Part shown: positions 1 through 43,649 of the stretch, piece after piece
Numbering within the stretch: the stretch's first letter is position 1
How the letters are laid out: each line of letters begins with the position of its first letter
Assembly (NCBI GenBank): GCA_964492935.1
Contig: CAZBLF010000006.1
Coordinates: 1 to 43,649 of the forward strand
Reading direction: 5' to 3'
From: an uncultured Methanosarcinales archaeon
GTDB taxonomy: Archaea > Nanobdellota > Nanobdellia > Woesearchaeales > JACPBV01
DNA: 43,649 nucleotides
Made by a program: the position numbers and the translations under genes
The notes under the pieces: model-generated
Seen by the model: the letters and a program-made list of their open reading frames with translations, nothing else
Databases searched by the model: none
Told to the model about the DNA's origin: nothing

Positions 1-1
1 G

Positions 2-2395
2 AATCTATCCAAACTTGCGGATGCAACCGGAAAATATACTTATGTTGCATTGCAGCAATCATTGCCGGCTTTAGCCGAGATAGGAGTACTATCTGACAAA
101 TCCTGTCCTCAAATTCTGGAAGGTCTGACTCGGATAGCGCAGGCAACGCCAAAGGGATCCTACGTGGAATTTCAGGTTGCTATACCTGCCCTCGCAAAAG
201 CAGGCATCATAACCGAACGCTCTTTCGCAGATATCTTCAAGGACATGGCCTGTATCATACTAGCGGATGAGGACAATACAATTCCGTTAAATTTTTTTTG
301 CAATAGATTACCTCCTCTTGTAAAATCCGGAATTATAAATGAGCAATCCTGGCCAACGATCATCAAGGGCCTTAAAGAAGTGGTTCAAGCAATGGGGGGG
401 AAAGGTTATTCGTTTTTAAGTGACACATTGGAAGCCCTCGCGGAAGCAGGCATCACAACCGAGCAATACTTGCCAACCATTATGAAATACCTAGTCAAAC
501 TAGCGAAAGCAATCAAGGAGGGGAATTCGTATTCTGTAGACGAAACGCTTTCTGGACTTGCCAGGGCAGGAGTCATAACAGAAGATTCTTTTCCAAAAAT
601 TATGAACGAAGTAACAAAGATAGCGAAAGTACAAGGGATGAGTTCCTATCCCTTGCTGCAGGCAACGATTCCTGCCCTCGCGGAAGCAGGCATCATAATA
701 GAGAAATCCTACCTCTCAGTCTTCAACGGTCTAGAAATAATGCATAATGCAACAAGGACATCTGCATGGAGTATTTTTAATACGGAAATACCGGTACTCG
801 CCAGAAACCACGCCCTCACAGAACAATCCTGGCCAATCCTGGTGAATATTGTGAAGGTAGTAGGGGATGAATCCAGATGGACCCTTGAGAGGACAATACC
901 TGCCCTCGCGGAAGCAGGCATCATAATAGAGAAATCCTGGCCCTCGTTGGAAAGAATCGCGCGAGGGGTAGGGGAAGCACAAGTAGTATTCAAAGAGACC
1001 ATTCCAAATCTAGCCAAAGCAGGCTTGGTGACTCAGCAAACATGGGATGATGTTGCCGATCTACTCTGCAAGTTAAGCAAGCGAATCAACGAAGCAAGCT
1101 GGAAGATGCTAAGAAATGAAACCCTTCCTCAATTCTTAGCGTTCCACACTGTAGCAGACATAGGCACTATTGGNNNNNNNNNNNNNNNNNNNNNNNNNNN
1201 NNNNNNNNNNNNNNNNNNNNNNNNNNNNNNNNNNNNNNNNNNNNNNNNNNNNNNNNNNNNNNNNNNNNNNNNNCGCCGCATCGTCCAAGGGAAGGACTCC
1301 GATTACGATGAAAAGAACCACCCTTACATTTTGCACGCCATTAATTCTCCAAGTTTAACTGAGGGGAAGTTTAAGCAGACCATGGGTCGCTTTGGTCAAA
1401 AAGCATCTGAACTCCCAGATTCCATATTTACTCCATTCGAACTAGATACCATTAAAGATGTCAAGGAATTAAAACTCAAGGGGAAGCTGGACCAAAAACT
1501 ATTCACCTACTATAATGATCTCATCGAGCTACTAATAAATTCAAAGCCAAGAGAAATAAAGTACGAAAAACTACTCGAAAAGAAAGTTAAGTGGAGCGAA
1601 TCAATATTGGGATCGGAATTTTCCTTTGAGGTTGCTTGGAGGGTAAAAATGCTCGAAGTTTTTTCTAGTCTCGGAGAGGACATGAAGCACAAATTAGTTA
1701 AGATTACAGAACAGGATTTCAATTCATTTGAAAACGACCTTTTTGCATTGAGAGAGGTATACAACACATTCTTAGAGTTATTCAACGATACCATTAAGGA
1801 TAATGTGGATGATCTTGGCCAACATAAGGGAAAATTCCTCAAATCTATTCATAGGCCTCTTTCACGCATCGATCAATTAGAAAAAGAGCTCAAAAAATTT
1901 CAGGAAGTGAAGGGAAAGGACGACGTGAACATTACCTGCATTCCTTCAAAAACTCCATTAGATTTATTTTATGGCAATTACGGAGAAAACTGCACAAGCG
2001 GTGCACCCGAGGAACTCCTAGAACCAGCATTTACTCCTGTCCGCATGATTCAAGGAGATGAAATCGTGGGATGCTTGCATTTCTACGAAGTTAATTTTGA
2101 AGGAAAGAAAATCCTAGCCATTCTAGGGATCGAACCAAGATCCCATCTAGTCAATCACGTTAACAATGAAACTCTCTTCCGCGCGATCATCAAAGCGTGC
2201 ACAAAGGAAGCAAAGAAGCACGGTTTCGACTATCTCTGTCTCCCTGTAAATTCCACAATGCACTCCAACAGAGGGAAAATGGGAAGTCTCATTGCAGAAG
2301 CCATAAGAGAAAAAAACCACCTGGAGATTAATTTCAAATTTCCAAAAAGTTTAGATTACGATACAGAGGGATTGCGAATTATTTGGGAAAGATAG
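2..2395 (+). CDS. Large helical-repeat protein (5'-truncated, spans a 100-N scaffold gap); C-terminal domain possibly GNAT-like
   Basis: Frame is open from base 2. About 39-aa repeats of the type 'TIPALAEAGIIIEKSWP' precede the gap. Ns at 1174-1273 mean the frame join is unverified. C-terminus has GENCTSG...IVGCLHFY...LGIEP. Confidence 0.6.
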   Translation, partial: NLSKLADATGKYTYVALQQSLPALAEIGVLSDKSCPQILEGLTRIAQATPKGSYVEFQVAIPALAKAGIITERSFADIFKDMACIILADEDNTIPLNFFCNRLPPLVKSGIINEQSWPTIIKGLKEVVQAMGGKGYSFLSDTLEALAEAGITTEQYLPTIMKYLVKLAKAIKEGNSYSVDETLSGLARAGVITEDSFPKIMNEVTKIAKVQGMSSYPLLQATIPALAEAGIIIEKSYLSVFNGLEIMHNATRTSAWSIFNTEIPVLARNHALTEQSWPILVNIVKVVGDESRWTLERTIPALAEAGIIIEKSWPSLERIARGVGEAQVVFKETIPNLAKAGLVTQQTWDDVADLLCKLSKRINEASWKMLRNETLPQFLAFHTVADIGTIXXXXXXXXXXXXXXXXXXXXXXXXXXXXXXXXXXRRIVQGKDSDYDEKNHPYILHAINSPSLTEGKFKQTMGRFGQKASELPDSIFTPFELDTIKDVKELKLKGKLDQKLFTYYNDLIELLINSKPREIKYEKLLEKKVKWSESILGSEFSFEVAWRVKMLEVFSSLGEDMKHKLVKITEQDFNSFENDLFALREVYNTFLELFNDTIKDNVDDLGQHKGKFLKSIHRPLSRIDQLEKELKKFQEVKGKDDVNITCIPSKTPLDLFYGNYGENCTSGAPEELLEPAFTPVRMIQGDEIVGCLHFYEVNFEGKKILAILGIEPRSHLVNHVNNETLFRAIIKACTKEAKKHGFDYLCLPVNSTMHSNRGKMGSLIAEAIREKNHLEINFKFPKSLDYDTEGLRIIWER
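1174..1273. other. Assembly gap (100 N)
   Basis: Run of exactly 100 N. Confidence 1.
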
Positions 2396-2581
2396 TTGCA
2401 ATCCTTAAGGTATTTAACGGAGCGCATCGTAGCAAGCTGTTCAAGAACTAAACAATCAGGTGTTTATTTAATTTCTAAACTAGCACCCATCGAAAACTAT
2501 ATAAATGAGTTTTATAAAGAGCAGTAGTATACAGACTTAAGGAGGATTTTTCTCTTACAGAGAAATCCCCTTTTCATACTC

Positions 2582-2797
2582 ATGACTTCACGCAACATTT
2601 CTATTATACCCAAGGCACCCATGGCTAGGATGCTTCTTAATGTAGGTGCCAAACGAGTTTCTCAACCAGCAATAGATGCATTTACCGATATCATAACAAG
2701 CAGAGCAGAGCATATTGCAGCAAAATCCATTCAAATAGCAAAGCATTCTGGAAGAAAAACCGTTCAAGGCGAAGATATCAAGCTAGCGGTCAAGTAA
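2582..2797 (+). CDS. Archaeal histone (HMf-like)
   Basis: 71 aa; IPKAPMARML...GAKRVS...AKHSGRKTVQGEDIKLA is the histone-fold signature. Confidence 0.95.
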   Translation: MTSRNISIIPKAPMARMLLNVGAKRVSQPAIDAFTDIITSRAEHIAAKSIQIAKHSGRKTVQGEDIKLAVK

Positions 2798-2799
2798 CG

Positions 2800-2807
2800 T
2801 TTAAAAA
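2800..2807 (+). promoter_or_regulatory. TATA-box-like element, possibly the ancestral tRNA-Ala promoter
   Basis: TTTAAAAA lies about 25 nt upstream of GGGCC (2832-2836), which matches the first five bases of tRNA-Ala. Confidence 0.4.
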
Positions 2808-2984
2808 CAGAGAGTTAATTCTTAAGGATACGGGCCTACAGTGAAGATTGGTAGAAACTATTAAATATTCAGTTTGTTTTCTCATTTAAAATCACAGATG
2901 AAGTGTTCAACCCTTAAATTTTAATTTACTTTTCAAGAAAATAAATCAATTAGAGGGTATCCAAAAGGATAAGAGTGATTATAA

Positions 2985-3998
2985 ATGAAATTAAAAGAAA
3001 ACAAAACATACAAATTCCACATTGGGCAACAATCGACATTAATTTCAAAGGCAGCTAGCAAAGCAGGATCAGTAAGAAATCTATCAATTAATTTAAGAAT
3101 TCCCGAGCGGACACTAAAGCATTACAAGGCCGAGGATTTTACTATTCCTTCTCTAAGACTACAACAATTAGTTGATTATCTTCAAATACAGTCAGGAGAT
3201 ATTTCTAAAATGATAAAAAAGGAATTACCCAGACATTGGGGATCTCGTCTTGGAGGACTGAAAACCTACTCAAAAAAGAATCGAAAGGATCTATTGAGAG
3301 ACATGAACTACATTAGATCTTTTAAGAAACCAATAATTTACGATAAGAAATTTCCCTTGACCAACTTTTTTTGTGAGTTTTATGGTATTCTGATGGGCGA
3401 CGGCTGCATTTCAAGCTATACTGACTACCAGGGTAACCGGAGATTGGACCTCATTATCACAGGTGACAAAAGATACGAAATGGCTTATTATCAATACATG
3501 AAAAAAAGGTTGAGGGAGGAATTCAATATCAATAGTTATATCTACCAATTGAAGAAGAGGAATTCTGTCAGACTCACAATAAGAAATAAGTATTTTAGCA
3601 ATTTTCTGATTAATTTTGGATTCCCTAAAGGAAATAAGTATAAGGTCTTAAGAATACCGCCACAAATTATGAAATTTAAGTGGGAAAAGCTAAAGTTCGT
3701 AATTCGAGGGCTTTTTGACACCGATGGGAGCATCTTCGCAAACAAAAATGAAGGATATAGATATCCATATATTTGTATCACATCTATAAGTGGGAAACTA
3801 CTGAATCAATTGTATGGAATCCTAAGAGCTAGAGGTTACCCGGTTTATCTCAGTAATGATAATCTTTTCATGAGGGGAATAGCGAATGTCAATAAATGGA
3901 TGAATGATGTTGGATCTTCCAACCCAAAACATAAATTTAAATACAACTACTGGACTTCAAAGGGCGTATTGCCTGCGAGATTATTATCGGGCCCGTGA
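2985..3998 (+). CDS. Free-standing double-motif LAGLIDADG homing endonuclease with N-terminal HTH-like extension
   Basis: Motifs FYGILMGDG and IRGLFDTDG; AT-rich. Stop TGA (3996-3998) lies inside the tRNA-Ala 5' end. Confidence 0.88.
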   Translation: MKLKENKTYKFHIGQQSTLISKAASKAGSVRNLSINLRIPERTLKHYKAEDFTIPSLRLQQLVDYLQIQSGDISKMIKKELPRHWGSRLGGLKTYSKKNRKDLLRDMNYIRSFKKPIIYDKKFPLTNFFCEFYGILMGDGCISSYTDYQGNRRLDLIITGDKRYEMAYYQYMKKRLREEFNINSYIYQLKKRNSVRLTIRNKYFSNFLINFGFPKGNKYKVLRIPPQIMKFKWEKLKFVIRGLFDTDGSIFANKNEGYRYPYICITSISGKLLNQLYGILRARGYPVYLSNDNLFMRGIANVNKWMNDVGSSNPKHKFKYNYWTSKGVLPARLLSGP

Positions 3999-4080
3999 TT
4001 CAACCCGGTACAATGCAAATTGCGGGAGAGAATACACCCATGGCATGGGTGCTATCCGAGTTCAAATCTCGGCGGGTCCA
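3989..4080 (+). tRNA. tRNA-Ala(GGC) with 19-nt D-loop intron (4010-4028)
   Basis: Acceptor GGGCCCG/CGGGTCC with G3:U70. Anticodon arm CACCC-ATGGCAT-GGGTG. T arm CCGAG-TTCAAAT-CTCGG. BHB-like CCCG/CGGG helix with GTA and AGA bulges; removing the intron restores ATTC-AACCCGGTA-GAAT. Confidence 0.93.
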
Positions 4081-4101
4081 CTTACTATCACCACATAAAA
4101 A

Positions 4102-4515
4102 ATGGAAAACGAATGTATTTTTTGCAAAATCGCTGAAGGAAAAATCCCAGCAACCAAAGTCCACGAAGACGATAAGCTATTGGCCTTCATGGACATAGCC
4201 CCTGCTAACGTAGGCCACACCCTAATCATCCCAAAAGCACACCATGAAATTCTAACCGATATCCCAGATGGGTTACTAACAGACATGACACTCTTAACCA
4301 AGAAAATAGCTAGAGCAACCCTTTCAGCACTAGGCGCAGAAGGCTTTAACGTTATGATGAATAACAAAGAGGTTGCAGGACAAGTAGTACCACACGCCCA
4401 CATCCATATTATCCCAAGATACAAGGGCGATGGCCAGCAAATTCACATAGCACCCAATCCAAGAGCAGCAGCATCAGTAGACGAAACCGCAGAGAAGATA
4501 AAGAAATTCTTATAG
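4102..4515 (+). CDS. HIT family hydrolase
   Basis: CIFCKI N-terminus, GHTLIIPK and the HAHIHII histidine triad. Confidence 0.95.
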   Translation: MENECIFCKIAEGKIPATKVHEDDKLLAFMDIAPANVGHTLIIPKAHHEILTDIPDGLLTDMTLLTKKIARATLSALGAEGFNVMMNNKEVAGQVVPHAHIHIIPRYKGDGQQIHIAPNPRAAASVDETAEKIKKFL

Positions 4516-4553
4516 AACCATAGATTTTTATACCATCCAAAGATTATATACTC

Positions 4554-5300
4554 ATGGTACTCATACCAACACTCATCAGCGTCATCATCGTTAGCTTAAT
4601 CTCATTAGTAGGAATCCTCTCCGTAATCGTATCCGGAAAGAACCTCAAAAAAATCCTAGTATTCTTTATCAGTTTCTCCGCAGGATCTCTTTTTGGAGGA
4701 GCCTTCTTCCATCTCTTACCCGAAGCAGCTGCAACACTAGGAGTAACATTACAATTTTCAGCCTCAATCCTAGCAGGCATTGTATTTTTCTACGTTCTAG
4801 AAAATTTCATCCACTGGCGACACTGTCACATTCCAACGAGCCACGACCATCCTCACCCGGTAGGCACCATGAGCCTTATTGGAGACGGATTACACAACCT
4901 CATCGATGGTATGGTCATAGCAGCATCCTATCTCATCTCCATTCCAGCCGGCATCGCAACAACCGTAGCCGTAGCCATCCACGAGATCCCTCAAGAGATC
5001 GGAGATTTTGGGGTATTGATTCATGCAGGATATTCAAAGGGAAAAGCACTCTTCCTCAATTTTTGTTCAGCATTGCTAGCAGTAGTGGGAGCACTCACCG
5101 TGTTAGCGATAGGTGCGAAATCTCAACTCTTCGCAACATTATTAGTGCCCTTCACCGCAGGCGGCTTCATCTATATCGCAGGAGCAGATCTCATTCCAGA
5201 ATTAAGAAAGGAAGTCTACCCCATGTCAAAATTACTCACCCAATTCGTTTTCTTCCTAGCTGGAATTGGAATAATGCTACTGTTAACTTTCATAGAATAA
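4554..5300 (+). CDS. ZIP family metal transporter
   Basis: HLLPEA, a His-rich loop, GDGLHNLIDG and HEIPQEIGDF motifs; multiple TM segments. Confidence 0.95.
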   Translation: MVLIPTLISVIIVSLISLVGILSVIVSGKNLKKILVFFISFSAGSLFGGAFFHLLPEAAATLGVTLQFSASILAGIVFFYVLENFIHWRHCHIPTSHDHPHPVGTMSLIGDGLHNLIDGMVIAASYLISIPAGIATTVAVAIHEIPQEIGDFGVLIHAGYSKGKALFLNFCSALLAVVGALTVLAIGAKSQLFATLLVPFTAGGFIYIAGADLIPELRKEVYPMSKLLTQFVFFLAGIGIMLLLTFIE

Positions 5301-5348
5301 CAACCTTTTTATAACAAATTCTGATTCTTTTTAATTGGTGCTGGAGAT

Positions 5349-5547
5349 GCCGGAGTTGCACGATTATGTGCTCCGAGAGCTCAGCCTGGTTAGAGCGCTA
5401 CATTGGATTTGTTTCCAAAGCGAGGCTCATATGTTTGAGCGCTGACCCGTAAGGGGATGACTCAAATCTAACTGGGTGACGTAGAGCAATCGAGAGAAAT
5501 CTCAATGCGCGAAAAAGTCGTGGTTTCAAATCCCACCTCCGGCACCA
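5349..5547 (+). tRNA. tRNA-Met(CAT), elongator type, with four predicted introns (5357-5377, 5402-5424, 5432-5478, 5485-5514); CCA encoded
   Basis: Spliced product GCCGGAG TA GCTC AGCCTGGTTA GAGC G CTACG CTCATAA CGTAG AAGTC GTGGT TTCAAAT CCCAC CTCCGGC A CCA folds as a cloverleaf. Three strict BHB motifs and one relaxed motif. Confidence 0.88.
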
Positions 5548-5613
5548 TTTTCTTTAAATTCACTTTTGGAATTCATTCAAATCACAAAAAGAAGGTAAAC
5601 ATCAAATAATAAT

Positions 5614-5704
5614 TTTCCACTTGCCAACTTAGGTTGTCAAGTCTGAAAGCAAAGAATTCTTACTCTTTAGGTATTCAAGAGGTAAAATCAATTTCCACTT
5701 GCCA
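5614..5704 (+). repeat. Direct repeat TTTCCACTTGCCA (5614-5626 and 5692-5704) upstream of the endonuclease gene
   Basis: 13-nt identity; each copy is preceded by GGTAAA(C)ATCAA. Confidence 0.7.
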
Positions 5705-5779
5705 CTTGCCAGGTGCGGCCGCAGCCTTCTTAAGGAAAATCAATTACAAAGTTTAATCAGTACTAGTAGATCGATTCAA

Positions 5780-6703
5780 ATGAAAAATATCCAAAAGGAA
5801 ATAATAGAAGTTATCAAGTATGTCCCGAGAGAGATTATCCCAAGACGCGGCCATCTGAAACCCCTCAGAGCAGAAGCAAAAGGTAATTCGATCATATTAA
5901 GCTGTAATCACTGTAAGCCAGTTAGAATCAAGAAAGAGATTACCCTCAGAGCAGACGAATACCAGGGAGTGGGACTCTATTTGGCAGAAGGAACGAAGTA
6001 TTACAACCTCAATAAGAAAACGCATCATTGCGGAGAAATAAGCTTTTCAAACTCATATCCTGAATGCATTTTAATCATCTCTAAACTATTTAGTAAATTC
6101 GGCATCAGTCCCAGAGAGTTAAGATGGAGGATTGGACTCAATATAAATCTTGAAGAGACGATTTCTAATGGGGAGTTAGCTGAATTCTGGATAGCCAGTG
6201 CGAAATTGGACAGATCTAAAGCCAGACCAAATGGATTTTACTTCAGTGGTAATAGGGGAAAACGACTCTCAAAAAATCCCGGAAATAAAGGATGCCTTCA
6301 TATCCATTACGCATCTACGATTCTGAGAAATGTTTTCACCTTCTTCATAACTAGAAAACTGGATGAGGCGATAGAAGAAAGGTCTGAATGGAAGTCAGCA
6401 ATGATCCTGAAGGGATTTTTCGCAGGGGATGGGTGTGTGACATATTCGAAAAAGCACAACGGAAGACAGGTAGAGTTCATATGTCATGACAAGATATTAA
6501 TCGAAAAACTTAGAAAATGCCTGCAAATTCTTGGGCTGAAATCCATAAAGGAAACCTGGCCTGCTACTACAAAGACCCACTCCAAGGCGTTGCGCATTTA
6601 CAACACACATGATTTTAGAATTCTAGAGAAATACGAGATTCTAGAACTCATCCCACACAAACGCGAAGTGTTCAAGAAACTGCTTAAATCATTACCACCA
6701 TAA
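5780..6703 (+). CDS. Free-standing double-motif LAGLIDADG homing endonuclease-like protein
   Basis: Motifs GVGLYLAEG and LKGFFAGDG. ATG 5780 is preferred over TTG 5699. Confidence 0.8.
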   Translation: MKNIQKEIIEVIKYVPREIIPRRGHLKPLRAEAKGNSIILSCNHCKPVRIKKEITLRADEYQGVGLYLAEGTKYYNLNKKTHHCGEISFSNSYPECILIISKLFSKFGISPRELRWRIGLNINLEETISNGELAEFWIASAKLDRSKARPNGFYFSGNRGKRLSKNPGNKGCLHIHYASTILRNVFTFFITRKLDEAIEERSEWKSAMILKGFFAGDGCVTYSKKHNGRQVEFICHDKILIEKLRKCLQILGLKSIKETWPATTKTHSKALRIYNTHDFRILEKYEILELIPHKREVFKKLLKSLPP

Positions 6704-6766
6704 CTCCCGGCACTTTTTTATTCTTCAAACGCAACATTAAAATACTCCAATCCACGAATTAAGAGA

Positions 6767-7390
6767 GTGAAAAAAGAAATCATTCCAGCAATCATAGTAA
6801 AGAACCAAAAAGACCTAGACGTAGCTCTCGTCAAGGCAAAATTCGCAAAACGAATCCAAATTGACATCATGGACAACAAGTTCGTAAAAAACTCCTCCCT
6901 CCAGTTCAATTTCAAGCTCAAAACAAAAGCAAAAGTTGAAGCACACTTAATGGTACAACATCCATTACAATGGATAAAAAACCATGCCTCCAAAGTAGAC
7001 GTCATCCTCTTCCAGCACGAATCTAAAGATAACAACGAAGAAGTAATCAAGGCCATCAAAGCAGCAAAAAAAACACCCGGAATAGTAATCAATCCAGAAA
7101 CAGAGATACAAGAAATCGAACCAATCCTAAGCAAAGTAAAGGAAGTCCTAGTAATGACCGTCCATCCCGGATTCTATGGCAGCAAGTTCGTCCCAGAAAC
7201 ACTCAAAAAAGTAACCCAACTCAGAAAATTAAAACCCGCTCTAAACATCGAAGTCGACGGCGGAATAACAAACAAAACAATAGCAAGAGCAAGCAAAGCA
7301 GGAGCTAATTTATTTGTCTCCGGCTCTTTCATCATGAAAAGCCCAGAACCCGAAAAGGCTGCGAAAGAACTTGAGAAACTAATCCATTAA
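6767..7390 (+). CDS. rpe: Ribulose-phosphate 3-epimerase
   Basis: IQIDIMD, EAHLMV, VMTVHPGFYG, IEVDGGI and FVSGS motifs. Confidence 0.93.
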   Translation: MKKEIIPAIIVKNQKDLDVALVKAKFAKRIQIDIMDNKFVKNSSLQFNFKLKTKAKVEAHLMVQHPLQWIKNHASKVDVILFQHESKDNNEEVIKAIKAAKKTPGIVINPETEIQEIEPILSKVKEVLVMTVHPGFYGSKFVPETLKKVTQLRKLKPALNIEVDGGITNKTIARASKAGANLFVSGSFIMKSPEPEKAAKELEKLIH

Positions 7391-8604
7391 CTCCCTCTAC
7401 CTCTCAACTCATTACGAATTTCTTGAGGGGTAATCCCCTTCTTCGCCATCAGCAACAAGAGAAAGTACTGCAAATCAGCGATCTCCCAGACTAAATTATC
7501 TCGAGAGGTATAAGAAACCACTTCCTGAGTCTCCTCACTAATTTTCGCCATGATCTCGTTCTCACTAGCCGAAAGAGCAGAAGTATATGAACCCGCGAGC
7601 GGATTTTCAACTCTATCTCGCACCACTGAATACAAATCATCCAGGCAGTATTCTTTATCTCCAAAGCAAGAATACGAAGCAGTGTGGCAAGCAACATTCG
7701 TCTGCCGAACCGTAAACAAGAGGGAATCTCGATCACAATCATAACGTACGTTCAATAATTCCTGGAAATTTCCAGACGTCTCACCCTTCGTCCAAAGCTT
7801 GTTACGAGACCTACTGAAATACGTAGCCCTCCGAGAGGAGAAGGTCTTAAGAAGAGATGCAGAAGAAGAAAAAGCAAACATCAGCACCCTACCAGTATCA
7901 TCCTGAACAATAGTAGGGATCAACCCTTCCGAAAAATCTAAAAGCGAAACAAACGTTGCAGACAAAGAAATCTTTTCTGTATAGAGTGCCATCCCTATCT
8001 GCGAATTACATCCCATCTCCTCCAGGCGCAACACATCCTCCTGCGTGGTAACCCCTCCAGCAACCGTCAATGTATTGGCAGTACTCTTTCGAAGTTGATT
8101 AATCCTCTCCCAATCAACCCCCTGCATCATTCCCTCTTTATCTACATCAGTGAACAAAAATTCAGAGCAATACGGCTCGAGTAATCTCATCCTTTCCTCA
8201 ACCGCAACTCGAGTATCATTCCGCCACCCCTCATCGACCACACTTCCCTTAACAGCATCCACAGCAACAATCACCTTATCCCTAGGGAGCTGCTTCAAGA
8301 AGGAAACCTCTGCCCGAGTACCAATAATGATTTTCGAAGCTCCAGCCCTCAGCAGTTCCTTAGCTCGACCAACACTGCGAATGCCTCCACCTACCCTACA
8401 CGATGCAATGCTACAAAGCTCCTTTACCAGAGCAAGGTTGTCACCTCTACCCAGAGCAGCATCCAAATCAATCACAGCAATCTCGCCATACATCCGAAAT
8501 TCCTCAGCTAACGCTATAACATCCGAGCGTTCCAAAACTTTCTTCTTACCTTGAACGAGTTGAACCGCCTTCCCCTCCATGAGGTCAATACTAGGAATCA
8601 TCAT
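7387..8604 (-). CDS. hisAIE: Trifunctional HisA-HisI-HisE fusion
   Basis: N-terminal [14 protein letters not shown] and VGGGIR (HisA); KGETSGN...DCDRD...ACHT...SCF (HisI); SYT...KISEE...EIADL (HisE). Confidence 0.9.
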
Positions 8605-9356
8605 TGTCGCACCTCCATACTATTACCAATAAGGGCCTTTTTGACATCACCAATCGTACATTCGCCAGTGTGAAACAGAGAGGCAGCCAGAGCAGCATCT
8701 GCCTTTCCAAAAACAAAAACTCCACTAAAACTCTCGAAGGAACCAGCCCCACCTGAAGCAATCACCGGAATACCTACTGCAGTAGCCACCTGCATCGTCA
8801 AATAACTGTCAAATCCCTGACGAGTACCATCTCGGTCCATAGAGGTTAATAATATCTCACCAGCACCAAGTTTCTCAGCTTTCCGCGCCCACGCAACGAC
8901 ATCCTTGCCGGTATTCTCTCGACCACCCTTGACAAAAACCTCCCACCCTACCCCTTTCTGCTTTGCATCAATAGCAACAACAATACACTGCGAACCAAAA
9001 AGAGCAGCAGCCTCACTAATCAAAGATGGATTTTTCACCGCAGCCGTATTCAGTGAAACCTTATCAGCACCAGCCTGTAACAAAGCCCGAATATCCGAAA
9101 TACTAGATATACCTCCCCCGACCGTAAAAGGGATGAACACCTCCCGAGCAACCTTTCGAACAACATCAATCATCGTTTTCCGACCCTCACACGATGCAGT
9201 AATATCCAAAAGAACAAGTTCATCGGCACCCTGCTCGTTATACTTCTTAGCAAGTGCCACCGGATCTCCAGCATCCCGCAAGCTAAAAAAGTTTAGACCT
9301 TTCACAACCTTTCCATCCTTCACATCTAGACAAGGAATGATTCTTTTAGCTAACAT
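8601..9356 (-). CDS. hisF: Imidazole glycerol phosphate synthase cyclase subunit
   Basis: [39 protein letters not shown]. Confidence 0.97.
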
Positions 9357-9931
9357 AGCAACCACCGTTCCAAAAACTGTAGTCCATAGTCACCAGACTT
9401 TTCTGGGTGGAATTGAACTGCAGTAATACTGCCAGATTCAACCGTACACGCAAACGAACAACCATACTCCGAAGTTGCAGTAACAATAGCTGGATCAGCA
9501 GGAACCACATAATATGAGTTAGCAAAATAACCGTATCCCTTCGCCAGCAAGCTGGGAGGGCAAGGCAATATGGTATTCCATCCCATCTGAGGAACCTTTC
9601 CAAGATTGAATTTCTGGACAGAACCCTTCAACACCCCGAGCCCAGAAACTCCTGGACTCTCCTCACTTGTTTCAAACAACGCCTGCATTCCAAGGCAGAT
9701 GCCAAGAAAGGGCTTACCTGAGGATAAATAATCCTTCAATACCTCAATCAACCCCTTTTCACGCAAAGCCTCCATCATCGCTCCGAATGCACCTACGCCA
9801 GGTAATACAACCCTATCTGCGGCACCTATATTCGATGCAGAGGAAGTGATGACCGATTCCACTCCAAGACAATCTAGTGCATTCTTCACACTTTGCACAT
9901 TCCCTATCCCGCAGTCTATTATCGCTATCAT
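9350..9931 (-). CDS. hisH: Imidazole glycerol phosphate synthase glutaminase subunit
   Basis: [32 protein letters not shown]. The ATG overlaps the hisB stop (ATGA). Confidence 0.96.
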
Positions 9932-10527
9932 CGTAAGATCCCCTTTACTCCCGCAATCGCATTCTTCCTCCAAGGAGTATCCCGAAAGCAATCCCTGATG
10001 GCCTCTCCAAGCGCTCTGAACACGGTTTCCCAGATGTGGTGCGGATCATAGCCCTCCAACACCTTAACCTGAATCGTAGCCTGCATTCCCTGTGCCAACC
10101 CTTCAATGAAATTCTGCAAATCACATCCCTTCATATCCTCGACATTCCGAACAAAGGCTTTCTTACCCTTCAAGTCCACGAACGAGTTACTACGACCCTC
10201 AAAACTCACACAAACGACAGATAAAGCTTCATCAAGAGCAGCAACGCTATATCCACTTCCTCGAACCCCCTTGGGAAGTTTCTGTTCAAAAAGTCGAGCA
10301 AGGGCCCTACCTAAAACTAACCCACTATCTTCAGCAATAACGTGCTCAAGTTTGAAGTTAGTCATAGCAACAGCTACATCCATGTTCATGCAAGCTCTCC
10401 ACGCAATAGTTTCAATCATGTGGTTCAAAAATTGCAGTCCCGTATCTATCTTGAACTCTCTCCGCGGCAATTCATCTACCTGAACCACCACCTCTGATTC
10501 CCTTGTTGTTCTTTTTTCTTCTATCAT
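9928..10527 (-). CDS. hisB: Imidazoleglycerol-phosphate dehydratase (divergent)
   Basis: RTTRES, TGLQFLNHM, LDEAL and DPHHIWE motifs; operon context. Confidence 0.9.
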   Translation of the reverse strand: MIEEKRTTRESEVVVQVDELPRREFKIDTGLQFLNHMIETIAWRACMNMDVAVAMTNFKLEHVIAEDSGLVLGRALARLFEQKLPKGVRGSGYSVAALDEALSVVCVSFEGRSNSFVDLKGKKAFVRNVEDMKGCDLQNFIEGLAQGMQATIQVKVLEGYDPHHIWETVFRALGEAIRDCFRDTPWRKNAIAGVKGILR

Positions 10528-11834
10528 TTCAACCTCCGATCGACAGATGCCCTGTGAGCATCCAGTCCCTCTACATCCGCTATCCTATTCACAATCGGTT
10601 GCAACTTCCGCAACCCCATCTTACTCACATCCGAATACTGAACACGCTTCATAAATGTCCAAACTCCAACTGCTGAAGTCCTTTTAGCCCACCCACTCGC
10701 GGGCAGGATGTGATTAACTCCAGACGCATAGTCTCCTAAGGCAACAGGATTATACATCCCCAAAAAAACACTGCCAGCATTTGTTATCTGTTCTAAGACG
10801 AGACGTGGATTCTCAGTAAGAATCTCCAGGTGCTCAGGAGCATACGAGTTAGTGAACTCAACAGCCTCATCCAGCGTATCAACGAGCAGGATACCGCAAT
10901 AATTTTTCAAAGCACTTTGAAGATACTCTTTCCGGGAAAGCAGCTCAAACTGTTTCTTAATCTCCTCTTGAGTAAGGCGAGCAAGCTTCCCTGAAGTCGT
11001 CACCAGCACCGCAGCAGAATCAGGTCCGTGTTCTGCCCGAGCCAGGATGTCGGCAGCACAATACTCAGCTTTTTTCTGAAGATCAACACCTTTAGATAAA
11101 CCCCCATCAGCAATAATGACGGCCTCACTCGGACCTGCAGGCATATCAATAGCAACCCGCTCCTGACAGAGAATCTTTGCAGCAGTCACCCACGGACTTC
11201 CCGGTCCAGCAATCAGTTCAACGGGTTTAACTGTCGAAGTTCCATATGCAAGCGCAGCAATCGCCTGAGCACCGCTCATACGATAGATCTCCGTAACGCC
11301 ACACTCAGCTAACGCAACAAGCGTCTCATACTGATTTCCTTTTGGAGAGATTGCAGCAACAATTCTACCACTACCTGCCAGCACCGCAGGAACTGCTAGT
11401 ATTTGTGCAACCGTGGGAAACGGATTCTTCCCACCAGGAATATACAGTCCAACCGCCTCTATCGCAGTCCATTTCTCTCCAACAACAATGCCCTCGCCAG
11501 TAGTACCTTCCCAATCCTGGATGGCAGATCGCTGCCTCTCGTGGAACCGCTGCGCATACCGAATCTGCTCCCTGATTGCAGAAAGAACCTCTGGAAGAAT
11601 ATTTTCGTACGCTTTCTCAATCTCTTGCGCATCAACACACAGCATACTCTTCTGAAAAGCTGCATCATCAAATTTCTGTGCATAGCGAACCAAAGCTGAA
11701 TCTCCCTCAGCCCTTACCTCTTGAATGATAGCTCTAACCGCTACCTTAACCTCCTCCAACTCATTCTGCGACCGCAGCAACAGACGTCGAAATGCCCGAC
11801 TCTTCTTATCCCTCATCGAATACCTTCTTATCAT
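10524..11834 (-). CDS. hisD: Histidinol dehydrogenase
   Basis: VGLYIPGG, GAQAIAALAYGT, DMPAGPSE, AEH, APEHL, GDYASGVNHILP, EGLDAH. Confidence 0.95.
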   Translation of the reverse strand: MIRRYSMRDKKSRAFRRLLLRSQNELEEVKVAVRAIIQEVRAEGDSALVRYAQKFDDAAFQKSMLCVDAQEIEKAYENILPEVLSAIREQIRYAQRFHERQRSAIQDWEGTTGEGIVVGEKWTAIEAVGLYIPGGKNPFPTVAQILAVPAVLAGSGRIVAAISPKGNQYETLVALAECGVTEIYRMSGAQAIAALAYGTSTVKPVELIAGPGSPWVTAAKILCQERVAIDMPAGPSEAVIIADGGLSKGVDLQKKAEYCAADILARAEHGPDSAAVLVTTSGKLARLTQEEIKKQFELLSRKEYLQSALKNYCGILLVDTLDEAVEFTNSYAPEHLEILTENPRLVLEQITNAGSVFLGMYNPVALGDYASGVNHILPASGWAKRTSAVGVWTFMKRVQYSDVSKMGLRKLQPIVNRIADVEGLDAHRASVDRRLK

Positions 11835-13079
11835 TTTATTACCTCCAAAAAATCCAGAATTTGGTTTACATCCTCAAGCACCTGTTCGGCACCCTCCAAC
11901 TTAAACGTGAAAGTAGAACTTTTGACCCCTACAAAGCGAACATTGGCAGCTTTCGCCATCATCGCATCAGCAGGCAAATCTCCAACATAGACTATCTCTT
12001 GCAATCCCAGCTTTTTCCGAGCGAGAGTCAATCCATCAGCACAGGGCTTCTGCCTATCCTCAGAAAGATCATCCCGAGTAATAAGGACCTCAAAATAGTC
12101 AAGCAATTTATATTTTTTTAAGGTAGAAACTGCCTCATCTCGTGGTCTACCCGTAACAATTCCCAATGAAGCTCTAGAAGAGAGACTTTGCAAAGTACCT
12201 TCATTAACAAGCAAACGCTCTTTATTCCAGATCTCCCGAGAGAGATAACGCTGAAACACTTCCACTATTTCCTCAAAATCCACCTCAACACCCTCTCTCC
12301 GCAGCAGTTCCCTACAACAATCCCACTCGTTATTGAATCCACTTTGCTTCACGGCAGCAAACTCCAGTAATGCAACAGGACGCTTCAGAAATTGACCAAC
12401 GGTTTTGCAAGATGCTACTCCATACGATTCGCTACTATCAACCAACACCCCATCCATATCAAAAACAATTGATTGCCGAACGGGAGAACCAAGAATAACA
12501 AAATCACTTTGAGCGATGAGGTCATACACTTTCAATCCACATTGTTCTAGCGTTTTTCCTGTATAGACGATGTCGATGACCAAATCAGCAATGCCTTCCT
12601 TACAACTTACCTCCACGCACCCGTTGACATAAATTTTCTTGAAAGTATACCCATTCTGCTCAAGAAAGTTAAGATACGATTTTCCAAGATTTTTATATTT
12701 AGCCGCAATACAAACAGTAAGGCGTTTCGGAAGATCTTCAAGATTCCTATCTTTAGGACCTAATAAACAAAGAGCAGGCTTACCATATTTTGCCCGAGCA
12801 TCATTCCAAGGAATCCTAGCAAGAATGGTAGGGGGAACAGTACTCTGTTGAGCGCAATATTCATCATACAAATCCTCTCCCGTTAACCCAATGACCTTCT
12901 TTCCCTTACCCTGAAACTCTTCTACCCAAAACGGGACATCCTCCCCTCTCACCTCAAGTATTTTTGAGGAGTCAACATTCTGAAGACTAGGAAGTGCTTT
13001 TTCCCTATATTCTTGCAGTCCGCCATTCTTCGGAACGACAATGAATACAATCCTTAGCGTTAACTAACGAGTCTACCAT
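11831..13079 (-). CDS. hisG: Short-form ATP phosphoribosyltransferase fused to a HAD phosphatase; predicted to need a +1 frameshift at 13043 (about 415 aa)
   Basis: Frame is open from 13063 to 11831 with IVVPKNG, VRGEDVP, GLTGEDL, NGCVEV, DIVYTGKTL, then FDMDGVLVD...KP...VGD (HAD). No in-frame ATG/GTG/TTG precedes the conserved N-terminal strand. The RBS-preceded ATG at 13079 is in another frame. Confidence 0.85.
13005..13079 (-). promoter_or_regulatory. Leader ORF 2 (MVDSLVNAKDCIHCRSEEWRTARI*) with a single His codon
   Basis: GGAGGTGA RBS (13091-13084) 4 nt before the ATG; TGT ATT CAT T at 13049-13040. Confidence 0.75.
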
Positions 13080-13105
13080 AAACTCACCTCCAAGGGAACA
13101 GAAAG

Positions 13106-13177
13106 GGCGGTAGCCGAGAATCGAACTCGGACCGCAAGGCCCACAACCTTGTATTCTACCAGTAAACTACTACCGCC
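13106..13177 (-). tRNA. tRNA-His(GTG), intronless, G-1 encoded
   Basis: G GCGGTAG TA GTTT ACTGGTA GAAT A CAAGG TTGTGGG CCTTG CGGT CCGAG TTCGATT CTCGG CTACCGC C, with G-1:C73. Confidence 0.95.
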
Positions 13178-13244
13178 ATAAGAAATATCAACAAAAGAAC
13201 TCAAACAAGAACAAAAACTTAAACTACTAAAATTAGACTCACAA

Positions 13245-13307
13245 CTACCAAGAATGAATACAACCAGCGTCGGTGACGCCTTTGTCCTCAAGTAATACGG
13301 TGTTCAT
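13245..13307 (-). promoter_or_regulatory. Leader ORF 1 (MNTVLLEDKGVTDAGCIHSW*), probably leaderless, with a single His codon
   Basis: ATG lies 30 nt from the start of a TATA box; TGT ATT CAT T at 13262-13253. Confidence 0.7.
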
Positions 13308-13325
13308 AAAAAAGAAGAAGTGCAA

Positions 13326-13349
13326 CTTTATATTTAAGTCTTTTCATTC
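13326..13349 (-). promoter_or_regulatory. BRE/TATA promoter for the leader-tRNA-His-his operon
   Basis: Minus strand GAATGAAAAGAC-TTAAATATAAAG: a purine-rich BRE followed by a TATA box. Confidence 0.65.
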
Positions 13350-13370
13350 ATCAAGAGGAAGTAGCAAAAA

Positions 13371-14246
13371 TCATTCAACAATAGCCTTTATCTCAGAACC
13401 AAACATTTCTGAAGCACGCTTAACATACTCCTCAATATTATCAGTAAAGTACGGCGGATGCTGTTTCTGAATATTACCAATAACGAAATAACCAATTGCC
13501 ATCAGGGCAGCATACGAAGCATCAGCAGGCAACGGAATGTCCAAGCGATGCTTCCCAAACTGTGAATTCGAATCACCAAACGAAATAAATAATTCTTTGT
13601 CATTAGGAACAACCGTTTTAGCATGTTTTGTCTGATCCACAGTAAAAACACGCCCATTCACAACGGACCCAAACAACTCATCGAATTTAGTCAGCAACAT
13701 CTCTCGCATCGCATCAAAACGAGAAGGAACAATCAAATAGAACGCAGAATATGAAGCAAAGTCCTTAGGTATCAAAGGAACAACCTCTTTTTTGATAAAC
13801 TCCAAAATCGCAGCAGGATCTTCTTTTGTTTTTCCCAAAATCATGCTCATATACGTCGAAGTATTGTAGGTATACGGCTCAGCCTGTTTCGGAAACACAA
13901 ACGTCTCATGCACGAGCGTTTTAGCAGGCGCATCTGTATTACACGTCAACAGCCGAGTCTCAATTTTCAATCGCTTCAATTCCTTAGCAATAATCGGAGC
14001 ATGTTTAGCACCCGATGCCGAAATCAAGATAGCACCATCCACAATATCCAAATTATCCCGATACGTACCCTCATCCGCAAACACCGCATCAGAACCCTCC
14101 ATAATGATTCTACCCGTAGCAGCAGCATTACCTGAACCAACAACAAGAGGACGATCATAGGAACCAAGATGCAATTCAGGAATACCTTCAGCAATAAACA
14201 GCTGCAATGCAGATAGTACACATTCATCCAGACCAATAATCTTCAT
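13371..14246 (-). CDS. SIS-domain (sugar isomerase-like) protein
   Basis: VVGSGNAAATG and ILISASGAK resemble SIS phosphosugar-binding loops; substrate cannot be determined. Confidence 0.55.
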   Translation of the reverse strand: MKIIGLDECVLSALQLFIAEGIPELHLGSYDRPLVVGSGNAAATGRIIMEGSDAVFADEGTYRDNLDIVDGAILISASGAKHAPIIAKELKRLKIETRLLTCNTDAPAKTLVHETFVFPKQAEPYTYNTSTYMSMILGKTKEDPAAILEFIKKEVVPLIPKDFASYSAFYLIVPSRFDAMREMLLTKFDELFGSVVNGRVFTVDQTKHAKTVVPNDKELFISFGDSNSQFGKHRLDIPLPADASYAALMAIGYFVIGNIQKQHPPYFTDNIEEYVKRASEMFGSEIKAIVE

Positions 14247-14303
14247 AAGAAAAAATAAATCAAAATTCCTTTTTATATCTTTTGTTAAACCTCAAAAATA
14301 AAG

Positions 14304-15203
14304 TTATGGCTTAACATTAAGAGTAAATTCCTGTGTAATGCCTGAAGCAGTGCCATCATAATACATCTCAATCTGACACAAGTGATTACCAGAGGAAATA
14401 TCATCTGGCAACGTAACAATGGCAGCGAACTGTTCATCATCCGCAACCGCAATGGGCTTAGCATTTACCTGTACCGTTAAATCTCCAACCTGTTGCGTAA
14501 CGGGCTGAATCGAGCTATCACCATCAGAACCACTTCCCACCCCAACACCACTAGGACTATCGACACATTCAGAAAGATCACTGCCCACAGCACCATATCC
14601 ATCGAAATCATCATCAGAGCAGGCAGTGCAAGGAGTAGCTAAAACCGCTCCAGAACTACTCTTGAGCTGAATATTATCCACATACACTTTCGCCCATCCA
14701 CCTGTCTGAGCATTTTCTATCAGGATACTTACCTCAACCCCCTCATACCCAGACAATCCTAGACAACCAACTGAGGCGAAAGTATCGGAATCATGACCAT
14801 GTACATTTGTACAAAGAATCGAGGCATCGCTTGAACGTATGACTGATAGGTGAGCATTATCAGCCCCCCCAGCTCGTAAAAAGGTAATGCGATCAATTCC
14901 TACCGGGAGGGTAAATAGGGGGCTAATCATAGAACCGGTCGTCCCATCACAACCTACTTTGATATATTTCGTTCCATCAATAGCGTTTGCAGCTCTACTA
15001 CTATCTCCACAACGAATATCATTCCCCTCTACAACGCCAGCATCACCTGAGCAAGTCCACCCCGGAGGACAGTTGAGGGGATCGACGTCTTCAAAACTGG
15101 TGAAGGTGACTTCTAAAGGGCAATCACAAAAAGATCCTACACAGGGACTAGCAGAAACCGAAGGCAGAACTACGAGCACAATCACTATCGCCCACCATTT
15201 CAT
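14304..15203 (-). CDS. Secreted Cys-rich beta-domain protein
   Basis: MKWWAIVIVLVVLPSVSA signal peptide at ATG 15203; DDDFDGYG acidic motif. Confidence 0.6.
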   Translation of the reverse strand: MKWWAIVIVLVVLPSVSASPCVGSFCDCPLEVTFTSFEDVDPLNCPPGWTCSGDAGVVEGNDIRCGDSSRAANAIDGTKYIKVGCDGTTGSMISPLFTLPVGIDRITFLRAGGADNAHLSVIRSSDASILCTNVHGHDSDTFASVGCLGLSGYEGVEVSILIENAQTGGWAKVYVDNIQLKSSSGAVLATPCTACSDDDFDGYGAVGSDLSECVDSPSGVGVGSGSDGDSSIQPVTQQVGDLTVQVNAKPIAVADDEQFAAIVTLPDDISSGNHLCQIEMYYDGTASGITQEFTLNVKP

Positions 15204-15556
15204 GAACATGTAATCACCGGATACGCCTGATCCCAATCCTCATTAGTGGGATTTCGAGCACCCACATCAACTCTAAACGTACTTCCTGCCTCCGCAATCA
15301 CAACCTCCTTAGAAATGACATACTCCCAAAATGAATCCAGCTGAAGTTGGGGGTATTCTGCCTAAGATTTTATAACCAAGGGGTCACTAGGAAGGGGACT
15401 CAACAAAGGGCCACGGGGAGATGCCTGCTCCTCAAACTGAGTTGCCGATTTAGAAAAATTACCTCGAATGAATCCAATCAGCAATCCTAAAATAACAATA
15501 GCTAAAATAATGGTAACAATCGCTGTCGTTGATAGCGTCATAGCTCCTTTCTTCAT
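15200..15556 (-). pseudogene. Class III signal-peptide (pilin-like) gene interrupted by an in-frame TAG (15364-15362)
   Basis: MKKGA/MTLSTTAIVTIILAIVILGL N-terminus. The same frame continues 53 codons past the TAG (...VISKEVVIAEAGSTFRVDVGARNPTNEDWDQAYPVITCS*). Confidence 0.5.
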
Positions 15557-16293
15557 GTGTGCACCTTGTGCATTTTTTGTTCATGTGCACTATGAAGAGT
15601 AGCAACAATCACATGTTCTTTCCAACCGCGATCCATCAGTGCCGGAACGACTGACTGCATCAGCTGCTCACGAGTATATCCTTTCTGTAACAACATCGAA
15701 AAATATTGCCGCAATCGCAGCTGAGGATCATGTAATCTCCTCTTTCGAGAAACCTCTGCAATCCCCATCCCGACAATCCCCAATGCCCCCACGCCTACGA
15801 ACACCATCACAATAAAAGAGAGCGGACTTTCCGGAGCAGGTTGTTCAACCACAAGCACCTCTTCCTGCAACGGAGTCTTCAACACATCCACTCGACGTTG
15901 TATCCCTGCAAGCATCCCTTGGTGTATCTGCGCCCGATCCGAGATTACGAATAACTTCAAACCCCGAAAAGTATCTATGCGCAACAAAGAAGGCTTTGTA
16001 AAATTCCACACAGCAAGAAAGGGAGAATGAGGACTACTCACCACGATAGTCTTATCAAAACGAGGAACGATCGAGGGATCCAAAAACAACACCTTTACAC
16101 CCAACGACTTCTGCAACTCCAAAGCAGCGCTACGAATCTCATCTTCAAGCGTCAAGTCCACAAGCATACTATACTCAGAAGGTTCGTCCAGCACCATCGA
16201 CAGGAAATCATCCAATCCATCAGCATGCACAGTAATAGCACCAAGAACCAATATCAGAAAAACTACCAAAAAACCGCGGCCTAAACCCCCCAT
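15553..16293 (-). CDS. Hypothetical membrane-anchored protein
   Basis: N-terminal signal peptide, one TM helix near residue 165, short helical C-terminal domain. Confidence 0.65.
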   Translation of the reverse strand: MGGLGRGFLVVFLILVLGAITVHADGLDDFLSMVLDEPSEYSMLVDLTLEDEIRSAALELQKSLGVKVLFLDPSIVPRFDKTIVVSSPHSPFLAVWNFTKPSLLRIDTFRGLKLFVISDRAQIHQGMLAGIQRRVDVLKTPLQEEVLVVEQPAPESPLSFIVMVFVGVGALGIVGMGIAEVSRKRRLHDPQLRLRQYFSMLLQKGYTREQLMQSVVPALMDRGWKEHVIVATLHSAHEQKMHKVHT

Positions 16294-16359
16294 ACCTCAA
16301 TCATGACATTTGCCCTATAAATAGCTTACGAAAAAAACGCCAGCCCCCAAAAAAATAAA

Positions 16360-16473
16360 CGCCACCGCCCGGATTCGAACCAGGATATCCAAAGGAAAGA
16401 CGCTCTCACGATGATGTCCTGAGCAAGCTCAAGATTTCGAGGCGACCGCAATACCAGATTATGCGACAGTGGC
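16360..16473 (-). tRNA. tRNA-Ser(CGA) with 31-nt canonical 37/38 intron (16405-16435)
   Basis: GCCACTG/CGGTGGC acceptor, G73, long variable arm, CT-CGA-A loop, CCTGG-TTCGAAT-CCGGG T arm. Confidence 0.9.
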
Positions 16474-16679
16474 ACAATCATCAAAAACAGCTGCTAGAAT
16501 AAAAAGGTAATGAAAAATCAATCTCCTAACGAAGCGTGAAGTGATTCAGCTTGCTTTCTCACTTTCTTTTCCATAGATAACACTTTTTGCGACATGTCGA
16601 CCGGCTTCTTAGTCGCCGCGACTACACCATAGGAGCAGTAAAAATAAAATGGTGAAGCCACATATGGCCTCACCAATAA

Positions 16680-16806
16680 CGCTGCGACTCGGATTTGAAC
16701 CAAGATAGGCCGAAGCCAACAAGCTGTCTGGTACGATTTTCCAAGCCTACGCCTTCTTTATCGAGGATAAAAAAGTTTGCGCAGTACCAGATTGTGCCAT
16801 CGCAGC
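16680..16806 (-). tRNA. tRNA-Ser(GGA) with two introns: 29/30 (16747-16776, 30 nt) and 37/38 (16726-16738, 13 nt)
   Basis: GCTGCGA/TCGCAGC acceptor, G73, long variable arm. BHB helices GCGC/GCGT and TTGG/CCAG. Spliced anticodon arm CAAGC-TTGGAAA-GCTTG. Confidence 0.9.
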
Positions 16807-16807
16807 A

Positions 16808-17512
16808 CTAGTTTTTCAATTCCGCCTTTTTATTTAAACCTAATGTTTTTGAGAGAGTGTTTGATTTTTTAGAATGCCAAAATCCAATTTTCTGGCGAAA
16901 CAATTCCCGAGACTTCTTTTTATTGATGAAGATAATGCTTACAGGAGAATGCTTTTTATTCTTTGGCAGATATTCATAACACCGATGATCTATTTCCATT
17001 TCTCGAAGCAATTGTGAAACCTGACCCATGCCCTTTTTATTTATTGTCTGAATCTTAATACATTTGGGACCAACATAAGCTTCTGCAGAAAAGAAAGCTC
17101 GTAACCAAGCTTCTTTAGCCCCATTAATTTTAAAAAGTTTCCAGGGCAAACTCCAATCCAACAGACCGAAGGTTGAATGTTCAATCAAATCTTCGTATAT
17201 GGTGCGAGAGGTGAGCCGCACGTAGTAAAAATTGTTTCTCAATTTTATTGAAAAAATCCTCCCGTACACATGTTTCATCGCACCACAAAAATATTCAAGC
17301 ATCTCAGGATCATCCGGGAAAAATTTTATTTCATGGTGTACATTTGACTTTTCTTTTCTCAATTTTACACTCCCATCTCCCGCTAGAAAGCCACATATCG
17401 CCGCCTTATTAATCAGGGATTCGGCATCGGATCGGATATTTGCTCTTTCTTTACCATGTACTTTGGACCAGCGAGCCAAAGCAACTTTTCTGTTTCTATC
17501 TGAATATTTCAT
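16808..17512 (-). CDS. Free-standing double-motif LAGLIDADG homing endonuclease
   Basis: Motifs ICGFLAGDG and LRAFFSAEA. The stop lies 1 nt upstream of tRNA-Ser(GGA). Confidence 0.85.
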   Translation of the reverse strand: MKYSDRNRKVALARWSKVHGKERANIRSDAESLINKAAICGFLAGDGSVKLRKEKSNVHHEIKFFPDDPEMLEYFCGAMKHVYGRIFSIKLRNNFYYVRLTSRTIYEDLIEHSTFGLLDWSLPWKLFKINGAKEAWLRAFFSAEAYVGPKCIKIQTINKKGMGQVSQLLREMEIDHRCYEYLPKNKKHSPVSIIFINKKKSRELFRQKIGFWHSKKSNTLSKTLGLNKKAELKN

Positions 17513-17625
17513 ATGTAGTCACTCATTATCTAAATATTTAAATGTTTCTAATAGAAAGCAGTACCAGAATAATTTGCAAAAACTATTTAAAGGAGATTAT
17601 TAAAAGTATTAATATTGCTACTAGT

Positions 17626-17817
17626 ATGAAAAATAATAACGAACCTAAATTCATGGGCAAGGCCAAATTAACCAAGCAAGGCCAAGTTACGCTACCCAGA
17701 GAGGCAAGAAGAGCACTCAATATCGAAGAGGAGTCAGAAATCTTCTGGTACCAGGTAAAAAACACCTTAATCGCAGTCAAAGATCTGGTAGCAACCAAAG
17801 ATTTGAAAATTAAATAA
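17626..17817 (+). CDS. AbrB/MazE/SpoVT-family DNA-binding protein
   Basis: KLTKQGQVTLPREARRALNIEE motif. Confidence 0.85.
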   Translation: MKNNNEPKFMGKAKLTKQGQVTLPREARRALNIEEESEIFWYQVKNTLIAVKDLVATKDLKIK

Positions 17818-17818
17818 T

Positions 17819-19678
17819 ATGGTATTCGACAACCCGATAGGAATATATGCGCTCGCAGCAATCATCCCCTTCATCATTATCTATTTGATTAAACCTCGAC
17901 ACTACGAACAAGAAATTCCATCATTAATGTTTATCATGAACCAACAGTCAAAATCCAAAGCAACAGCATTCCTCAAAAAGTGGCTAAAAAACCTACTCTT
18001 CTTCATCCAACTCTTCGCAATTCTCGGACTAGCATTCGCAGCTGCAGAACCGTGGTTCACCATCCCACATTCCGTATTAATCAACAACGCCGTCATCGTC
18101 CTAGATGGATCAGCCAGCATGCTCACCGAACAAGGAGGATCAACGAGATTCGACCAAGCCGTTGACGAAGCAAAACAACAGCTCGGACTCAAGAACACCG
18201 TCATTTTCGCCGCAGAAATCCCTCTAATCTTAGTAGAACGAGGAAGCAGAAGCGAAGCTCTTGAAGCATTGAGAAAAGCAAAGGCCAAAGCGGCAGGCAC
18301 GAACTTAGGGGATGCAATAGTACTTGCAGATGATCTGATCGGAAACGAGAAAGCCGTCGTTACCATCCTCAGCGACTTCATCGCAACAGGCGGCAGCGAC
18401 ATCCTCCTAGCAAAGCAAGCACTTGCCAGCAAAGGAAATGCCGTTAACATCGTCAACGTGTATGAACCCGCAAATAACATCGGCATCGTCGGATTAGAAG
18501 TCGATCTCAAAGAGACCATCGCAACGATTCGCAGCTACGACGACAAGACAATCACCACCACTCTCAAAGTCAAGCAACAAACTACAACCACCGAAAAAAC
18601 CATCGAACTCGAACCGTTCGCAACAGAGAAAGTTATCATCTCCACACCGATCGGAGCATCCACACTAACGCTTGACTACAAAGACGATCTGGAAATGGAT
18701 AACGAAGTCTACCTCTCCACTCCAACCAGCGGCAACCTCGAAATACTCCTCATTACAAGTTACCCAGAAAAAAGTAAAATTAAATCAGCTCTCCAGGCAC
18801 GTTCCGATATCAATGTAGTAGTACGCCAACCACCCACCATCAACGTCAACAATCTCAAGCAAGACGTCGTCATTATCAATGATATCGATCCCGATCTCTT
18901 CGTCCCCACTGATTTACGTGACATTCATAAGTATGTAGAAAAAGGAGGAACCCTCATCATCACCTCGCAACCCGGTCTCGATACCATAAAAGAAATGATA
19001 GATAAACAAAAGGTGCCCGCGCTCCTACCCATAAACTTACAATCGTATAACGACGCTCAAACCACGGTCTGCGCAGACCTACTTGGCAAGATTTTCAACA
19101 AAGACCCGTTCGCTGATGAGCCGTGCTTCTCCACCCTCAGCACCTACTGGAAAGCAAATAATCAAAACGGAACCATTACACTCGCATCCACAAGAAACGA
19201 TAACAGCCCGATGCTAGTCACGTCAAAATTAGGCGCAGGAAACGTCATCTACTACGGCATTATTGATAATACAGCAGGATTCTTCAACGATCCCTTCTAT
19301 CCTATCTTCTGGAGCAATCTCATCAATACAGTATTGGGAACCGAAAGCATCCAGGAGTTCAATAAACGGAGCGGCGAGGTCATCGCCATCGGCAAACAAA
19401 TCGTAAAAACACCCACCTTCATCACCAATGCCGAAACACTATTCCTCGACGAAGTAGGATTCTATGAATTCAACGACAAAAAAATAGCAGTAAATCTACT
19501 TAATCCAGATGAATCGAACATCGGTAGACCCCCCGTCAACATCGAGGGACAATCTACGCTTCCCGGAACGAAATCTACTTCCTCCGACCGTTTCGATTTC
19601 GCGCTCCCACTCCTGACACTAGCACTCTTCCTCTTCATCCTCGAGTCAGCAATCCTCAAACGGCGAGGCGATCTCTAA
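17819..19678 (+). CDS. BatA-N/VWA-domain membrane protein
   Basis: IIIYLIKPR...IPSLMF BatA-type N-terminus; DGSASM MIDAS; ILSD; C-terminal TM. Confidence 0.85.
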   Translation: MVFDNPIGIYALAAIIPFIIIYLIKPRHYEQEIPSLMFIMNQQSKSKATAFLKKWLKNLLFFIQLFAILGLAFAAAEPWFTIPHSVLINNAVIVLDGSASMLTEQGGSTRFDQAVDEAKQQLGLKNTVIFAAEIPLILVERGSRSEALEALRKAKAKAAGTNLGDAIVLADDLIGNEKAVVTILSDFIATGGSDILLAKQALASKGNAVNIVNVYEPANNIGIVGLEVDLKETIATIRSYDDKTITTTLKVKQQTTTTEKTIELEPFATEKVIISTPIGASTLTLDYKDDLEMDNEVYLSTPTSGNLEILLITSYPEKSKIKSALQARSDINVVVRQPPTINVNNLKQDVVIINDIDPDLFVPTDLRDIHKYVEKGGTLIITSQPGLDTIKEMIDKQKVPALLPINLQSYNDAQTTVCADLLGKIFNKDPFADEPCFSTLSTYWKANNQNGTITLASTRNDNSPMLVTSKLGAGNVIYYGIIDNTAGFFNDPFYPIFWSNLINTVLGTESIQEFNKRSGEVIAIGKQIVKTPTFITNAETLFLDEVGFYEFNDKKIAVNLLNPDESNIGRPPVNIEGQSTLPGTKSTSSDRFDFALPLLTLALFLFILESAILKRRGDL

Positions 19679-22080
19679 TGTTAGATAAATTGTGCTGGCA
19701 AGGCTACTGCCTCAGCAATCCAAAAGTCATGATCTATGCCATACCCCTCATCATCGCCCTAGCAATTGCGATGCAAATAACCTTCATGCGCTTCAAAACG
19801 AAGGACGAAAGAAAGAATCACGTCGCAGAGCGAAGAGTAGACAGAATTATCTTTACCATCTTGCAATCACTCATCTTCCTCCTCATTCTCATTGCAATTG
19901 CAACGCCTTACACCATCAAACAAACCACAACACAAGGAGACCCCTCTCTGACTATCCTCATAGACAACTCCACCTCATTTGAGTTATTTGATGGCTCCGT
20001 CGCTTCCTCCATCAAAACCCAATTAGAGCAATATTTCCCAGTCACTGTCAGCACCATCGCTCGCGGCACATCCTCTCCCATCGGCGATGCCATCGCCAGA
20101 AATGCGAAGGGAGACGATAATATTCTAGTAATTTCCGATGGACAATCAAATCAGGGGCGCGATCTTGGTGATATAGCACTCTTCTCCTCGCTCCTTAACA
20201 CCACCATCCACACCCTCAAACTAAACCCGGTAAAGGAGGATGCATCCGTATCCATTAGCGGTCCCTCCCAAGTCATTGTACGAAACGAAGCCTACTTCAA
20301 TGTCCAGGTTACCAAGGTCGGATCCATCAACGCACCCCTAGATGTGTTCGTAGATGGCGCTCAAGTCGACGTCGATAAAGACGGAAACTTCCTTTGGAGA
20401 TTTTCTCTAGGATCACACAAAATTACAGCGAGAATCAAACCAGGAGCAAATGATCATTTCAAAGAGAATAACGTCTTCTACAAATCAGTTACCGCTGTCC
20501 CCCGGCCCAAATTGCTGTCCGTTCAAAACGAGGAAAATCCGTTACACGAAGCACTTGCACGAGTCTATGATGTCACCTCAGCGAGCACCATCCCCTCCAC
20601 CCTCGCCGCGTACAACGCAGTCCTGCTTGACAATCTTAATGTCAATTCCATCACCAACACCATGGTAGATACGCTCGCAGCCTACACCGGAGATCTCGGC
20701 AAAGGGATCATTGTCGTCGGAGGAGACAATGCATTTGACAAAGGAAATTATAAAGGAAGCTATCTCGAGTCCATTCTGCCAGCCCAAGTCGGCGTCGGCG
20801 AGAGATCTTCAGGATCAGACACCAACGTCGTTGTGGTCATCGATATTTCAGAAAGCACCGGAGCAGAATTCTCCGGTTCCAGCGAAAACGCCAAGATAAA
20901 AGTAGAGAAGGCACTAGCCATCAACATTCTCCAAAGCCTATCCGATGAAACACACATCGGAGTCGTCGCATTTAACCATCTAGGATACGTCCTTGCACGA
21001 TTAGATGCACGCGCCAATCACTGGAATATCTCAAACAAAATAGCATCGCTCAGAAATACGGGAGGCACCCTCGTCTACGGCGGCTTAAGAAAAGCCGAAT
21101 CACTCTTTAAAGGACGAACAGGGAGTAAGAATGTTATCTTGATTTCCGATGGCGTAACCCAGCAAGCCAATTCAGCATTCCGAAAGGCAACCGAAATGGC
21201 CGAGCAGGGAATCAGAATCCATACGATCGGTGTAGGAGGCAATACCGACGAACAATTCATGAAATCGCTAGCCGCAAAAGGAGGAGGACTCTACTTTAAA
21301 CCAGACGAAGCCTCTCGAATAAATATCCTGGTAGGCGATGCCCCAGAAGAAAGTCCAGACAACATGAATCTCATTATTGTAGACGACAATCACTGGATCA
21401 CCAAAGGCAATATAGAATTAAAAGCAAAAGTATCCGGCCACAACTTCATCCTTCCAAAATCATCCGGACGTAAGCTAGTAACAACGGACAACGACCGCTC
21501 CATAATGATTGCAGGACGCTTCGGTCTCGGAAGAATCGTAGCACTGGCAACCGACGATGGCAGCAAATGGTCAGGTCAGCTCCTGAGCAGAGCAAATTCA
21601 AAACTGATAACAAGAGCCGTCAACTGGGCCATCGGCGATTTCACCAAAGATATTGATGGAGACGTTCGCGCTCAGGACACCTATCTCGGCAAACCGACCC
21701 AAGTACGTATTATTTCATCGACCCAACCCGAGGCAGCTGGCGTTGAGTTCATCAAAATAGACGCCGGAAAGTATACTGCAACCCTCACTCCCGAAAATAC
21801 CGGGTTCGCCCGCGTCTTAGACACGAATATCGCAGTCAACGACTATGAAGAATATTATAAACTAGGAATCAACCCCCAACTTATCGAACTAGCAACTATA
21901 TCTGGAGGCACCATTTTTGATCCGAATGACATTGAAGCGATGAAAAATATCGTTATCCAAAGTTCCAAACGCACCAGAATAGAGACACAAAACGCACGTC
22001 TGCCCCTGATTATTGCAGCGCTCATACTATTCTTACTCAATCTAATCATACGAAGGATAAGGGAGAATAAAGGAGGATGA
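19678..22080 (+). CDS. Membrane protein with two VWA domains and a GATase-like domain
   Basis: DNSTSF and DISEST MIDAS-like motifs; ISDG twice; VVGGDNAF...LESILP; TM helices at both ends. Confidence 0.85.
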   Translation: MLDKLCWQGYCLSNPKVMIYAIPLIIALAIAMQITFMRFKTKDERKNHVAERRVDRIIFTILQSLIFLLILIAIATPYTIKQTTTQGDPSLTILIDNSTSFELFDGSVASSIKTQLEQYFPVTVSTIARGTSSPIGDAIARNAKGDDNILVISDGQSNQGRDLGDIALFSSLLNTTIHTLKLNPVKEDASVSISGPSQVIVRNEAYFNVQVTKVGSINAPLDVFVDGAQVDVDKDGNFLWRFSLGSHKITARIKPGANDHFKENNVFYKSVTAVPRPKLLSVQNEENPLHEALARVYDVTSASTIPSTLAAYNAVLLDNLNVNSITNTMVDTLAAYTGDLGKGIIVVGGDNAFDKGNYKGSYLESILPAQVGVGERSSGSDTNVVVVIDISESTGAEFSGSSENAKIKVEKALAINILQSLSDETHIGVVAFNHLGYVLARLDARANHWNISNKIASLRNTGGTLVYGGLRKAESLFKGRTGSKNVILISDGVTQQANSAFRKATEMAEQGIRIHTIGVGGNTDEQFMKSLAAKGGGLYFKPDEASRINILVGDAPEESPDNMNLIIVDDNHWITKGNIELKAKVSGHNFILPKSSGRKLVTTDNDRSIMIAGRFGLGRIVALATDDGSKWSGQLLSRANSKLITRAVNWAIGDFTKDIDGDVRAQDTYLGKPTQVRIISSTQPEAAGVEFIKIDAGKYTATLTPENTGFARVLDTNIAVNDYEEYYKLGINPQLIELATISGGTIFDPNDIEAMKNIVIQSSKRTRIETQNARLPLIIAALILFLLNLIIRRIRENKGG

Positions 22081-22084
22081 TAGC

Positions 22085-22567
22085 ATGGCAATACTAAAAA
22101 GAGATGTAAATTTTATATTTTTTATTCTGATCATTATCACCGTGGTCAGCTTTGCGGGGTTCACAACTTATTATGAAGCCTCGTTTCGGAACATCAGCAA
22201 CGAGTACGATACGAAAATTGCCGAATTAACCGACGTAACACAAGATCTGCTAGAAAAGAAAACCATCCTCACCGAAACCAATCAAGAATTAGATAAAACT
22301 AAGGAGCAAGTATTGGGACGAGAAAAACTCTATGACGATCTCCGCGATGAACGCGATGATCTTTTTGCAGAACGAGACGCACTCAAAGAAAATCTGTTCC
22401 AAACCAAAGCCGAACTCTCTCAAAAAATCGCCCAGGTCTCAGATCTGAGCGCCCAGGTCGTGACACTGGACAACAAAGTAGATGATCTCCAAGAGGAAGT
22501 CGAAGAATGGAAAGATAAACGAAATGAATGTGAAGATGTTGCCGAAGGACTAGGAGGATCTTGCTAA
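22085..22567 (+). CDS. Membrane-anchored coiled-coil protein
   Basis: N-terminal TM followed by a heptad-rich helix. Confidence 0.8.
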   Translation: MAILKRDVNFIFFILIIITVVSFAGFTTYYEASFRNISNEYDTKIAELTDVTQDLLEKKTILTETNQELDKTKEQVLGREKLYDDLRDERDDLFAERDALKENLFQTKAELSQKIAQVSDLSAQVVTLDNKVDDLQEEVEEWKDKRNECEDVAEGLGGSC

Positions 22568-22569
22568 GG

Positions 22570-23352
22570 ATGAACCTATTCAAGAAGGCACTCAAGGAAG
22601 TAAACGCCATCCTAGACGAAGTCCTCATCTTCAATACTATTCTCAATAGTATTTTGGTCTTCCTGGGCACCTACATTATTCTCATGCTGCTCAACCTTAA
22701 TCCGTGGTGGTCCCTCTTCGCAGCACTCGGATATCTGATTTATGTACTTCATAAAGACATCACCAAAAGCAAGCTAGGTATGGTTGAAACCGCGTACGCC
22801 CCATTATACGAACGCCTCTCTACTGCTGCCGACAACGCCGATCGCGAAAACGAAATGGTGGAAGAGCTCAAGAAGGAAGTAGTCCATCATCTCCATAAAG
22901 TACCGGTCTCATCCTTTGTAAAAGTACGCAAAGTATCTGGGAAAATACTCGCATCAGTCCTGCTGTGTTTCGGTATCTTATTAGTTGCCATCTACAACAT
23001 TAATCTTGGCGCATTAGATATCGATCTCGCCCAAAGCCTCCAAAGCATCATGGCGACCGGCGATGGCGGCGATGGCGCAGGATTAGAAGGAGTAGCCGGA
23101 CAATCAGAGGGCGGCGACATCTTCGGCGAGGAGGACGTAGCAGAACTAGGCACCCGAGAACTACAAATGACCATCAAACAAGCATCTACCGAAGTCGTGT
23201 CGTCCTTTATAGACGATCCTCCCAATCAAGACTTCGAAGAGACGTTTCCCGACGAAGTCTTTGCGGAATCCGCTGGAAGCTTCGAGGAAAAAATCAGCAG
23301 CCAACACCAAAAACTCGTAAAAGAATACTTTAAGGAGTTGGCGAAGGGATAA
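22570..23352 (+). CDS. Hypothetical membrane protein with acidic tail (MoxR/VWA cluster)
   Basis: Three TM segments, ERLSTAADN motif, acidic C-terminus ending VKEYFKELAK. Confidence 0.75.
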   Translation: MNLFKKALKEVNAILDEVLIFNTILNSILVFLGTYIILMLLNLNPWWSLFAALGYLIYVLHKDITKSKLGMVETAYAPLYERLSTAADNADRENEMVEELKKEVVHHLHKVPVSSFVKVRKVSGKILASVLLCFGILLVAIYNINLGALDIDLAQSLQSIMATGDGGDGAGLEGVAGQSEGGDIFGEEDVAELGTRELQMTIKQASTEVVSSFIDDPPNQDFEETFPDEVFAESAGSFEEKISSQHQKLVKEYFKELAKG

Positions 23353-23354
23353 TC

Positions 23355-23430
23355 ATCAACACCGACGCCCAATGAGGTGCATGGGTTCCAATGTATGGAA
23401 CTCATAATTGCACCGTGCCTCGGTGTTGAT
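23355..23430 (+). other. Long imperfect intergenic hairpin
   Basis: Nested stems ATCAACACCGA/TCGGTGTTGAT, GGTGCA/TGCACC and TGGGTTCCA/TGGAACTCA. Confidence 0.7.
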
Positions 23431-23482
23431 TAAGGCAATAAAAAAGTTTAAATAGAACAAATAACAAATTGAGGTGTACCCC

Positions 23483-24421
23483 ATGACAAAAAGTTACAAA
23501 CCGGTTTTCGATTCACTTTTCAAGGAAGTGAGCAAAGTCATCGTAGGTCAGAGAGATTTGATCGAACAAATGATGGTAGCTATTCTCTGCGACAGTAACG
23601 CGCTCTTAGAAGGATATCCTGGATTAGCTAAAACTCTAGCCGTTAGAACGCTATCCGAAGTTCTCGATCTAAAGTATTCAAGAATCCAAAACACTCCTGA
23701 TCTGATGCCCTCCGACATCACAGGCACATTCATCATCGAGGAATCGGGTGGAAAAAGAAATTTCAGATTCCAACCCGGCCCTATCTTCGCAAATATTGTA
23801 CTGGCAGACGAGATTAATCGAGCAACACCTAAATCACAATCCGCATTATTAGAAGCGATGCAGGAAAAGCAAGTCACCGTCGGTGATAAGACCTACAAAC
23901 TAGATCTTCCTTTTTTCGTGTTAGCAACCCAAAACCCAATTGACCAGGAAGGAACCTACCCTCTGCCCGAGGCGCAGGCAGACCGATTCCTGATTAAAAT
24001 CAAGGTAGAGTATCCCAATCCGGAAGAGGAGTCAAAAATTATCGATATGTTTACCTCCAAGTCCGACAAACCCAAATTAAAGAAGATCCTCACCAAGACG
24101 CAATTACTCCACCTCCAGGAGAAAACACGCGAGATACCCATCTCAAATGATCTCAAAAAGAGAGTGGTCCATCTCATCGCGGCAACCAGATCAGAAAAAG
24201 CACTCATTTCCTATGGTGCATCGCCGCGAGCATCGATAGGACTAATATTAGCATCAAAGGCACGCGCATTGATACAAGGTCGCAACTTCGTCTCCAAAGA
24301 AGACATCGAATCCATGGCCTATCCGGTATTACGACATAGAATCATACTCAACTTTGAAGCCGAACGAAAAGGCATGTCACAAGAGGATGCAATCAAGCAA
24401 CTCTTGAGCAAAGTGAAATGA
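23483..24421 (+). CDS. moxR: MoxR family AAA+ ATPase
   Basis: GYPGLAKT Walker A, LADEINRA Walker B, ATQNPIDQEGTYPLPEAQADRF; GAGGTG RBS at 23471-23476. Confidence 0.95.
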   Translation: MTKSYKPVFDSLFKEVSKVIVGQRDLIEQMMVAILCDSNALLEGYPGLAKTLAVRTLSEVLDLKYSRIQNTPDLMPSDITGTFIIEESGGKRNFRFQPGPIFANIVLADEINRATPKSQSALLEAMQEKQVTVGDKTYKLDLPFFVLATQNPIDQEGTYPLPEAQADRFLIKIKVEYPNPEEESKIIDMFTSKSDKPKLKKILTKTQLLHLQEKTREIPISNDLKKRVVHLIAATRSEKALISYGASPRASIGLILASKARALIQGRNFVSKEDIESMAYPVLRHRIILNFEAERKGMSQEDAIKQLLSKVK

Positions 24422-25266
24422 TTGAAACCAAGTTCTTGAAACAGCTCGACAAGTTTAGTTTAGTAATTAAGAAACGAGTCACGTCCAGCTATCTCGGACA
24501 GCGAAGATCCATCGCGGGCGGCCGAGGCATCCTCTTTCGTGATCACCGAATCTATGCTCCAGGCGACGACATCAGAGCAATCGACTGGAAAGTCTACGCC
24601 CGCACAGATGATCTCTATATTAAGAACTACGAAGAGGAACGCAATGCAACCGTCCATGTCATCGTCGACCAATCCGGATCCATGAACTTCGGCAAGCAGG
24701 TAAAGAAATTTGAGTACGCAGCCCAGCTGGGGATTGGCTTTGCCTATTTAGCGACGCAGGAAAACGAAAAGCTTCAATTTAGTACCTTTGCCGAGTCTCT
24801 CAAAATATTCCAACCAAAGCGAGGAATGGGACATCTGATGACGATGGTAGACCATCTCAACAAAATCAAAGCACAAGGTCATTCTCGTATGAATGAGGCA
24901 CTCATGCAATACAAGAAAGCTATCGCCAGCAAGTCAATCATCATCCTCATCTCAGACTTTCTCATATCGCAGGAAGAGATTACCGAGGTACTCTACCGGA
25001 TATCGAATCATGACGTAAAGGTCATCCAGGTCCTCGATCCCGTAGAAAAGGCACTTAAATTCCAAGGAGATTTCAAGCTAAAAGATGCCGAATCAGGAAC
25101 CAAACAAAAAGTCCATATCAGCCAACGAACACGTCAACAATATATGAATCAGATGGAGCAACATACACTGAAGATCGAGGCAACCTGCGGCAAGCTAGGG
25201 ATGCAATTCTTCAGTTTAACTTCAGATACTCCCGTTTTCGATGCATTCTACCAACTTCTTAGCTGA
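24418..25266 (+). CDS. DUF58 domain protein
   Basis: FRDHRIYAPGDDIRAIDWKVYART, DQSGSM, ISDF. Confidence 0.93.
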   Translation: MIETKFLKQLDKFSLVIKKRVTSSYLGQRRSIAGGRGILFRDHRIYAPGDDIRAIDWKVYARTDDLYIKNYEEERNATVHVIVDQSGSMNFGKQVKKFEYAAQLGIGFAYLATQENEKLQFSTFAESLKIFQPKRGMGHLMTMVDHLNKIKAQGHSRMNEALMQYKKAIASKSIIILISDFLISQEEITEVLYRISNHDVKVIQVLDPVEKALKFQGDFKLKDAESGTKQKVHISQRTRQQYMNQMEQHTLKIEATCGKLGMQFFSLTSDTPVFDAFYQLLS

Positions 25267-25448
25267 GACGGTCACCGTCAGTAAATAACACTCAAAAATA
25301 GATACTCTCCAACCTATAGTTTACAGAACAACCATTTACCGTAACCTTTAAATACGAAACTTGAAGATACTACTGATAGAGTCCCATTTATAGAGGATTC
25401 CAGTAAAGATAGCCAATAAAACAGACGACACTAGGAGGTGTTTAGAGC

Positions 25449-27947
25449 ATGAAATTAAGAAAAGCAGTAAAGAAAATCATTGCCCTTGGTACAGGTGCAA
25501 CAATGATCGGCGCAACATTAGGCGCAGGTGCATTTGCAGCAGACCTTAGTGACTACCCAGAACCATTCGTCAAGGATGGAAAATTCTCAGGATTACTTGT
25601 CGTGGGAGACAAGGCAGCAGCAGAAGACGTTGTAGGTGTTTCAGACATTGCAATCAGTCTACAGTTCGCAGCAACCAAAAAATCCGGAGCAAGCAAATCA
25701 ACCGCTTCCGTTGAAGGAGATGTTTGGAGAGTAGGTACGTCATCCAAGAAATTGGAAATGGCTGAAAACGTTGATACCATAATCGACGGAGAAAACCTAA
25801 GAAACATCACCACCTCTATCGACGAACAGGAACTATCCGGTCTAGCCGACGGTGAAATTACCACCGAAAAAGGCAGAGCTGGCTACAACCAGTACCTGAA
25901 CTTCGGAAACCTAATCAAGTCCAACACAAAGGGATCTGGTTATGTGCAGTTCTTAGAAAACGACGACGACGTAGCAGCTGACTTCTTCTATGTAAGAAGC
26001 TCAGAAGAAATCGCTAGATACTCTCTTGAGTTCAAGCAATCGCTAAAGTCCGATGTTGAAGACAGCACGGGTGCAAAAGCAACCACAGGACTCTTCCTTG
26101 GAGACCTAGAAGACGAAACCTTGACCATCATGGGCCAAGAATACACCATCGTAAAAGCACGAAGAACAAGTGCAGCAGGAAGTTCAGTTGAACTAACTTT
26201 GATGGGCGGCGCTTCAAAAGATAGCTTAGAAGAAGGAGAAACGAAAACCTACACCCTTGCAGGCGTAGACTACGAAGTAACCGTAACCGCAATCACCGAC
26301 ACCGGAACGATCTATGCAAAGTTCTCCGTTAACGGAGAATCAACCAGATCACTACGAGACGGAGAAACCACCACACTATCTGATGGAACACAAATTGGTG
26401 TAACCGATTTGATCCCTAACGAAGCTGGTGACGTAACCCCTGACCTTGTAGAGTTCTACATCGGAGCTGACAAGCTATTCTTGAAGGACACAAAAGTGTC
26501 TGACACCGCATCCTCGAATTCAATGGAAGTTGGAAACGAAGATATCGATGACGTAAACGTTATCATCACAGGAACCGATGACAACACCACGTTCAACATC
26601 GACAGCATTCAGCTAAACGTGACAGCAGACGACGATTACTACGTTGCAGCTGGCCACAAACTATCTGAATACATGGACGAGCCTGAAGGATTAGTAGGTT
26701 GGGACATCATGTACTCTGGTTTAGAAGACGTTGAAACCGAAACCATCAGAATCAAGACCTCTGGTTCAGACCAGTATGATCTTGTATTCGTAGACGGTGA
26801 CGGAAACTCCGCAACCATTCCTATTGCGTACTCCGCAAGCGGAGCCAACCTGATTCAGGGAGACAGCAATGACGTTTTGGTCTTGAACGGATCACAGGCC
26901 ATTGCGAAAAACGATTATTTCGTTGTTTCCGATGTGAACCAGGACGATGGAGAACGAAGAAGCTACGCTCTTCGTTACAAGGGAGCTGACAAGGTACAGT
27001 CTGGAGAAACGGCAAGCGTTAAATTCGACAACCTAGGAACAGGTAAGAGAATTGAAAAGACGTTCACCAACCAGGTTGGAGATACAGCAGACGCTGAGTT
27101 GAAACTTGGAGGAGCAACCTTCAACGTTCTTAACGCATCCGACCACACAGAAAACGACTTTAAGATTCGAGTCGACCTGGATGGAGACGGTACAACCCTA
27201 ACCGACACCGACAACATTGCTATCAACACCGAAGCTGGTCTGAAGATTGTAGTCAACAACAACACGTTGAACGCATCTCACATCCTGGTAACATTAAGCA
27301 CACCGAACTCGAACGACTATGATAATGTTGTTCCAAATGATGTGGTTATGAACCTAACAGCAGCTTCTGGCGAAGTAGCATTTGGTGAAGCTTCAACCAG
27401 CACCATCAACTTCGTTGCCCCTTCAGAGGAAACGAACGTTCGATACGCATACACCAGTATGGGTGCAAAGGTTAAGTGGGACAACCCAACCAACGATCCT
27501 GACCAGTTAACTATCTGGTACCCAAAGCAGCAGAGACTACCTCAGGTATTCGTTGTTGCTGAAGGCGGTTCAGTTTCATCTGGTTCTTCGGAATCAGTTG
27601 AGTCGGTAACCATCAGCAGAATCGATGTAGGTGCAACCAAATTAGCATCAGAAGTTGGCAGCGTAGGAGCACAAAACGTCATCCTTGTAGGAGGACCTTG
27701 TGCAAACGCAGCTTCCGCTGAAGCTAAAGGTAACCCTGAAGACTGTGCAGCAGATTACGAACCTGGAAAGGCTCTAATCGAATTAGTTGACACAGGCGCA
27801 GGTAACTGGGCACTTGTTGTAGCTGGATACTCAGCAGGCGATACAAGAACGGCAACTTCCGTTGTTGCAAACGCAGGCGACTACAACCTTCAAGGATTGA
27901 AGGCTGAAGTAACCACAGCAACCAGCACCGTAAGAGAAGTCAGCTAA
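25449..27947 (+). CDS. S-layer protein, copy 1
   Basis: KKIIALGTGATMIGATLGAGAFAADLSDYPEPF N-terminus and NVILVGGPCAN...VVAGYSAGDT C-terminus, as in Methanococcus/DPANN-type S-layer proteins; acidic; GGAGGTG RBS. Confidence 0.9.
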   Translation: MKLRKAVKKIIALGTGATMIGATLGAGAFAADLSDYPEPFVKDGKFSGLLVVGDKAAAEDVVGVSDIAISLQFAATKKSGASKSTASVEGDVWRVGTSSKKLEMAENVDTIIDGENLRNITTSIDEQELSGLADGEITTEKGRAGYNQYLNFGNLIKSNTKGSGYVQFLENDDDVAADFFYVRSSEEIARYSLEFKQSLKSDVEDSTGAKATTGLFLGDLEDETLTIMGQEYTIVKARRTSAAGSSVELTLMGGASKDSLEEGETKTYTLAGVDYEVTVTAITDTGTIYAKFSVNGESTRSLRDGETTTLSDGTQIGVTDLIPNEAGDVTPDLVEFYIGADKLFLKDTKVSDTASSNSMEVGNEDIDDVNVIITGTDDNTTFNIDSIQLNVTADDDYYVAAGHKLSEYMDEPEGLVGWDIMYSGLEDVETETIRIKTSGSDQYDLVFVDGDGNSATIPIAYSASGANLIQGDSNDVLVLNGSQAIAKNDYFVVSDVNQDDGERRSYALRYKGADKVQSGETASVKFDNLGTGKRIEKTFTNQVGDTADAELKLGGATFNVLNASDHTENDFKIRVDLDGDGTTLTDTDNIAINTEAGLKIVVNNNTLNASHILVTLSTPNSNDYDNVVPNDVVMNLTAASGEVAFGEASTSTINFVAPSEETNVRYAYTSMGAKVKWDNPTNDPDQLTIWYPKQQRLPQVFVVAEGGSVSSGSSESVESVTISRIDVGATKLASEVGSVGAQNVILVGGPCANAASAEAKGNPEDCAADYEPGKALIELVDTGAGNWALVVAGYSAGDTRTATSVVANAGDYNLQGLKAEVTTATSTVREVS

Positions 27948-27957
27948 CGCTGAATTC

Positions 27958-27986
27958 TTTTTTTCTTTTTTTTCTTTTATTTTTTT
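27958..27986 (+). terminator. Oligo-T terminator
   Basis: Three T tracts directly after the stop. Confidence 0.75.
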
Positions 27987-28242
27987 CTGATCGTTTTTCT
28001 CGTAACCAAATCAACCATACGTAGAATTCTATTCTCCCCCCTCCCCTTACAATCTGCCAGTTCTCAGTCTCCGCAAGTCTCCATCCGTCGGCGGTATACT
28101 CTCCAACCTATAGTTTACAGAACAACCATTTACCGTAACCTTTAAATACGAAACTTGAAGATACTACTGATAGAGTCCCATTTATAGAGGATTCCAGTAA
28201 AGATAGCCAATAAAACAGACGACACTAGGAGGTGTTTAGAGC

Positions 28243-30741
28243 ATGAAATTAAGAAAAGCAGTAAAGAAAATCATTGCCCTTGGTACAGGTGCAACAATGA
28301 TCGGCGCAACATTAGGCGCAGGTGCATTTGCAGCAGACCTTAGTGACTACCCAGAACCATTCGTCAAGGATGGAAAATTCTCAGGATTACTTGTCGTGGG
28401 AGACAAGGCAGCAGCAGAAGACGTTGTAGGTGTTTCAGACATTGCAATCAGTCTACAGTTCGCAGCAACCAAAAAATCCGGAGCAAGCAAATCAACCGCT
28501 TCCGTTGAAGGAGATGTTTGGAGAGTAGGTACGTCATCCAAGAAATTGGAAATGGCTGAAAACGTTGATACCATAATCGACGGAGAAAACCTAAGAAACA
28601 TCACCACCTCTATCGACGAACAGGAACTATCCGGTCTAGCCGACGGTGAAATTACCACCGAAAAAGGCAGAGCTGGCTACAACCAGTACCTGAACTTCGG
28701 AAACCTAATCAAGTCCAACACAAAGGGATCTGGTTATGTGCAGTTCTTAGAAAACGACGACGACGTAGCAGCTGACTTCTTCTATGTAAGAAGCTCAGAA
28801 GAAATCGCTAGATACTCTCTTGAGTTCAAGCAATCGCTAAAGTCCGATGTTGAAGACAGCACGGGTGCAAAAGCAACCACAGGACTCTTCCTTGGAGACC
28901 TAGAAGACGAAACCTTGACCATCATGGGCCAAGAATACACCATCGTAAAAGCACGAAGAACAAGTGCAGCAGGAAGTTCAGTTGAACTAACTTTGATGGG
29001 CGGCGCTTCAAAAGATAGCTTAGAAGAAGGAGAAACGAAAACCTACACCCTTGCAGGCGTAGACTACGAAGTAACCGTAACCGCAATCACCGACACCGGA
29101 ACGATCTATGCAAAGTTCTCCGTTAACGGAGAATCAACCAGATCACTACGAGACGGAGAAACCACCACACTATCTGATGGAACACAAATTGGTGTAACCG
29201 ATTTGATCCCTAACGAAGCTGGTGACGTAACCCCTGACCTTGTAGAGTTCTACATCGGAGCTGACAAGCTATTCTTGAAGGACACAAAAGTGTCTGACAC
29301 CGCATCCTCGAATTCAATGGAAGTTGGAAACGAAGATATCGATGACGTAAACGTTATCATCACAGGAACCGATGACAACACCACGTTCAACATCGACAGC
29401 ATTCAGCTAAACGTGACAGCAGACGACGATTACTACGTTGCAGCTGGCCACAAACTATCTGAATACATGGACGAGCCTGAAGGATTAGTAGGTTGGGACA
29501 TCATGTACTCTGGTTTAGAAGACGTTGAAACCGAAACCATCAGAATCAAGACCTCTGGTTCAGACCAGTATGATCTTGTATTCGTAGACGGTGACGGAAA
29601 CTCCGCAACCATTCCTATTGCGTACTCCGCAAGCGGAGCCAACCTGATTCAGGGAGACAGCAATGACGTTTTGGTCTTGAACGGATCACAGGCCATTGCG
29701 AAAAACGATTATTTCGTTGTTTCCGATGTGAACCAGGACGATGGAGAACGAAGAAGCTACGCTCTTCGTTACAAGGGAGCTGACAAGGTACAGTCTGGAG
29801 AAACGGCAAGCGTTAAATTCGACAACCTAGGAACAGGTAAGAGAATTGAAAAGACGTTCACCAACCAGGTTGGAGATACAGCAGACGCTGAGTTGAAACT
29901 TGGAGGAGCAACCTTCAACGTTCTTAACGCATCCGACCACACAGAAAACGACTTTAAGATTCGAGTCGACCTGGATGGAGACGGTACAACCCTAACCGAC
30001 ACCGACAACATTGCTATCAACACCGAAGCTGGTCTGAAGATTGTAGTCAACAACAACACGTTGAACGCATCTCACATCCTGGTAACATTAAGCACACCGA
30101 ACTCGAACGACTATGATAATGTTGTTCCAAATGATGTGGTTATGAACCTAACAGCAGCTTCTGGCGAAGTAGCATTTGGTGAAGCTTCAACCAGCACCAT
30201 CAACTTCGTTGCCCCTTCAGAGGAAACGAACGTTCGATACGCATACACCAGTATGGGTGCAAAGGTTAAGTGGGACAACCCAACCAACGATCCTGACCAG
30301 TTAACTATCTGGTACCCAAAGCAGCAGAGACTACCTCAGGTATTCGTTGTTGCTGAAGGCGGTTCAGTTTCATCTGGTTCTTCGGAATCAGTTGAGTCGG
30401 TAACCATCAGCAGAATCGATGTAGGTGCAACCAAATTAGCATCAGAAGTTGGCAGCGTAGGAGCACAAAACGTCATCCTTGTAGGAGGACCTTGTGCAAA
30501 CGCAGCTTCCGCTGAAGCTAAAGGTAACCCTGAAGACTGTGCAGCAGATTACGAACCTGGAAAGGCTCTAATCGAATTAGTTGACACAGGCGCAGGTAAC
30601 TGGGCACTTGTTGTAGCTGGATACTCAGCAGGCGATACAAGAACGGCAACTTCCGTTGTTGCAAACGCAGGCGACTACAACCTTCAAGGATTGAAGGCTG
30701 AAGTAACCACAGCAACCAGCACCGTAAGAGAAGTCAGCTAA
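28243..30741 (+). CDS. S-layer protein, copy 2 (identical translation)
   Basis: Same 832-aa sequence as copy 1. Confidence 0.88.
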   Translation: MKLRKAVKKIIALGTGATMIGATLGAGAFAADLSDYPEPFVKDGKFSGLLVVGDKAAAEDVVGVSDIAISLQFAATKKSGASKSTASVEGDVWRVGTSSKKLEMAENVDTIIDGENLRNITTSIDEQELSGLADGEITTEKGRAGYNQYLNFGNLIKSNTKGSGYVQFLENDDDVAADFFYVRSSEEIARYSLEFKQSLKSDVEDSTGAKATTGLFLGDLEDETLTIMGQEYTIVKARRTSAAGSSVELTLMGGASKDSLEEGETKTYTLAGVDYEVTVTAITDTGTIYAKFSVNGESTRSLRDGETTTLSDGTQIGVTDLIPNEAGDVTPDLVEFYIGADKLFLKDTKVSDTASSNSMEVGNEDIDDVNVIITGTDDNTTFNIDSIQLNVTADDDYYVAAGHKLSEYMDEPEGLVGWDIMYSGLEDVETETIRIKTSGSDQYDLVFVDGDGNSATIPIAYSASGANLIQGDSNDVLVLNGSQAIAKNDYFVVSDVNQDDGERRSYALRYKGADKVQSGETASVKFDNLGTGKRIEKTFTNQVGDTADAELKLGGATFNVLNASDHTENDFKIRVDLDGDGTTLTDTDNIAINTEAGLKIVVNNNTLNASHILVTLSTPNSNDYDNVVPNDVVMNLTAASGEVAFGEASTSTINFVAPSEETNVRYAYTSMGAKVKWDNPTNDPDQLTIWYPKQQRLPQVFVVAEGGSVSSGSSESVESVTISRIDVGATKLASEVGSVGAQNVILVGGPCANAASAEAKGNPEDCAADYEPGKALIELVDTGAGNWALVVAGYSAGDTRTATSVVANAGDYNLQGLKAEVTTATSTVREVS

Positions 30742-30751
30742 CGCTGATATC

Positions 30752-30780
30752 TTTTTTTCTTTTTTTTCTTTTATTTTTTT
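30752..30780 (+). terminator. Oligo-T terminator
   Basis: T tracts after the stop, as in copy 1. Confidence 0.75.
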
Positions 30781-30826
30781 CTGATGATTTTTCTCGTAAC
30801 CAAATCAACACTACTTGGAATTCTAC

Positions 30827-32236
30827 TCAAATACTAGCAATAACCTTCAAAACAGCAGCACTCTCATCCTCATACACTAACTCAAAATCGTCTTTATATG
30901 CCAAAATATGCTGGAATAACTGCACATCCTGCTTTATTTTGCCCACGAAAACGTAGTCGACAGCATAATCCTCGGTAATGACGTTAAAACCCGGTTTTTG
31001 GCCCTGCAAAACGCCTATATAGCGTCTAAAACGCGCCTCATCGTGCAGTTCTGCATACGTAAGATCTACTCCGTGAGTATAGCGAAACTGAGGGTTATGA
31101 TAGAACAAATAGCTGAAAGCATACCCATTATTGAAAATCCTCGCACCACCCTCAATATTCTCCCCCATCCAGTCTACACTATCGGAATACCACGGCAAAA
31201 AGTGATTTCGCGCAATCTCCTCATGTAACGCGACACCCTGAAATAGTCCCAACACCACTAACACCCCAACCGCACCATACCGAACCTTCTTTGAGAAATG
31301 CATCCGAGAAAAGATAAGCACAACAAACAACACAGAAAACGGAACAAAAAATTCATGCATTCTTCTTGTCCTAAACATCAACACCAAAAACACTCCTGTC
31401 AATACCAAGAAAAACAATGAGCGCTTATCGATACTGCCACGCCGATACGCAACAAATCCAGCAACCAACACCAATACCAACACTATCCAGTTGACAGAAA
31501 CGAATTGAAGCAAAGGCCAAGCCTTCCATTCGAGATTGTAGGCATTCCCTAACAGATTAACCTGCACCAATTGCGTCCACAACAACGAAATATTCTTAGG
31601 AAAGTAAGGATTCACCACAACACCTACCACCGTTCCAGCCAATCCCACACACAACAATCGAATATTCCGTCGATAAAAGACAAAGAACAACACAACAACA
31701 AACACCTGAAGCACAAATCCCTGATACAGCCAAGCCGACAACAAAGAAGCACCAAACAACAACCCTTTTTTCTTTTCCTCGAGCGCATACACCGTCACCA
31801 CAATCAACGTCAACAACAACGGCAACGCTCGCGACAACATCAAGCGATACATCAACTCGCCCGACACCACCATCGCCAAAGCACTCCAGAAAAATGCATA
31901 TGCAACCTTTCTCTGCAGCAAATACCAATACAATGTAACAAAAAACAAACTACCAAACAACACGGAAGCAATCTTAACGCCAGTCATCCCACCAAGAACT
32001 AGAAAAGGAACCAACAACAATCGGAAGCCAAACTGCAAATCCGCATAGCTTTCAGTAAAGATCGACTCACTTGTATACGGAAAAGAATCAATGAAGCCCT
32101 CTTTCGCAATCACGCCAGCCATCCCCGCATGCAACCACCCATCCTGACCAATCAATTCCGGAACCGAGAACTGGAAGAACGACAACACACTAGCAAAGAA
32201 TACAAATACTAACAGTAACCGCTTAACTAATCCCAC
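30827..32236 (-). CDS. Polytopic membrane protein, probable GT-C fold glycosyltransferase
   Basis: Many TM segments, an acidic loop after TM1 (GQDGWLH) and a soluble C-terminal domain. Confidence 0.6.
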   Translation of the reverse strand: MGLVKRLLLVFVFFASVLSFFQFSVPELIGQDGWLHAGMAGVIAKEGFIDSFPYTSESIFTESYADLQFGFRLLLVPFLVLGGMTGVKIASVLFGSLFFVTLYWYLLQRKVAYAFFWSALAMVVSGELMYRLMLSRALPLLLTLIVVTVYALEEKKKGLLFGASLLSAWLYQGFVLQVFVVVLFFVFYRRNIRLLCVGLAGTVVGVVVNPYFPKNISLLWTQLVQVNLLGNAYNLEWKAWPLLQFVSVNWIVLVLVLVAGFVAYRRGSIDKRSLFFLVLTGVFLVLMFRTRRMHEFFVPFSVLFVVLIFSRMHFSKKVRYGAVGVLVVLGLFQGVALHEEIARNHFLPWYSDSVDWMGENIEGGARIFNNGYAFSYLFYHNPQFRYTHGVDLTYAELHDEARFRRYIGVLQGQKPGFNVITEDYAVDYVFVGKIKQDVQLFQHILAYKDDFELVYEDESAAVLKVIASI

Positions 32237-32315
32237 AACCCCAATAAGCGTATGCGTTATTTAAGTATTGTGTACCACCCAAAACCTTTTAAACTAAAAT
32301 CCACTCTCCAGAAAG

Positions 32316-32771
32316 ATGCAATTCCTAACAGATCATCCGGTTCTAACCGAACTAGAGGACGAACATCCAGCCGAAGCGATTCTAGAAGCTGTCCAAGACT
32401 ATGCATCCACGCTAGATCGAAGTCCTTTTCAAGATTCCTTTCTCCAAAACGCTGATTTAGAGAGAGCATTACTAACTCCCCTCATAGCGCATATGGCTCG
32501 AGGTTGGGGAGCACTACCGCTTACTAGCGAGCACACTGGCGGAGAGATAGCAATTGCAAGAATGGCAGCCGAACAGGGTCTCCTGACCATTCTTGAACAC
32601 CAAGGCATGGAATATATTACTCTCAGTCCAGAAGGAGCCCAACAAATGCGTGATGCAAGAAAAAATTTTCAAATAAGAGAACAAGAAAATAATCCCTTAA
32701 TACGTGGAGCAAAAACTCCTTTACAATACCGAGCAGCAGAAGGCTACTCCAGAAAGACCGTTCAGCAGTAG
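32316..32771 (+). CDS. Hypothetical protein
   Basis: 151-aa ORF with TTTAAA about 25 nt upstream. Confidence 0.6.
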   Translation: MQFLTDHPVLTELEDEHPAEAILEAVQDYASTLDRSPFQDSFLQNADLERALLTPLIAHMARGWGALPLTSEHTGGEIAIARMAAEQGLLTILEHQGMEYITLSPEGAQQMRDARKNFQIREQENNPLIRGAKTPLQYRAAEGYSRKTVQQ

Positions 32772-32833
32772 CACAACTCTCACCACCTAAATCTTTAAAA
32801 AGTTCCCACACCTACCTTTTCTTCGGGGGAAAC

Positions 32834-33499
32834 ATGGAAGCACAACAAGATGAAATCACGATCACCTACGGCTCTTTATTAGATTTACTCCTAAGAGAAA
32901 AAGACCGAGGAGAACTCCAAAAACTAGACGAGCGCTTCTACAAAAACGTCGTACAATATCTCAAAGACAAGAATGCAGTAGTCAATGCTCCACAGGACGA
33001 CGTCTTTTCAGCCGAAGAAAAAGAAAAAACAATTAGCCAATTAGTAAACATCAAAAAAATCATCAAAGAACTCTACGAAAGACGAGAAAAAAAGATTACC
33101 ATCCTCGCGATGGAGAAAAGCAGAAACAAAGACAATATTATTGATGAATCGCTCTTCCTACAAGAAGAAAAACAATTCTTCGATCGCATCGTCCAACTCC
33201 TCAATGATTACCGACAAGGGATCCTGCAGAATATCCTCAATGTCGAGCCACCCACAATTAACCATTCAGCAACCCCCAACAATACTCCGACTCCAGCCAC
33301 ACCCACTCAACCAGAACCCACTCCCGAAAAGCCCAAGGAAACAAAACTAGTACGCTTTCTCAATGCCGTTCCTAAATTTGTGGGCAAAGAACTAGAGGAA
33401 TACGGACCGTTCGACGAGGAAGACATCGCATCTCTACCGATTGAAATTGCAGACGTTCTCCTAAGAAAGACGCGTGTCGAAGAAATTAAGGAAGAGTAG
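32834..33499 (+). CDS. DNA replication complex GINS protein (Gins15-like)
   Basis: LQKLDERFY, LYERREKKI, C-terminal B-domain VRFLNAVPKFVG...YGPF; canonical position upstream of rpl44e. Confidence 0.88.
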   Translation: MEAQQDEITITYGSLLDLLLREKDRGELQKLDERFYKNVVQYLKDKNAVVNAPQDDVFSAEEKEKTISQLVNIKKIIKELYERREKKITILAMEKSRNKDNIIDESLFLQEEKQFFDRIVQLLNDYRQGILQNILNVEPPTINHSATPNNTPTPATPTQPEPTPEKPKETKLVRFLNAVPKFVGKELEEYGPFDEEDIASLPIEIADVLLRKTRVEEIKEE

Positions 33500-33648
33500 G
33501 GTTAGCGTCATCAAGTCGAAATACATAAGATACACATGCAAGTTGACAAGGGGCGCTGTTGCGAGAAGCTCGCTTCTTGCTCGCTCCAAGATCACCGGGG
33601 AATGTCAACCAGGATAAAACGGAGCGAAATTTCGAAGGCGCTACACCC
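33499..33648 (+). ncRNA. Candidate structured RNA of unknown family
   Basis: Six nested helices with three G-U pairs favouring the + strand. Confidence 0.5.
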
Positions 33649-33695
33649 GTAAACGAAGAGTAAGATTTATAAAGCAACTCCTTATTCCAAAGCTT

Positions 33696-34004
33696 ATGAA
33701 AATGCCTAAGGTAGTAAACAGATACAATCCTAAGCTGCGCAAGCATACGCCTCACAAGATCGTTATTGTGAAGAGGAAAAGTCCATCTAGCCTTAGCTAT
33801 GGAAGCAAGAATCGAGCTCGAAGACGAGGAGTAGCACGAGGAATGGGCAACCGAGGACGTTATTCTAAACCCGCAGTCACCAAGTTCAAGATGACCGGTA
33901 AAAAGGCAACCAAGAAAGTAGACATGCGATACGAATGCACCGAAACCAAGAAACAACACGTGCGCAACAACACCTTTAGAGCAAAGAAACTAGAACTTAT
34001 ATAA
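33696..34004 (+). CDS. rpl44e: 50S ribosomal protein L44e (eL42)
   Basis: MKMPKVVNRYNPKLRKHTPHK...KKATKKVDMRYECTE...RAKKLEL. Confidence 0.93.
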   Translation: MKMPKVVNRYNPKLRKHTPHKIVIVKRKSPSSLSYGSKNRARRRGVARGMGNRGRYSKPAVTKFKMTGKKATKKVDMRYECTETKKQHVRNNTFRAKKLELI

Positions 34005-35370
34005 TTTCTTGAGTACAACGATACAACACAAATTGACCTTCTACTCTATCTTCATAGAACGTCATCACACTACAAGCAGTTTCTAAATAATCAACAACCC
34101 TCCTCTGATTCCCAATACTCTGCCCCGGTCTCGCAACCACAATCACATCTTGTTCAGCCGATAGAGCATCCAAAACAACATCTACATCCACAACGCCCGC
34201 CGTGAACGTCATCCCATTCGTATCCACAATATTTCCAACTAATGATCGACCAGTCATCAAACCCAATAACGGAGCCGTAGACACATCCCCAAACAACAGA
34301 GTACCAACTGCAGAATGCTCATCGATGTACGTGGCCATTTCCTGTGCAGCCGCAAACTCACCCAAAATGATATTCTCCACAAAAATAACATTACCCAGAG
34401 TAAACCATCCAGCAACCACTAAGAACACCACACAAGCATACCGAAACATATTCTTATTCCTCAGCAGCTGCATCACAATACTGCCCGTTAGCAAAGACAC
34501 AAAGTAAAACAAAGGAATAAAATAATATTCGAACACCCTTTTAGAAAGCACCAAGAACACAACATAAGCAAGCACGATAAACAACGGCAATTGAAAGTTC
34601 TTACGCCGTTTCAGCAACGGCAATAATACTAGGGGCAACAACACCATCCAATTCTCACTCAGAATATTCATGAACACCGAAAAAGTACTCGTACCCTCAG
34701 CAACCTTCAAGAAATGATACGCAATAACGGGTGTGTAATAGGATGATCCAAACACCAACAGCAAAACGATATTCGGCAGCACAAACGTGCCAGCAAATCC
34801 CAAACAAAAGCGAACAAACGCGTCTCGTTTCTTAACAAGCAACAACACACCAATCACCAATGCAGGAATAATCGCATAAAACCGCACCATCCCAGCAATG
34901 CCAAACACCAACCCTGCAAAAAGCATCTGTTTCCGCACATACAACAAATAGAATCCTAGAGCAACGAAAAACAATGCCAGGTTAACACCAAAATTAAACG
35001 TACTTTTAGACAACACCTCAAACGAAAAGAGAAAGAATGCAACACTTACTATTCCCGATTGCCACCCAAACTTTTCTCGAGCCGTCAAATAGAGTAACAC
35101 CCCACTACCTATCGTAGCAAGCAACGGCACCATCTTCAAAGCAACGATCGAAAACCCGAACAGGGAGAACATAAGACTCAAAAAATACACCTGTAGTGGC
35201 GGCTGCGACACGAAAAAGTCCTGATACGGAACCGCACCATCAGCAACTAAGGAAGCCATATAGTGATACGTCTGCTCATCTCCTGGATACAACTGCGACA
35301 CCCCCTTAAGCTGCACCAGGGCAAACAACACCAGAATAAAAATCAGAATCATCAACGGCAATTTCTTCAT
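33997..35370 (-). CDS. ArnT/PMT-like (GT-C) membrane glycosyltransferase
   Basis: GDE motif after TM1, VPYQDFFVSQPPL, many TM segments. Confidence 0.8.
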   Translation of the reverse strand: MKKLPLMILIFILVLFALVQLKGVSQLYPGDEQTYHYMASLVADGAVPYQDFFVSQPPLQVYFLSLMFSLFGFSIVALKMVPLLATIGSGVLLYLTAREKFGWQSGIVSVAFFLFSFEVLSKSTFNFGVNLALFFVALGFYLLYVRKQMLFAGLVFGIAGMVRFYAIIPALVIGVLLLVKKRDAFVRFCLGFAGTFVLPNIVLLLVFGSSYYTPVIAYHFLKVAEGTSTFSVFMNILSENWMVLLPLVLLPLLKRRKNFQLPLFIVLAYVVFLVLSKRVFEYYFIPLFYFVSLLTGSIVMQLLRNKNMFRYACVVFLVVAGWFTLGNVIFVENIILGEFAAAQEMATYIDEHSAVGTLLFGDVSTAPLLGLMTGRSLVGNIVDTNGMTFTAGVVDVDVVLDALSAEQDVIVVARPGQSIGNQRRVVDYLETACSVMTFYEDRVEGQFVLYRCTQEII

Positions 35371-35466
35371 ATCTGCAAGAACAGATAACAACTTTTTAAG
35401 TTTTGTGCCTCTCCTATCAAAAAGAAAGATATTTAAAAGCCCCAACATTCTTTCGACTGTAATCAA

Positions 35467-35652
35467 ATGAATAAAACAAAAGAACCCGCAAGTAAATTTA
35501 TCAAGATTCGATGCCCTAAGTGCAAGAACGAACAGGTGACGTTTGGTAAAGTAAGTACCTCCGTTGAATGTTTAGTGTGCAATGCAAAGCTTGCCGAACC
35601 GACTGGTGGCAAGACCCATGCAAAGGCAAGAATCCTGGAAGTTTTAGAATAA
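35467..35652 (+). CDS. rps27e: 30S ribosomal protein S27e
   Basis: SKFIKIRCPKCKNEQVTF...CLVC...PTGGK. Confidence 0.97.
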   Translation: MNKTKEPASKFIKIRCPKCKNEQVTFGKVSTSVECLVCNAKLAEPTGGKTHAKARILEVLE

Positions 35653-35656
35653 TCAA

Positions 35657-36430
35657 ATGGCGTTGCAGAAGAAAGGCTACCCTGAAGACGACGAATTAGT
35701 ACTCTGTATAGTTACCAAAATATTCCATCACGGTGTATTCGCAAGACTCGAAGAATACGGCAGTTCTGGCATGATTCACATTTCCGAAATTAGTCCTGGA
35801 CGTATCAGAAATATCCGAGATTACGTAAAAGAAGGCAAAAAGATTGTCTGCAAAGTTCTAAAAATCAATAAGGAAAAGGGCCAAATTGACCTTAGCCTGA
35901 GACGAGTAAATGAAGGCCAAAAACGAGAGAAGATCAACGAGGTAAAGCAAGAGCAGAGAGCAGAGAAAATCATCGAATTCGCTGCTAAAACCGCTAAGTT
36001 GAAGCCAGAAATCGTTAAGAAGAGTGTCCACGAGAAAGTTTCTAAGAAATATCTCCTTATTCACGAATGTTTCGAAGATGTAGTAAAAGGCACAGTCGAC
36101 CTAGAAAAGCTGGGCATCGAAAAAGCATTCGCAAAAATCCTGACCCAAGCGGTACAGGAGCGTATGAAACCTGCACAAATCACCGTAATTAATTCTTGCA
36201 CCGTTAAAACCTATGATCCTGAGGGAGTAAAAAAAGTCCGAGAAGCACTCCAAATAGGGCTTAAAAAGGACGTTGTCACCATTCTCTATGCAGGAGGCGG
36301 TCGCTATACCGTGACAGCGCAAGCTGAAGATTACAAGGAAGCTGAAAAGCTGATGGAGGGCTATGTGAAGACCACAACCGACGCCTTTGACGCTTTCGGT
36401 TCTGTAGAATTCGCACGCGCCGAGAAATGA
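35657..36430 (+). CDS. eif2a: Translation initiation factor aIF2 alpha subunit
   Basis: S1 domain [20 protein letters not shown]...IDLSLRRV. Confidence 0.96.
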
Positions 36431-36603
36431 AGCCCTTCAAAAAATGCACAAAATGCAATTCCTACACACTCAAGGACATCTGTCCGAAGTGTAATGCAAA
36501 AACCGATAACCCACTCCCTGCAAAATACAGTCCTGATGACAAGTACGGTTCGTATCGTCGCACAGCAAAAGCACAATTACGCAATCAAGAAGGAAAACCC
36601 TAA
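36427..36603 (+). CDS. nop10: H/ACA RNP protein Nop10 (not in the ORF track)
   Basis: [22 protein letters not shown]...[15 protein letters not shown]; overlaps both neighbouring genes. Confidence 0.93.
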
Positions 36604-37385
36604 TGGAAGAATGGATGATTGAAGAAATTACACCCTTGCCCACACTCAGCAATCCCGTTTTTATTGAAGGTCTACCTGGAATCGGCAACGTCGGAAAGGT
36701 AGCCGTCGACTTTATGATTGACGAATTGAAGGCAAAAAAAGTAATGGAAATCACCTCTCACAATTTTCCGAATGCTGTCTTCGTAAATGAAGAAAATCTC
36801 GTAGACTTACCCAAAATAGAAATCTATCACAAGAAAATCAAAGACCACGATCTTCTCTTCCTCGCAGGCGATGTGCAACCCATCGATGAACACAGCTCCT
36901 ACACCTTCTCCGAGAAAATATTGGACATTTCTCAAAAACACGAGATCAAGCGCATCATCACTCTAGGCGGTATCGGCCTAGCCCATATTCCCAAAGAACC
37001 CAAAATCTATTGTACAGGAAACGATAAGGATATGATCGAAGCCTACAAGCAAGAAGGATTATCTGAAGAATTGTATGGTGTTGTAGGTCCTATTGTCGGA
37101 GTGACAGGATTATTGCTAGGATTGGCCGCAAAAAAAGAAATCAAAGCCATCGCATTACTAGCAGAAACCTACGGCAACCCCATGTATCTCGGAGTGAAAG
37201 CCTCAAAGAAAATAATCTCCCTACTCAACAAAAAATTACAATTAAATATCGATCCCGATAAACTAGAGAAAGAAATCAAACAAATAGAATCAGAAGTTCT
37301 CAGAAGATCGGACGAGTTCAAGAAAGTTTCCGAGATTGGTATGGGCCCATCCAAGGACGGCGCCGAAGTAACGTATATAGGCTAA
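36603..37385 (+). CDS. PAC2 family (proteasome assembly chaperone-like) protein
   Basis: IEGLPGIGNVGKVA, GDVQP, ITLGG, C-terminal YIG (HbYX-like). Confidence 0.92.
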   Translation: MEEWMIEEITPLPTLSNPVFIEGLPGIGNVGKVAVDFMIDELKAKKVMEITSHNFPNAVFVNEENLVDLPKIEIYHKKIKDHDLLFLAGDVQPIDEHSSYTFSEKILDISQKHEIKRIITLGGIGLAHIPKEPKIYCTGNDKDMIEAYKQEGLSEELYGVVGPIVGVTGLLLGLAAKKEIKAIALLAETYGNPMYLGVKASKKIISLLNKKLQLNIDPDKLEKEIKQIESEVLRRSDEFKKVSEIGMGPSKDGAEVTYIG

Positions 37386-37475
37386 CTCAGAATGATTAGT
37401 CTGAGGGATTGAAAATTTCTGGGAAATTTTGAATAAATCACAACCTATTTATAGCATACATTCTACAGTACCTAT

Positions 37476-38756
37476 ATGAAAATAAAGTCTATTGTTGCGA
37501 GAGAAATCATCAGCTCTGGCTCAACACCTTCTTTAGAGGTAAAGGTAACGCTCAACAATGGAGTATTTGGTAAAGCATCCGTGCCCTTCGGGGCCTCAGC
37601 AGGCATTCATGAGGCAAAAGTCTTATTCGATGGCGGAAAAAGATACAACGGTCGCGGCATGCTCAGAGCAGTAAACAACATCAACAAGGTTTTAGCACCA
37701 AAACTCAAAAACAAAGATGCATACGACCAAGTCGCAATAGATCAACTGATGATAACGCAAGATGGAACAGAAAGCAAGAAAAAACTGGGAGGAAATGCGA
37801 TTCTAGGGGTATCGCTAGCCGTTGCAAGAGCAGCTGCAAATGCTCGCAATCTTCCACTCTACAAATACATCAGACGCGTCTTCAAATTACCAATCAAAAA
37901 GTATGTTCTTCCCAATCCCCAGATGGTCGTCATCGAGGGCGGCAAGCACGCAGACAATTCCACCGATTTCCAAGAATATATGGTCGCCCCCATAAAAGGT
38001 AATTCCATTAAAGAGGAAGTCCAAGCCGGAATCGAAGTCTATCTAGCGTTAAAGAAAGTACTCAAAGAAAAAAAGCTTGATTCCAACGTCGGAAACGAAG
38101 GTGCATACGCTCCATCCGGCCTGAAAACAAACGAAGCTCCACTTAAACTGATACAAGCTGCAATCAAGAAAGCCGGCTACAGCAAAAAAGACATTGGCAT
38201 TGCATTAGATCCAGCAACCTCAGAAGTATTTAGCAATGGTAAGTACCATCTCAAAAAAGAAAAGAAAAAATTAGATTCAAAGGGCATGATTGCTTACTTC
38301 CAGAACTGGCTAAAGAAATATCCAGAAATCATCACCCTAGAAGATCCGCTCCATGAAGATGATTGGGCATTCTGGCCAGAAATAACGAAAACATCCAACA
38401 TTCCCATAGTAGGAGACGACCTAACCGTCACCAATCCAAAAAGATTACAACACGCCATCGATACGAAATCAATCTCAGCAATCCTCATCAAGTTAAATCA
38501 AATTGGCACGTTAACCGAAACCATCCAAACCTGCATGCTGGCGCGCAGCAATAACCTGATGACGATTGTCTCCCACCGTGGTGGAGGCGAAACCAATGAC
38601 ACGTCTATGGTAGATCTCGCGGTAGCCGTCAATGCAGCGTTCATCAAAGTCGGCCCCAGCAGAGGAGAACGAGTCTGCAAGTACAACAGACTGATGGAAA
38701 TCGCAGACGAATTAAAAGCAAAACCAGCCGGAAAAAACTTCAGAAAGATACAATAA
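37476..38756 (+). CDS. eno: Enolase (divergent)
   Basis: GASAGIHEA, LGGNAILGVS, GGKHA, EDP, VGDDLTVTN, IKLNQIGT, SHR. Confidence 0.93.
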   Translation: MKIKSIVAREIISSGSTPSLEVKVTLNNGVFGKASVPFGASAGIHEAKVLFDGGKRYNGRGMLRAVNNINKVLAPKLKNKDAYDQVAIDQLMITQDGTESKKKLGGNAILGVSLAVARAAANARNLPLYKYIRRVFKLPIKKYVLPNPQMVVIEGGKHADNSTDFQEYMVAPIKGNSIKEEVQAGIEVYLALKKVLKEKKLDSNVGNEGAYAPSGLKTNEAPLKLIQAAIKKAGYSKKDIGIALDPATSEVFSNGKYHLKKEKKKLDSKGMIAYFQNWLKKYPEIITLEDPLHEDDWAFWPEITKTSNIPIVGDDLTVTNPKRLQHAIDTKSISAILIKLNQIGTLTETIQTCMLARSNNLMTIVSHRGGGETNDTSMVDLAVAVNAAFIKVGPSRGERVCKYNRLMEIADELKAKPAGKNFRKIQ

Positions 38757-39415
38757 TGGCAAAAAACAGCATTTTCTTGTTTAGACACGCACAAACCTAT
38801 TTCAATCGAGCACACCGCTTCACAGGCTGGAAAGATTCCAAGTTAACGCCGTTCGGAATTAAACAGGCAAAGAAAGTTGCAAAACTGCTCAAGAACAAAC
38901 ATATCGACGTCGCCTATCATACTCGACTTTCTAGATCTAAAGACACCCTAAAAGCAGTCCTCAAATACCATCCAGAATGCAAGAATAAAATCAAAGACGA
39001 CAGAATGATAGAACGCAGTTATGGAAAACTGCAGGGGATGACTCATAAGGGATTTATTAAGCAAGAAGGTACCGATTCATACAAGACACTCTTACACTGG
39101 CACAAAATAGATCATCTGCACGGAAAGGACAGGAAGGAATTCATAGAAAAAGTCGGAGAGGCCGAGTTCGATGTCGTGCACCGTTCATACAATCACCCTC
39201 CAAAGAATGGAGAGAGCATCAAGATGGTCGAAAAGCGAGTAAACGCCTTCATCAAAGACCTCCTAAAAAAGATAAAGAAAGAAAACATCAACGTTGCTAT
39301 TTCTGCACACGGAAATTCCATGAGACCATTCAGAAAATACTTCGAGAAACTAACGACAAAAAAAATGATGCATCTAGAAAATCCCTGGGACGATTATTTT
39401 GAATACAAGGTCTAA
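38756..39415 (+). CDS. gpmA: 2,3-BPG-dependent phosphoglycerate mutase
   Basis: FRHAQT...FTGWKD, ERSYGKLQG, PPKNGES, SAHGNSMR; coupled to eno. Confidence 0.9.
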   Translation: MAKNSIFLFRHAQTYFNRAHRFTGWKDSKLTPFGIKQAKKVAKLLKNKHIDVAYHTRLSRSKDTLKAVLKYHPECKNKIKDDRMIERSYGKLQGMTHKGFIKQEGTDSYKTLLHWHKIDHLHGKDRKEFIEKVGEAEFDVVHRSYNHPPKNGESIKMVEKRVNAFIKDLLKKIKKENINVAISAHGNSMRPFRKYFEKLTTKKMMHLENPWDDYFEYKV

Positions 39416-40176
39416 TCAAACGAGTGCTCATCATCCGGAAATTCGCCAGCCTTCACATCGCGAACATAGTCCTTAATGGCTTTAGTAGCTTCCGAATTCA
39501 ATTCAGCATATCTCTTCACGAATTTGGGATGGAAATCCTCAACCAATCCCAGAATATCATTAATAACCAACACCTGCCCATCACAAAACTTTCCAGCACC
39601 AATCCCAATCGTAGGAATGGCAAGTGATTTCGTAATCGTATCAGCCAAGCCAGCAGGAACCATCTCCAAAACAACAGCGAAACAACCAGCCTTATCCAAA
39701 GCCTTAGCCTCAGTCAGAATACTATTAGCAGAGGCTGCATCCTTGCCCTGCACCTTCATCTCCTCAGCAGTTTGCGGCAACAATCCAGCATGACCCATAA
39801 CATGAATTTTATTTTCAACTAAAAACTTGACAACTTCAGGTTTACCCTCAACCTTAACCGCATCCGCACCAGAACCCATCAATTTGCGAGCATTCTCTAA
39901 TGCAAAGGCTTCCGGCTCATCCGAACCAAACGGCATATCAGCAACAATGAATGACGTCAATGCACCTCTTCTAACTGCTTCCGTATGCTGAATCATCAGC
40001 TCCATTGTCACATCTTTAGTACTTTCAAACCCATACACAACATTTCCTACTGAATCACCAACCAAAATAACATCAATCTGGATCTCCTCTAACAATTTAG
40101 CAGTATTAAAGTCATAAGCAGTCAGCATTGTAATTGCCTGCAATCCTTTCATTGATTTGAGACGAGAAACTTCCAT
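39412..40176 (-). CDS. panB: 3-methyl-2-oxobutanoate hydroxymethyltransferase
   Basis: MLTAYD, LVGDS, ADMPF, VKVEG, IPTIGIGAG, DGQVLV. Confidence 0.96.
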   Translation of the reverse strand: MEVSRLKSMKGLQAITMLTAYDFNTAKLLEEIQIDVILVGDSVGNVVYGFESTKDVTMELMIQHTEAVRRGALTSFIVADMPFGSDEPEAFALENARKLMGSGADAVKVEGKPEVVKFLVENKIHVMGHAGLLPQTAEEMKVQGKDAASANSILTEAKALDKAGCFAVVLEMVPAGLADTITKSLAIPTIGIGAGKFCDGQVLVINDILGLVEDFHPKFVKRYAELNSEATKAIKDYVRDVKAGEFPDDEHSFD

Positions 40177-40224
40177 GATAAAGAAGGAAAAATTATCAGT
40201 TTATAAATCTATCGTCGATAAAGC

Positions 40225-41388
40225 CTAAGAAAGCTTCTTGCGTTCCTCTCGAAGCAAGTCACCAACCTCTTTCATAGTTTGTATTCGATCATCTCTCCTA
40301 GATTGAATGCAGTGCCCCACCAACTCACTCAATCCCTGAGGAACGTCGCTATTACGTTCATAAGCAGGCTGAGCTTCCGAATGGACCATAAATTTACCTC
40401 CCCCTCGCCTTAAGTCTCCAAATTCATCATAAGGGGTATCTCCCGTAAGCAAGAAATACAGGGAGGCACCCAACGAATAGATATCGACACGTCCATCAAT
40501 AGGCAAATCATCATTAGCAGAGAGTTGTTCAGGTGCAGAATAACCAGGAGAACCCATGATGATGGACACAGCCCCATGATTATCAATCCTTCTCGCCAAT
40601 CCAAAATCTCCTAATTTTACAACGCCTTCATCCGAGATCATGATATTTGCTGGTTTGATATCCCGATGAAAATATCCAGTTTCGTTCGCTGCATGGAGAA
40701 CATCAGAGAGTGTAATCATATAGTCCAGCATCACCGGTAAAGGAAGTTTCTCATCATGATGTACCTCATGGAGATTCCTGCCCTTTACCAATTCGAACTG
40801 GCCAAACCAAAGATCAATATATTTTTCCTTTCCCCTCATCTTAACAAGTACGGGCCCATATTTACGAACACCATAAGATTCAACCACATGCTGTTCCAAA
40901 CCAGGAAGACTTCTATCTTCCAAATTAGGATAATTCTGTTCCAAATGACTTCTTACCACCCGTGTTGCAGCATCCTCTCCGGTAAATCGATGAGATAACA
41001 CCTCATCATGATCAAGATCACCCGTATTCATAAGGTCAAATAACGGAATCTTATACGCAAACGGGCGAAGTTTCAGCGGAGTCCCATTCCGGTACAAAGT
41101 CTTGCCCTTCACAATTAAGGCAAAACCACCTTTCCCCAAAATTCCTTTTTCCGCGTCAGGGTCTAAATAGATAGGCCTCCTTTTTCTCGCAAAGAGGGCT
41201 CTGACCGTCTAGTACATCTCCCAGGCACCATATTCAATCTTCGATCCAATAGGATAGGTAGCTACCGTATCAGCCACCCTCCTAAGATCTTGAACCTTCA
41301 TCGTTGGAGGAGTAACACTACGATCTTCGAGTCTTTCTACCTTTTCAGACGGAATGTCGCTTTCTTTCTTCTCTTCAGTTTCCTTCAT
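40225..41388 (-). CDS. Hanks-type Ser/Thr protein kinase; N-terminal extension interrupted by an in-frame TAG (41211-41209)
   Basis: LGKGGFA, HRDIKPAN, DFG, GSPGYSAPE, DIYSLG. ATG 41388 is in the same frame, about 25 nt from a TATA-like element. Confidence 0.8.
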
Positions 41389-41451
41389 AAGCCCAATTAT
41401 ATAAATTATATAGAAATCCCAATCGCAATTTTGTTTATAAAGGTTACGCTT

Positions 41452-42369
41452 TCAGTTTTTCCCCAAAACACGCGTCATAACGAGCGGAAACGTAATCGAC
41501 ACGTCACCAATCACCGTGATAGCATCGCCCTCGCCCTTAATCTTGCCCCACGACTTAGCTTCCGACGTGGTAGCACCACTTAAAGAACCCGCATGCGCAT
41601 GCGCCGTCGTCATATACACCACATAGTCCATCCCATCTCGAAGTAAATTAGCCAGAATTGCATGATGTTTAGCAACGCCACCACCCAACACAATACAACC
41701 TACTTTCGAAGCTTCAATAACAGAACCAAACAACAACGACATGTCCGACGTAACCTCAATCTCAAAGTCGGGATGCTTCTGTTTAAAGAAATAAATTTGC
41801 AGTCCAAGAGCTCCATCCGTAATTGCTGGACAAAACAACGGAATGTTCTGCTTGCGAGCCTGATACAGTATCGAGTGTTCATCCGTAACAAACCGACCTA
41901 ATTCAAATAACAATTCTGAAACTCCCCATTTTTTCTTCTTAGCATACAATTCCTCCAGAATCGGAGTAATAATATCTTCAAACGAACCATACACCTCGTT
42001 CGGGACATAAATATTTCCTATTCGATTAATACCCTCCTTTCCCAGCTGTTCATCATCCACATCAAAACTCCCTTGCAAGAATTCCTTCCCATTAGCCTTA
42101 ATCAAGTCCTCCTCTATCGAACCAACCGTAGTAATAGCAACATCCACAAACTTCTTCTCAATCAACTGAGCAAAGAATCCGCGCAATCCCGAACTCACCA
42201 TGTTCGAGGTAAAGGTGAGGATAATCTTGGCCTTCTCCTGTTTCATCTTAGTAATAATCTCAACCGCCTTTCCAACGTGCAATGACTGAAATCCAATAGT
42301 GCCAATCCGATCAACAAATTCGTCAACCTTCATCCCTTCCTTGTATCTAAAATCTTTAATCGCTTTCAT
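41452..42369 (-). CDS. dys: Deoxyhypusine synthase
   Basis: FTSNMVSSGLR, EEDLIK, NRIGN, PAITDG, GGGVAKHH, GSLSGA...EAKSWGK. Confidence 0.95.
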   Translation of the reverse strand: MKAIKDFRYKEGMKVDEFVDRIGTIGFQSLHVGKAVEIITKMKQEKAKIILTFTSNMVSSGLRGFFAQLIEKKFVDVAITTVGSIEEDLIKANGKEFLQGSFDVDDEQLGKEGINRIGNIYVPNEVYGSFEDIITPILEELYAKKKKWGVSELLFELGRFVTDEHSILYQARKQNIPLFCPAITDGALGLQIYFFKQKHPDFEIEVTSDMSLLFGSVIEASKVGCIVLGGGVAKHHAILANLLRDGMDYVVYMTTAHAHAGSLSGATTSEAKSWGKIKGEGDAITVIGDVSITFPLVMTRVLGKN

Positions 42370-43511
42370 ATCAACTTCACCTCTAATTTTTCCAAAGCCA
42401 AAAAATCAGCATTAAACGTATACGCACCCGCGTTAAAGAACACCACCAAATCACCCTCAGACAGCTCAGGCAACACCACCTCCTTTCGAAACACATCCAA
42501 AGAATCAGGAGTATTGCCACGAATCATGTGCCTGACCTTCTTACCCCTACTATTCGTCACAAAAGGAAGCTGCAAATCAACAATCAATGAATCTAAAGAC
42601 GCATTATACACCGAAACATCCAACATCGCGACATTTCTTCCCTCAACGGGCTTCGTATGAAAAACATGTGTCACCAAAACACCGGCCGGCCCCACCAAGA
42701 ACCTTCCAGGCTCAACAATTAATTTCATCTCGGGAAAAATCTTCTGTAGAGTCAGTAAATCATATTTCAGAGCACCCACCAGCGTATCTATTCCTGGAAC
42801 AGCGTCACCAATATACTGAATCGGATAGCCCCCACCCAAGTCAAGACAGGTTACCACAACACCACTCCGCCTCAAATCAGCAATGAAATCTACAAGCCGA
42901 TCACTATTCTTTTTCCAGGTAGCAATATCCGCATTCTGACTAATCAAGTGATTATGCACCCCTAAACGAAGACTCTCATCGCTACCAACACCCAACATCA
43001 ACTTCTTAGCCTCCGCAAACGACATCCCAAAGCAGGTATCGGTAGGGTATAATCCATCGCTAGCAACTCCAGTCGCCACACGAAACAAGACATCCAGTTT
43101 CCTATCTCCACGCGCCTCCATCAACACCGCAAATGCACTTGGAGAATCAACAATAAATCTCCTAACGCCAGATTTCAACACCTTTTTCGCGTCAGCCAAA
43201 GTCAAACACGTACTATAGTAAATGATTTCCTTCGAAAAAAAAGCAACTTCAGCCAAATGCCTCAAATTACAAACCAAGAATGAACTACCTGCGTTAGCAA
43301 ACACCTTCCCCAATGCTACAGAGTCATTCGTTTTATAGGAGTAAGCAACCTCCGTAGAGATAAAGGTATCAAAAGCATCCCTAATCCGAGCATATTGCTC
43401 CACCAATCTCTTTTTACTAAACACAAAACAAGGCTTCTTGAATCTAGCTAAATCTCCGCCCTCGTAGGACAGCATTCCATTCTCATGTTGTAGTGTATGT
43501 TCAATAACCAT
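42366..43511 (-). CDS. Fold-type III PLP-dependent decarboxylase (DAP/ornithine/arginine family)
   Basis: YSYKTN PLP lysine, DLGGGYP, EPGR, GAY; overlaps the dys start. Confidence 0.85.
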   Translation of the reverse strand: MVIEHTLQHENGMLSYEGGDLARFKKPCFVFSKKRLVEQYARIRDAFDTFISTEVAYSYKTNDSVALGKVFANAGSSFLVCNLRHLAEVAFFSKEIIYYSTCLTLADAKKVLKSGVRRFIVDSPSAFAVLMEARGDRKLDVLFRVATGVASDGLYPTDTCFGMSFAEAKKLMLGVGSDESLRLGVHNHLISQNADIATWKKNSDRLVDFIADLRRSGVVVTCLDLGGGYPIQYIGDAVPGIDTLVGALKYDLLTLQKIFPEMKLIVEPGRFLVGPAGVLVTHVFHTKPVEGRNVAMLDVSVYNASLDSLIVDLQLPFVTNSRGKKVRHMIRGNTPDSLDVFRKEVVLPELSEGDLVVFFNAGAYTFNADFLALEKLEVKLI

Positions 43512-43649
43512 AGCAAACTCTCTAGAAAAATATACTTACGCACCAGTCTTACGTACTGAATCCATAACCAAGAATAATAGAGATGGCTTTTTAAAGATTG
43601 CTTTATTTTCGACAGTAATGTTTATGAGTAGATTTTTCAAGAAAAGAGC

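Follow-up and report, generated by a model that had tools for sequence, protein, structure and literature searches.

Free-standing LAGLIDADG genes adjoin intron-bearing tRNA genes in a woesearchaeal genome and hint at how odd tRNA introns may spread

Why do three free-standing LAGLIDADG genes each sit beside a tRNA gene with non-canonical introns, and could such genes help these introns to spread? The question arises from contig CAZBLF010000006.1 (positions 1-43,649, forward strand) of assembly GCA_964492935.1, which represents an uncultured Methanosarcinales archaeon (GTDB Nanobdellota; Nanobdellia; Woesearchaeales; JACPBV01), a tiny marine archaeon. This whole stretch of 43,649 nt is the window. 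We located 36 tRNAs in the genome, and they form the basis of the adjacency count given below. In the window, ARAGORN detected tRNA-His only, while Rfam detected tRNA-His and two tRNA-Ser genes. We found tRNA-Ala by a custom covariance model, and tRNA-Met by a T-arm/acceptor script and an alignment with the sister species. The arrangement proposed in the first-pass annotation proved real: all three genes have Pfam matches and stand against tRNA-Ala(GGC), elongator tRNA-Met and tRNA-Ser(GGA), which carry bulge-helix-bulge (BHB) introns.

The three ORFs match LAGLIDADG_3 (PF14528); this was the only Pfam family found in the three proteins, which showed no GIY-YIG domain. Checking the translations and the alignment, we see two LAGLIDADG motifs in a single chain for each protein, and an acidic residue is kept in both motifs of all three. 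The motifs end in GDG and DTDG in the first protein, in AEG and GDG in the second, and in GDG and AEA in the third. The third protein aligns to the endonuclease domain of PI-PfuI (1dq3) across both motifs (E 1.6e-5). The first gave no sequence match in the PDB.

Introns were judged by a strict BHB test (own script) that demands a 4-bp central helix and two 3-nt flanking bulges, each cut behind its second base. Ten introns passed this test; an insert near position 44/45 of tRNA-Met and one in tRNA-Arg(GCG) did not pass. Removal of the introns restores the cloverleaf, as the exons align with intron-less sister-species orthologs. The genome has one EndA gene.

At the first locus, the endonuclease gene (2985-3998, plus strand; 337 aa, double-motif, with an N-terminal extension of ~125 aa; PF14528 E 9e-10) runs into tRNA-Ala(GGC) (3989-4080, plus strand). 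This tRNA scored 41.5 bits with covariance model R1 and was read from its G3:U70 pair and anticodon. The annotated overlap with the ORF covers its first 10 nt, and the ORF stop codon forms tRNA positions 8-10. The reported D-loop intron is a 19-nt BHB intron at 20/21 (4011-4029), found by hand, and its position agrees with the sister-species D-loop. The sister ortholog is 73 nt long and has no intron, and its syntenic site has no endonuclease gene. On the far side of our gene, positions 2832-2858 (plus strand) appear to be a decayed leftover of the 5′ part of the resident tRNA-Ala (positions 1 to ~27). The evidence is positional: the piece begins 34 nt past the histone-gene stop, which is the exact start of the intact tRNA-Ala in the sister species, and about 15 of its 27 positions match by hand count, a similarity to which generic local alignment gives no significance.

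The third gene (16808-17512, minus strand; 234 aa, double-motif; PF14528 E 5e-12) is followed after 1 nt by tRNA-Ser(GGA) (16680-16806, minus strand; Rfam 31.7 bits). The intron claimed at 29/30 is a BHB intron of 30 nt, and a second one of 13 nt lies at 37/38. In the sister species, the ortholog is intron-less and 84 nt long, and ~109 nt at this site are replaced here by 769 nt. An exact 11-nt leftover of tRNA-Ser(GGA) positions ~16-26 is found upstream of the gene (17558-17568, minus strand), just past the end of flank homology with the sister species. Of 400 other genomes, 19 have a relative of the third gene. In every case it adjoins a co-oriented class II tRNA of Ser-like type, either 0-31 nt upstream of it or with a 3-nt overlap, and four of these tRNAs are intron-less.

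The elongator tRNA-Met(CAT) (5349-5547, plus strand) has four inserts. Those at 8/9 (21 nt), 30/31 (23 nt) and 37/38 (47 nt) are strict BHB introns. The introns annotated at 8/9 and 30/31 stand. For the one annotated at 43/44 there is a ~29-nt insert near 44/45, which becomes visible when the sister tRNA is set beside it; no strict BHB was found for this insert. The sister tRNA is without the 8/9 and 44/45 inserts. The second gene (5780-6703, plus strand; 307 aa from ATG, double-motif; PF14528 E 1e-14, obtained on the longer frame 5699-6703) begins 233 nt beyond the tRNA 3′ end. It follows a promoter-like leader (5575-5779, plus strand) with boxes, an invariant 17-nt tandem motif, a TATA-like box and a ribosome-binding site. 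Ten copies of this leader exist in the genome: seven before LAGLIDADG genes, two before tyrosine recombinase genes and one without a close gene. The ATG of the second gene aligns with the start codons downstream of other copies. Directly before the tRNA gene lies a 9-nt near-copy of its positions 1-9 (5340-5348, plus strand), absent from the sister species; it is a possible leftover, too short for a test. Out of 400 further genomes in the class, five contain relatives of the second gene, four of them beside a tRNA. One relative in another family shows the same tRNA-then-gene order, and the 5′ end of its tRNA looks as though an insert were present at 8/9 there as well.

The remaining two window tRNAs had been described as having neither a non-canonical intron nor an abutting endonuclease gene, and we find the same. 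tRNA-His (13106-13176) is intron-less, and the single insert of tRNA-Ser(CGA) (16360-16473), ~30 nt long, falls on the canonical site or right beside it.

The pattern extends beyond the window: 10 of the 18 LAGLIDADG ORFs in the genome are no more than 250 nt away from a tRNA, as against 0.75 expected by chance. When the 18 ORFs were placed at random in 5000 trials, on average 0.75 and never more than 5 fell near a tRNA (binomial 5e-10). Among the other ORFs, one overlaps the 5S rRNA and two are inside 23S rRNA introns. Co-orientation of gene and tRNA holds for the three window genes and breaks down genome-wide, where six of the 10 adjoining ORFs are co-oriented and four convergent. Because each cassette stands at the very edge of one particular tRNA gene, the two would be inherited jointly.

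Set against the sister species, the genes, which stand outside the tRNA, are optional. In contiguous sequence there, the Ala, Gln, Ser(GGA) and initiator Met alleles have neither an intron nor an endonuclease gene, and the sister genome (80% completeness) gave 0 matches to LAGLIDADG_3. Its Tyr, Ile and elongator Met tRNAs have fewer introns. The sister Tyr is without the extra 35/36 intron, its site being called empty from the family search alone, and a decayed endonuclease-gene leftover adjoins the sister elongator Met. Introns of Arg-CCT, Gly-GCC and the Asn D-loop are present there and missing here, in a comparison without an outgroup that makes gain and loss indistinguishable. Asn runs opposite to the other sites, as the sister species has the D-loop intron and no endonuclease gene, whereas this genome has the gene and no D-loop intron.

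Insertion footprints are also visible. On the far side of three endonuclease genes, at Leu(TAG), Ser(GGA) and, by weak positional evidence, Ala, there are displaced fragments of the resident tRNA. At tRNA-Leu(TAG), an 18/18 copy of the sister-type 3′ end is found at the far side of the gene, and the working tRNA is a different allele. These pieces point to cassettes that carry their own tRNA copy. Partial tRNA copies beside three cassettes would also be left by integrase-type mobile elements, as in the 2012 Caldiarchaeum model, where a recombinase inserts into the tRNA, leaves partial copies and creates introns; LAGLIDADG would then be cargo. The same promoter-like leader before two tyrosine recombinase genes fits this model, and the architecture agrees with that described in PMC3293823. 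However, the inserted cassettes are 770-1370 nt long and contain nothing but leader and endonuclease gene, so that no recombinase of the tyrosine or serine type is present inside them. In the whole genome only two Phage_integrase (PF00589) matches occur, at C42 and C57 on other contigs and not beside tRNAs, in line with the earlier remark that no integrase is visible here. Each endonuclease clade, moreover, follows its own tRNA across phyla. We therefore regard an integrase origin as very unlikely.

This fidelity is seen in the relatives. A tRNA lies within 400 nt of 66 of 80 related endonuclease loci. For relatives of the first window gene the figure is 19 of 22, and every testable clade is faithful to one tRNA. 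In the initiator-Met clade (31 loci), identity between members from different DPANN phyla remains at 50-58%. Such conservation and the tight linkage to tRNAs with introns could be expected from domesticated, immobile, maturase-like LAGLIDADG proteins that aid folding or processing of the neighbouring intron-rich pre-tRNA, and LAGLIDADG maturases exist for group I introns. However, presence among 401 genomes (this one included) is patchy: 20 for the first gene, six for the second, 20 for the third, or Ser, clade, and for the close initiator-Met clade (at least 52% identity) 4 of 91 genomes. In the Ser-clade search several copies were apparently broken or shortened, including by an in-frame stop. 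The genes are found next to intron-less tRNAs too, and in bacteria, where the carriers examined (class II tRNAs) are intron-less. The sister species is without the extra splicing and needs no helper, insertion footprints exist, and the acidic catalytic residues are retained. A helper role is the least credible of the explanations considered here.

We think it fairly probable that the three ORFs encode free-standing homing endonucleases of the LAGLIDADG family with homing sites in tRNA genes, forming cassettes that travel with introns. Such a small cassette would comprise the endonuclease gene and, in some cases, a promoter-like leader. The enzyme would cut a cassette-less tRNA allele, and the carrier allele would be the template for repair of the break. 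Repair would copy the cassette and part or all of the carrier tRNA gene, introns included. When the donor is foreign, one junction would fall outside homology, and a displaced piece of the resident tRNA would be left beyond the cassette. The carrier allele would have to evade its own enzyme, and there are two candidate routes. A BHB intron may split the tRNA gene in the zone from D-arm to anticodon stem (~20-32) and would be removed from the RNA by the host splicing endonuclease and ligase. Alternatively, an imported tRNA allele may have altered stem sequences, Leu-TAG being an example. A cut near the intron site would agree, indirectly, with the Ala and Ser leftovers that end near positions 26-27 and with the clustering of introns at ~20-32. 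We infer cleavage, the cleavage site and the immunity of the carrier allele; judging from sequence, it is plausible that the intron shields this allele.

Consistent with cassettes that travel with introns, extra non-canonical introns occur in 8 of 10 abutted tRNAs of this genome vs 5 of 22 others (Fisher p = 0.005). The survey of adjacency against intron status was positive for initiator tRNA-Met as well. An endonuclease gene adjoins six of seven initiator genes with an intron at ~22-30 vs 1 of 37 intron-less ones (p = 7e-6), counted with one genome per family; in the order sample, the intron position in three genomes is taken from the end of a BLAST match, and ~15 genes with the canonical intron only were checked for a neighbouring endonuclease gene by one query. 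Among 29 abutted initiator tRNA genes, 21 have an intron at linear index 24-32 and four have no intron at all. Positions 20-32 are a common site for non-canonical archaeal tRNA introns anyway. Exceptions exist in both directions. The abutted Leu-TAG, Asn and Leu-CAA genes have no extra intron here, and non-canonical introns specific to this genome are found in Thr-GGT, Arg-TCT, Gly-TCC, Arg-GCG and Trp, none of which adjoins an endonuclease gene. One order-sample genome also has the zone intron and no gene. The idea that the endonuclease genes drive intron spread therefore gains from the optional genes, the empty sister alleles and the association, and loses its strict form to the intron-less carriers, the endonuclease-free introns and the reversed Asn.

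These exceptions would suit enzymes that target tRNA genes or their borders, where insertion at the border destroys the site and the introns, ordinary features of donor alleles, are non-protective and dragged along by co-conversion. Clean insertions 4-14 nt beyond initiator Met and Asn, on their 3′ sides, speak for this, and so do ORFs that end in the first 10 nt of a tRNA or, on the opposite strand, run into its 3′ end, the intron-less carriers in archaea and bacteria, and the foreign Leu-TAG allele without an intron. However, it leaves unexplained why 21 of 29 abutted initiator genes have the intron in one 9-nt zone when the 37 uninterrupted comparison genes include only one with an endonuclease gene. 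An intact tRNA copy from the cassette would also restore any site inside the gene. We consider such passive dragging rather unlikely. Under homing within tRNA genes, the non-canonical introns would be passengers, and probably shields, of the cassettes.

How do these genes compare with known systems? Archaeal LAGLIDADG enzymes such as I-DmoI, I-PorI and others are encoded in rRNA BHB introns. Enzyme family, intron kind and stable-RNA gene targets are shared, and the two ORFs in 23S rRNA introns of this genome are of that kind. Unlike those enzymes, the window genes stand outside intron and RNA gene, and the tRNA introns are far too short for an ORF. In phage collaborative or trans homing, as outlined in PMC2988022, a free-standing endonuclease gene adjoins a gene with an ORF-less group I intron and both are co-inherited, as for F-CphI with psbA in cyanophage S-PM2 and mobE with the nrdB intron in T4. 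In contrast, our introns are of the archaeal BHB type, 13-50 nt long, located in tRNA genes and spliced by proteins, not group I introns that splice themselves. The hosts are DPANN archaea and thus cells, not phages, the family is LAGLIDADG, and cleavage at the intron site is what we infer. PMC2988022 also describes T4 SegB, likewise a free-standing homing endonuclease gene at tRNA genes, which lies between them, has the tRNA region as its target and causes co-conversion of adjacent tRNA genes. However, SegB is a single GIY-YIG gene of a phage, without introns, whereas here there are many clades, each with one tRNA. In Caldiarchaeum subterraneum, the tRNA-Thr(GGU) insertion, as presented by Sugahara et al. 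2012 (PMC3293823), comprises a 5′ tRNA fragment, a nucleotide-conserved repeat and an ORF family alike at the protein level only, and then ends in a new tRNA 5′ part to position 27 with an intron at 24/25. A classifier called its 813-bp ORF "DNA-binding or recombination", and a plasmid/integrase origin was proposed there. Here too, tRNA leftovers end near 26-27 and a conserved leader goes with divergent ORFs; the layouts are compared by description, and LAGLIDADG identity is established only for the present genes. Our literature search found no paper on free-standing LAGLIDADG genes at intron-bearing archaeal tRNA genes.

In summary, the pattern of genes, tRNAs and introns suggests how odd tRNA introns may spread. 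A wider possibility, which we put forward tentatively, is that an arms race with free-standing LAGLIDADG endonucleases is the main source and means of spread of non-canonical BHB introns in archaeal tRNAs. Each clade would home to one tRNA, an intron between D-arm and anticodon stem would make the carrier uncuttable, and conversion induced by the enzyme would copy the intron into naive alleles with or without the endonuclease gene. If true, the 2012 Caldiarchaeum element, likened by description, would be the first published, unrecognised example. Endonuclease-free tRNAs with such introns would then be survivors of past invasions, and the same process would perhaps also explain displaced tRNA fragments leading toward split tRNAs.

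The three ORFs that the first-pass annotation had named as LAGLIDADG endonuclease genes, at window positions 2985-3998 (+), 5780-6703 (+) and 16808-17512 (-) (the first, second and third window genes), all matched Pfam LAGLIDADG_3. Reading the translations and the alignment, we find two LAGLIDADG motifs in each ORF, with the acidic residue retained in every motif. The third window gene aligned over both motifs with the PI-PfuI intein endonuclease domain (1dq3, E 1.6e-5); neither the first nor the second matched any PDB sequence. At its 3′ end the first gene shares 10 nt with tRNA-Ala, and tRNA positions 8-10 form its stop codon; the second begins 233 nt past the end of tRNA-Met, and the third stops 1 nt ahead of tRNA-Ser(GGA). 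The neighbouring genes are ordinary (histone-fold, HIT, ZIP transporter, ribulose-phosphate epimerase and MazE/AbrB-like). The genome (1.15 Mb, 57 contigs numbered C, 84.8% complete, the window being C6) holds just two Phage_integrase matches, on C42 and C57, in agreement with the earlier remark that no integrase lies near these genes. Public records assign relatives of the genome to Woesearchaeota and other DPANN archaea.

We then annotated the window tRNAs under a strict rule: the bulge-helix-bulge (BHB) motif of an intron had to show a central helix of 4 bp between two bulges of 3 nt each, with the cut falling after the second base of a bulge. tRNA-Ala(GGC) (3989-4080) carries a 19-nt intron at 20/21, its BHB located by hand. 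The elongator tRNA-Met(CAT) (5349-5547) has strict BHB introns at 8/9, 30/31 and 37/38, and tRNA-Ser(GGA) (16806-16680) has introns at 29/30 and 37/38. As the first-pass annotation had it, tRNA-His (13106-13176) and tRNA-Ser(CGA) (16360-16473) lack non-canonical introns: the former has no intron at all, and the single insert of the latter lies at or beside the canonical site. For tRNA-Met, the 8/9 and 30/31 introns claimed there stand; the insert placed at 43/44, of ~29 nt and near 44/45 in our hands, fails the strict rule. Thus, from the measured gene-tRNA distances and the intron positions, the locus had been described accurately. The inserts that pass, with that of tRNA-Ala, are genuine BHB introns, and one splicing endonuclease gene is present (PF01974 match, 219-aa frame). 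Most of these tRNA genes escape standard finders: ARAGORN reported tRNA-His alone among the five in the window, and Rfam reported tRNA-His and both tRNA-Ser genes. A covariance model built from five intron-less tRNAs of the genome, together with a T-arm/acceptor script, recovered 36 tRNAs genome-wide. We also considered that the ORFs lie within giant tRNA introns; this was discounted, as the upstream Ala piece is decayed and cannot pair as an acceptor stem with the 3′ end.

Searching all six-frame ORFs with the LAGLIDADG_3, LAGLIDADG_1 and LAGLIDADG_2 profiles and with phmmer/jackhmmer, we obtained 18 non-intein LAGLIDADG ORFs and 2 inteins. Ten of the 18 lie within 250 nt of a tRNA, against a mean of 0.75 and a maximum of 5 when 18 intervals were placed at random (5000 trials; binomial 5e-10). 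LAGLIDADG genes therefore occupy tRNA borders far above chance. Three of the ten (on C3, C10 and C1:63477) were detected by phmmer or jackhmmer only; the C1:63477 ORF has no Pfam match at E 0.001, and both its motifs are visible by eye. Co-orientation of gene and tRNA, claimed for the window, holds there. Genome-wide it applies to six of the ten (Ala, elongator Met, Ser-GGA, Gln-TTG, Tyr-GTA and initiator Met), whereas four are convergent (Lys-CTT, Asn-GTT, Leu-TAG and Leu-CAA). The ORFs beside Ala (stop at window 3996-3998) and Gln (stop at C16:9421-9423) enter the tRNA acceptor stem, tRNA positions 8-10 serving as stop codon in both. The convergent ORFs terminate within the tRNA 3′ half on the opposite strand, and the C-terminus of one reads like a translated T-arm.

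Another gene, C9:31121-31825 (+), is convergent with the 5S rRNA at C9:31783-31896 (-) and overlaps it by ~43 nt; the border-parking habit thus reaches 5S rRNA. Two ORFs (C18:7487-8080 and C18:8917-9213) sit within 23S rRNA introns, and this locus (L003, C18:7000-10000) also gave a weak group I intron match of 30 bits, under the Rfam cut-off. The remaining five adjoin conserved protein genes. Two of them bear helix-turn-helix domains and flank carB, one in the carA/carB gap and one after carB (L001, C2:52873-59679). The neighbours of the other three are SRP54 (C8:7405-8484), an RsmB-like gene (C8:18472-19551) and a YchF-like GTPase gene (C36:4149-5291). LAGLIDADG_3 domains also occur in two long ORFs, C3:978-4085 (1035 aa) and C11:22801-25287 (828 aa), which by eye resemble intein-bearing host genes, helicase-like and pseudouridine-synthase-like.

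The comparison of alleles with and without the endonuclease gene, which the first-pass annotation had proposed, was possible in a sister species of the same genus (G001; ~77-81% DNA identity, 80% complete), where a LAGLIDADG_3 search of the 80% complete assembly gave no match. At four tRNAs the sister allele is both endonuclease-free and intron-less. The Ala gene of our genome has the endonuclease gene and the 20/21 intron, and its sister counterpart is a 73-nt intron-less gene lying 34 nt past the histone gene; Gln (21/22 intron), Ser(GGA) and initiator Met (both with 29/30 and 37/38 introns) behave likewise. The Lys gene, with its endonuclease gene and a 22/23 intron, is intron-less in the sister, whose contig stops 52 nt past the tRNA. 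Tyr has an extra 19-nt intron at 35/36 against a canonical intron only in the sister, which lacks an endonuclease gene there as judged by family search alone. The 8/9 and 44/45 inserts of elongator Met are both missing from the sister, and in Ile alignment alone places extra inserts near 31/32 and 45/46, against a canonical intron only in the sister. Thus, endonuclease genes at tRNA borders are optional. Beside the sister tRNA-Met (L036, contig C77 of G001, ~290-430) we find a short, decayed, convergent LAGLIDADG C-terminal piece headed by the conserved leader described below, so this locus was invaded there too and the gene has decayed since.

We also found counter-cases. Asn has a canonical intron only, despite an endonuclease gene 17 nt off; its sister counterpart lacks such a gene and carries an additional intron in the D-loop. 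The abutted Leu-TAG is intron-less, and the abutted Leu-CAA, for which no sister ortholog was found, has a canonical intron only. Thr-GGT, Arg-TCT, Gly-TCC, Arg-GCG and Trp carry genome-specific non-canonical introns with no adjoining endonuclease gene, and the sister has introns absent from our genome in Arg-CCT, Gly-GCC and the T-loop of Ala-TGC. Taken together, 8/10 abutted tRNAs and 5/22 others have an extra non-canonical intron relative to the sister (Fisher p = 0.005; conservatively 8/11 vs 6/22, p = 0.024), in a two-genome comparison, where gain in one looks like loss in the other.

Footprints of insertion emerged from positional comparison with the sister species. At Leu-TAG, the sister-type tRNA 3′ end and trailer are present as an exact 18-nt copy (C1:63506-63523) past the far end of the endonuclease gene, and the working tRNA-Leu(TAG) (C1:64388-64471) differs from this copy in its acceptor stem. 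A foreign tRNA-Leu allele therefore came with the cassette, the endonuclease gene at the tRNA border, and displaced the resident. At Ser(GGA), homology to the sister flank stops at window 17577; next come 11 nt (17568-17558) identical to tRNA-Ser(GGA) positions ~16-26, and after them the endonuclease gene, so that 109 nt of the sister are replaced by 769 nt. At Ala, window 2832-2858 begins exactly at the sister tRNA start and retains ~15/27 positions, a weak score whose basis is positional. Clean insertions of 808 nt at initiator Met and 1372 nt at Asn start 4-14 nt past the tRNA 3′ end. Insertions can thus import a foreign tRNA copy. Generic local alignment around 8-11 loci yielded no tRNA leftovers above shuffled controls; the pieces surfaced in the sister comparison alone.

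The same layout is known from the tRNA-Thr(GGU) element of Caldiarchaeum subterraneum. There, a 5′ tRNA fragment precedes an insertion of 1868 bp that extends to position 27 of the new tRNA, including an intron at 24/25, and that consists of a nucleotide-conserved repeat and an 813-bp ORF of a family similar only as protein; its authors suggested a recombinase and a plasmid origin (PMC3293823).

The element also offers a parallel, its 'region a' (PMC3293823), to a leader in our genome. This ~150-nt region upstream of the second window gene occurs in 10 copies and combines conserved boxes with an invariant 17-nt tandem motif, a TATA-like box just downstream of this motif and, ahead of the ATG, a ribosome-binding site. 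Seven copies (window 5575-5779, C8:8508-8692, C3:9794-9909, C36:5331-5407, C11:16158-16251, C9:31058-31085 and C16:10154-10185) head LAGLIDADG genes with a mere 20-30% mutual protein identity, and two (C42:6088-6194 and C57:85-191) head tyrosine recombinase genes. The last (C27:9756-9860) is followed by no ORF for ~490 nt. Copies are present in the sister species too. Our guess is that the leader acts as a common promoter and operator. The ORF-free stretch C27:9860-10347, which runs up to a Sua5/YrdC-like gene, could harbour an RNA gene that escaped recognition or the remains of a cassette. On the 1.7-kb contig C57, a DUF559 ORF (1123-1467; Vsr-like endonuclease fold) lies directly 3′ of the tyrosine recombinase gene.

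We searched other genomes, one per species, with four of these proteins and kept the best 80 of 424 relatives. These best 80 came from Woese-, Pace-, Nano-, Micr-, Aenigm-, Nanohalo- and Altiarchaeota records and, among bacteria, from Patescibacteria, Omnitrophota and Nitrospirae records. A tRNA was near 66 of the 80 loci, 43 within 300 nt by the model and 23 more within 400 nt by the script. The clade of the initiator-Met gene (40-58% identity) has initiator tRNA-Met alongside, in either orientation, in 31 of these best 80 loci. The bacterial copies that we read (loci L117, L121, L126, L129, L131, L136, L137, L144-L148 and L150) lie upstream of co-oriented class II tRNAs of 84-91 nt without BHB introns. 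Relatives of the third gene, present in 19/400 other genomes of the class, are all (19/19) at a co-oriented Ser-like class II tRNA, 0-31 nt upstream or with a 3-nt overlap; an intron falls at linear index 20-26 in 12 of these tRNAs, and 4 are intron-less. Second-gene relatives were found in 5/400 genomes with a tRNA alongside in four; one repeats the Met-then-gene layout, and its tRNA 5′ end may likewise carry an 8/9 insert. First-gene relatives have assorted tRNAs alongside in 19/22 loci, and the 400 sampled genomes held no close ortholog of this gene (best 39% identity). In distant genomes, too, the clades tested stay with one tRNA. In-frame stops, splits or truncations affect several copies, in keeping with a decay phase in the life of selfish endonuclease genes.

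The proposed survey of endonuclease adjacency against intron status was carried out on initiator tRNA-Met. In 29 abutted genes (28 loci and our genome), 21 have an intron at linear index 24-32 (~standard positions 22-30), four are intron-less and four have introns only at 38/39 or 55; several Micrarchaeota loci have the same intron position and are probably non-independent. As a control we took 91 genomes sampled at order level, each from a different family. Initiator tRNA-Met is uninterrupted (a single 75-nt match) in 37 of them, and a LAGLIDADG-like ORF is near it in 1/37, all loci being inspected with 1500 nt per side, shortened by contig ends in seven. Nine genomes have the gene interrupted in the zone, and a LAGLIDADG-like ORF lies within 300 nt in six, three of which had their intron position inferred solely from the end of the BLAST match. 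The other three comprise one without such an ORF and two at a contig edge (Fisher p = 7e-6; p = 6e-5 with the edge cases scored as lacking the gene). Thus, the association anticipated by the first-pass annotation is borne out here: introns in a defined zone accompany endonuclease genes. T-arm introns were seen twice with and twice without an endonuclease gene, and for ~15 initiator genes with a canonical intron only, a neighbouring endonuclease was sought with one protein query.

The carrier arrangement was also recovered from metagenomes (marine, seawater and hydrothermal-vent), where the 5-kb stretch is wholly or partly present in twenty runs from 18 studies. Contigs of four runs from four studies reproduced the carrier junctions with 0-4 differences (for example, spans 3375-4529, 2726-3199 and 5115-7400), and no junction lacking the endonuclease gene was seen in the contigs of those four runs. 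Two reported joints, with 21-nt sides and very high depth, were taken as unrelated repeats.

How odd-position introns are gained and how tRNA genes become fragmented in archaea is a question about two decades old, and intron transposition and protection against integrating elements have been suggested as origins of such introns. The best-fitting model for our data is the collaborative homing put forward in the first-pass annotation. The enzymes would cut naive tRNA alleles, repair would then copy cassette and intron together, and the intron, or an altered stem sequence as in Leu-TAG, would shield the carrier. Because intron-less carriers exist, the intron is not the sole route to immunity, if it is a route at all. 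PMC2988022 covers collaborative and trans homing as well as intronless homing, and T4 SegB within a tRNA cluster. In a literature search covering few subscription journals, we found no publication that connects archaeal tRNA genes or their BHB introns with free-standing LAGLIDADG genes. Among the reviews and papers that this search brought up, homing endonucleases are not raised as a source of odd-position tRNA introns or tRNA fragmentation, and the term homing endonuclease has 0 occurrences in three of them, PMC4090602, PMC4033280 and PMC4390854.

The locus set supplies a concrete candidate agent, with many endonuclease clades of which those tested are tied to one tRNA, as well as natural carrier and empty alleles and introns short enough for synthesis. 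The predicted enzymes may also serve as a source of compact nucleases whose natural targets are conserved. If the introns do shield their carriers, collaborative homing would extend from phage group I introns to the protein-spliced introns of cellular organisms, and selection could then account for the presence of introns in essential tRNAs.

What the first reader, a model, noticed from the sequence alone, without database searches (positions are those of the whole stretch)
5333..5550. Decoy copy of the acceptor strand in the tRNA-Met leader may enable splicing of the 8/9 intron
Seen: GGTGCTGGAG (5337-5346), just upstream of the tRNA and about 25 nt after a TTTTTATA box, is complementary (one G-U pair) to the 3' end CTCCGGCACC (5537-5546). 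The BHB of intron 1 needs tRNA bases 1-7 paired with the intron and D-stem instead of the acceptor stem. Inference: the leader sequesters the 3' acceptor strand, freeing bases 1-7 to form the BHB and delaying RNase P cleavage until splicing is complete.
Basis: inference. Interest (0 to 1): 0.7.

Follow-up and report, generated by a model that had tools for sequence, protein, structure and literature searches.

The report
Spare acceptor strand in tRNA leader
Just ahead of an archaeal methionine tRNA gene sits a spare copy of the tRNA's first seven bases, which probably holds the tRNA's tail so that the real first strand can fold into the cutting signal of an intron; many other archaeal tRNA genes have the same helper, and I found no paper describing it.

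Summary
Bases 5337-5346 pair with 5537-5546 (10 bp, one G-U; 11 bp counting 5336:5547). Shuffled leaders reach 10 bp in 2 of 20,000 trials, and the genome's other 33 tRNA genes reach at most 7 bp.

The gene (5349-5547) is a four-intron elongator-type tRNA-Met. Intron 1 (8/9) has a strict bulge-helix-bulge (BHB) motif that uses tRNA bases 1-6. The leader element is a near-copy of the 5' acceptor strand and lies where a tRNA 5' end normally lies behind the TATA box.

The layout is general:
- All 53 resolved metagenomic and genomic tRNA genes with an 8/9 intron carry such a copy, matched to their own acceptor (8 acceptor types).
- None of 34 intronless controls carries one.
- Within families the copy never varies, while the flanking leader and spacer vary at 42-48% of columns.
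- Folding predicts that the copy captures the 3' strand and lowers the cost of the BHB helix in 53 of 53 genes.

There is no transcript or enzyme evidence. How the copy is released after splicing is unexplained, and one 9/10-intron gene lacks a copy.

I found no published description in the library searched. Earlier agents of this scan noted the same device on other archaeal DNA.

The parts
5306..5313 (+). TATA box of the tRNA-Met promoter
   Evidence: It matches 8 of 8 positions of a simple archaeal TATA consensus. The same box and flanking sequence are conserved in the syntenic same-genus relative. In 30 of the 33 intronless control genes with a recognisable TATA box (34 examined), the spacing from the box to the tRNA 5' end is 21-29 bases.
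5337..5346 (+). Leader element. A spare copy of the 5' acceptor strand (5340-5346, one C-to-T change) is preceded by GGT. The whole is complementary to the 3' acceptor strand, the discriminator and CC.
   Evidence: It lies 26 bases after the TATA box, which is where a tRNA 5' end normally lies. It aligns with exon 1 of the same-genus ortholog, which lacks intron 1. The transcription start near 5335-5339 is inferred from spacing, not observed.
5347..5348 (+). Two-base spacer between the spare copy and the tRNA
   Evidence: Spacers in the 53 homologous layouts are 1-16 bases long.
5349..5356 (+). Exon 1, tRNA bases 1-8
   Evidence: BHB geometry. Intronless orthologs have the same bases 1-9 contiguous. 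ARAGORN calls the spliced product tRNA-Met.
5357..5377 (+). Intron 1 (21 bases, position 8/9), strict BHB
   Evidence: central helix 5351-5354 with 5372-5375, two 3-base bulges, an inner helix of 5 pairs (as counted by the scan, which allows G-U) and an outer helix of 2 bp (bases 1-2 with 10-11).
5378..5401 (+). Exon 2, tRNA bases 9-30 (D arm and the start of the anticodon stem)
5402..5424 (+). Intron 2 (23 bases, position 30/31), strict BHB
5425..5431 (+). Exon 3, tRNA bases 31-37 with anticodon CAT
5432..5478 (+). Intron 3 (47 bases, canonical position 37/38)
   Evidence: the central helix and both bulges are present, and the inner helix has 3 bp. The outer helix is complete only once intron 2 is out. 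The intron sequence is conserved in relatives.
5479..5484 (+). Exon 4, tRNA bases 38-43
5485..5514 (+). Intron 4 (about 30 bases, position 43/44), relaxed motif. A run of A makes the ends uncertain by 1-2 bases.
   Evidence: Placed by analogy with L034 and L032 (by eye). Its removal gives the variable loop of the same-genus ortholog and a sequence that ARAGORN accepts as a tRNA.
5515..5547 (+). Exon 5: variable loop, T arm (with a U53-C61 mismatch), 3' acceptor strand 5537-5543, discriminator 5544 and encoded CCA 5545-5547
5548..5551 (+). Run of T, the likely transcription stop
   Evidence: Read directly from the sequence. Most tRNA genes of this genome end in such a run. That it acts as a stop is inferred.

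Best explanation
The leader of this tRNA-Met precursor begins with a spare copy of the tRNA's 5' acceptor strand, a 'pseudo-acceptor' or decoy strand.

Proposed pathway (inferred):
1. During transcription, the real 5' strand folds at once with intron 1 into a local BHB hairpin.
2. When the 3' acceptor strand is made about 190 bases later, the spare copy pairs with it. In the window this helix is 10-11 bp, including the discriminator and CC.
3. The 3' strand therefore does not invade and destroy the BHB.
4. The splicing endonuclease can then remove intron 1.
5. After ligation the real strand must replace the copy, and RNase P, whose RNA gene is present in the genome, removes the leader.

Shown: the anatomy; that the layout is general; co-variation with the acceptor stem; invariance of the copy within families; and the predicted energetics.

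Inferred: that the element is transcribed; that the helix forms in the cell; that it is needed for splicing; and the order of events.
For: (1) Anatomy. The window has a 10-11 bp complementarity, far beyond shuffles and beyond the other 33 tRNA genes. Intron 1 has a strict BHB that uses bases 1-6. Removing the four introns by coordinates gives a sequence that ARAGORN calls tRNA-Met(CAT).

(2) Promoter geometry. The TATA box ends 26 bases before the copy. In 20 of the 23 homologous genes with a clear TATA box the distance is 21-26 bases. That matches the TATA-to-+1 spacing of intronless genes, which is 21-29 in 30 of 33.

(3) Generality. From 101 loci (73 distinct sequences), 53 tRNA genes with an 8/9 intron could be resolved. 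All 53 have a leader 7-mer with at most 1 mismatch to their own 5' strand and at least 6 of 7 pairs with their own 3' strand; 43 have 7 of 7. None of 34 intronless genes with the same D arm has one; their best Hamming distance is 2-4. Seven relatives' orthologs without intron 1, including the syntenic same-genus one, lack it.

(4) Co-variation. There are 8 acceptor types in 23 families. Leader copies pair with their own 3' strand at a mean of 6.61 Watson-Crick pairs, against 5.05 for permuted partners (0 of 10,000 permutations reach the observed value). With one representative per acceptor type, 2 of 40,320 permutations reach it. In L087 and L084 the copy makes an A-T pair where the real strand makes G-T, so the copy follows the 3' strand and not the intron.

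(5) Constraint. In the 7 families with 3 or more distinct sequences, variable columns are 0 of 49 in the copy and 0 of 56 in exon 1. They are 40 of 84 in the 12 bases upstream and 18 of 43 in the spacer.

(6) Energetics (ViennaRNA, 53 precursors).
- With the leader, the copy:3' strand helix has mean probability 0.95 and the real acceptor stem 0.01.
- With the leader deleted, the real acceptor stem has 0.95 and the BHB 0.01.
- The cost of forcing the BHB central helix falls in 53 of 53 genes. The median is 10.4 kcal/mol without the leader and 3.6 with it. In the window it falls from 10.6 to 1.3.

(7) The machinery is present in the genome: RNase P RNA and a splicing-endonuclease catalytic domain.
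Against: There is no transcript evidence of any kind, so the start site is inferred only from spacing.

Even with the leader, the BHB central helix is the predicted dominant fold (probability above 0.5) in only 7 of 53 genes. In the window the probability is 0.49.

After in-silico removal of all four introns, the conformer with the copy paired is still 7.5 kcal/mol more stable than the one with the real acceptor stem (-36.1 against -28.6). The model therefore lacks a release step.

One gene family (L072 and L076) has an intron at 9/10 whose BHB also uses bases 1-7, yet has no leader copy.

In 10 of the 53 genes (L042, L052, L053, L054, L057, L062, L065, L091, L101, L102) the copy's base 7 does not pair with the 3' strand.

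Complementarity of the base before the copy to the discriminator holds in 19 of 23 families. That is not far above intronless controls, where it holds in 18 of 32.

All homologs were found with one D-arm pattern and are related to unknown degrees, so 53 of 53 is not 53 independent events. The controls come from the window's own order, not from the lineages of most hits.
Confidence: 0.65

Rival explanations
1. Scaffold or timer. The copy:3' strand helix does form, but its job is not to license the BHB. Instead it gives the unspliced precursor an acceptor-like helix for 3' end processing, modification or protection. Or it blocks RNase P and CCA-dependent steps until the body is finished.
For: The helix is predicted at probability 0.95. 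In the window it reaches into the discriminator and CC. Pairing of a leader with 3' RCCA is reported to inhibit bacterial RNase P (PMC9433436, abstract as shown in the listing). The BHB is not the predicted dominant fold in most homologs.
Against: The element is tied to introns whose BHB consumes the 5' strand. It is absent from 34 intronless controls and from the other tRNA genes of this genome, many of which have introns elsewhere. A general scaffold or timer would not be so specific. The extension into positions 73-75 is short or absent in many families.
Confidence: 0.15
2. Relic. The copy is a by-product of how the intron arrived: a tandem duplication, or insertion of a BHB cassette that brought its own exon-1 flank. 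It has no function and has simply not decayed yet.
For: The copy and exon 1 are near-tandem repeats. The copy aligns with exon 1 of the intronless same-genus ortholog, so the net difference is an insertion of about 30 bases that forms a self-contained BHB hairpin. The locus differs sharply from that of a relative whose neighbouring ZIP gene is 91% identical in protein, which suggests a recent allele swap. A LAGLIDADG-type ORF absent from that relative lies next to it.
Against: Within families the copy is invariant (0 of 49 variable columns) while the sequence on both sides varies at 42-48% of columns. Copies match 8 different acceptor types. In two cases the copy fits the 3' strand better than the real strand does. 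A decaying relic would not behave like this. An origin by duplication is compatible with later function.
Confidence: 0.12
3. Alternative exon. The leader copy forms its own BHB with the 3' part of intron 1. The endonuclease then removes 5348-5377 and joins the copy directly to base 9, giving a second tRNA form.
For: The BHB scan finds this alternative motif in the window: helix 5342-5345 with 5372-5375, which would excise 5348-5377. Both 7-mers satisfy the helix test in most homologs.
Against: The inner helix of the alternative motif has only 2 bp in the window, against 5 pairs for the real one. The product would carry A at position 8. Across the 53 genes the base after the copy is G, A or C in 51 and T in 2, whereas U8 is nearly universal in tRNAs (established knowledge, recalled). 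Intronless orthologs match the product of the downstream copy. L084 and L087 copies would mispair with the intron or D stem.
Confidence: 0.05

Closest known systems
Non-canonical and multiple BHB introns of archaeal tRNA genes (reviews PMC4090602 and PMC4033280: passages read; Marck and Grosjean 2003 and Sugahara 2008: recalled, not read)
   Same: Introns 1-4 are of this kind. Introns 1 and 2 have strict hBHBh' motifs at non-canonical positions, several introns sit in one gene, and a splicing endonuclease is present in the genome.
   Different: [quoted passage not shown] The searches for 'leader' and 'acceptor stem' in these reviews gave only split and permuted tRNA contexts.
Split tRNA halves joined through complementary leader and trailer sequences (Nanoarchaeum, Caldivirga; passages in PMC4033280, PMC4090602, PMC3293823)
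   Same: Sequence outside the mature tRNA pairs with another part of the precursor to make splicing possible.
   Different: In split tRNAs the complementary extensions themselves build the BHB and are cut off by the endonuclease. Here the leader pairs with the mature 3' acceptor strand, is not part of any BHB, and must be removed by a 5' end nuclease.
Pairing of the 5' leader with 3' RCCA that extends the acceptor stem and inhibits bacterial RNase P (PMC9433436; only the abstract in the search listing was seen)
   Same: Leader bases pair with the discriminator and CC. In the window this is GGT with ACC.
   Different: In that case the real acceptor stem is formed and merely extended. Here a second copy of the strand replaces the real one. 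The effect on archaeal RNase P is untested.
Permuted tRNA genes, found as outliers in promoter-to-tRNA distance (PMC3218864, passages read)
   Same: The promoter lies unusually far from the mature 5' end, and the extra sequence is tRNA-derived.
   Different: [quoted passage not shown] Here it is a duplicate of bases 1-7, and leader and trailer form no BHB.
Ordered splicing of nested introns in multi-intron pre-tRNAs (Tocchini-Valentini and co-workers 2009; recalled, not read)
   Same: BHB motifs in one precursor are mutually exclusive with other pairings, so folding must proceed in steps. Introns 2 and 3 here compete for bases 32-35.
   Different: In that work the order is set by the introns themselves. 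No extra strand outside the tRNA is involved.

Membership tests
Archaeal BHB (hBHBh') tRNA intron | Two 3-base bulges on opposite strands, separated by a 4-bp helix | tested here: met
   Met for introns 1 and 2 in the strict scan. Intron 3 has the helix and both bulges. Intron 4 has only a relaxed form, with 3 of 4 pairs judged by eye.
Archaeal BHB (hBHBh') tRNA intron | Flanking helices on both sides of the motif | tested here: met
   Intron 1 has an inner helix of 5 pairs and an outer helix of 2 bp. Intron 2 has 5 and 3. The outer helix of intron 3 is complete only after intron 2 is removed.
Archaeal BHB (hBHBh') tRNA intron | Excision at the bulges restores a canonical tRNA | tested here: met
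   Joining the exons by coordinates gives a sequence that ARAGORN calls tRNA-Met(CAT). Bases 1-9 then equal those of intronless orthologs. The cleavage position within the bulges is taken from established knowledge (recalled).
Archaeal BHB (hBHBh') tRNA intron | A splicing endonuclease is encoded, and splicing is observed | tested here: inconclusive
   A PF01974 catalytic domain is present at G000:C25:11548-11808. Splicing itself could not be observed, because no RNA run is listed.
Elongator tRNA-Met | CAU anticodon, G1-C72 rather than the A1-U72 of archaeal initiators, and a cloverleaf | tested here: met
   The only other CAU tRNA that ARAGORN finds in the genome starts with A and ends with U before the discriminator. 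Two caveats apply: the T stem has a U53-C61 mismatch, and a CAU anticodon could also serve tRNA-Ile2.
Split or permuted tRNA | Leader and trailer (or the termini) pair to form a BHB that the endonuclease cuts | tested here: not met
   The leader:3' end helix is continuous and has no bulges. The BHB scan finds no motif joining leader and trailer.
Leader copy ('pseudo-acceptor') layout as defined here | A 7-mer with at most 1 mismatch to the gene's own 5' acceptor strand, 1-16 bases upstream of +1, in a gene with an 8/9 intron | tested here: met
   In the window the copy is at 5340-5346, with 1 mismatch and a 2-base spacer. The same holds in 53 of 53 resolved homologous layouts and in 0 of 34 controls.
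Leader copy ('pseudo-acceptor') layout as defined here | The copy is transcribed and pairs with the 3' strand in the precursor | not testable with these tools
   The evidence is indirect only: promoter spacing and predicted pairing probability.

The most novel reading that the evidence does not exclude
Archaeal tRNA genes whose introns sit next to the 5' acceptor strand depend on a dedicated cis element that has not been described: a transcribed spare acceptor strand. It stands in for the real strand in the acceptor helix until the intron is out and is then displaced and cut off. On this reading, tRNA maturation in several archaeal phyla includes an obligatory strand-exchange step. The element would also explain how BHB motifs that conflict with the cloverleaf can form at all, and why such genes escape tRNA finders.
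Probability: 0.45. Interest if true: 0.9.

Novelty: new variant of a known kind. Interest (0 to 1): 0.8.

Why it matters
Introns at positions where the BHB competes with the tRNA's own helices have been catalogued for about two decades. How such precursors fold into the splice signal has stayed an open point. A conserved, co-varying spare strand in the leader gives a concrete answer that can be tested.

It adds a new class of functional sequence outside the mature tRNA. It predicts a strand-exchange step before RNase P acts.

It also has practical use. Gene finders that miss these tRNAs, as ARAGORN and Rfam both missed this one, could use the two-copy signature. Annotators should also not mistake the spare copy for exon 1.

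Tried and rejected
- **tRNA finders.** ARAGORN (with and without introns) and Rfam at gathering score do not find the gene. I worked out the anatomy by hand and with a BHB scan.
- **RNA evidence.** No RNA holder is listed for window:5200-5650. I did not lay any reads.
- **Permuted or split gene.** Rejected. The extra piece is a copy of bases 1-7, and no leader-trailer BHB exists.
- **Alternative BHB through the copy.** It exists in the window, but I rejected it as the main route (see rivals).
- **Base before the copy pairing with the discriminator.** I dropped this as proof of pairing. It holds in 19 of 23 families, against 18 of 32 controls.
  - The first gene classification mixed in GC-rich intronless genes and picked some wrong 3' ends. 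One search replaced it.
  - still misfiles L084 as intronless. One search shows that L084 has the layout.
  - The D-stem columns were wrong, so I ignore those numbers.
  - One search had a one-base register error in the pair list; one search fixed it.
  - timed out and was rewritten.
- **Other genes in this genome.** The own-genome scan for further genes with the layout returned 49 hits. Only the window gene is a tRNA; the others lack a T loop by eye.
- **Own phylum.** The D-arm pattern with a non-T base before it occurs in 1 of 401 sampled genomes, G000 itself. In the species-representative collection it gave one locus, L032.
- **LAGLIDADG neighbour.** It was not found in G001 or in the genome of L032 with this query, so the idea that it carries the allele stays a lead only.
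- **Literature.** Five full-text searches and term look-ups in PMC4090602, PMC4033280, PMC12397907, PMC3293823, PMC3218864 and PMC5829648 gave no description of such a leader copy. Subscription-only papers and supplements were not seen.

Full report
**What is at the site**

The window is contig C6 of a 1.15-Mb, 57-contig archaeal assembly. An earlier scan note calls it DPANN/Woesearchaeota-like; I did not check this.

Between a ZIP-transporter gene (4554-5300) and a LAGLIDADG-domain ORF (5699-6703) lies a tRNA gene. ARAGORN and Rfam both miss it. Reading the sequence and scanning for bulge-helix-bulge motifs gives this anatomy:

| Part | Coordinates | Note |
|---|---|---|
| Exon 1 | 5349-5356 | tRNA bases 1-8 |
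| Intron 1 | 5357-5377 | position 8/9, strict BHB |
| Exon 2 | 5378-5401 | |
| Intron 2 | 5402-5424 | position 30/31, strict BHB |
| Exon 3 | 5425-5431 | anticodon CAT |
| Intron 3 | 5432-5478 | position 37/38 |
| Exon 4 | 5479-5484 | |
| Intron 4 | about 5485-5514 | position 43/44, relaxed motif, placed by analogy with L034 and L032 |
| Exon 5 | 5515-5547 | includes an encoded CCA |

Joining the exons by coordinates gives a sequence that ARAGORN accepts as tRNA-Met(CAT). The only other CAU tRNA that ARAGORN finds in the assembly has the A1-U72 ends of an initiator. This gene is therefore the only elongator-type Met tRNA seen in an assembly that is 85% complete. RNase P RNA and a splicing-endonuclease domain are both present.

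**The observation**

GGTGCTGGAG (5337-5346) is complementary to CTCCGGCACC (5537-5546) with one G-U pair. T5336:A5547 adds an 11th pair.

- Only 2 of 20,000 shuffled leaders reach 10 bp.
- The other 33 tRNA genes of the genome reach 3-7 bp.

The BHB of intron 1 pairs bases 3-6 with the intron and bases 1-2 with bases 10-11, so it cannot coexist with the acceptor stem.

**Is the element transcribed?**

There are no RNA data, so I used promoter geometry.

- In this genome most tRNA genes have a TATA-like box ending some 24-27 bases before +1 (by eye).
- In 30 of the 33 intronless controls with a clear box, the distance is 21-29 bases.
- In the window the box (5306-5313) ends 26 bases before the copy and 35 bases before the real +1.
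- In 20 of the 23 homologous genes with a clear box, it ends 21-26 bases before the copy.

So the copy sits where a tRNA 5' end normally sits. The transcript should begin 1-4 bases upstream of it, near 5335-5339.

**Comparison with relatives**

The same-genus relative G001 is syntenic. Its ZIP protein is 91% identical, and its promoter is nearly identical up to 5328. It has neither intron 1 nor the copy, and its exon 1 aligns with the window's copy. Six further orthologs from the family and order also lack both.

**Is the layout general?**

I scanned public collections for the D-arm sequence preceded by any base other than T. This found one genome locus (L032) and 99 metagenome stretches (L033-L131). 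Together with the window these are 101 loci, or 73 distinct sequences. They break down as follows.

- **13 sequences:** classed as intronless genes whose base 8 is not T. One of these, L084, turns out on inspection to have the layout.
- **7 sequences:** unresolved.
  - L033, L107, L113 and L127 are cut off at the 3' end, but both copies are visible by eye.
  - L072 and L076 have an intron at 9/10 and no copy.
  - L083 is unclear.
- **53 sequences:** resolved genes with an 8/9 intron.

All 53 resolved genes have a leader 7-mer with at most 1 mismatch to their own 5' strand and at least 6 of 7 pairs with their own 3' strand (7 of 7 in 43). The copy lies 1-16 bases upstream of +1.

None of 34 intronless genes with the same D arm has such a copy. 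In the window's own genome no other tRNA gene has the layout. In a 401-genome sample of its phylum, only G000 has the pattern. Most hits therefore come from other lineages.

**Selection or accident?**

The 53 genes fall into 23 families with 8 acceptor sequences and several anticodons.

- *Match to own partner.* Copies match their own 3' strand far better than those of other families: 6.61 Watson-Crick pairs against 5.05. None of 10,000 permutations reaches the observed value. With one gene per acceptor type, 2 of 40,320 permutations reach it.
- *Variation within families.* In the 7 families with 3 or more distinct members, the copy never varies (0 of 49 columns), and neither does exon 1 (0 of 56). 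The 12 bases upstream vary at 40 of 84 columns and the spacer at 18 of 43.
- *Which partner the copy follows.* In L087 and L084 the copy makes an A-T pair with the 3' strand where the real strand makes G-T. The same change would break pairing with the intron or the D stem.

These results argue for purifying selection on pairing with the 3' strand.

Several caveats apply. The families are related to unknown degrees. All were found through one D-arm pattern. In 10 genes, base 7 of the copy mispairs. Complementarity of the preceding base to the discriminator (19 of 23 families) is not clearly above controls (18 of 32).

**Energetics (ViennaRNA, 37 C)**

| Quantity | With leader | Leader deleted |
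|---|---|---|
| Copy:3' strand helix, mean probability | 0.95 | not applicable |
| Real acceptor stem, mean probability | 0.01 | 0.95 |
| BHB pairs, mean probability | 0.13 | 0.01 |
| Genes with BHB central helix above 0.5 | 7 of 53 | 0 of 53 |
| BHB central helix in the window | 0.49 | 0.00 |
| Cost of forcing that helix, median (kcal/mol) | 3.6 | 10.4 |
| Same cost in the window (kcal/mol) | 1.3 | 10.6 |

The cost of forcing the central helix falls in 53 of 53 genes. The robust predicted effect is that the copy frees the real 5' strand.

The BHB itself often remains a minority fold in the model. This may reflect how poorly such motifs are scored, or a need for the enzyme to capture them.

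After all introns are removed in silico, the copy still wins by 7.5 kcal/mol. How the real strand takes over before RNase P acts is unexplained.

**Origin**

Relative to G001, the net change is an insertion of about 30 bases that is itself a complete BHB hairpin carrying a second exon 1. Along with it come intron 4, the CCA and a different downstream region.

That downstream region holds a LAGLIDADG-type ORF, which was not found in G001 or in the genome of L032 with this query. This looks like a recent allele replacement. It fits, but does not prove, an earlier scan note that such units travel beside a DNA-cutting gene.

**Known or new?**

Five full-text searches and term look-ups in six papers turned up split-tRNA leaders, permuted genes and leader-RCCA pairing. 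None described a spare acceptor strand. I saw only open-access text and no supplements.

Earlier agents of this scan reported the same device on other DNA. The lineages were Asgard, DPANN, Aenigmatarchaeota and a thaumarchaeon, with introns at 3/4, 4/5, 7/8 and 8/9. Those notes are unchecked and are not independent evidence, but they suggest the rule reaches beyond position 8/9.

**Verdict**

The element is an undescribed accessory of a known intron system. It awaits transcript mapping and an in vitro splicing test.

Noticed in passing
window 5699-6703 (+): A 334-aa ORF with a LAGLIDADG_3 domain lies directly after the tRNA-Met gene. It was not found in the same-genus genome G001 or in the genome of L032 with this query. 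A 29%-identical paralogue lies at G000:C8:7699-8478. It could be a homing-type gene linked to the intron-bearing allele.
   Followed up: partly
window 2985-3998 (+) and 3989-4080 (+): A second LAGLIDADG_3 ORF ends inside a tRNA-like stretch. That stretch has a matching acceptor pair and a good T arm but an odd D region. ARAGORN and Rfam miss it, no BHB was found, and no promoter is visible.
   Followed up: partly
window 5396-5431 and 5473-5484: The BHB of intron 2 uses bases 32-34 as its outer helix. The BHB of intron 3 uses bases 32-35 as its central helix, and its own outer helix is interrupted by intron 2. The two motifs therefore exclude each other and must be processed in order.
   Followed up: partly
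window 5520-5536: The T stem of the mature tRNA-Met has a U53-C61 mismatch. The close relative L120 instead has U50-C64.
   Followed up: no
window 5545-5547: CCA is encoded in this tRNA gene only, out of the 34 listed for the genome. The close relative L120 has it too, but the same-genus ortholog does not.
   Followed up: partly
L072 and L076: A tRNA gene with an intron at 9/10 whose BHB also uses bases 1-7, yet with no spare copy in the leader. It is an exception to the rule.
   Followed up: partly
L068, L066, L071, L074, L078, L115, L125: In the families with long spacers, the last spacer bases (ending in GG) can extend the outer BHB helix into D-stem bases 12-15. Part of the spacer is also self-complementary with the start of the real strand (by eye).
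   Followed up: no
L038, L039, L055, L073, L081, L088, L095, L097, L099, L114, L122; L044: Intronless tRNA genes from GC-rich metagenome contigs carry C at position 8 (A in L044) instead of the usual T.
   Followed up: no
G000:C19:10509-10694 (-): An exact second copy of the first nine bases of a tRNA lies 111 bases upstream of the gene, well beyond its promoter.
   Followed up: no
window 16360-16473 (-) and 16680-16806 (-): Two further intron-containing tRNA genes in the window score just above the Rfam cut-off, at 32.0 and 31.7 bits.
   Followed up: no

Follow-up and report, generated by a model that had tools for sequence, protein, structure and literature searches.

The window, that is, the whole 43,649-nucleotide stretch of DNA that was analysed, contains at 5349-5547 what is very likely a working, and probably the only, elongator tRNA-Met(CAU) gene of its host, with four introns that would be removed by EndA and RtcB. 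The host is an uncultured marine DPANN archaeon, represented by a Woesearchaeota-type metagenome-assembled genome (MAG) that is 84.8% complete. Two elements of the predicted precursor are also considered here: a K-turn with an adjoining guide element in the third intron, and an extra acceptor 5' strand within the leader.

Structure of the gene and its introns

All features described lie on the + strand. The gene is preceded by a TATA-like, A/T-rich box at 5306-5314, which from its sequence is the probable tRNA promoter; a similar box is found at a similar distance before the orthologues. Five exons follow: exon 1 (5349-5356, tRNA positions 1-8), exon 2 (5378-5401, positions 9-30), exon 3 (5425-5431, positions 31-37, with the anticodon CAT at 5428-5430), exon 4 (5479-5484, positions 38-43) and exon 5 (5515-5547, positions 44-73 and an encoded CCA at 5545-5547). 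A T-rich stretch at 5548-5560 is, again judging from sequence, the probable terminator. The sole Rfam match in 5300-5600 at E<=10, to CRISPR-DR25 at 5552-5577, scored 21.5 bits against a cut-off of 36 and was taken as chance.

Excision of 5357-5377, 5402-5424, 5432-5478 and 5485-5514 leaves 78 bases that ARAGORN calls as tRNA-Met(CAU), and every stem of this product is paired except at 53:61, so that a standard cloverleaf results. The product has the identity traits of an elongator: its anticodon is CAU, it has a G1-C72 pair, and the base of its anticodon stem lacks three consecutive G-C pairs.

Splice motifs were scored as central pairs (of four), outer-helix base pairs and inner-helix base pairs, in that order. 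Intron 1 (5357-5377, 21 nt, site 8/9) and intron 2 (5402-5424, 23 nt, site 30/31) both have strict hBHBh' motifs, scoring 4/2/5 and 4/3/5, respectively. Intron 3 (5432-5478, 47 nt) occupies the canonical site 37/38; it is conserved, contains the K-turn and the guide, and has a motif whose score rises from 4/1/3 in the primary transcript to 4/5/3 after removal of intron 2. Intron 4 (5485-5514, 30 nt) lies at 43/44 or, equally, at 44/45, and has a relaxed HBh' motif with three of the four central pairs and no outer helix, scoring 3/0/3 in all contexts. Its ends can be shifted by +1, to 44/45, with the product unchanged, and the shifted motif scores only 1/0/1. For introns 1-3, as read from the sequence, shifting the ends always alters the product.

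Because a strict motif, with lengths of 12 to 100 allowed, can be found at 0.085 of the 5' positions in the genome, a motif alone is weak evidence for an intron. The chance of a motif at ends that are fixed by orthologues is about 1e-3 per intron. Neighbouring motifs also share nucleotides: bases 5426-5428 belong both to the outer helix of motif 2 and to the central helix of motif 3, and bases 5480-5484 both to the outer helix of motif 3 and to the central helix and bulge of motif 4. The four motifs are thus mutually incompatible, and the introns must be removed in an order. A search for copies of the introns elsewhere in the genome returned only self matches, chance words of at most 13 exact bases and two imperfect matches of 15-19 bases; transposition of introns within the genome is therefore unsupported.

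The initial annotation had proposed BHB introns at 8/9, 30/31, 37/38 and 43/44, the fourth of them relaxed, whose removal would restore a cloverleaf and whose shared nucleotides would impose an order of splicing. All four motifs are present at the coordinates that it gave, and the remainder of this description stands, the joints now being backed, independently of the motifs, by orthologues that have no insertions at these sites.

Distribution of introns among related genes

The main census comprises 191 unique related genes (12 were manually corrected and 2 dropped), in which introns were placed by end-anchored alignment; genes with a short D loop, and merged introns at 37/38 and 43/44, were set by hand. 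One gene has no intron, 114 have one, 59 have two, 14 have three and three have four; none has more than four. An intron is present at 37/38 in 190 genes, in the T arm in 35, at 30/31 in 33, at 43-46 in 16, in the D arm in seven and at 8/9 in five, which fits the earlier description of 8/9 as a rare site. Positions 8 and 9 are joined directly in the 186 genes that have no insertion there, the 30/31 insertion is absent from 158 of the 191, and the 175 genes that lack a 43-46 insertion have a plain 5-base variable loop. At the site of intron 2, the BLAST matches of G010, G026, G051 and G058 skip from query base 53 to 77, with the subject ungapped.

One other gene, L189 (G358), has the same four sites, each with 4/4 central pairs, and its product is called tRNA-Met by ARAGORN. 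For L008, the hand-set ends of introns 3 and 4 yield no splice motif, and its count of four is based on insertions relative to orthologues and on acceptance of the product by ARAGORN. The BHB motifs at 37/38 (n=179) were classed as strict in 49 genes, hBH or HBh' in 36, relaxed in 67 and absent in 27, a spread that partly reflects imprecise automatic boundaries.

A K-turn and a candidate guide in intron 3

The segment of intron 3 at 5434-5441 is complementary to tRNA positions 30-37. It is followed immediately by a K-turn module (5442-5460) that consists of a D'-like CTGA at 5442-5445, a 3-bp hairpin with a GTAA loop at 5446-5455 and a C'-like GATGA at 5456-5460. Within this guide element, G5437 pairs with C34 and, counting upstream from the D'-like box, is the fifth base. 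The guide of the window has a U.U opposition at position 36 (by eye), and the cis hairpin appears in the MFE folds.

Both parts are widely preserved. The K-turn has the same anatomy in 80/80 genes, namely NNGA, a hairpin of at least 2 bp for which 28 different stems are found, and RATGA or a near match to it. In 184/184 genes, 5-7 of the 7 exon positions 31-37 are paired with the guide. The intron 3 pattern was detected in 209 of the 401 genomes searched within the order, compared with 1/401 in a backwards control; a strict version was found in 64 of the 117 genomes sampled from the order (the present one, G000, included) and in 0/34 genomes from other orders of the class.

It is fairly likely, from these features of the sequence, that intron 3 acts as a guide for the 2'-O-methylation of C34 (Cm34). 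The intron would be an abbreviated form of such a guide. Terminal C and D boxes were not seen in 5425-5484, where inspection by eye gave one K-turn motif only, and with a single motif the intron is not classed as a full box C/D RNA; at best it is half of one. The usual box C/D guide duplex has 10-12 bp, and that of intron 3 is shorter. No Rfam family matched intron 3 at E<=10.

These same features, the lone K-turn, the unseen terminal C/D motif and the short guide, could also be expected of a structural module, in which a kink bound by L7Ae gives the inner helix its shape for EndA or makes the intron more stable after excision, with Cm34 made otherwise if at all. The guide can moreover pair with an intron-internal complement that competes with the exon (6/6 pairs in 57/184 genes); this pairing would supply the non-canonical stem of an ordinary K-turn hairpin as well as the splice motif's h' helix. 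This alternative is unlikely, though it deserves to be weighed, and the variation among orthologues argues against it. Guide position 2 forms a Watson-Crick pair with exon base 31 in 183/184 genes (exon to guide, G:C in 102, A:T in 81 and A:C in one), whereas the intron base opposite guide position 2 pairs with it in just 61/157, about the chance level. The G:C and A:T states both occur in 11 of 13 acceptor-sequence groups. The spacing between the partner of C34 and the box is constant, and obeys the 'fifth base upstream' rule, in 80/80 genes. The wobble C of elongator tRNA-Met is furthermore a known box C/D target, Cm34 of the archaeal elongator tRNA-Met being made by box C/D RNPs (PMC6601510, PMC2584109). 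A guide for Cm34 thus remains the favoured reading of intron 3.

Acceptor-strand copy in the leader

Upstream of the gene, 5336-5346 comprises a spare acceptor 5' strand, GCTGGAG (5340-5346), and four further bases, and is complementary to 5537-5547. The resulting 11-bp helix is present in both the MFE and the centroid folds. Such a copy accompanies 5/5 genes with the 8/9 intron and 0/183 genes without it. The five genes share one acceptor sequence, possibly as a result of a single gain, so that 5/5 does not represent five independent events.

The copy probably holds the 3' end of the tRNA, letting the motif of intron 1 form. In MFE folds of genes with the intron, the acceptor 3' strand pairs with the leader (5/5); in those of genes that share the acceptor sequence but lack the 8/9 intron, its partner is the true 5' strand (7/7). 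When the two states were enforced, the clamp together with motif 1 reached -78.0 kcal/mol, compared with -71.5 kcal/mol for the acceptor stem. On these models we incline slightly towards a splicing helper as the role of the leader copy. No description of a comparable leader device was found in the literature.

Alternatively, the copy may be a scar, left by a neighbouring mobile gene or when intron 1 arose through an insertion or duplication, and have no role in splicing. A LAGLIDADG-like gene lies directly 3' of the tRNA in 3/5 genes with the 8/9 intron, and the single acceptor sequence common to all five would allow a single origin. The clamp is also predicted to persist after splicing: for 3/4 genes a nearest-neighbour model still gives it an advantage of 4.7-7.5 kcal/mol over the true acceptor stem. 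A scar is nevertheless improbable, given the pattern of conservation. Five genes, belonging to four GTDB families, have retained the leader 7-mer, and by our own reading the leader sequence flanking it is unconserved. The leader helix runs 2-4 bp further into the discriminator and trailer with gene-specific sequences, each extension fitting its own trailer. Intron without copy, or copy without intron, was seen in 0/188 genes, and with the copy present the predicted fold moves in favour of the splice motif. A helper in splicing is accordingly still the interpretation that we prefer for the leader copy.

Processing machinery and a possible order of events

The genome encodes the proteins that such a pathway would employ. 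EndA (contig C25:11176-11832, 99.8 bits) has as its closest solved relative the alpha subunit of the Nanoarchaeum equitans enzyme (E = 1.2e-37); neither the Pfam model at E<=10 nor a phmmer search that used this EndA as query turned up a second subunit. RtcB is also encoded (575.7 bits). Fibrillarin and Nop5 occupy adjacent frames and are apparently co-transcribed, and an L7Ae gene at C1:33401-33682 and an RNase P RNA are present.

Genes resembling LAGLIDADG homing endonucleases lie beside intron-bearing tRNA genes in this genome (6 of 16, p = 2.9e-5), and they may be driving the gain or retention of introns. At the tRNA-Met loci of the census the link is weak, with a LAGLIDADG-like gene near 3/5 genes that have the 8/9 intron, 2/10 other genes with at least three introns and 2/14 others.

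We tentatively suggest, on the basis of sequence and predicted folds, that the precursor could carry its own processing programme, in which a leader clamp serves the 8/9 motif and the intron that is removed last methylates C34, then switches fold and is spliced. Transcription would begin about 12 bases before the tRNA, and the spare acceptor strand of the leader would pair with the tRNA 3' end. The true 5' strand, now free, would form the motif of intron 1 with the 3' part of that intron. Introns 1, 2 and 4 would be cut first, because their motifs tie up bases later required for the D and anticodon stems, and the removal of intron 2 would let the anticodon stem form. Intron 3 might then adopt two folds. 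In the first, the guide would lie on positions 30-35, next to a K-turn to which L7Ae, Nop5 and fibrillarin bind, and C34 would be 2'-O-methylated; in the second, the canonical splice motif would form and the intron would be excised. Lastly, the leader would be removed by RNase P.

Number of introns and status of the gene

Of the four introns, the one at 43/44 has the least regular motif. Were only three introns removed, its 30-base stretch would be kept as an over-long variable arm, or the tRNA would be inactive when the stretch is kept. The relaxed score of 3/0/3 and the ability of the 30 bases to form a hairpin of their own would suit such an arm, and among 11 automatically modelled 43-46 insertions three have no recognisable motif, six are relaxed and two are hBH or HBh'. 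Classical alpha4 EndA enzymes are strict, and together with the single alpha-type EndA found here this is a point against the four-intron reading. DPANN alpha4 enzymes with an extra loop are associated with disrupted tRNA genes, although this is an association only (Kaneta 2018).

The related genes make a retained arm very unlikely. Of the 191, 175 have the plain 5-base variable loop, and none is a class I tRNA-Met with a 35-base arm. The 43/44 site has 4/4 central pairs in L189 and, by our own reading of the sequence, in L004 too, and L003 has a related intron at the 43-46 site with changed inner-helix pairs. The 43-46 insertions also fall in a narrow range of sizes, 22-31 nt (81-gene census). 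We are confident, from the sequence comparisons, that all four introns are spliced out.

Some features might be taken to indicate a decaying pseudogene or an assembly artefact. The T stem of the spliced tRNA has a U53.C61 mismatch, a point that the initial annotation did not mention, and the unspliced gene is undetected by ARAGORN and by Rfam, both at the gathering score and at E<=10. The part of the genome missing from the MAG could also hold another copy. Decay or artefact is nonetheless highly improbable. The DNA is identical, with 0 differences, in contigs from four runs of four studies, which are independent metagenomes, and the stretch is present in 20 DNA runs from 17 studies. U53.C61 is also found in the genes of two further species, L060 and L089 (81-gene census), the other stems are intact, and the TATA-like box and the T-run are in place. 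Three strict motifs fall at orthologue-fixed ends, each of which would occur by chance at about 1e-3. For 5250-5650, no listed RNA run contains the sequence, and the three RNA runs listed share next to none of its words.

The locus is, in addition, the only elongator CAU tRNA found in the genome. The other CAU tRNA of the MAG, on contig C11, is an initiator, with A1-U72 and three G-C pairs. The initial annotation had named a further functional elongator tRNA-Met, together with a lack of spliced junction reads, as findings that would tell against its reading, and no such tRNA was detected in this 84.8%-complete MAG; nor was a second copy of the gene, or of the guide-like intron, found elsewhere in the genome. 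A tRNA-Ile(UAU) is present, and a TiaS domain was not found at E<=1 in the same incomplete MAG.

That the upstream copy is the true acceptor strand, with a longer intron at 5348-5377 removed, is extremely improbable: an alternative 5' site set by hand does have four central, two outer and two inner pairs, and for L060 the automatic aligner initially chose this reading, but T (U8) follows the downstream copy in 5/5 genes and the upstream copy in 1/5, and use of the upstream copy yields a U.G pair in 4/5.

Comparison with known systems

The initial annotation had described archaeal tRNAs as usually having at most three introns, in agreement with the tRNAscan-SE 2.0 paper and with Fujishima and Kanai 2014, which give three as the maximum per archaeal tRNA gene. 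Its question of whether four-intron tRNAs are on record receives a divided answer: three is the maximum in reviews to 2021, but a 2026 bioRxiv preprint on Asgard tRNAs reports up to five introns per gene. The Asgard tRNAs resemble the present one in having many non-canonical introns that are missed by standard annotators and found by means of compact relatives; they differ in belonging to another phylum, and the evidence is of sequence only. Neither a leader copy nor an intron-borne guide is described in the abstract or section 2.1 of that preprint.

The multi-intron tRNAs of the Thermoproteales (Pyrobaculum, Thermofilum) likewise have protein-spliced BHB introns at canonical and non-canonical sites, with neighbouring motifs that are mutually exclusive, so that one intron leaves before the next motif forms. 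They have at most three introns, are crenarchaeal and use an alpha/beta EndA, whereas the present gene has four, belongs to a DPANN archaeon and is accompanied by one alpha-type EndA, the only type found. Ordered splicing in which non-canonical introns leave before the 37/38 intron has been observed by RT-PCR for tRNA-Ile of the red alga Cyanidioschyzon merolae (PMC3728597). That case is eukaryotic, has three introns and is experimental, whereas the order proposed here is deduced from the overlap of motifs.

A precedent for an intron-borne guide is the pre-tRNA-Trp intron of Haloferax and Pyrococcus, which also lies at 37/38, pairs with its own anticodon arm and directs 2'-O-methylation of C34 before splicing (PMC4090602, PMC2584109, PMC7994747). 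It is about 100 nt long and has two guides along with complete C/D and C'/D' motifs, in contrast to the 47 nt, one K-turn and one guide in the tRNA-Met intron. The tRNA-Met guide itself has been described as 'always exonic', that is, as a separate gene (Grosjean 2008). The sR-tMet of Haloferax volcanii, as papers citing Joardar 2011 describe it, is part of a box C/D RNP that makes Cm34 on an intron-containing precursor, as is envisaged here, but it is a separate, trans-acting RNA gene.

The intron of the Nanoarchaeum equitans elongator tRNA-Met (Randau 2012, PMC3491384) is alike in tRNA, site and the related phylum of its host; it is a stable RNA with box C-like and D-like elements. At 66 nt it is longer than the 47 nt of intron 3, and the passages of that report that describe it name no target. 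Since the strict pattern was found in 0/34 genomes outside its own order, homology between the two introns is unsupported.

Implications

Genes of this kind escape standard annotators, with the result that small archaeal genomes seem to miss an essential tRNA, and apparent gaps of this sort have been noted in DPANN genomes (Kaneta 2018). A gene with four introns indicates that heavy interruption of tRNA genes reaches beyond the Thermoproteales and the Asgard archaea.

If intron 3 is indeed a guide, this would account for its retention in 190/191 genes, and intron-guided tRNA methylation would be extended from tRNA-Trp to tRNA-Met across an entire order. If the leader copy acts as proposed, it would explain how a strand normally tied up in the tRNA's most stable helix can take part in forming a splice motif, and it would constitute a simple RNA device that is open to testing.

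Gene structure and splice motifs

The elongator tRNA-Met(CAU) gene at 5349-5547 (+) was described in the initial annotation as interrupted by four introns, and a re-reading of the sequence bears out that description. Scored as central pairs (of four)/outer helix base pairs/inner helix base pairs, the bulge-helix-bulge motif is 4/2/5 for intron 1 (5357-5377 (+), site 8/9), 4/3/5 for intron 2 (5402-5424 (+), 30/31) and 4/1/3 for intron 3 (5432-5478 (+), 37/38), the last rising to 4/5/3 with intron 2 removed. Intron 4 (5485-5514 (+), 43/44) scores 3/0/3 whatever the context; sliding its ends by one base leaves the product identical, but the slid motif scores 1/0/1. Cutting at these sites yields the cloverleaf that had been claimed, a 78-base product that includes an encoded CCA and that ARAGORN folds as tRNA-Met(cat). 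The uncut gene was detected neither by ARAGORN nor by Rfam, both at the gathering score and at E<=10. Strict motifs with some intron length of 12-100 occur by chance at a fraction of 0.085 of positions in the genome, and motifs alone are therefore little proof; where the ends are set by other evidence, the probability falls to about 1 in 1000 per intron. Directly after the T-run of the tRNA, a small hairpin at 5552-5577 (+) gives a sub-threshold CRISPR-DR25 match (21.5 bits, cut-off 36), most likely by chance or as a terminator hairpin.

The stretch is present in 20 DNA runs of 17 studies (marine, seawater and vent metagenomes); nine of the runs may be assembly sources. Contigs were compared from four runs, each of a different study; they cover 5276-5650, 5303-5633, 5388-5650, and 5306-5456 with 5481-5631, and show 0 differences.

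Other tRNAs and processing machinery

The genome is a MAG of 1.15 Mb in 57 contigs, 84.8% complete. The sole other CAU tRNA found is an initiator on contig C11 (16292-16405 (-)), with A1-U72 and two introns. Sequence reading places a 24-nt intron at about 29/30 and a 14-nt one at about 38/39, which ARAGORN misplaces as one. A tRNA-Ile(UAU) was found and TiaS was not found in this 84.8%-complete assembly, and thus no isoleucine CAU tRNA is expected. A search of the genome gave neither a second elongator-type gene nor a guide-like intron elsewhere. The U53.C61 mismatch is common to genes of two further species in an 81-gene census and is read as a lineage trait.

Elsewhere in the window, tRNA-Ser(cga) (16359-16474 (-)) and tRNA-Lys(ttt) (16679-16807 (-)) have one intron each and tRNA-His(gtg) (13105-13176 (-)) is uninterrupted. 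Of 28 Rfam tRNA matches in the genome, 18 exceed 80 bases, a sign that introns are numerous, with the caveat that class II Leu and Ser tRNAs are naturally long. ARAGORN calls with 1063- and 1316-base "introns" (tRNA-Glu, C4:3226-4386; tRNA-Leu, C18:10423-11830) may be either spurious or genuine tRNA genes carrying very long insertions.

One EndA is encoded, of the single-unit alpha type, with the N. equitans alpha subunit as its nearest solved structure; extra-loop DPANN alpha4-type enzymes have been associated with disrupted tRNA genes (Kaneta et al. 2018). RtcB, L7Ae and RNase P RNA are also present, and the fibrillarin and Nop5 frames are adjacent and apparently co-transcribed.

Introns in related tRNA-Met genes

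The 199-base gene was searched against 61 genomes (its own and 60 relatives). Matches in four relatives (G010, G026, G051 and G058) skip from query base 53 to 77 with the subject ungapped, a jump that corresponds exactly to intron 2. Among the loci inspected, positions 8 and 9 are directly joined in L005 (same genus), L007 and L011, a plain variable loop is found in L002, L005, L006, L007 and L010, and L003 and L004 have a related 43/44 intron.

Scanning one genome per GTDB species for the intron 3 pattern gave 79 matches, of which the 10 bacterial ones are taken as chance. Further scans covered 401 genomes of the order and a phylum sample, and 157 more regions were retrieved. With an end-anchored spliced aligner, 266 loci were examined, 252 modelled and 234 passed through filters, leaving 188 unique genes; after 12 genes were corrected by hand, two dropped and five added, the census stood at 191. 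The 401-genome tallies take in 11 genomes flagged unpublished; the census rows L028 and L029 come from such genomes, with identical sequences present in public records.

A single gene in the census lacks introns, while 114 have one, 59 two, 14 three and three four. Introns occur at 37/38 in 190 genes, in the T arm in 35, at 30/31 in 33, at 43-46 in 16, in the D arm in seven and at 8/9 in five. The four-intron genes are that of the window, L008 (genome G045) and L189 (genome G358). The four sites of L189 are identical to those of the window, with 4/4 central pairs at each; ARAGORN accepts the spliced products of both L008 and L189, and no motif was found at the hand-set ends of the last two L008 introns. 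In other families of the order, D-loop introns (19/20) occur in seven tRNA-Met genes and T-loop introns (56/57 to 59/60) of up to 103 nt in 35, some of the long ones appearing repeat-like (D- and T-loop loci include L082/L136, L083/L130, L153, L247 and 31 more).

The 37/38 intron

The sequence of intron 3 is conserved between families. Its pattern was found in 209 of the 401 genomes of the order, as a rule once per genome, against 1 of 401 for a backwards control, and in 0 of 34 sampled genomes from other orders of the class. All 80 of 80 genes compared share a guide with a GAGYN end, an NNGA box (ATGA in 61, CTGA in nine, TTGA in seven, other in three), a hairpin of at least 2 bp (28 different stems) and a second box (GATGA in 63, AATGA in 15, other in two). 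Judged by its sequence, the module belongs to the C'/D' class of K-turns.

The guide makes 5-7 of 7 pairs with tRNA positions 31-37 and, counting upstream from the first box, its fifth base faces C34. Guide base 2 and exon base 31 form a Watson-Crick pair in 183 of 184 genes (G:C 102, A:T 81), whereas the base that would lie opposite guide base 2 in an intron-internal hairpin pairs in just 61 of 157. Both states are seen in 11 of 13 acceptor-sequence groups, which suggests repeated switches. A guide-target hairpin in cis is predicted in minimum free energy (MFE) folds. In L103 (CAYIEX010000043.1), the 37/38 intron reaches 145 bases: guide and K-turn are retained at the 5' end, followed by a long additional hairpin-rich insert.

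Probable order of splicing

Motif 1 occupies positions 1-2 with 10-11, plus 3-6 with the intron; motif 2 occupies 22-24 with 32-34, plus 25-28 with the intron; motif 4 occupies 39-41 with the intron; and motif 3 requires 32-35 and the entire anticodon stem. Motif 3 is incompatible with motifs 2 and 4, and the earlier proposal that splicing must be ordered stands. The outer helix of motif 3 arises only once intron 2 is out. From the overlap of the motifs, introns 1, 2 and 4 would likely be excised first and intron 3 last; the same removal order has been reported by RT-PCR for a C. merolae three-intron tRNA (PMC3728597).

A leader copy of the acceptor strand

Upstream of the gene, 5340-5346 duplicates the acceptor 5' strand with a single difference. 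The predicted MFE and centroid folds agree in pairing 5336-5346 with 5537-5547 as an 11-bp helix (the clamp). All five genes having an 8/9 intron (in the window, G080, G094, G370 and G358, representing four GTDB families) carry a leader 7-mer that pairs 7/7 with the 3' acceptor strand; such a 7-mer is present in 0 of 183 genes that lack this intron, among them seven of identical acceptor sequence. Each of the five helices continues for another 2-4 bp into the discriminator and trailer of the gene concerned.

MFE folding predicts that the 3' strand pairs with the leader in 5/5 intron-bearing genes and with the true 5' strand in 7/7 controls. For the window, clamp plus motif 1 is calculated at -24.4 kcal/mol versus -14.2 for acceptor stem plus intron hairpin, and constrained whole folds give -78.0 kcal/mol with clamp and motif 1 and -71.5 with the acceptor stem. 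After splicing, the clamp would still be favored by 4.7-7.5 kcal/mol in three of four genes, which counts against a simple story; release would then need tertiary folding or a protein.

Neighboring genes

The tRNA-Met gene is flanked by LAGLIDADG_3 genes. Free-standing genes of this homing-endonuclease-like type lie beside tRNA genes at 2985-3998 (+), 5699-6703 (+) and 16811-17512 (-) in the window, and at C16:9424-10107, C2:42290-43027, C1:88571-89188 and C11:15479-16102 elsewhere in the genome. Over the whole genome, 6 of 16 LAGLIDADG_3 genes have a tRNA gene no more than 300 nt away, compared with 37 of the 833 ORFs that are 200 aa or longer (one-sided Fisher test, p = 2.9e-5). By gene length and ARAGORN calls, all six of these tRNA genes look intron-bearing. 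Of 29 loci examined, 7 have a LAGLIDADG-like ORF 3' of tRNA-Met; the one in the window is collinear with, and 39% identical to, that of G080, from another family. The tRNA of G004 is directly followed by a ribulose-phosphate 3-epimerase gene; in the window the two are separated by the LAGLIDADG ORF, which looks like an insertion. The LAGLIDADG genes may be connected with movement of tRNA alleles or introns. A HIT-domain gene (4102-4515 (+)) lies upstream of tRNA-Met in conserved synteny (relatives L273 and L276-L279), being immediately upstream in five of eight relatives' loci scanned.

Relation to described tRNA introns

The initial annotation held that archaeal tRNAs are usually described with at most three introns. 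This matches the "up to three" of the tRNAscan-SE 2.0 paper and of Fujishima and Kanai 2014, but a 2026 preprint on Asgard archaea, working from sequence only, gives "Up to five in a single gene". A four-intron tRNA thus joins a known range at its upper end; no description of one in DPANN was found in the literature. The leader copy is undescribed as far as the literature could be searched, in which no such device was found.

In archaea, Cm34 of elongator tRNA-Met is known to be made by box C/D RNPs (PMC6601510, PMC2584109); its guide is described as "always exonic" (Grosjean et al. 2008, PMC2584109), and the tRNA-Trp intron has been termed a "unique example" (Yoshihisa 2014). The 66-nt N. equitans tRNA-Met intron is reported as a stable C/D-like RNA (Randau 2012, PMC3491384). 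As a guide, intron 3 of the window is limited by its single K-turn, its short guide and its lack of terminal boxes. It would be a compact, order-wide functional relative of the N. equitans RNA, and the intron-borne guide thus a new form of a known device.

Follow-up and report, generated by a model that had tools for sequence, protein, structure and literature searches.

The window, as we term the whole 43,649-nt stretch of archaeal DNA analysed here, carries on its minus strand a histidine biosynthesis operon that opens with hisG. This gene (11831..13042, 403 codons, in the frame that we count as +1) encodes a short-form HisG fused to a HAD phosphatase domain (PF01634, 9.5e-20; PF13419, 1.2e-20). 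The HisG domain scores 71.6 bits against a curated Pfam cut-off of 25.5, which identifies it as the short form of ATP phosphoribosyltransferase (HisG, PF01634), and the fused HAD_2 domain scores 74.8 bits. The hisG stop codon overlaps the start of hisD, and the remaining his genes, assigned by Pfam matches, occupy 7390..11834 (hisD, hisB, hisH, hisF and hisA, the last fused to hisI-hisE). Not one of the 403 residues of HisG-HAD is a histidine, an amino acid that averages 2.0% in the genome. The frame of hisG does not open until 13063, behind a TAG at 13066, and the first ATG, GTG or TTG in it is the GTG at 12952, already past the conserved IVVPKNGGL strand. The nearby ATG belongs to a short open reading frame, ORF2, whose frame joins that of hisG only through a +1 shift at ATT-CAT-T.

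The preliminary description listed, on the minus strand, a BRE/TATA element, ORF1, a U-rich tract, a tRNA-His, a ribosome-binding site, ORF2 and hisG, and all of these parts are present. The archaeal BRE/TATA-like element, a putative promoter read from the sequence, spans 13327..13343, with TTAAATATAAA at 13337-13327. From the 5′ end of this word to the ATG of ORF1 the distance is 30 nt, and a TATA-like word stands 29–31 nt before the leader ATG in 28 of the 43 leader-bearing loci of the comparison set described below; this position would place the transcript start at or beside the ORF1 AUG, suggesting a leaderless mRNA. ORF1 (13245..13307) consists of 20 codons, MNTVLLEDKGVTDAGCIHSW, followed by TAG, and its single His codon lies two codons ahead of that stop. 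Here we find the first candidate shift site (13253..13259), comprising ATT (13259-13257), CAT (13256-13254) and T (13253). The +1 frame opened at this site (13073..13255) runs for 61 His-free codons, crosses a T-rich spacer and the tRNA-His gene, and ends at a TAG (13075-13073) that overlaps the start of ORF2 (ATGGTAG). The spacer (13180..13233), likewise read from the sequence, includes T5 at 13217-13213 and T4 at 13196-13193 and is possibly an archaeal termination or polarity zone; runs of T5 or longer downstream of the leader were counted in relatives too.

The embedded tRNA-His(GTG) (13105..13176; ARAGORN; Rfam tRNA, 58.9 bits) has a cloverleaf, a GUG anticodon in a 7-nt loop (TTGTGGG) and an encoded G-1 (13177) opposite C73. 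It is one of two tRNA-His genes in the genome, the other copy (C1:95486-95572) matching it at 56 of 72 positions. Only one of its three frames is open, and this is the frame taken by the +1 path from ORF1. Downstream, a Shine–Dalgarno sequence, GGAGGTGA (13083..13090), is complementary to the 3′ end of the 16S rRNA of the same genome (..GGATCACCTCCT) and is separated by a 3-nt spacer from the ATG of ORF2 at 13079; GGAGG-type words stand ahead of the zero-frame ATG in most relatives. ORF2 (13005..13079), the zero frame of entry into hisG, has 24 codons, MVDSLVNAKDCIHCRSEEWRTARI, and then TAG. It, too, has one His codon, and its codons 1–12 (MVDSLVNAKDCI) would form the N terminus of HisG. The second candidate shift site (13040..13046) consists of ATT (13046-13044), CAT (13043-13041) and T (13040), and its +1 codon, ATT (13042-13040), encodes the residue with which the conserved part of HisG begins. 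Skipping the C of this CAT yields ..KDCI|IVVPKNGG.. and then the entire HisG-HAD protein. Both sites lie in an 11-nt repeat, TTGTATTCATT, with exact copies at 13263-13253 and 13050-13040 that are read in the same frame, TGT-ATT-CAT. Two observations of the preliminary description are thus confirmed: each leader has one His codon in an identical context, and skipping the C of either CAT enters a His-free +1 frame, of 61 codons from ORF1 and of HisG-HAD from ORF2. The leader segments 13310-13177 and 13104-12990 fold no better than shuffles (z of −0.77 and −0.81), and we rejected a classical hairpin attenuator on this ground. In an Rfam search over 12800-13500 with E up to 1, the tRNA was the sole match, two other rows scoring far under their gathering scores.

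One extra base parts the ATG frame from hisG, which raises the question of a sequencing or assembly indel, or of a hisG that is a decaying pseudogene. Contigs from four runs of four studies have the same sequence, with 0 other letters and 0 indels at both sites. Indel errors, which had been named beforehand as a possible explanation, are therefore absent from independent assemblies, and assembly error is ruled out by the identity of these contigs over the two sites. The genome occurs in marine and vent samples, and none of the 24 runs listed for this stretch is an RNA run. The site is free of homopolymers, the frame downstream is intact and under codon-periodic constraint, and 54 loci, drawn from many families and studies, share this junction. 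An artefact or a decaying gene thus has next to no probability.

To place the junction in its wider context, we compared 66 archaeal loci with HisG identity of at least 44%, and 8 bacterial loci. An NTT-CAY junction directly adjoins conserved residue 1 of HisG in 54/66 archaeal loci as against 0/8 bacterial loci; the conserved leader ORFs and out-of-frame hisG anticipated for related DPANN his operons are both found. The 54 junction loci represent 53 distinct contexts. A wider rule flags 57/66 loci, one of them spurious, and the automatic site calls for L071 (site 466 nt upstream), L046 and L123 were discounted. As the loci are mutually related, all such counts overstate independence. In 53/53 contexts T-2, T-1, C0 and A+1 are invariant, and the third base of the His codon is T in 47 and C in 6, indicating that the conserved unit is NUU followed by a His codon (CAT 47, CAC 6). 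The P-site codon is ATT in 35, CTT in 15, GTT in 2 and TTT in 1. Since the base after NTT is always C, the slipped codon is always UUC. The earlier idea of slippage on AUU thus survives in modified form: the capacity of NUU to re-pair on UUC is preserved in 53/53, and the P-site codon may be any NUU, AUU accounting for only 35. Were TTC merely a Phe codon of HisG, genome usage would predict 44% TTC, yet it is invariant in 53/53 contexts, and the residue at this position in in-frame relatives is I, I, T or Y, never F.

Downstream of the site, column entropy follows the hisG frame, at 1.73 for third positions versus 1.11 and 0.83 for the other two. Upstream (−21 to −4) it has no codon period (1.17, 1.22 and 1.13). 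N-terminal lengths vary upstream of the site, and the 12 nt before it are conserved as nucleotides. Nine of the 66 relatives have an in-frame hisG. The N termini of L003 (METPALAKDCI-IVVPNN) and L027 (MINTQDYI-IVVPKN) illustrate the point: in-frame relatives read ..AKDCI-IVVP, in which the peptide of the zero frame continues into that of the +1 frame, exactly as predicted for the trans-frame product, and between the window and L003 the AKDCI segment has five synonymous differences. These comparisons establish, at the level of sequence, that coding lies in the zero frame before the junction and in the +1 frame after it; the case for the upstream part is the match with in-frame relatives, and periodicity forms no part of it. 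In-frame relatives without a leader had been named in the preliminary description as evidence that would speak against its reading, and the nine in-frame loci, apart from matching the trans-frame product, retain the upstream leader. In a HisG tree, the shifted state occupies 60/84 archaeal rows, including the deepest branches, and in-frame loci are scattered, which implies at least 13 state changes. The HisG domain lacks His in 55/59 site-bearing loci. The recurrence of the arrangement in relatives is far beyond chance.

The same relatives bear on whether the His codon might be read as a quadruplet. A tRNA-His, perhaps the embedded copy, could decode CAUU or CAUC as four bases and give ..DCI-H-VVPKN.., a product equal in length to that of a slip, and a second tRNA-His gene does lie within the locus. 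The anticodon loop of that tRNA is of normal size, however, many loci have sites without any tRNA, and the junction residue in in-frame relatives is Ile, Val or Thr rather than His. The logic would also be wrong, in that more His-tRNA would give more HisG. We regard quadruplet decoding as very improbable.

A weightier alternative dispenses with frameshifting. HisG would start in its own frame, at AUU 13042 or 13051 in the window and mostly at GTG or TTG 9–21 nt before the junction in relatives, and ORF1 and ORF2 would be ordinary upstream ORFs that sense histidine only by stalling. A GTG or TTG is indeed present in the hisG frame 9–21 nt upstream of the junction in 40/57 site-bearing loci, and with G at −9 invariant and T at −10 in 45/53 contexts, an NTG occupies −11 to −9 in the +1 frame. 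L101, L066 and L041 have an ATG 12–15 nt (4–5 residues) before the strand, and a hisG ATG that overlaps the His codon (C-ATG) is seen in L080 and L085, where it is preceded at 7 nt by GGTGAT. The window itself has AAGGA placed 8 nt ahead of the ATT at 13042, a spacing that leaves room for a weak start at that AUU. Several features of the set are at odds with an own-frame start. Eleven site-bearing loci (the window and 10 others) lack any ATG, GTG or TTG ahead of the site in the frame of hisG, and L072 has a TAG two codons ahead of HisG residue 1. In every case the strong Shine–Dalgarno sequence belongs to the zero-frame ATG, some 30 nt away from the GTG. At six sites the His codon is CAC, so that the +1 codon is ACY, which is not a start codon; TTC is invariant although in-frame relatives have no Phe there; and the motif is also found in upstream leaders, where no hisG start is needed. 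Moreover, a ribosome stalled on CAU would mask the GTG, and starvation would then turn hisG off, the reverse of the expected logic. On balance, an own-frame start appears unlikely, and we proceed with frameshifting at the junction.

By a strict rule, leader ORFs ending in ..(G/D)(C/Y)(I/L)H plus 0–3 codons and a stop are found in 43/66 related loci, and no leader was detected by this rule in the other 23/66. The NTT-CAY motif recurs in leaders of relatives, where position −9 is G and both −7 and −6 are T. The +1 frame of the leader reaches the hisG entry in 29/43 loci, compared with 3/43 for the +2 frame, across spacers of 54 to 402 nt; in 16 of the 29 it enters the zero frame of the proximal site directly, and in 13 it ends within 25 nt of the entry ATG. 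The median open length after the leader is 33 codons in the +1 frame and 8 in the +2 frame. Shuffle probabilities for the +1 frame range from 0.0000 to 0.44 per locus, and at 0.18 the window taken alone is weak evidence for a frame open beyond chance. Where the +1 frame does end near hisG, its stop may overlap the entry ATG (ATGGTAG, ATGA or TGATG). Second-stage frames in L032, L043 and L044 have no start codon at all, and in L028, L053, L054, L056, L060 and L062 no ATG opens the proximal zero frame, which can be entered solely from the leader +1 frame. The path runs through a tRNA-His in 17 loci (the window genome and 16 others), and many loci have the leader and shift sites without this tRNA. 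The embedded tRNA-His of the preliminary description is thus real but an optional part of the arrangement.

These data also allow a reading in which only the hisG junction is a frameshift site. ORF1 would then encode a stalling leader peptide whose target is either transcription termination in the T-rich spacer or the processing of the tRNA, and the +1 frame through the tRNA would go untranslated. The shuffle probability of the window is compatible with this idea, as are the second frames of MKRV-type loci, which end in 2–4 His codons before T-runs, like classical attenuators. In addition, the leader +1 frame ends elsewhere in 14/43 loci, mostly at a His run before the tRNA, and hence stage 1 does not always deliver ribosomes to hisG. 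The bias towards the +1 over the +2 frame across spacers of such varied length, the endings that overlap the entry ATG and the six loci whose proximal zero frame has no ATG are difficult to reconcile with an untranslated path, and the leader in the window has no significant predicted hairpins. We hold a single shift at the junction to be quite unlikely.

We therefore return to shifting at both sites. The anatomy of the locus, its deep conservation, the open +1 paths and the His-free product are established from sequence, and from them we infer that ribosomes shift, that His-tRNA shortage drives the shifting, that translation restarts at ORF2 and that there may be effects on transcription termination or tRNA processing. 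Our favoured model, which we consider fairly probable, is a translational attenuator of the his operon in which charged tRNA-His is sensed by serial programmed +1 frameshifting at two NUU-CAU sites. The layout in this small marine archaeon is probably a switch that turns histidine synthesis on upon histidine shortage, because the skipped-base layout is kept in dozens of related archaea. The interpretation put forward in the preliminary description, in which His-tRNA shortage triggers two successive +1 shifts, is accordingly supported as a reading of the sequence, with the shifting and its trigger still inferred.

In this attenuator model, transcription would begin at the ORF1 AUG on a leaderless mRNA. 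With ample His-tRNA, the CAU would be read, followed by two further codons and the stop; the spacer and tRNA-His sequence would stay untranslated, the tRNA would be free to fold and be excised, and hisG would receive no ribosome. With scarce His-tRNA, the A site would be empty at CAU, and the peptidyl-tRNA(Ile) with anticodon GAU would move from AUU to UUC, after which AUU would be read. The shifted ribosome would cross the 61 His-free codons of the spacer and tRNA sequence to the UAG that overlaps the ORF2 AUG, and could restart at ORF2 beside the strong Shine–Dalgarno sequence. ORF2 would pose a second test 12 codons on: reading CAU would lead to a 24-residue dead end, and slipping at AUU-CAU-U would give MVDSLVNAKDCI-IVVPKNGG.., the His-free HisG-HAD, and then translation of the operon. 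Two such gates in series would be expected to make the response steep.

tRNA(Ile) GAU can re-pair on UUC at only two of three positions, and a CUU or UUU P-site codon would allow better re-pairing on UUC than AUU does. Anti-Shine–Dalgarno pairing in the window amounts to −3.8 kcal/mol at site 2 and about −2.7 kcal/mol for a GCTGGTTGT context like that of site 1. At the sites of relatives, the mean anti-Shine–Dalgarno duplex is −6.45 kcal/mol versus a background of −2.92 kcal/mol, and 65% of 43 contexts reach −6 kcal/mol or lower as against 9.6% of 7138 background 12-mers, with the reservation that the same bases could be a GTG start.

We also put forward a broader proposal, on which we are evenly divided. 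It holds that his control in DPANN archaea may be a cascade of one to three His-codon-gated +1 frameshifts, the first natural amino-acid sensor based on a ‘hungry’ sense codon; that the ribosome translates through a functional tRNA-His gene (this genome and 16 loci), so that tRNA maturation and hisG translation would be alternative fates of one transcript; and that this state appears ancestral in the archaeal HisG clade and has been repeatedly lost by one-base fusions.

Laboratory starvation experiments had revealed ‘hungry’-codon frameshifting by the 1980s. If our model is correct, this locus and its relatives yield a natural, starvation-specific product of such frameshifting, and the amino-acid sensor would reside within the ribosomal A site, with no need for a regulatory protein or riboswitch. 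The preliminary description knew of no account of such a system; our full-text literature search, which left subscription journals largely beyond its reach, likewise found no published description of it, nor any of leader-peptide control in archaea. The finding also matters for annotation. DPANN archaea are usually regarded as auxotrophic symbionts. In genomes of this kind hisG will be called truncated, split or a pseudogene, and histidine prototrophy of DPANN archaea is consequently under-counted. As a model for steep translational switches, sites in series and a route that crosses a tRNA gene are simple and open to test, and the shift site is small enough to be transferred into reporters.

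Comparison with known systems clarifies what is particular to this locus. Like the enterobacterial hisL attenuator (RF00514), it places a short leader ORF first on the his transcript, and translation of this ORF would report His-tRNA supply and decide hisG expression. The hisL leader peptide contains a run of seven His codons. In contrast, each ORF here has one His codon and no run, no terminator or antiterminator hairpins are predicted, and the proposed read-out is a change of reading frame instead of RNA refolding; the region 12800-13500 has no RF00514 match at E up to 1. The MKRV-type relatives come closer to hisL, in that their second frame does end in 2–4 His codons. T-box riboswitches similarly control amino-acid genes by sensing whether a particular tRNA is charged, whereas sensing here would occur in the ribosomal A site, and no T-box (RF00230) match at E up to 1 was found in the same region. 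The distinction from enteric attenuators and T-boxes drawn in the preliminary description thus holds, as there is neither an Rfam match nor a His run nor a significant hairpin.

Two further systems involve frameshifting of a related kind. According to a 2016 recoding review, the ‘hungry codon’ +1 shift of Ty1 and ABP140 at CUU-AGG-C relies on constitutive scarcity of a rare tRNA and gives a fixed product ratio, and no natural starvation-specific trans-frame product is known (PMC5009743). This shift resembles our model in that the P-site tRNA slips +1 on CUU while the A site awaits a scarce aminoacyl-tRNA, with no downstream structure needed; it differs in that scarcity here would vary with amino-acid supply and so act as a switch. 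In Escherichia coli pheL, 15% +1 frameshifting occurs at UUC-CCC-UGA and was judged incidental by its authors, pheA being unaffected (PMC3082878). The pheL case is alike in having frameshifting within the leader peptide gene of an amino-acid biosynthetic operon and unlike in that the shift is at a stop codon and not at a codon of the regulated amino acid. It serves as a warning that a shift-prone leader is not necessarily a used one.

The closest parallel is prfB, the gene for bacterial release factor 2. In both, a brief first frame precedes a long one at +1, and the P-site codon is an NUU (often CUU) whose tRNA can re-pair after moving by one base. On our model they also share a slow A-site codon that serves to sense its own decoder, and a product that feeds back negatively. 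Many relatives have, immediately before the site, a word that could pair with the 16S 3′ end. The prfB shift site comprises a Shine–Dalgarno-like AGGGGG, UAU and CUU-UGA-C, and the leaders of some relatives here have UAU-CUU before the slow codon. Of the features that define the prfB type, the +1 change that links a short, separately started ORF to the main one is present, as is a re-pairing P-site codon (NTT in 53/53); the A-site codon, however, is a His codon in 53/53 and not UGA. In prfB the ribosome waits at UGA, a stop recognised by RF2, which is itself the product, whereas here it would wait at a His sense codon, decoded by a tRNA, and what is made is a biosynthetic enzyme. Other differences are the two or three serial sites, the archaeal host, the weak pairing of the window sites with the anti-Shine–Dalgarno sequence and the pairing part of the 16S tail, here AUCAC. 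The locus, as we read it, works like prfB but is no member of the prfB type.

The his locus of the window, read from the minus strand, begins with a TATA-like word, TTAAATATAAA (13337–13327), followed by leader ORF1 (MNTVLLEDKGVTDAGCIHSW, then stop; 13307–13245), a T-rich spacer, tRNA-His(GTG) (13176–13105), the Shine–Dalgarno sequence GGAGGTGA (13090–13083), ORF2 just after it (MVDSLVNAKDCIHCRSEEWRTARI, then stop; 13079–13005) and hisG. An exact 11-nt repeat, TTGTATTCATT, occurs at 13263–13253 and 13050–13040 and is read TGT-ATT-CAT in both ORFs. These elements and their order, which the preliminary description had reported, are all seen in the sequence. The downstream gene (hisG-HAD, 11831–13042, minus strand) encodes a short-form HisG fused to a HAD phosphatase domain, and hisD, hisB, hisH, hisF and hisA-hisIE follow in that order (7390–11834, minus strand); the hisG stop overlaps the hisD start, and hisA is fused to hisI-hisE. 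The window's operon showed no hisC; in one relative (L002), a hisC-HAD fusion comes after hisG. An Rfam search of the locus found the tRNA as the sole family, hairpin searches and predicted folds of the leader and the surroundings of ORF2 yielded nothing significant, and the 291-residue ORF adjoining the promoter upstream (13371–14246, minus strand) had no Pfam match at E ≤ 0.001.

ORF2 starts with an ATG (13079) whose frame is offset by one base from that of hisG. The latter opens only at 13063 and contains no ATG, GTG or TTG before 12952, and a hypothetical start there would lose the conserved IVVPKNGGL.. strand. Omitting the C of CAT (13043) joins MVDSLVNAKDCI to IVVPKNGG... Contigs from four runs in four studies cover both repeats with zero differing letters and zero indels; the extra base is therefore real, and the sequencing error that had been named as a danger is absent. 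We think it probable, judging from sequence, that the locus is a two-gate, His-tRNA-sensing +1 frameshift attenuator of the his operon, and all available comparative tests support the proposal of serial His-sensing shifts.

Searches for the HisG domain covered 41 related genomes, 401 genomes belonging to the same order (35 with a match at E ≤ 1e-10) and the genome_contigs collection (95 stretches matched, 80 kept). Removal of 17 duplicates gave 94 distinct loci, 93 with sufficient upstream sequence, labelled Woesearchaeota, Iainarchaeum, Aenigmatarchaeota, Nanoarchaeota, Pacearchaeota and others; eight loci were bacterial (Eremiobacterota, Acidiferrales). The main comparison set comprised 66 archaeal loci with HisG identity of at least 44%. 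In 54 of these (53 distinct contexts), NTT-CAY stands exactly at the first conserved HisG residue and its +1 frame is that of hisG, whereas nine start in frame and have no site; the expectation of an out-of-frame hisG in relatives thus holds for most of the set. A wider site rule flagged 57 of the 66, including L071, which was discounted as a site. None of the eight bacterial loci has one. In a HisG tree with the bacteria as root, 60 of 84 archaeal rows show the shifted state, deepest branches included, these rows being mutually related and not independent trials; in-frame loci are interspersed with shifted ones, and the state changes at least 13 times, at least five of these changes being forced by well-supported branches. 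A pseudogene or an error was rejected as the cause, since neither can persist across HisG proteins merely 45–63% identical. The genome that carries L003 belongs to the same family as the window's, but the L003 HisG nests within the group with MKRV-type leaders, distant from that of the window, a placement that suggests movement of the his operon between DPANN lineages.

Across the 53 contexts, T-2, T-1, C0 and A+1 are invariant, the His codon is CAT in 47 and CAC in six, and the base preceding TT is A (35), C (15), G (2) or T (1). At the codon level, this pattern marks a His codon preceded by any NUU codon, and the P-site choice in relatives is broader than the AUU first described. The same letters could instead be conserved as Phe-Ile codons of the hisG frame. 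TTT would then be expected for over half of the Phe codons in this genome (TTC 44%), six CAC sites replace Ile with Thr yet retain His, and in-frame relatives carry I, I, T or Y, never F, at that position, all of which argues against it. Past the site, variation concentrates at third positions of the hisG frame (column entropy 1.73, versus 1.11 and 0.83 at the other two). Upstream, the in-frame relatives provide the best evidence that the ATG frame is coding: the N-termini of L003 (METPALAKDCI-IVVPNN), L027 (MINTQDYI-IVVPKN) and L022 (..DCKDCT-VILPKN) correspond to a zero-frame peptide joined to the +1 frame, and the AKDCI codons of L003 and the window differ by five synonymous changes over five codons.

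The main rival reading is that HisG starts, unshifted, at a codon of its own frame near the junction. A GTG or TTG lies in that frame 9–21 nt before the junction in 40 of the 57 flagged loci, and in L101, L066 and L041 HisG begins no more than four or five residues ahead of the strand, so such a start does exist in nature. Against this, the window and ten further loci (L029, L032, L033, L039, L056, L058, L072, L076, L100 and L108) have no such codon, and in L072 a TAG stands two codons ahead of residue 1. The Shine–Dalgarno sequence, of GGAGG type and 5–9 nt before the zero-frame ATG in most shifted loci, serves the other frame. With a ribosome stalled at CAU, a GTG start would be blocked and starvation would shut hisG off, and the same motif, mostly with CTG or TTG at that place, recurs in upstream leaders, where no hisG start is needed. 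In two loci from MAGs labelled Methanofastidiosia and Halobacteria (L080 and L085), the leader His codon and the hisG ATG overlap (TTT-C-ATG-G), and GGTGAT stands 7 nt upstream; this SD-like word could be a true ribosome-binding site, and shifting and initiation would yield one frame.

A strict rule for the upstream leader (ATG start, at most 45 codons, motif present, stop within six codons of His) found leaders at 43 of the 66 loci, with a median of three codons from His to the zero-frame stop. A TATA-like word starts 29–31 nt before the leader ATG in 28 of the 43, a spacing that points to leaderless transcripts. After the leader site, the median open length is 33 codons in the +1 frame and eight in the +2 frame. 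The +1 frame reaches the hisG entry in 29 of the 43 and the +2 frame in three; 14 leaders behave otherwise, among them those of the MKRV family described below. In 16 of the 29, the +1 frame continues uninterrupted into the proximal site's zero frame, and in 13 it ends within 25 nt of the entry ATG, often overlapping it (ATGGTAG in the window; ATGA, TGATG and ATGTTAA elsewhere). Shuffling the spacer of each locus gave probabilities from 0.0000 to 0.44 (window, 0.18). In L028, L053, L054, L056, L060 and L062, the zero frame at the proximal site lacks an ATG, which leaves the +1 frame of the leader as its sole entry; three sites lie in series in L032, and the second frames of L032, L043 and L044 lack any start codon. 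One leader family, MKRV(D/G)(C/Y)(I/L)HC(E/W)-stop (L033–L036, L077, L079, L084, L086, L088, L092 and L098), has a +1 frame of conserved length (about 38 codons) ending ..(I/M/F)HH(H/R)C-stop, with two to four His codons before the Cys, with T-runs and a tRNA-His that contains an intron immediately behind; the arrangement resembles a shifting stage that precedes a classical stalling stage. In L029, L043, L044 and L048, TTT-CAT-GGG-TAG recurs where the leader +1 frame ends, and a short inverted repeat rich in GC, such as GGTAG..CTACC, comes next.

The +1 path crosses tRNA-His in 17 loci, always in the one of its three frames that is open. The embedded tRNA-His carries an intron (15–54 nt, after the anticodon) in L003, L026, L032, L033, L035, L036, L052, L076–L079, L086, L087, L090 and L107, sometimes mislabelled Tyr, Ser or Cys by ARAGORN, and the +1 frame is open through the intron too in L003, L026, L032, L052, L078 and L107. 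A further tRNA-His of the window's genome lies on a different contig; it contains an intron of 15 nt and matches the embedded copy at 56 of 72 bases. ARAGORN in intron mode found no tRNA-Ile(GAU) in this genome (85% complete); across its contigs C1–C57 it called one tRNA each with CTA ('Pyl'), TCA ('SeC') and TTA ('Stop') and a tRNA-Leu(AAG) with a 1316-nt 'intron', which may be permissive-mode artefacts or real suppressor-like tRNAs.

As originally claimed, the shifted frames are free of His: there is none in the 61-codon +1 path of ORF1 or in the 403 residues of HisG-HAD (genome mean, 2.0%; five of 440 long ORFs are His-free), so the next His codon that a shifted ribosome would meet lies in hisD. 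Of 59 site-bearing loci, 55 encode a HisG domain without His. The products of hisH, hisF and hisA-IE have one His each, hisD five and hisB four.

Archaeal NNY codons are read by G34 tRNAs, and a slip would be favoured because the wobble pair improves on the slipped codon, from G-U on NUU to G-C on UUC. The middle A-U pair would be kept, and first-position re-pairing would be full for Phe (UUU), G-U for Leu (CUU) and none for Ile (AUU). The T-rich spacer may act as a termination or polarity zone when untranslated, and tRNA maturation may be an alternative fate of the transcript.

Bases upstream of the sites may contribute. Conserved G-9, T-7, T/C-6 and R at -8 fit pairing with the 16S 3′ end of the window's genome (..GGATCACCTCCT): U accepts either A or G at -8, and G accepts either T or C at -6, while the encoded residues vary (D versus G, or C versus R). 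Duplexes between the 16S tail and the 12 nt that precede the P-site codon average -6.45 kcal/mol, against a background of -2.92 (7138 12-mers); 65% of site contexts and 9.6% of background 12-mers reach -6 kcal/mol or below. Such pairing would resemble the Shine–Dalgarno-like stimulator of the prfB frameshift, but we treat it as a lead only, because the window's own sites pair weakly (-3.8 for the ORF2 site).

The full-text literature searched contained no description of a His-codon frameshift switch. According to a review, hungry-codon frameshifting with starvation-specific products has no known natural example (PMC5009743), the available text of the GeneTack survey does not mention hisG (PMC3711429), and that of a 2026 Nanobdellota preprint mentions frameshifts solely as a matter of assembly quality. 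The pheL study counsels caution, as a leader can shift without the shift being used (PMC3082878). Among known systems, the locus belongs to none of three types that it recalls: it would work like prfB, but with a sense codon in place of UGA; it would resemble a conditional form of the Ty1 hungry-codon shift; and it would serve the same purpose as the enterobacterial his attenuator.

Follow-up and report, generated by a model that had tools for sequence, protein, structure and literature searches.

What is the function of a stop-free reading frame that begins in the leader of an archaeal his operon, runs through a complete tRNA-His gene and ends at the start codon of hisG? To our knowledge, in-cis sensing of amino acids by archaea is largely unknown, and we know of no attenuators or T-boxes established in this domain. 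The frame was noticed in a sequence-only reading of a stretch of 43,649 nucleotides (the whole of which is called the window below), and it was followed up here in the window and in related loci.

Organization of the leader, tRNA-His and hisG in the window

The leader, tRNA-His and hisG features are all located on the minus strand:

13326 to 13337, minus strand: TATA-like box, putative his-operon promoter, about 19-30 nt 5' of the ORF1 ATG
13245 to 13307, minus strand: leader ORF1 (ATG 13307-13305, TAG 13247-13245), encoding MNTVLLEDKGVTDAGCIHSW and then a stop
13253 to 13259, minus strand: first candidate +1 shift site, ATT CAT T (predicted shift)
13073 to 13255, minus strand: +1 frame extension, 60 codons followed by TAG 13075-13073; conserved open in relatives
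13181 to 13232, minus strand: T-rich spacer; contains a T5 run (13217-13213) and TTTAAG (13223-13218), which may be a weak internal TATA box
13105 to 13177, minus strand: tRNA-His(GTG) with encoded G-1 and no intron (13176-13105 by ARAGORN; Rfam RF00005)
13084 to 13091, minus strand: Shine-Dalgarno (SD) sequence of hisG, GGAGGTGA, 4 nt before the ATG
13005 to 13079, minus strand: hisG start ATG with its 0-frame reading MVDSLVNAKDCIHCRSEEWRTARI and a stop; codons 1-12 encode the genuine N-terminus of HisG
13040 to 13046, minus strand: ATT CAT T within hisG, the second candidate site for a +1 shift (predicted shift)
11831 to 13042, minus strand: short-form HisG joined to a HAD phosphatase domain; with respect to ATG 13079 it is read in the +1 frame
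7387 to 11834, minus strand: hisD, hisB, hisH, hisA and a hisF-hisIE fusion (Pfam)

The sequence was compared with contigs of two DNA runs, which may be the source of the window, and zero differences were found over positions 11800-14300. The identical arrangement was present on three other metagenome contigs. One RNA run contained 8% of the sampled words, and its sole contig (13906-14155) lies in the upstream gene, outside the leader; a second putative RNA run gave no match.

Alignment of 38 regions upstream of ORF1 revealed an A/T block (0.89-1.00) at -30 to -24 and a purine-rich block at -41 to -33. This signature fits a promoter whose mRNA has ORF1 at its very 5' end, and the short distance between the TATA-like box and the ORF1 ATG implies a leaderless mRNA; the his-operon transcript probably starts at ORF1. 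The single His codon of ORF1 (CAT 13256-13254) is located two codons before the stop. At the candidate site an Ile codon would occupy the P site and the His codon the A site, and the codon available in the +1 frame is again Ile (ATT). Leader peptides homologous to ORF1, ending in ..AG[CY][IL]H.., were found in G039, G004, G054, G043, L048, L049 and L129. In G043 the same leader module precedes a classical hisG, and the leader stop overlaps the hisG ATG.

The sequence-only reading had described a frame of 60 codons without stop or His codon that covers the whole tRNA-His gene and stops on the next start codon, and translation bore this out. From 13255 onward the +1 frame (ILGSCESNFSS...SVPLEVSLW) has zero stops and zero His codons over 60 codons, and its TAG lies 4 nt past the A of the hisG ATG (13079-13077). 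The tRNA-His scored 58.9 bits against RF00005 (threshold 29) with a GTG anticodon according to ARAGORN, and it has a G directly before G1 and a C directly after the acceptor stem. One of the three frames of the tRNA gene is open, namely the one used by the +1 extension. For the window alone the departure from chance is modest, a shuffled spacer remaining open with P = 0.18. The genome also contains a second tRNA-His gene, with a 15-nt intron (G000:C1:95486-95572), a point on which the earlier reading had asked for a check. A BLAST search with the window tRNA-His for second copies in relatives yielded one in G061 and none in G004 and G062, but it missed the known linked copy in G063 and was therefore too insensitive to count.

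The hisG start and a candidate shift site inside hisG

The hisG SD has 8 nt of complementarity to the 3' tail of 16S rRNA (the tail was read from L122). The ORF that it precedes had been taken for a second leader; the frames, the SD and the orthologues show instead that it is the N-terminus of HisG, which would require a +1 shift at a His codon to be joined to the remainder of the protein. Pfam assigned HisG (PF01634, 9.2e-20) and HAD_2 (PF13419) to the downstream frame, in agreement with a short-form HisG, and in the window no ATG, GTG or TTG was found in the HisG frame between the upstream stop (13066-13064) and the conserved core. A canonical start in the HisG frame is likewise lacking in 9 of 56 loci, the window included. 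An SD-ATG was present in 36 of the 56 loci examined, and in 31 of these it was in the -1 frame relative to the HisG core (19 of 19 in the held-out set). The combination of a missing HisG-frame start and a strong SD-ATG in the -1 frame indicates that hisG needs a +1 shift, and from the sequence the candidate position at which HisG could be made, and the only one, is 13046-13040.

The junction itself is conserved. A pyrimidine-ending codon followed by CAY was found in 48 of the 56 loci and in 25 of the 27 held-out loci. Among the 46 unique sites the A-site codon was CAT in 44 and CAC in 2, with T at -2 in 43 and at -1 in 41; the base after CAY is never G, so that the +1 codon is nearly always Ile. 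The predicted read-through product begins with MVDSLVNAKDCIIVVPKNGG. The contiguous orthologues G004/L083 and L049, in which the gene is not interrupted, read exactly as the predicted shift product, the sequence in G004 being METPALAKDCIIVVPNN across the hisG N-terminus. The locus has two of the characteristics expected of a programmed +1 frameshift of the prfB or hungry-codon type: a product encoded in two frames, and a conserved shift-prone P-site codon next to a His codon in the A site. An SD-like stretch (at least 5 nt complementary to the 16S tail) was found at -16 to -4 in 24 of 48 sites, versus 0 of 48 in a control window; in our own window the complementarity upstream of the hisG site amounts to only about 4 nt. 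The variability per codon position showed a clear third-position signal for the +1 frame 3' of the site, and no clear codon periodicity for either frame 5' of it. The assignment of the 0-frame N-terminus as coding is therefore based on the start signals and the orthologues and not on substitution patterns.

Conservation of the +1 frame in related loci

Related loci were searched for with a 4-sequence alignment. A leader ORF and a tRNA-His upstream of hisG were present in 20 species-level DPANN loci. The sequence-only reading had asked whether the stop-free frame and the stop/start overlap are kept despite sequence divergence, and they are. The +1 frame is open through the tRNA, introns included, in 12 of the 20 loci (chance about 0.01 per locus) and in 5 of the 10 held-out metagenome loci with leader ORF and tRNA. 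In these 12 loci its end is found between -6 and +10 nt of the hisG ATG, or the frame enters hisG in phase with the ATG. Stops in the homologous frame had been named as evidence against the proposal. This objection applies in part, since the other 8 of the 20 loci form a second leader class that stops before the tRNA. Within the short-leader class a complete His path through the tRNA was found in 2 of 12 loci only and is not general.

The +1 frame reaches the hisG start in 16 loci, with P values from shuffling of 0.0003-0.21 each. The joint log10 P is about -35 if the 16 loci are treated as independent; they are related to one another, and the joint value overstates this independence. The openness of the +1 frame is highly non-random in the comparative data. 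The tRNA gene has a single open frame, which matched the +1 extension in 12 of 12 loci, also where the gene carries an intron of 20-57 nt. The stop of the +1 frame is located -6 to +11 nt from the hisG ATG in 11 of the 16 loci; three others have no stop there, the frame going through the ATG in phase with it, and L078 has its stop 24 nt upstream of the ATG. L126, a 72% relative, has kept both the open frame and the stop/start overlap (TGATG), and ATGA or TGATG overlaps are present in other relatives.

His codons are avoided in these frames. None was found in the 12 loci with a frame ending at the ATG, versus about 20 expected, and in the remaining loci the +1 frame has just one His codon, located at the next candidate shift site. 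The proposal that the frame is entered by a +1 shift at the His codon of the leader agrees with all of these data. Shifts at His codons alone suffice to connect the ORF1 ATG with the HisG core in 29 of 39 loci, versus 2-5 loci when Asn, Tyr, Phe, Gln or Glu codons were used; in the held-out set the numbers were 8 of 16 for His and 0-1 for the same five controls.

The tRNA itself had been proposed to act as a cis element that RNase P and RNase Z would cut out. It is not essential for the arrangement, as the same leader is found in loci without the tRNA (for example L092, L054, L042 and Iainarchaeum-type loci). Termination in the U-rich tract had been put forward as well. Runs of at least five T in the leader are missing from 4 of the 12 loci of the window's type, and such runs are expected anyway in A/T-rich spacers, so that they lend this idea no support.

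A proposed frameshift cascade, its alternatives and known systems

We consider it reasonably probable, on the basis of these sequence comparisons, that the leader of a leaderless his-operon mRNA senses charged tRNA-His via a cascade of programmed +1 frameshifts. When His-tRNA is plentiful, ribosomes on ORF1 would decode CAT normally and terminate two codons further on, and ribosomes starting at the hisG SD-ATG would decode CAT at codon 13 and produce a dead-end peptide of 24 residues. Under a shortage of His-tRNA, no tRNA would fill the A site at CAT, the ribosome would move by +1 and Ile-tRNA would read ATT. The shifted ORF1 ribosome would then translate the 60 His-free codons over the spacer and the still unprocessed tRNA-His, and termination 4 nt past the hisG ATG would deliver ribosomes to the hisG start or open it (translational coupling). 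The stop at +4 in the window is as expected for termination-reinitiation coupling. Full-length HisG-HAD would result from a further +1 shift, at codon 13 of hisG, and two serial His-dependent gates would steepen the response. From the arrangement of frames and sites we infer that shifting occurs, that it depends on His-tRNA and that the coupling raises hisG expression. More speculatively, the tRNA-His gene could serve as a default-off element, which folds and is cut out when no ribosome passes. A wider version is put forward tentatively, and we hold it possible but somewhat doubtful: His synthesis in DPANN would be under a +1-shift cascade in which the tRNA has a dual use, being cut out and uncoupling the operon if His is plentiful and being melted by shifted ribosomes if His is scarce. 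Ribosomes would then translate through the unprocessed tRNA-His gene, introns included.

Several other explanations were weighed against the cascade. Transcription could start mainly at an internal promoter 3' of ORF1 that drives tRNA-His and hisG, with tRNA processing creating the 5' end of the hisG mRNA; regulation would then occur at the hisG-internal site only, and the +1 frame of ORF1 would rarely or never be used. tRNA genes normally possess their own promoters, a clear TATA-like box precedes the tRNA by 31 nt in G004 (inside the +1 frame), TTTAAG is found 41 nt upstream of the tRNA in the window, and class II loci carry A/T-rich boxes before the tRNA. Both modes of transcription may coexist, however, and an internal promoter leaves unexplained why the frame is open through diverged spacers, tRNA and introns, why His is avoided and why the frame stops at the ATG; as the main explanation we regard it as unlikely. 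A slightly smaller chance is given to conventional upstream ORFs, in which no shift takes place. Translation of HisG would begin at a GTG or a non-canonical codon in its own frame, ribosomes would stall on two ordinary uORFs (ORF1 and the mini-ORF of the SD-ATG), and the openness of the +1 frame would be incidental. About 20 of 56 loci do have a HisG-frame GTG 15 nt upstream, L092 and L055 have an in-frame ATG, and the codon periodicity upstream of the hisG site points to neither frame. The GTG, however, is part of the SD-like motif and lacks an SD of its own, whereas the SD precedes the -1-frame ATG in the large majority of loci given above (31 of 36), and in nine loci, including the window, the HisG frame contains neither ATG nor GTG nor TTG. 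The contiguous orthologues agree with the shift product, and a ribosome stalled at CAT would be expected to cover the GTG, so that regulation would go in the wrong direction. The His-free open frame that ends at the ATG would have no explanation either.

The open frame could also be a neutral remnant, if ORF1 is a hisG 5' end that was duplicated when the tRNA-His gene was inserted. A repeat of about 20 nt around the shift site is common to ORF1 and the hisG N-terminus, and in L043 an ORF1-type peptide is fused directly to hisG. Still, a neutral frame of 54-137 codons is unlikely to have stayed open in 16-17 species that differ in the length and sequence of the spacer, and neutrality would not purge all His codons or end the frame at the ATG each time, which makes such an origin very improbable as a full account. 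A single-base frame break near the start of a gene is a common artefact, and would be the expected sign of a sequencing or assembly error or of a hisG pseudogene; given the agreement of the contigs from two DNA runs and three more metagenome contigs, and the same break at the same His codon in the 48 of 56 and 25 of 27 loci, the likelihood of an error is negligible.

Other readings were rejected. The 278-nt leader folds no better than shuffled sequences (z +0.79), with only the tRNA standing out, which does not support a hairpin attenuator. Searched against Rfam with E up to 1, the interval 12800-13500 gave the tRNA alone, plus two sub-threshold chance matches. Decoding of TAG as a sense codon is not needed, and the leader stops differ between loci. 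Transcriptional slippage was dismissed, there being no homopolymer at the shift site, as was an intron-like excision of the tRNA followed by ligation, because the ends produced by RNase P and RNase Z are chemically unfit for ligation.

The frameshift cascade resembles known systems in parts. One similar layout is that of the autoregulatory +1 frameshift of bacterial prfB (release factor 2), where a short 0-frame reading also terminates prematurely unless the ribosome shifts by +1 to make the complete product, a slow A-site codon follows a pyrimidine-ending P-site codon (often Leu or Ile), an SD-like element is located a few nt upstream (here in 24 of 48 sites, with only about 4 nt in the window) and the sensed entity is related to the product of the pathway. 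The systems differ in that prfB uses a stop codon and a release factor, whereas the sites described here have a sense codon (His) that would respond to charged tRNA-His in archaeal hosts, and at least two successive sites are present, of which one is in a leader ORF of its own. Yeast Ty1/Ty3, ABP140 and EST3 and antizyme likewise involve a +1 shift promoted by an empty or slow A site, with P-site codons of the CUU or GCN type, both of which occur among our loci; we know of none among them in which an aminoacyl-tRNA is sensed to control the pathway of the same amino acid. These systems use rare-tRNA or stop codons, or polyamines.

The enterobacterial hisL attenuator (RF00514) also has a short 5' leader ORF in which His codons report on His-tRNA. 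It contains a run of His codons, however, versus one in ORF1, and the read-out proposed here is a change of frame with coupling rather than termination of transcription; the window leader, with its one His codon, has no Rfam match to this family and no terminator/antiterminator structure by the folding comparison (z +0.79). T-box riboswitches upstream of his and aaRS genes sense the charging of tRNA-His in a his leader as well, but they are bacterial and bind the tRNA in trans, whereas the tRNA gene is present here in cis, inside the reading frame; no covariance-model match to RF00230 was obtained at E up to 1 over 12800-13500. In systems coupled by a stop/start overlap the first frame ends only a few nt from the following start codon, as it does here (+4), and in tRNA-mRNA co-transcripts that are cut by RNase P and RNase Z the tRNA is located directly upstream of the SD of the mRNA, as it is in the window. 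Unlike in these systems, the upstream frame could be reached here only after a frameshift, and it crosses a functional tRNA gene. We know of no precedent for a shift-reached frame that runs through such a gene.

A search of the literature found no paper describing a His-sensing frameshift leader that spans tRNA-His. In passages of a 2021 review (PMC8211752), a single -1 frameshift is listed as proven for the genes of cellular archaea, and none of the +1 type. The cascade, if it exists, would represent a new type of amino-acid switch. The wider DPANN version, if true, would supply the first example of each of three things: a programmed +1 frameshift in a gene of a cellular archaeon, a natural frameshift switch with an amino acid as its signal, and a functional tRNA gene that doubles as a translated sequence. 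The candidate is defined by sequence and widely conserved, with about 80 loci across DPANN lineages, and hisG genes of this kind are cut short or broken up by current gene callers. The cascade would also mean that a tRNA gene can be held under the constraint of a coding frame, and it would provide a compact translational switch that responds to an amino acid.

Layout of the his leader and the frame break in hisG

The hisG region of the window was annotated on the minus strand, with the following features in order of transcription:

13337-13326, minus strand: TATA-like box, about 19 nt before ORF1
13307-13245, minus strand: short leader ORF (ORF1), encoding MNTVLLEDKGVTDAGCIHSW followed by a stop
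13256-13254, minus strand: CAT, the sole His codon of ORF1
Between ORF1 and tRNA-His, minus strand: T-rich spacer
13176-13105, minus strand: tRNA-His(GTG), with G-1 at 13177
13091-13084, minus strand: Shine-Dalgarno sequence (SD) of hisG, GGAGGTGA, followed by ATG 13079
From ATG 13079, minus strand: frame of 24 codons, ending at 13005
In the +1 frame relative to ATG 13079, minus strand: HisG-HAD fusion (Pfam HisG and HAD_2)
Downstream of the HisG-HAD gene, minus strand: hisD, hisB, hisH, hisA and hisF-hisIE

The genome is an archaeal MAG of 1.15 Mb, 85% complete and with numerous intron-bearing tRNAs; its relatives carry the label Woesearchaeota. The HisG-HAD frame opens only at 13063, and none of ATG, GTG and TTG occurs in it ahead of the conserved core. 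Between 11800 and 14300, zero differences were found against contigs from two DNA runs, which are possibly the source of the window; at least 99% of the sampled words were present in seven runs from several studies, and three metagenome contigs of the same organism have the identical arrangement. The frame break in hisG is real and not a sequence error. A 2026 preprint on Nanobdellota genomes counted split genes as assembly frameshifts, and the accessible part of its text mentions neither hisG nor histidine.

The short frame at ATG 13079, taken for a second leader in the sequence-only reading, turned out to be the N-terminus of hisG itself: the orthologous gene in genome G004 is contiguous (product METPALAKDCIIVVPNN) and carries the same N-terminal peptide. 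In the window and in genome G039 this peptide lies in the ATG frame and the core (IVVPKN..) one base further, with ATT/CTT-CAT-T at the junction; if the four junction letters are taken as one step, the product is MVDSLVNAKDCIIVVPKNGG... The junction was compared in 56 loci (51 archaeal loci, the window and four further loci) among the clade's HisG relatives in species-representative genomes; locus L089 was left out (Ns) and L080 is without a start. In 48 of the 56, the frame junction has a pyrimidine-ending codon followed by a His codon, the remaining 8 being contiguous genes. At the 46 unique sites the P-site codon was mostly ATT or CTT, and the His codon was CAT (44/46) or CAC (2/46). The base after it was T, C or A but never G, and the codon read after the shift would therefore nearly always be Ile. 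With at least 5 nt of complementarity to the 16S tail (taken from locus L122) as the criterion for an SD-ATG, 36 loci qualify. Relative to HisG, the SD-ATG was in the -1 frame in 31 of these, solely in frame in 4 and two shifts off in 1; in nine of the 56 loci the HisG frame lacks a canonical start. An SD-like stretch lies immediately 5' of the P-site codon at 24/48 sites, against 0/48 control windows. Downstream of the site, third-position variability tracks the +1 frame (24 changes versus 11 and 10); upstream, no periodicity was seen in either frame.

Leader ORFs and the open frame through tRNA-His

Leader ORFs that have a His codon 1-5 codons ahead of the stop precede hisG in 39 loci. Their ATG follows a TATA-like block by about 23-30 nt and also a purine-rich block; the former spacing is typical of leaderless archaeal mRNAs, and transcription probably starts at the leader ORF. 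In the window, the frame entered from the ORF1 His codon is exactly as first described: from 13255 it continues for 60 codons free of stop and His codons, through the spacer and the complete tRNA (72 nt), and ends at TAG 13075-13073, 4 nt past the A of the hisG ATG. One of the three frames of this tRNA is open and the spacer remains open on shuffling with P = 0.18, so that at the window locus alone a chance occurrence is only mildly improbable.

The sequence-only reading had made conservation of this stop-free frame the check on its idea, and the outcome was mixed. Tallied in groups set without reference to the counted feature, 25 loci of the genome set have tRNA-His at most 300 nt upstream of HisG, 20 of them also with a leader-ORF candidate; the frame traverses the whole tRNA in 12 of these 20 and stops ahead of it in 8. 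The traversed tRNAs include introns of 20, 21, 45 and 57 nt, and the frames stop -6 to +10 nt from the hisG ATG or run into it in frame. Exactly one frame of the tRNA is open in all 12 loci; each match is therefore at best a one-in-three event, the spacers not yet counted. In the 12 frames ending at the ATG, the number of His codons is 0 against an expectation of about 20 from composition, and +1 frames that continue have exactly one each, which is the next shift site. Overall, the +1 frame is open up to the hisG start in 16 loci (15-120 codons), with shuffle P values of 0.0003-0.21 each and a joint log10 P of about -35, which assumes independence and is overstated for kin. When paths linking the ORF1 ATG with the HisG core were searched, with +1 shifts allowed at the codons of one amino acid only, His gave a path in 29 of 39 loci; the number was 2-5 each for Asn, Tyr, Phe, Gln and Glu, and 11-13 for Asp, Cys and Lys. 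Asp and Cys codons directly adjoin the shift site.

Metagenome contigs scanned after the hypothesis was formed provided a held-out set of 27 loci with no 40-mer in common with the first. The hisG site was found in 25 of the 27 (two doubtful), and the SD-ATG was in the -1 frame in all 19 loci having one, 4 of which also have an in-frame candidate. A leader ORF was defined automatically in 16 of the 27, and a complete His-only path in 8 of these 16 (Cys 7, Asp 3, Lys 2, and 0-1 for Asn, Tyr, Phe, Gln and Glu). Among the 10 loci that have leader ORF and tRNA together, the tRNA was traversed in 5. The closest relative, L126 (72% HisG identity), is on a contig that begins inside the tRNA; a run of 114 codons without stop or His overlaps the hisG start at its end (TGATG).

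Other leader layouts, tRNA-His copies and neighboring genes

Iainarchaeum-type loci have neither the tRNA nor a separate SD; their ORF1 (MNPTFFPLKQSDLLHN) is predicted to shift into a frame of about 30 codons, continuing to the second site and from there into HisG. In G043 the leader precedes a classical hisG and the +1 frame stops at TAA 5 nt after the ATG, in L043 a leader-type peptide is joined directly to hisG, and G005 (an unpublished genome) has a classical hisG without such a leader. Apart from this remark on G005, no result draws on that genome or on G013, which is likewise unpublished. Judged from the comparisons, the putative frameshift leader is conserved and the tRNA an optional insert, kept in frame where present in that leader class. 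A second class (L064, L069, L070, L076, L066, L063, L073 and L037) has a short ORF1, MKRV[DG][CY][IL]HC.., and a +1 frame of constant length (31-34 codons) with two or three His codons before the stop (..IHHHC*), followed by a conserved block of about 12 nt, an A/T-rich box and tRNA-His. This looks like a His-run leader peptide entered by frameshifting, a different read-out of the same putative sensor; the short-leader class differs in behavior from the leader class of the window.

A second tRNA-His(GTG), whose existence had been raised as a question, is present in the window's genome (contig C1, G000:C1:95486-95572). It has a TATA-like box of its own and, at the canonical position, a 15-nt intron. 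The gene linked to hisG is therefore an extra copy there. It is an extra copy in G061 as well. In all linked and unlinked genes seen (e.g. window 13180-13177, L002, L003, L064-L076), G1 is nearly always preceded by ATG, its G being G-1, which may be relevant to RNase P cleavage at -1. In L126 (positions 1-170) and, upstream of hisG, in L049, parts of the tRNA-His 3' end (T arm and acceptor strand) are duplicated between tRNA and hisG, which suggests repeated recombination at this spot. In L036 (G006:C3), a tRNA-His with a 44-nt intron is downstream, not upstream, of a contiguous leaderless hisG.

Two fusions in the his operon are unusual: short-form HisG with a HAD-family phosphatase (11831-13042, minus strand), the latter a candidate histidinol-phosphate phosphatase, and a HisF-HisI-HisE triple (7387-8604, minus strand). 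Elsewhere in the window, intron-bearing tRNA-Ser(CGA) and tRNA-Lys(TTT) adjoin a LAGLIDADG-domain ORF (16359-16474, 16679-16807 and 16808-17512, all minus strand); ARAGORN without intron mode misses both tRNAs. A second LAGLIDADG ORF is at 5699-6703 (plus strand). Tandem secreted-looking proteins of 832 residues (25449-27947 and 28243-30741, plus strand) are 100% identical (832/832); the 2.8-kb tandem duplication is either very recent or a product of assembly.

A putative sensor of His-tRNA

The window leader has no His run, matches neither Rfam His_leader nor T-box and, apart from the tRNA, has no structure (z +0.79). A full-text literature search returned no paper that describes an archaeal his leader or a frameshift at a His codon of hisG; for Archaea, the available part of PMC8211752 reports one demonstrated -1 frameshift (fucA1), and +1 events as suggested only. 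The sequence-only reading had added termination in the U tract and tRNA excision by RNase P/Z when ribosomes do not pass. These putative steps are compatible with a frameshift sensor; T5 runs are not universal among the leaders. In some loci an internal promoter may plausibly serve the tRNA, and it could operate alongside the leader.

On sequence comparison of loci that are related to one another, the locus is best read as a putative His-tRNA sensor made of +1 frameshifts at hungry His codons. In its operation it would resemble the feedback frameshifts of prfB and antizyme, as well as leader peptides that sense His-tRNA, but it belongs to neither kind. Both short frames would terminate when histidine is plentiful. 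When it is scarce, the ribosome on ORF1 would shift and translate the His-free frame through the spacer and the unprocessed tRNA, terminating on the hisG start and thereby coupling to it; a second shift, within hisG, would then yield the enzyme.

Follow-up and report, generated by a model that had tools for sequence, protein, structure and literature searches.

We asked how hisG can be translated in an archaeal histidine operon in which the gene has no start codon ahead of its conserved beginning. The window, by which we mean the entire 43,649-nt stretch that was analysed (GCA_964492935.1, contig CAZBLF010000006.1), belongs to a genome of 1.15 Mb at 84.8% completeness whose 16S rRNA matches the archaeal model RF01959 (1445 bits). 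On the minus strand, the hisG frame is shut upstream by two TAG codons (13075-13073 and 13066-13064) and reads LTLRIVFIVVPKNGGL... from 13063 down. The first ATG, GTG or TTG that the ORF listing gives in this frame is GTG 12952, which is 30 codons past ATT 13042 and sits 30 codons downstream of the conserved first strand of HisG. ATG 13079 lies behind a Shine-Dalgarno (SD) sequence, GGAGGTGA, that is exactly complementary to the 3' terminus of the 16S rRNA of the same genome (...GGATCACCTCCT), and it opens a short zero frame (frame A) from which the hisG frame (frame B) is reached only by a +1 step. A sequence-only reading of this DNA had described the closed hisG frame and the strong ribosome-binding site and ATG one frame off, and its coordinates are all correct on the minus strand. 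Programmed +1 frameshifting has a characteristic layout, in which a short, normally initiated ORF in the zero frame precedes a functional +1 ORF that lacks its own start. We found this layout in the window (Table 1) and in 58 of 89 distinct related loci.

Table 1. Features of the his region in the window, in order of transcription.
Feature	Coordinates	Strand	Basis or remark
TATA-like box, TTAAATATAAAG	13326..13337	-	Begins 30 nt upstream of mini-ORF ATG; putative promoter
uORF1, mini-ORF, MNTVLLEDKGVTDAGCIHSW and stop	13245..13307	-	ATG 13307, stop 13247-13245; cassette GCT GGT TGT ATT CAT near end
Putative shift site 1	13253..13259	-	ATT 13259-13257, CAT 13256-13254, T 13253
+1 ORF entered at site 1	13073..13255	-	Through T-rich spacer and entire tRNA-His; stop TAG 13075-13073
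tRNA-His, anticodon GTG	13105..13176	-	ARAGORN cloverleaf; Rfam tRNA, 58.9 bits
Shine-Dalgarno, GGAGGTGA	13084..13091	-	Serves ATG 13079; gap of four bases
hisG leader ORF, zero frame (frame A), MVDSLVNAKDCIHCRSEEWRTARI and stop	13005..13079	-	Start ATG 13079, stop TAG 13007-13005
Putative shift site 2	13040..13046	-	P-site ATT 13046-13044, A-site CAT 13043-13041, +1 codon ATT 13042-13040
hisG, short form, fused to HAD-type phosphatase domain (frame B)	11831..13042	-	403 codons and stop
Rest of operon, all stop and start codons overlapping	7387..11834	-	NCBIfam matches and junction sequences
hisD	11834-10524	-	NCBIfam
hisB	10527-9928	-	NCBIfam
hisH	9931-9350	-	NCBIfam
hisF	9356-8601	-	NCBIfam
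hisA-hisIE	8604-7387	-	NCBIfam

The product of frame B is recognizably HisG. Its HisG domain scores 71.6 bits against PF01634 (cut-off 25.5), the C-terminal HAD_2 domain of the fusion scores 74.8 bits against PF13419, and the match to TIGR00070 is slightly below the cut-off (70.2 bits versus 75.75). The sequence-only reading had proposed that the ribosome shifts by +1 at the His codon and so joins MVDSLVNAKDCI to IVVPKNGGL, and had suggested an alignment with HisG homologues. P0001, the window product read with a single four-letter step (ATTC=I), aligns without a gap over the junction with single-frame HisG proteins (AKDCIIVVPNN in L003, KDCTVILPKN in L023, QDYIIVVPKN in L030), and the leader shows homology over its first 12 residues to unshifted HisG N-termini. 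This alignment and the conserved NUU-CAY junction of the 58 loci support the proposed position.

To place the window among its relatives, we compared the hisG start region at several taxonomic depths. In a set of 41 close genomes, two carried close HisG homologues. One of them, G004, belongs to the family of the window genome and encodes hisG in a single frame beginning METPALAKDCIIVVPNN. The other, G039, belongs to another family and is arranged like the window, with MMEKIDSSDCLHCNP and a stop in one frame and IVIPKNTGL in the +1 frame. A tRNA-His gene lies directly upstream of hisG in both, and the G004 copy bears an intron; intron-bearing tRNA-His genes in relatives, together with the rRNA models, support an archaeal identity. 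An order-level sample of 401 genomes yielded HisG in 35, and among the 24 of these loci with an N-terminus, 18 had the shifted layout and 6 a single frame. A profile scan of metagenome contigs added 80 loci. The full set comprised 106 loci with an N-terminus; collapsing those that shared more than 95% identity in their first 360 nt left 89. The junction was present with its own frame-A ATG in 51 of these 89 and without one in 7, hisG was in a single frame in 28, and 3 were classed as other. In two of the latter (L048 and L119) the site is farther upstream and the +1 frame continues into hisG, and the third (L122) has neither start codon nor cassette. Two false pattern matches (L046 and L123), both truly in frame, were removed from the junction class. 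The phylum-level sample contributed further shifted loci, from G465 and G477 in a second order within the same class and from G550 and G368. Altogether, the 22 shifted genomes carry 17 coded GTDB family labels from two orders, and thus represent at least 17 families. No claim is based on the unpublished genomes G005 and G013. Among the matches listed from a single-protein scan of genome contigs, we also noted one distant bacterial locus (26% identity). The recurrence of the junction in 58 of 89 distinct loci exceeds chance; these counts, and the p-values given below, overstate independence because the loci share descent. Since 28 of the 89 loci, G004 of the same family included, have hisG in a single frame, the gate is dispensable.

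At the junction itself, the codons are tightly constrained. The P-site codon is ATT in 40, CTT in 14 and GTT in 4 of the 58 loci, and the A site is always His (CAT in 53, CAC in 5). The +1 codon is ATT or ATC in 52, ACT in 5 and ATG in 1. The five CAC sites retain His in frame A while Ile becomes Thr in frame B. Where frame B would encode Phe, the codon is TTC in 58/58, as against TTT for 55% of the Phe codons of the window genome. An SD-like sequence stands 4-16 nt ahead of the frame-A ATG in 42 of the 51 relatives that have one. Individual loci bound the position of the step from both sides: in L061 a frame-B TAG finishes immediately ahead of TTC, and in L056 and L115 the frame-A stop follows 2-3 codons past His. 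In a motif-free test of the frames, which used overly strict criteria, no locus called for a -1 shift, and the 18 loci outside the '+1 only' class have tandem sites or a frame-A ATG beyond the frame-B stop. A His codon fell within 32 of the 34 overlap windows of this test; the other two are one-codon windows, an artefact of the definition.

We then observed that the cassette motif occurs twice in the window genome, the second time in a mini-ORF upstream of tRNA-His. This second copy makes the locus part of a larger system, which was absent from the sequence-only reading. After site 1, the +1 frame is open for 60 codons, compared to 11 for the +2 control frame, and its stop overlaps the start of the hisG leader (ATGgTAG). 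The tRNA-His gene that it crosses lies 13 nt upstream of the hisG SD, which leaves no space for a separate promoter and suggests that tRNA-His and hisG are co-transcribed. ARAGORN detected no other tRNA-His in the 57 contigs. In relatives, a tRNA was found within 400 nt upstream of hisG in 47 of the 89 distinct loci. Mini-ORFs of the same kind ([A/V][G/D][C/Y][I/L]-H followed by 1-8 codons) occur at 70 places in the 89 loci, compared to 25 on the reverse-complement control, and are present also at loci with a single-frame hisG. Leaving aside 7 places without context gave a set of 63 upstream sites. A TATA-like hexamer precedes the mini-ORF ATG by 30-31 nt in 36/63 and by 20-42 nt in 56/63. This spacing suggests leaderless transcripts, and the mini-ORF transcript of the window probably begins at or near its ATG.

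The +1 frame after the upstream sites is unusually open. It is longer than the +2 frame after 59 of the 63 sites (median 33 versus 8 codons; Wilcoxon p 8e-11, overstated owing to the relatedness of the loci). Of the 34 loci that have a tRNA between the site and hisG, 17 have a +1 frame that clears the tRNA 3' end, and 0 have such a +2 frame. The stop of the +1 frame overlaps the leader start in relatives as ATGA, TGATG, ATGTTAA or ATGcTGA; elsewhere it lies only a few codons from the leader ATG, or the +1 frame continues in frame into the leader. In the 17 loci whose +1 ORF ends before the tRNA, it is about 33 codons long in 15. In each listed member of this group, the ORF runs out into His codons (2-4 in one family of relatives), behind which comes a conserved T-rich stretch. 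At six loci (L057, L065, L070, L075, L028 in genome G330 and L135 in genome G477), the second leader has no start codon, and HisG is reachable only via successive +1 shifts from the upstream mini-ORF; in L028 this route leads through the tRNA-His gene. L113 and L139 each carry three shift sites. The tandem gates and the +1 ORFs with His runs are difficult to account for if the +1 frames are not translated.

Next, we compared the sequence context of the two site sets, proximal and upstream. In the 15 nt ahead of His, both share G-[G/C/T]-T-G-R-T-T-G-T-[A/C]-T-T. Three codon third positions keep T regardless of the amino acid (e.g. GCT, GTT, AGT, GGT), which points to a constraint on the RNA. 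Conservation of the element U-G-R-U-U at -10 to -6 extends to synonymous positions, and the element is predicted to pair with 3'-ACUAG-5' of the 16S tail of the window genome. The SD-like element of the proximal sites is mostly GGUGAU or AGUGAU, and AAGGA in the window, and may stimulate shifting. Its spacing resembles that of initiation and is not clearly the strained one of prfB, which is 3 nt. In 50 of the 58 sites, UGU, UGC or UAU occupies the E site. The junction almost always has T at -10 and G at -9, which could reflect a frame-B start. A loose-pattern search of the window genome for cassettes with other A-site codons returned 128 matches, apparently by chance. None of the five TGG-type matches in this genome is close to the trp operon, and the region upstream of trpE (contig C15, about 7650-7710) has no cassette mini-ORF.

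From these observations, we consider it probable that hisG is expressed via a programmed +1 ribosomal frameshift that acts as a histidine sensor. Ribosomes would initiate at ATG 13079 behind the perfect SD and read 12 codons, which would bring tRNA-Ile on AUU (13046-13044) into the P site and CAU (13043-13041) into the A site. With plentiful His-tRNA(His), CAU would be decoded and the zero frame kept, and the ribosome would stop 12 codons on without making HisG. When charged tRNA-His is scarce, the A site would stay empty and the P-site tRNA could re-pair one base on, from AUU to UUC, swapping a G:U wobble for G:C. AUU GUC GUU CCG... would then be read, giving HisG-HAD. The frames, their conservation and the invariant His codon are observed; that the shift occurs and responds to His-tRNA is inferred, and anticodon rules predict that each NUU in the P site would re-pair to UUC. 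The unshifted proteins of the alignment have no His at the junction, which fits slippage of the P-site tRNA and not incorporation of His. His codons suit such a design because their initial C completes UUC, and the direction of control is sensible because shortage would lead to synthesis of the enzyme. Two weaknesses remain in this mechanism. The tRNA-Ile(GAU) moved from AUU to UUC keeps a first-position U:U mismatch, and a single His codon is a weak sensor compared to enterobacterial hisL, which has seven.

Control of hisG may extend to the genes behind it. As the sequence-only reading had noted, the stop and start codons of the downstream his genes overlap, which we confirmed at five junctions. 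The overlap is ATGA at four of them (hisG/hisD, hisD/hisB, hisB/hisH and hisF/hisA-IE) and ATGTTAG between hisH and hisF. Because all junctions overlap, it is plausible that translational coupling hands the control of hisG on to the whole operon, and shifted ribosomes could carry translation on into the remaining his genes. Each downstream junction also carries its own GGAGG, so coupling across the operon is put forward here as a possibility.

The second cassette copy would add another step. Ribosomes that shift at site 1 would translate through the tRNA-His of the co-transcript and terminate at the ATG of the hisG leader, so that two copies in series would form a two-step gate. We tentatively propose that His-gated +1 shifts in the his leader, two here and up to three in relatives, act as a cascade on one leaderless transcript that would be partitioned between tRNA-His and enzymes, a reading to which we give somewhat less than even weight. 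Only ribosomes that shift at the first gate would read the embedded tRNA-His, and this reading through the tRNA would stop its folding and excision. The same ribosomes would be brought to the hisG leader, where the second gate would act. The transcript would thus yield tRNA-His if histidine is plentiful and histidine enzymes if it is scarce, and successive gates would give a steep, switch-like response.

One alternative to the proposed sensor is that the shift at NUU-CAY is real and constitutive, a fixed-ratio or 'corrective' event that keeps the HisG level low and does not respond to histidine. The frame architecture proves the need for a shift and not its regulation. In the available portion of a 2016 review by Atkins and colleagues (PMC5009743), UUU_Y-type and CUU_N sites are described as intrinsically shift-prone and no natural starvation-sensing case is known. 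Nevertheless, several observations make a constitutive shift unlikely. His occupies the A site in 58/58 proximal and 63/63 upstream sites, a figure that is partly circular since the search pattern contained His. The system was found only ahead of his genes and tRNA-His, the CAC variants hold His at the price of a change in frame B, and the +1 ORF ends in His runs in one family. Moreover, tandem gates make little sense for a fixed ratio.

Of about equal weight is the possibility that there is no frameshift at all. HisG would then start in its own frame at a non-ATG codon within the leader, and would be regulated by the overlapping His mini-ORF through occlusion or reinitiation. This is the main rival for the relatives, and is possible at those loci that have an NTG three codons ahead of TTC, as 42 of the 58 proximal sites do (GTG 37, TTG 3, ATG 2). 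The almost invariant T at -10 and G at -9 would suit such a start, as would the AAGGA of the window (13055-13051), which stands 8 nt ahead of ATT 13042. However, the codon at the NTG position in the window is AGG, which excludes this start there. Frame B lacks any ATG, GTG or TTG in 11 of the 58 loci, the corresponding codon is CTG in 30 of the 63 upstream sites, and an SD-like sequence precedes 3 of 47 candidates compared to 42 of 51 frame-A ATGs. The sequence-only reading had named initiation at ATT 13051 or GTG 12952 as what would overturn it. Neither these nor ATT 13042 find support in relatives, where the frame-B codon homologous to the proposed ATT starts is often CTG, ACT or missing (ACT replaces the homologue of ATT 13042 in 5 loci), and a start at GTG 12952 would delete the conserved first strand of HisG. 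In addition, a ribosome stalled at His would mask the start, so that starvation would lower HisG, which is the wrong sign, and the zero-frame stop lies 2 to 71 codons away, a poor fit to reinitiation. Taken together, we judge a frame-B start without a frameshift to be improbable.

Quadruplet decoding of CAUU by tRNA-His is disfavoured, as unshifted homologues show I, T or V at this position and not H, and the fourth base varies (T, C or G). A hisG pseudogene, or an extra base from sequencing or assembly, was also considered, since the genome is metagenome-derived (57 contigs, 84.8% complete) and no artefact is commoner than one surplus base close to the start of a gene; this account is refuted as far as contigs allow, and we give it next to no weight. 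A 701-base stretch is present in sequencing runs of 16 studies, with no RNA run among those listed. Contigs of 4 runs from 4 independent studies, chosen among the runs not marked as possible sources, show 0 other letters and 0 gaps across 13018-13112 (in assembled contigs, which rare variants escape). The same junction recurs in the 58 of 89 distinct loci with diverged flanks (47-63% protein identity) and intact downstream frames. The consensus error against which the sequence-only reading had cautioned is thereby ruled out. Two other candidates were also rejected. Transcriptional slippage is out, TGTATTCATTG being without a homopolymer run. Reading TAG as sense is out as well, since no meaning of TAG brings ATG 13079 into frame with hisG; frame B would then offer a single upstream start candidate, a GTG inside the SD.

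If the proposed sensor is real, one codon pair and a short context are enough to sense an amino acid, which would make a compact, portable part for synthetic regulation. It would also explain why gene callers shorten or miss hisG in such genomes, and a missed hisG would bias metabolic reconstructions of small-genome archaea toward histidine auxotrophy. A tRNA gene inside a translated frame further raises the question of competition between translation and tRNA processing. A full-text literature search found no description of a hisG frameshift or of a histidine-sensing frameshift. Frameshifting at 'hungry' codons reportedly goes back to Gallant's work and is said to have been a laboratory phenomenon since then. 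To our knowledge, leader-peptide attenuation and T-boxes for amino-acid operons have no described counterpart in Archaea. As far as the available part of the 2016 review goes, no natural hungry-codon shift that makes a useful trans-frame protein under starvation is known (PMC5009743).

The closest known system is prfB, for which the same source describes a CUU_U site with UGA as the A-site codon, stimulation by an internal SD, and a +1-favouring effect of weaker E-site pairing (PMC5009743, in part). As in this account of prfB, the hisG locus opens with a short, normally initiated ORF in the zero frame and encodes the functional protein in +1, and it has an SD-like element upstream together with a weakly pairing E-site codon. 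It also has a P-site NUU whose tRNA would re-pair one base on, and the rate of A-site decoding would report the level of the pathway product. Unlike in prfB, the A-site codon is a sense codon (His) and not a stop, and the gate would sense an aminoacyl-tRNA and not a release factor, in an archaeal host without RF2. The SD-like element would pair with another part of the 16S tail at another spacing, and the cassette occurs two or three times in tandem, with one copy ahead of a tRNA gene inside the +1 frame.

The yeast sites of Ty1, ABP140 and EST3 share with hisG a P-site codon, CUU in their case, that slips +1 while a slow sense codon, a 'hungry codon', waits in the A site; for Ty1 the site is CUU_AGG_C with a scarce tRNA (PMC5009743, in part). 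Sites of this type do not sense amino-acid supply or control synthesis of that amino acid, as the hisG gate would. Antizyme (OAZ), named in the same part of the review (PMC5009743), likewise uses a frameshift as both sensor and effector of a metabolic feedback. It differs from hisG in being eukaryotic and polyamine-sensing, with the shift at a stop codon and a 3' pseudoknot.

In its purpose, the proposed gate is closest to the hisL attenuator (RF00514) and T-box leaders, in which a ribosome or a tRNA reports the charging of His-tRNA ahead of hisG. An Rfam search of 12800-13500 returned no RF00514 match at E up to 1 and no T-box (RF00230) match, only the tRNA and two chance-level matches. In one family, the resemblance to hisL extends to a +1 ORF that ends in 2-4 His codons followed by a T-rich stretch. 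Both leaders of the window, in contrast, have one His codon each and no His run, and the output would be a change of reading frame and not a choice between terminator and antiterminator. If the cascade is true, it would be an archaeal equivalent of attenuation and the first frameshift switch in nature to sense an amino acid.

We observed that the tRNA-His genes of many of the window's relatives contain introns, which lengthen them to 90-120 nt (372-463 in the hisG locus L003; also L027, L033, L035, L036 and others). Some of these genes were miscalled by ARAGORN as Cys, Tyr or Ser, and the tRNA-His gene of L139 apparently has two insertions. In L029 (genome G114), the upstream mini-ORF, a short reading frame with the cassette's His codon near its end (~1400-1430; MIKAINEETVQERTDCI-HC-stop), lies only ~90 nt from the hisG leader, the second such short ORF directly before hisG, and no tRNA is found between the two. 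Since both elements occur here without an intervening tRNA, the tRNA is not an obligatory component of the system. At a further locus, L122, an intron-bearing tRNA, with a TATA-like box immediately 5' of it, directly precedes hisG (…CGCCC TTCCCC ATT GTT CTA ATT CCT), and the hisG start region has neither a start codon in any frame nor a cassette.

In the window, HisG is joined to a HAD phosphatase domain (11831-12480, minus strand). The homologous domain forms the C-terminus of HisC in the relatives' genomes G039 and G004, in which hisC is the next gene after hisG (L002 2084-3577 and L003 1002-2597, respectively). The window's his operon has no hisC, and a search of the 84.8%-complete genome for this gene returned nothing above the cut-off of 277, with a top match of 107 bits. 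The hisG-HAD fusion may have originated by deletion. Three ORFs lie upstream of the his leader, and comparison of these with NCBIfam at E up to 1e-5 gave zero model matches.

ORFs upstream of the his leader in the window
ORF	Position	Strand
291 aa	13371-14246	minus
310 aa	14304-15236	minus
246 aa	15553-16293	minus

On C15, another contig of the window's own genome, one frame between a TATA-like box and the trpE GTG start (~7650-7710) encodes H W V V V W, in which Trp occurs twice. This frame has no ATG, differs from the his-leader cassette and may be due to chance.

In one family of loci (L033-L036, L069, L081, L084-L087, L093, L096, L097, L101, L104, L108 and L116), a +1 shift from the mini-ORF MKRVDCI-H opens an ORF of ~33 codons upstream of tRNA-His, with 2-4 His codons at its end (e.g., ...IHHH-stop or ...MHHHC-stop). 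Between this ORF and tRNA-His lies a conserved TTCTTGCATTGTTTAGTTTAAA, together with a T-rich stretch. The ORF looks like a classical His-run leader, but in this family entry would be possible only via the frameshift.
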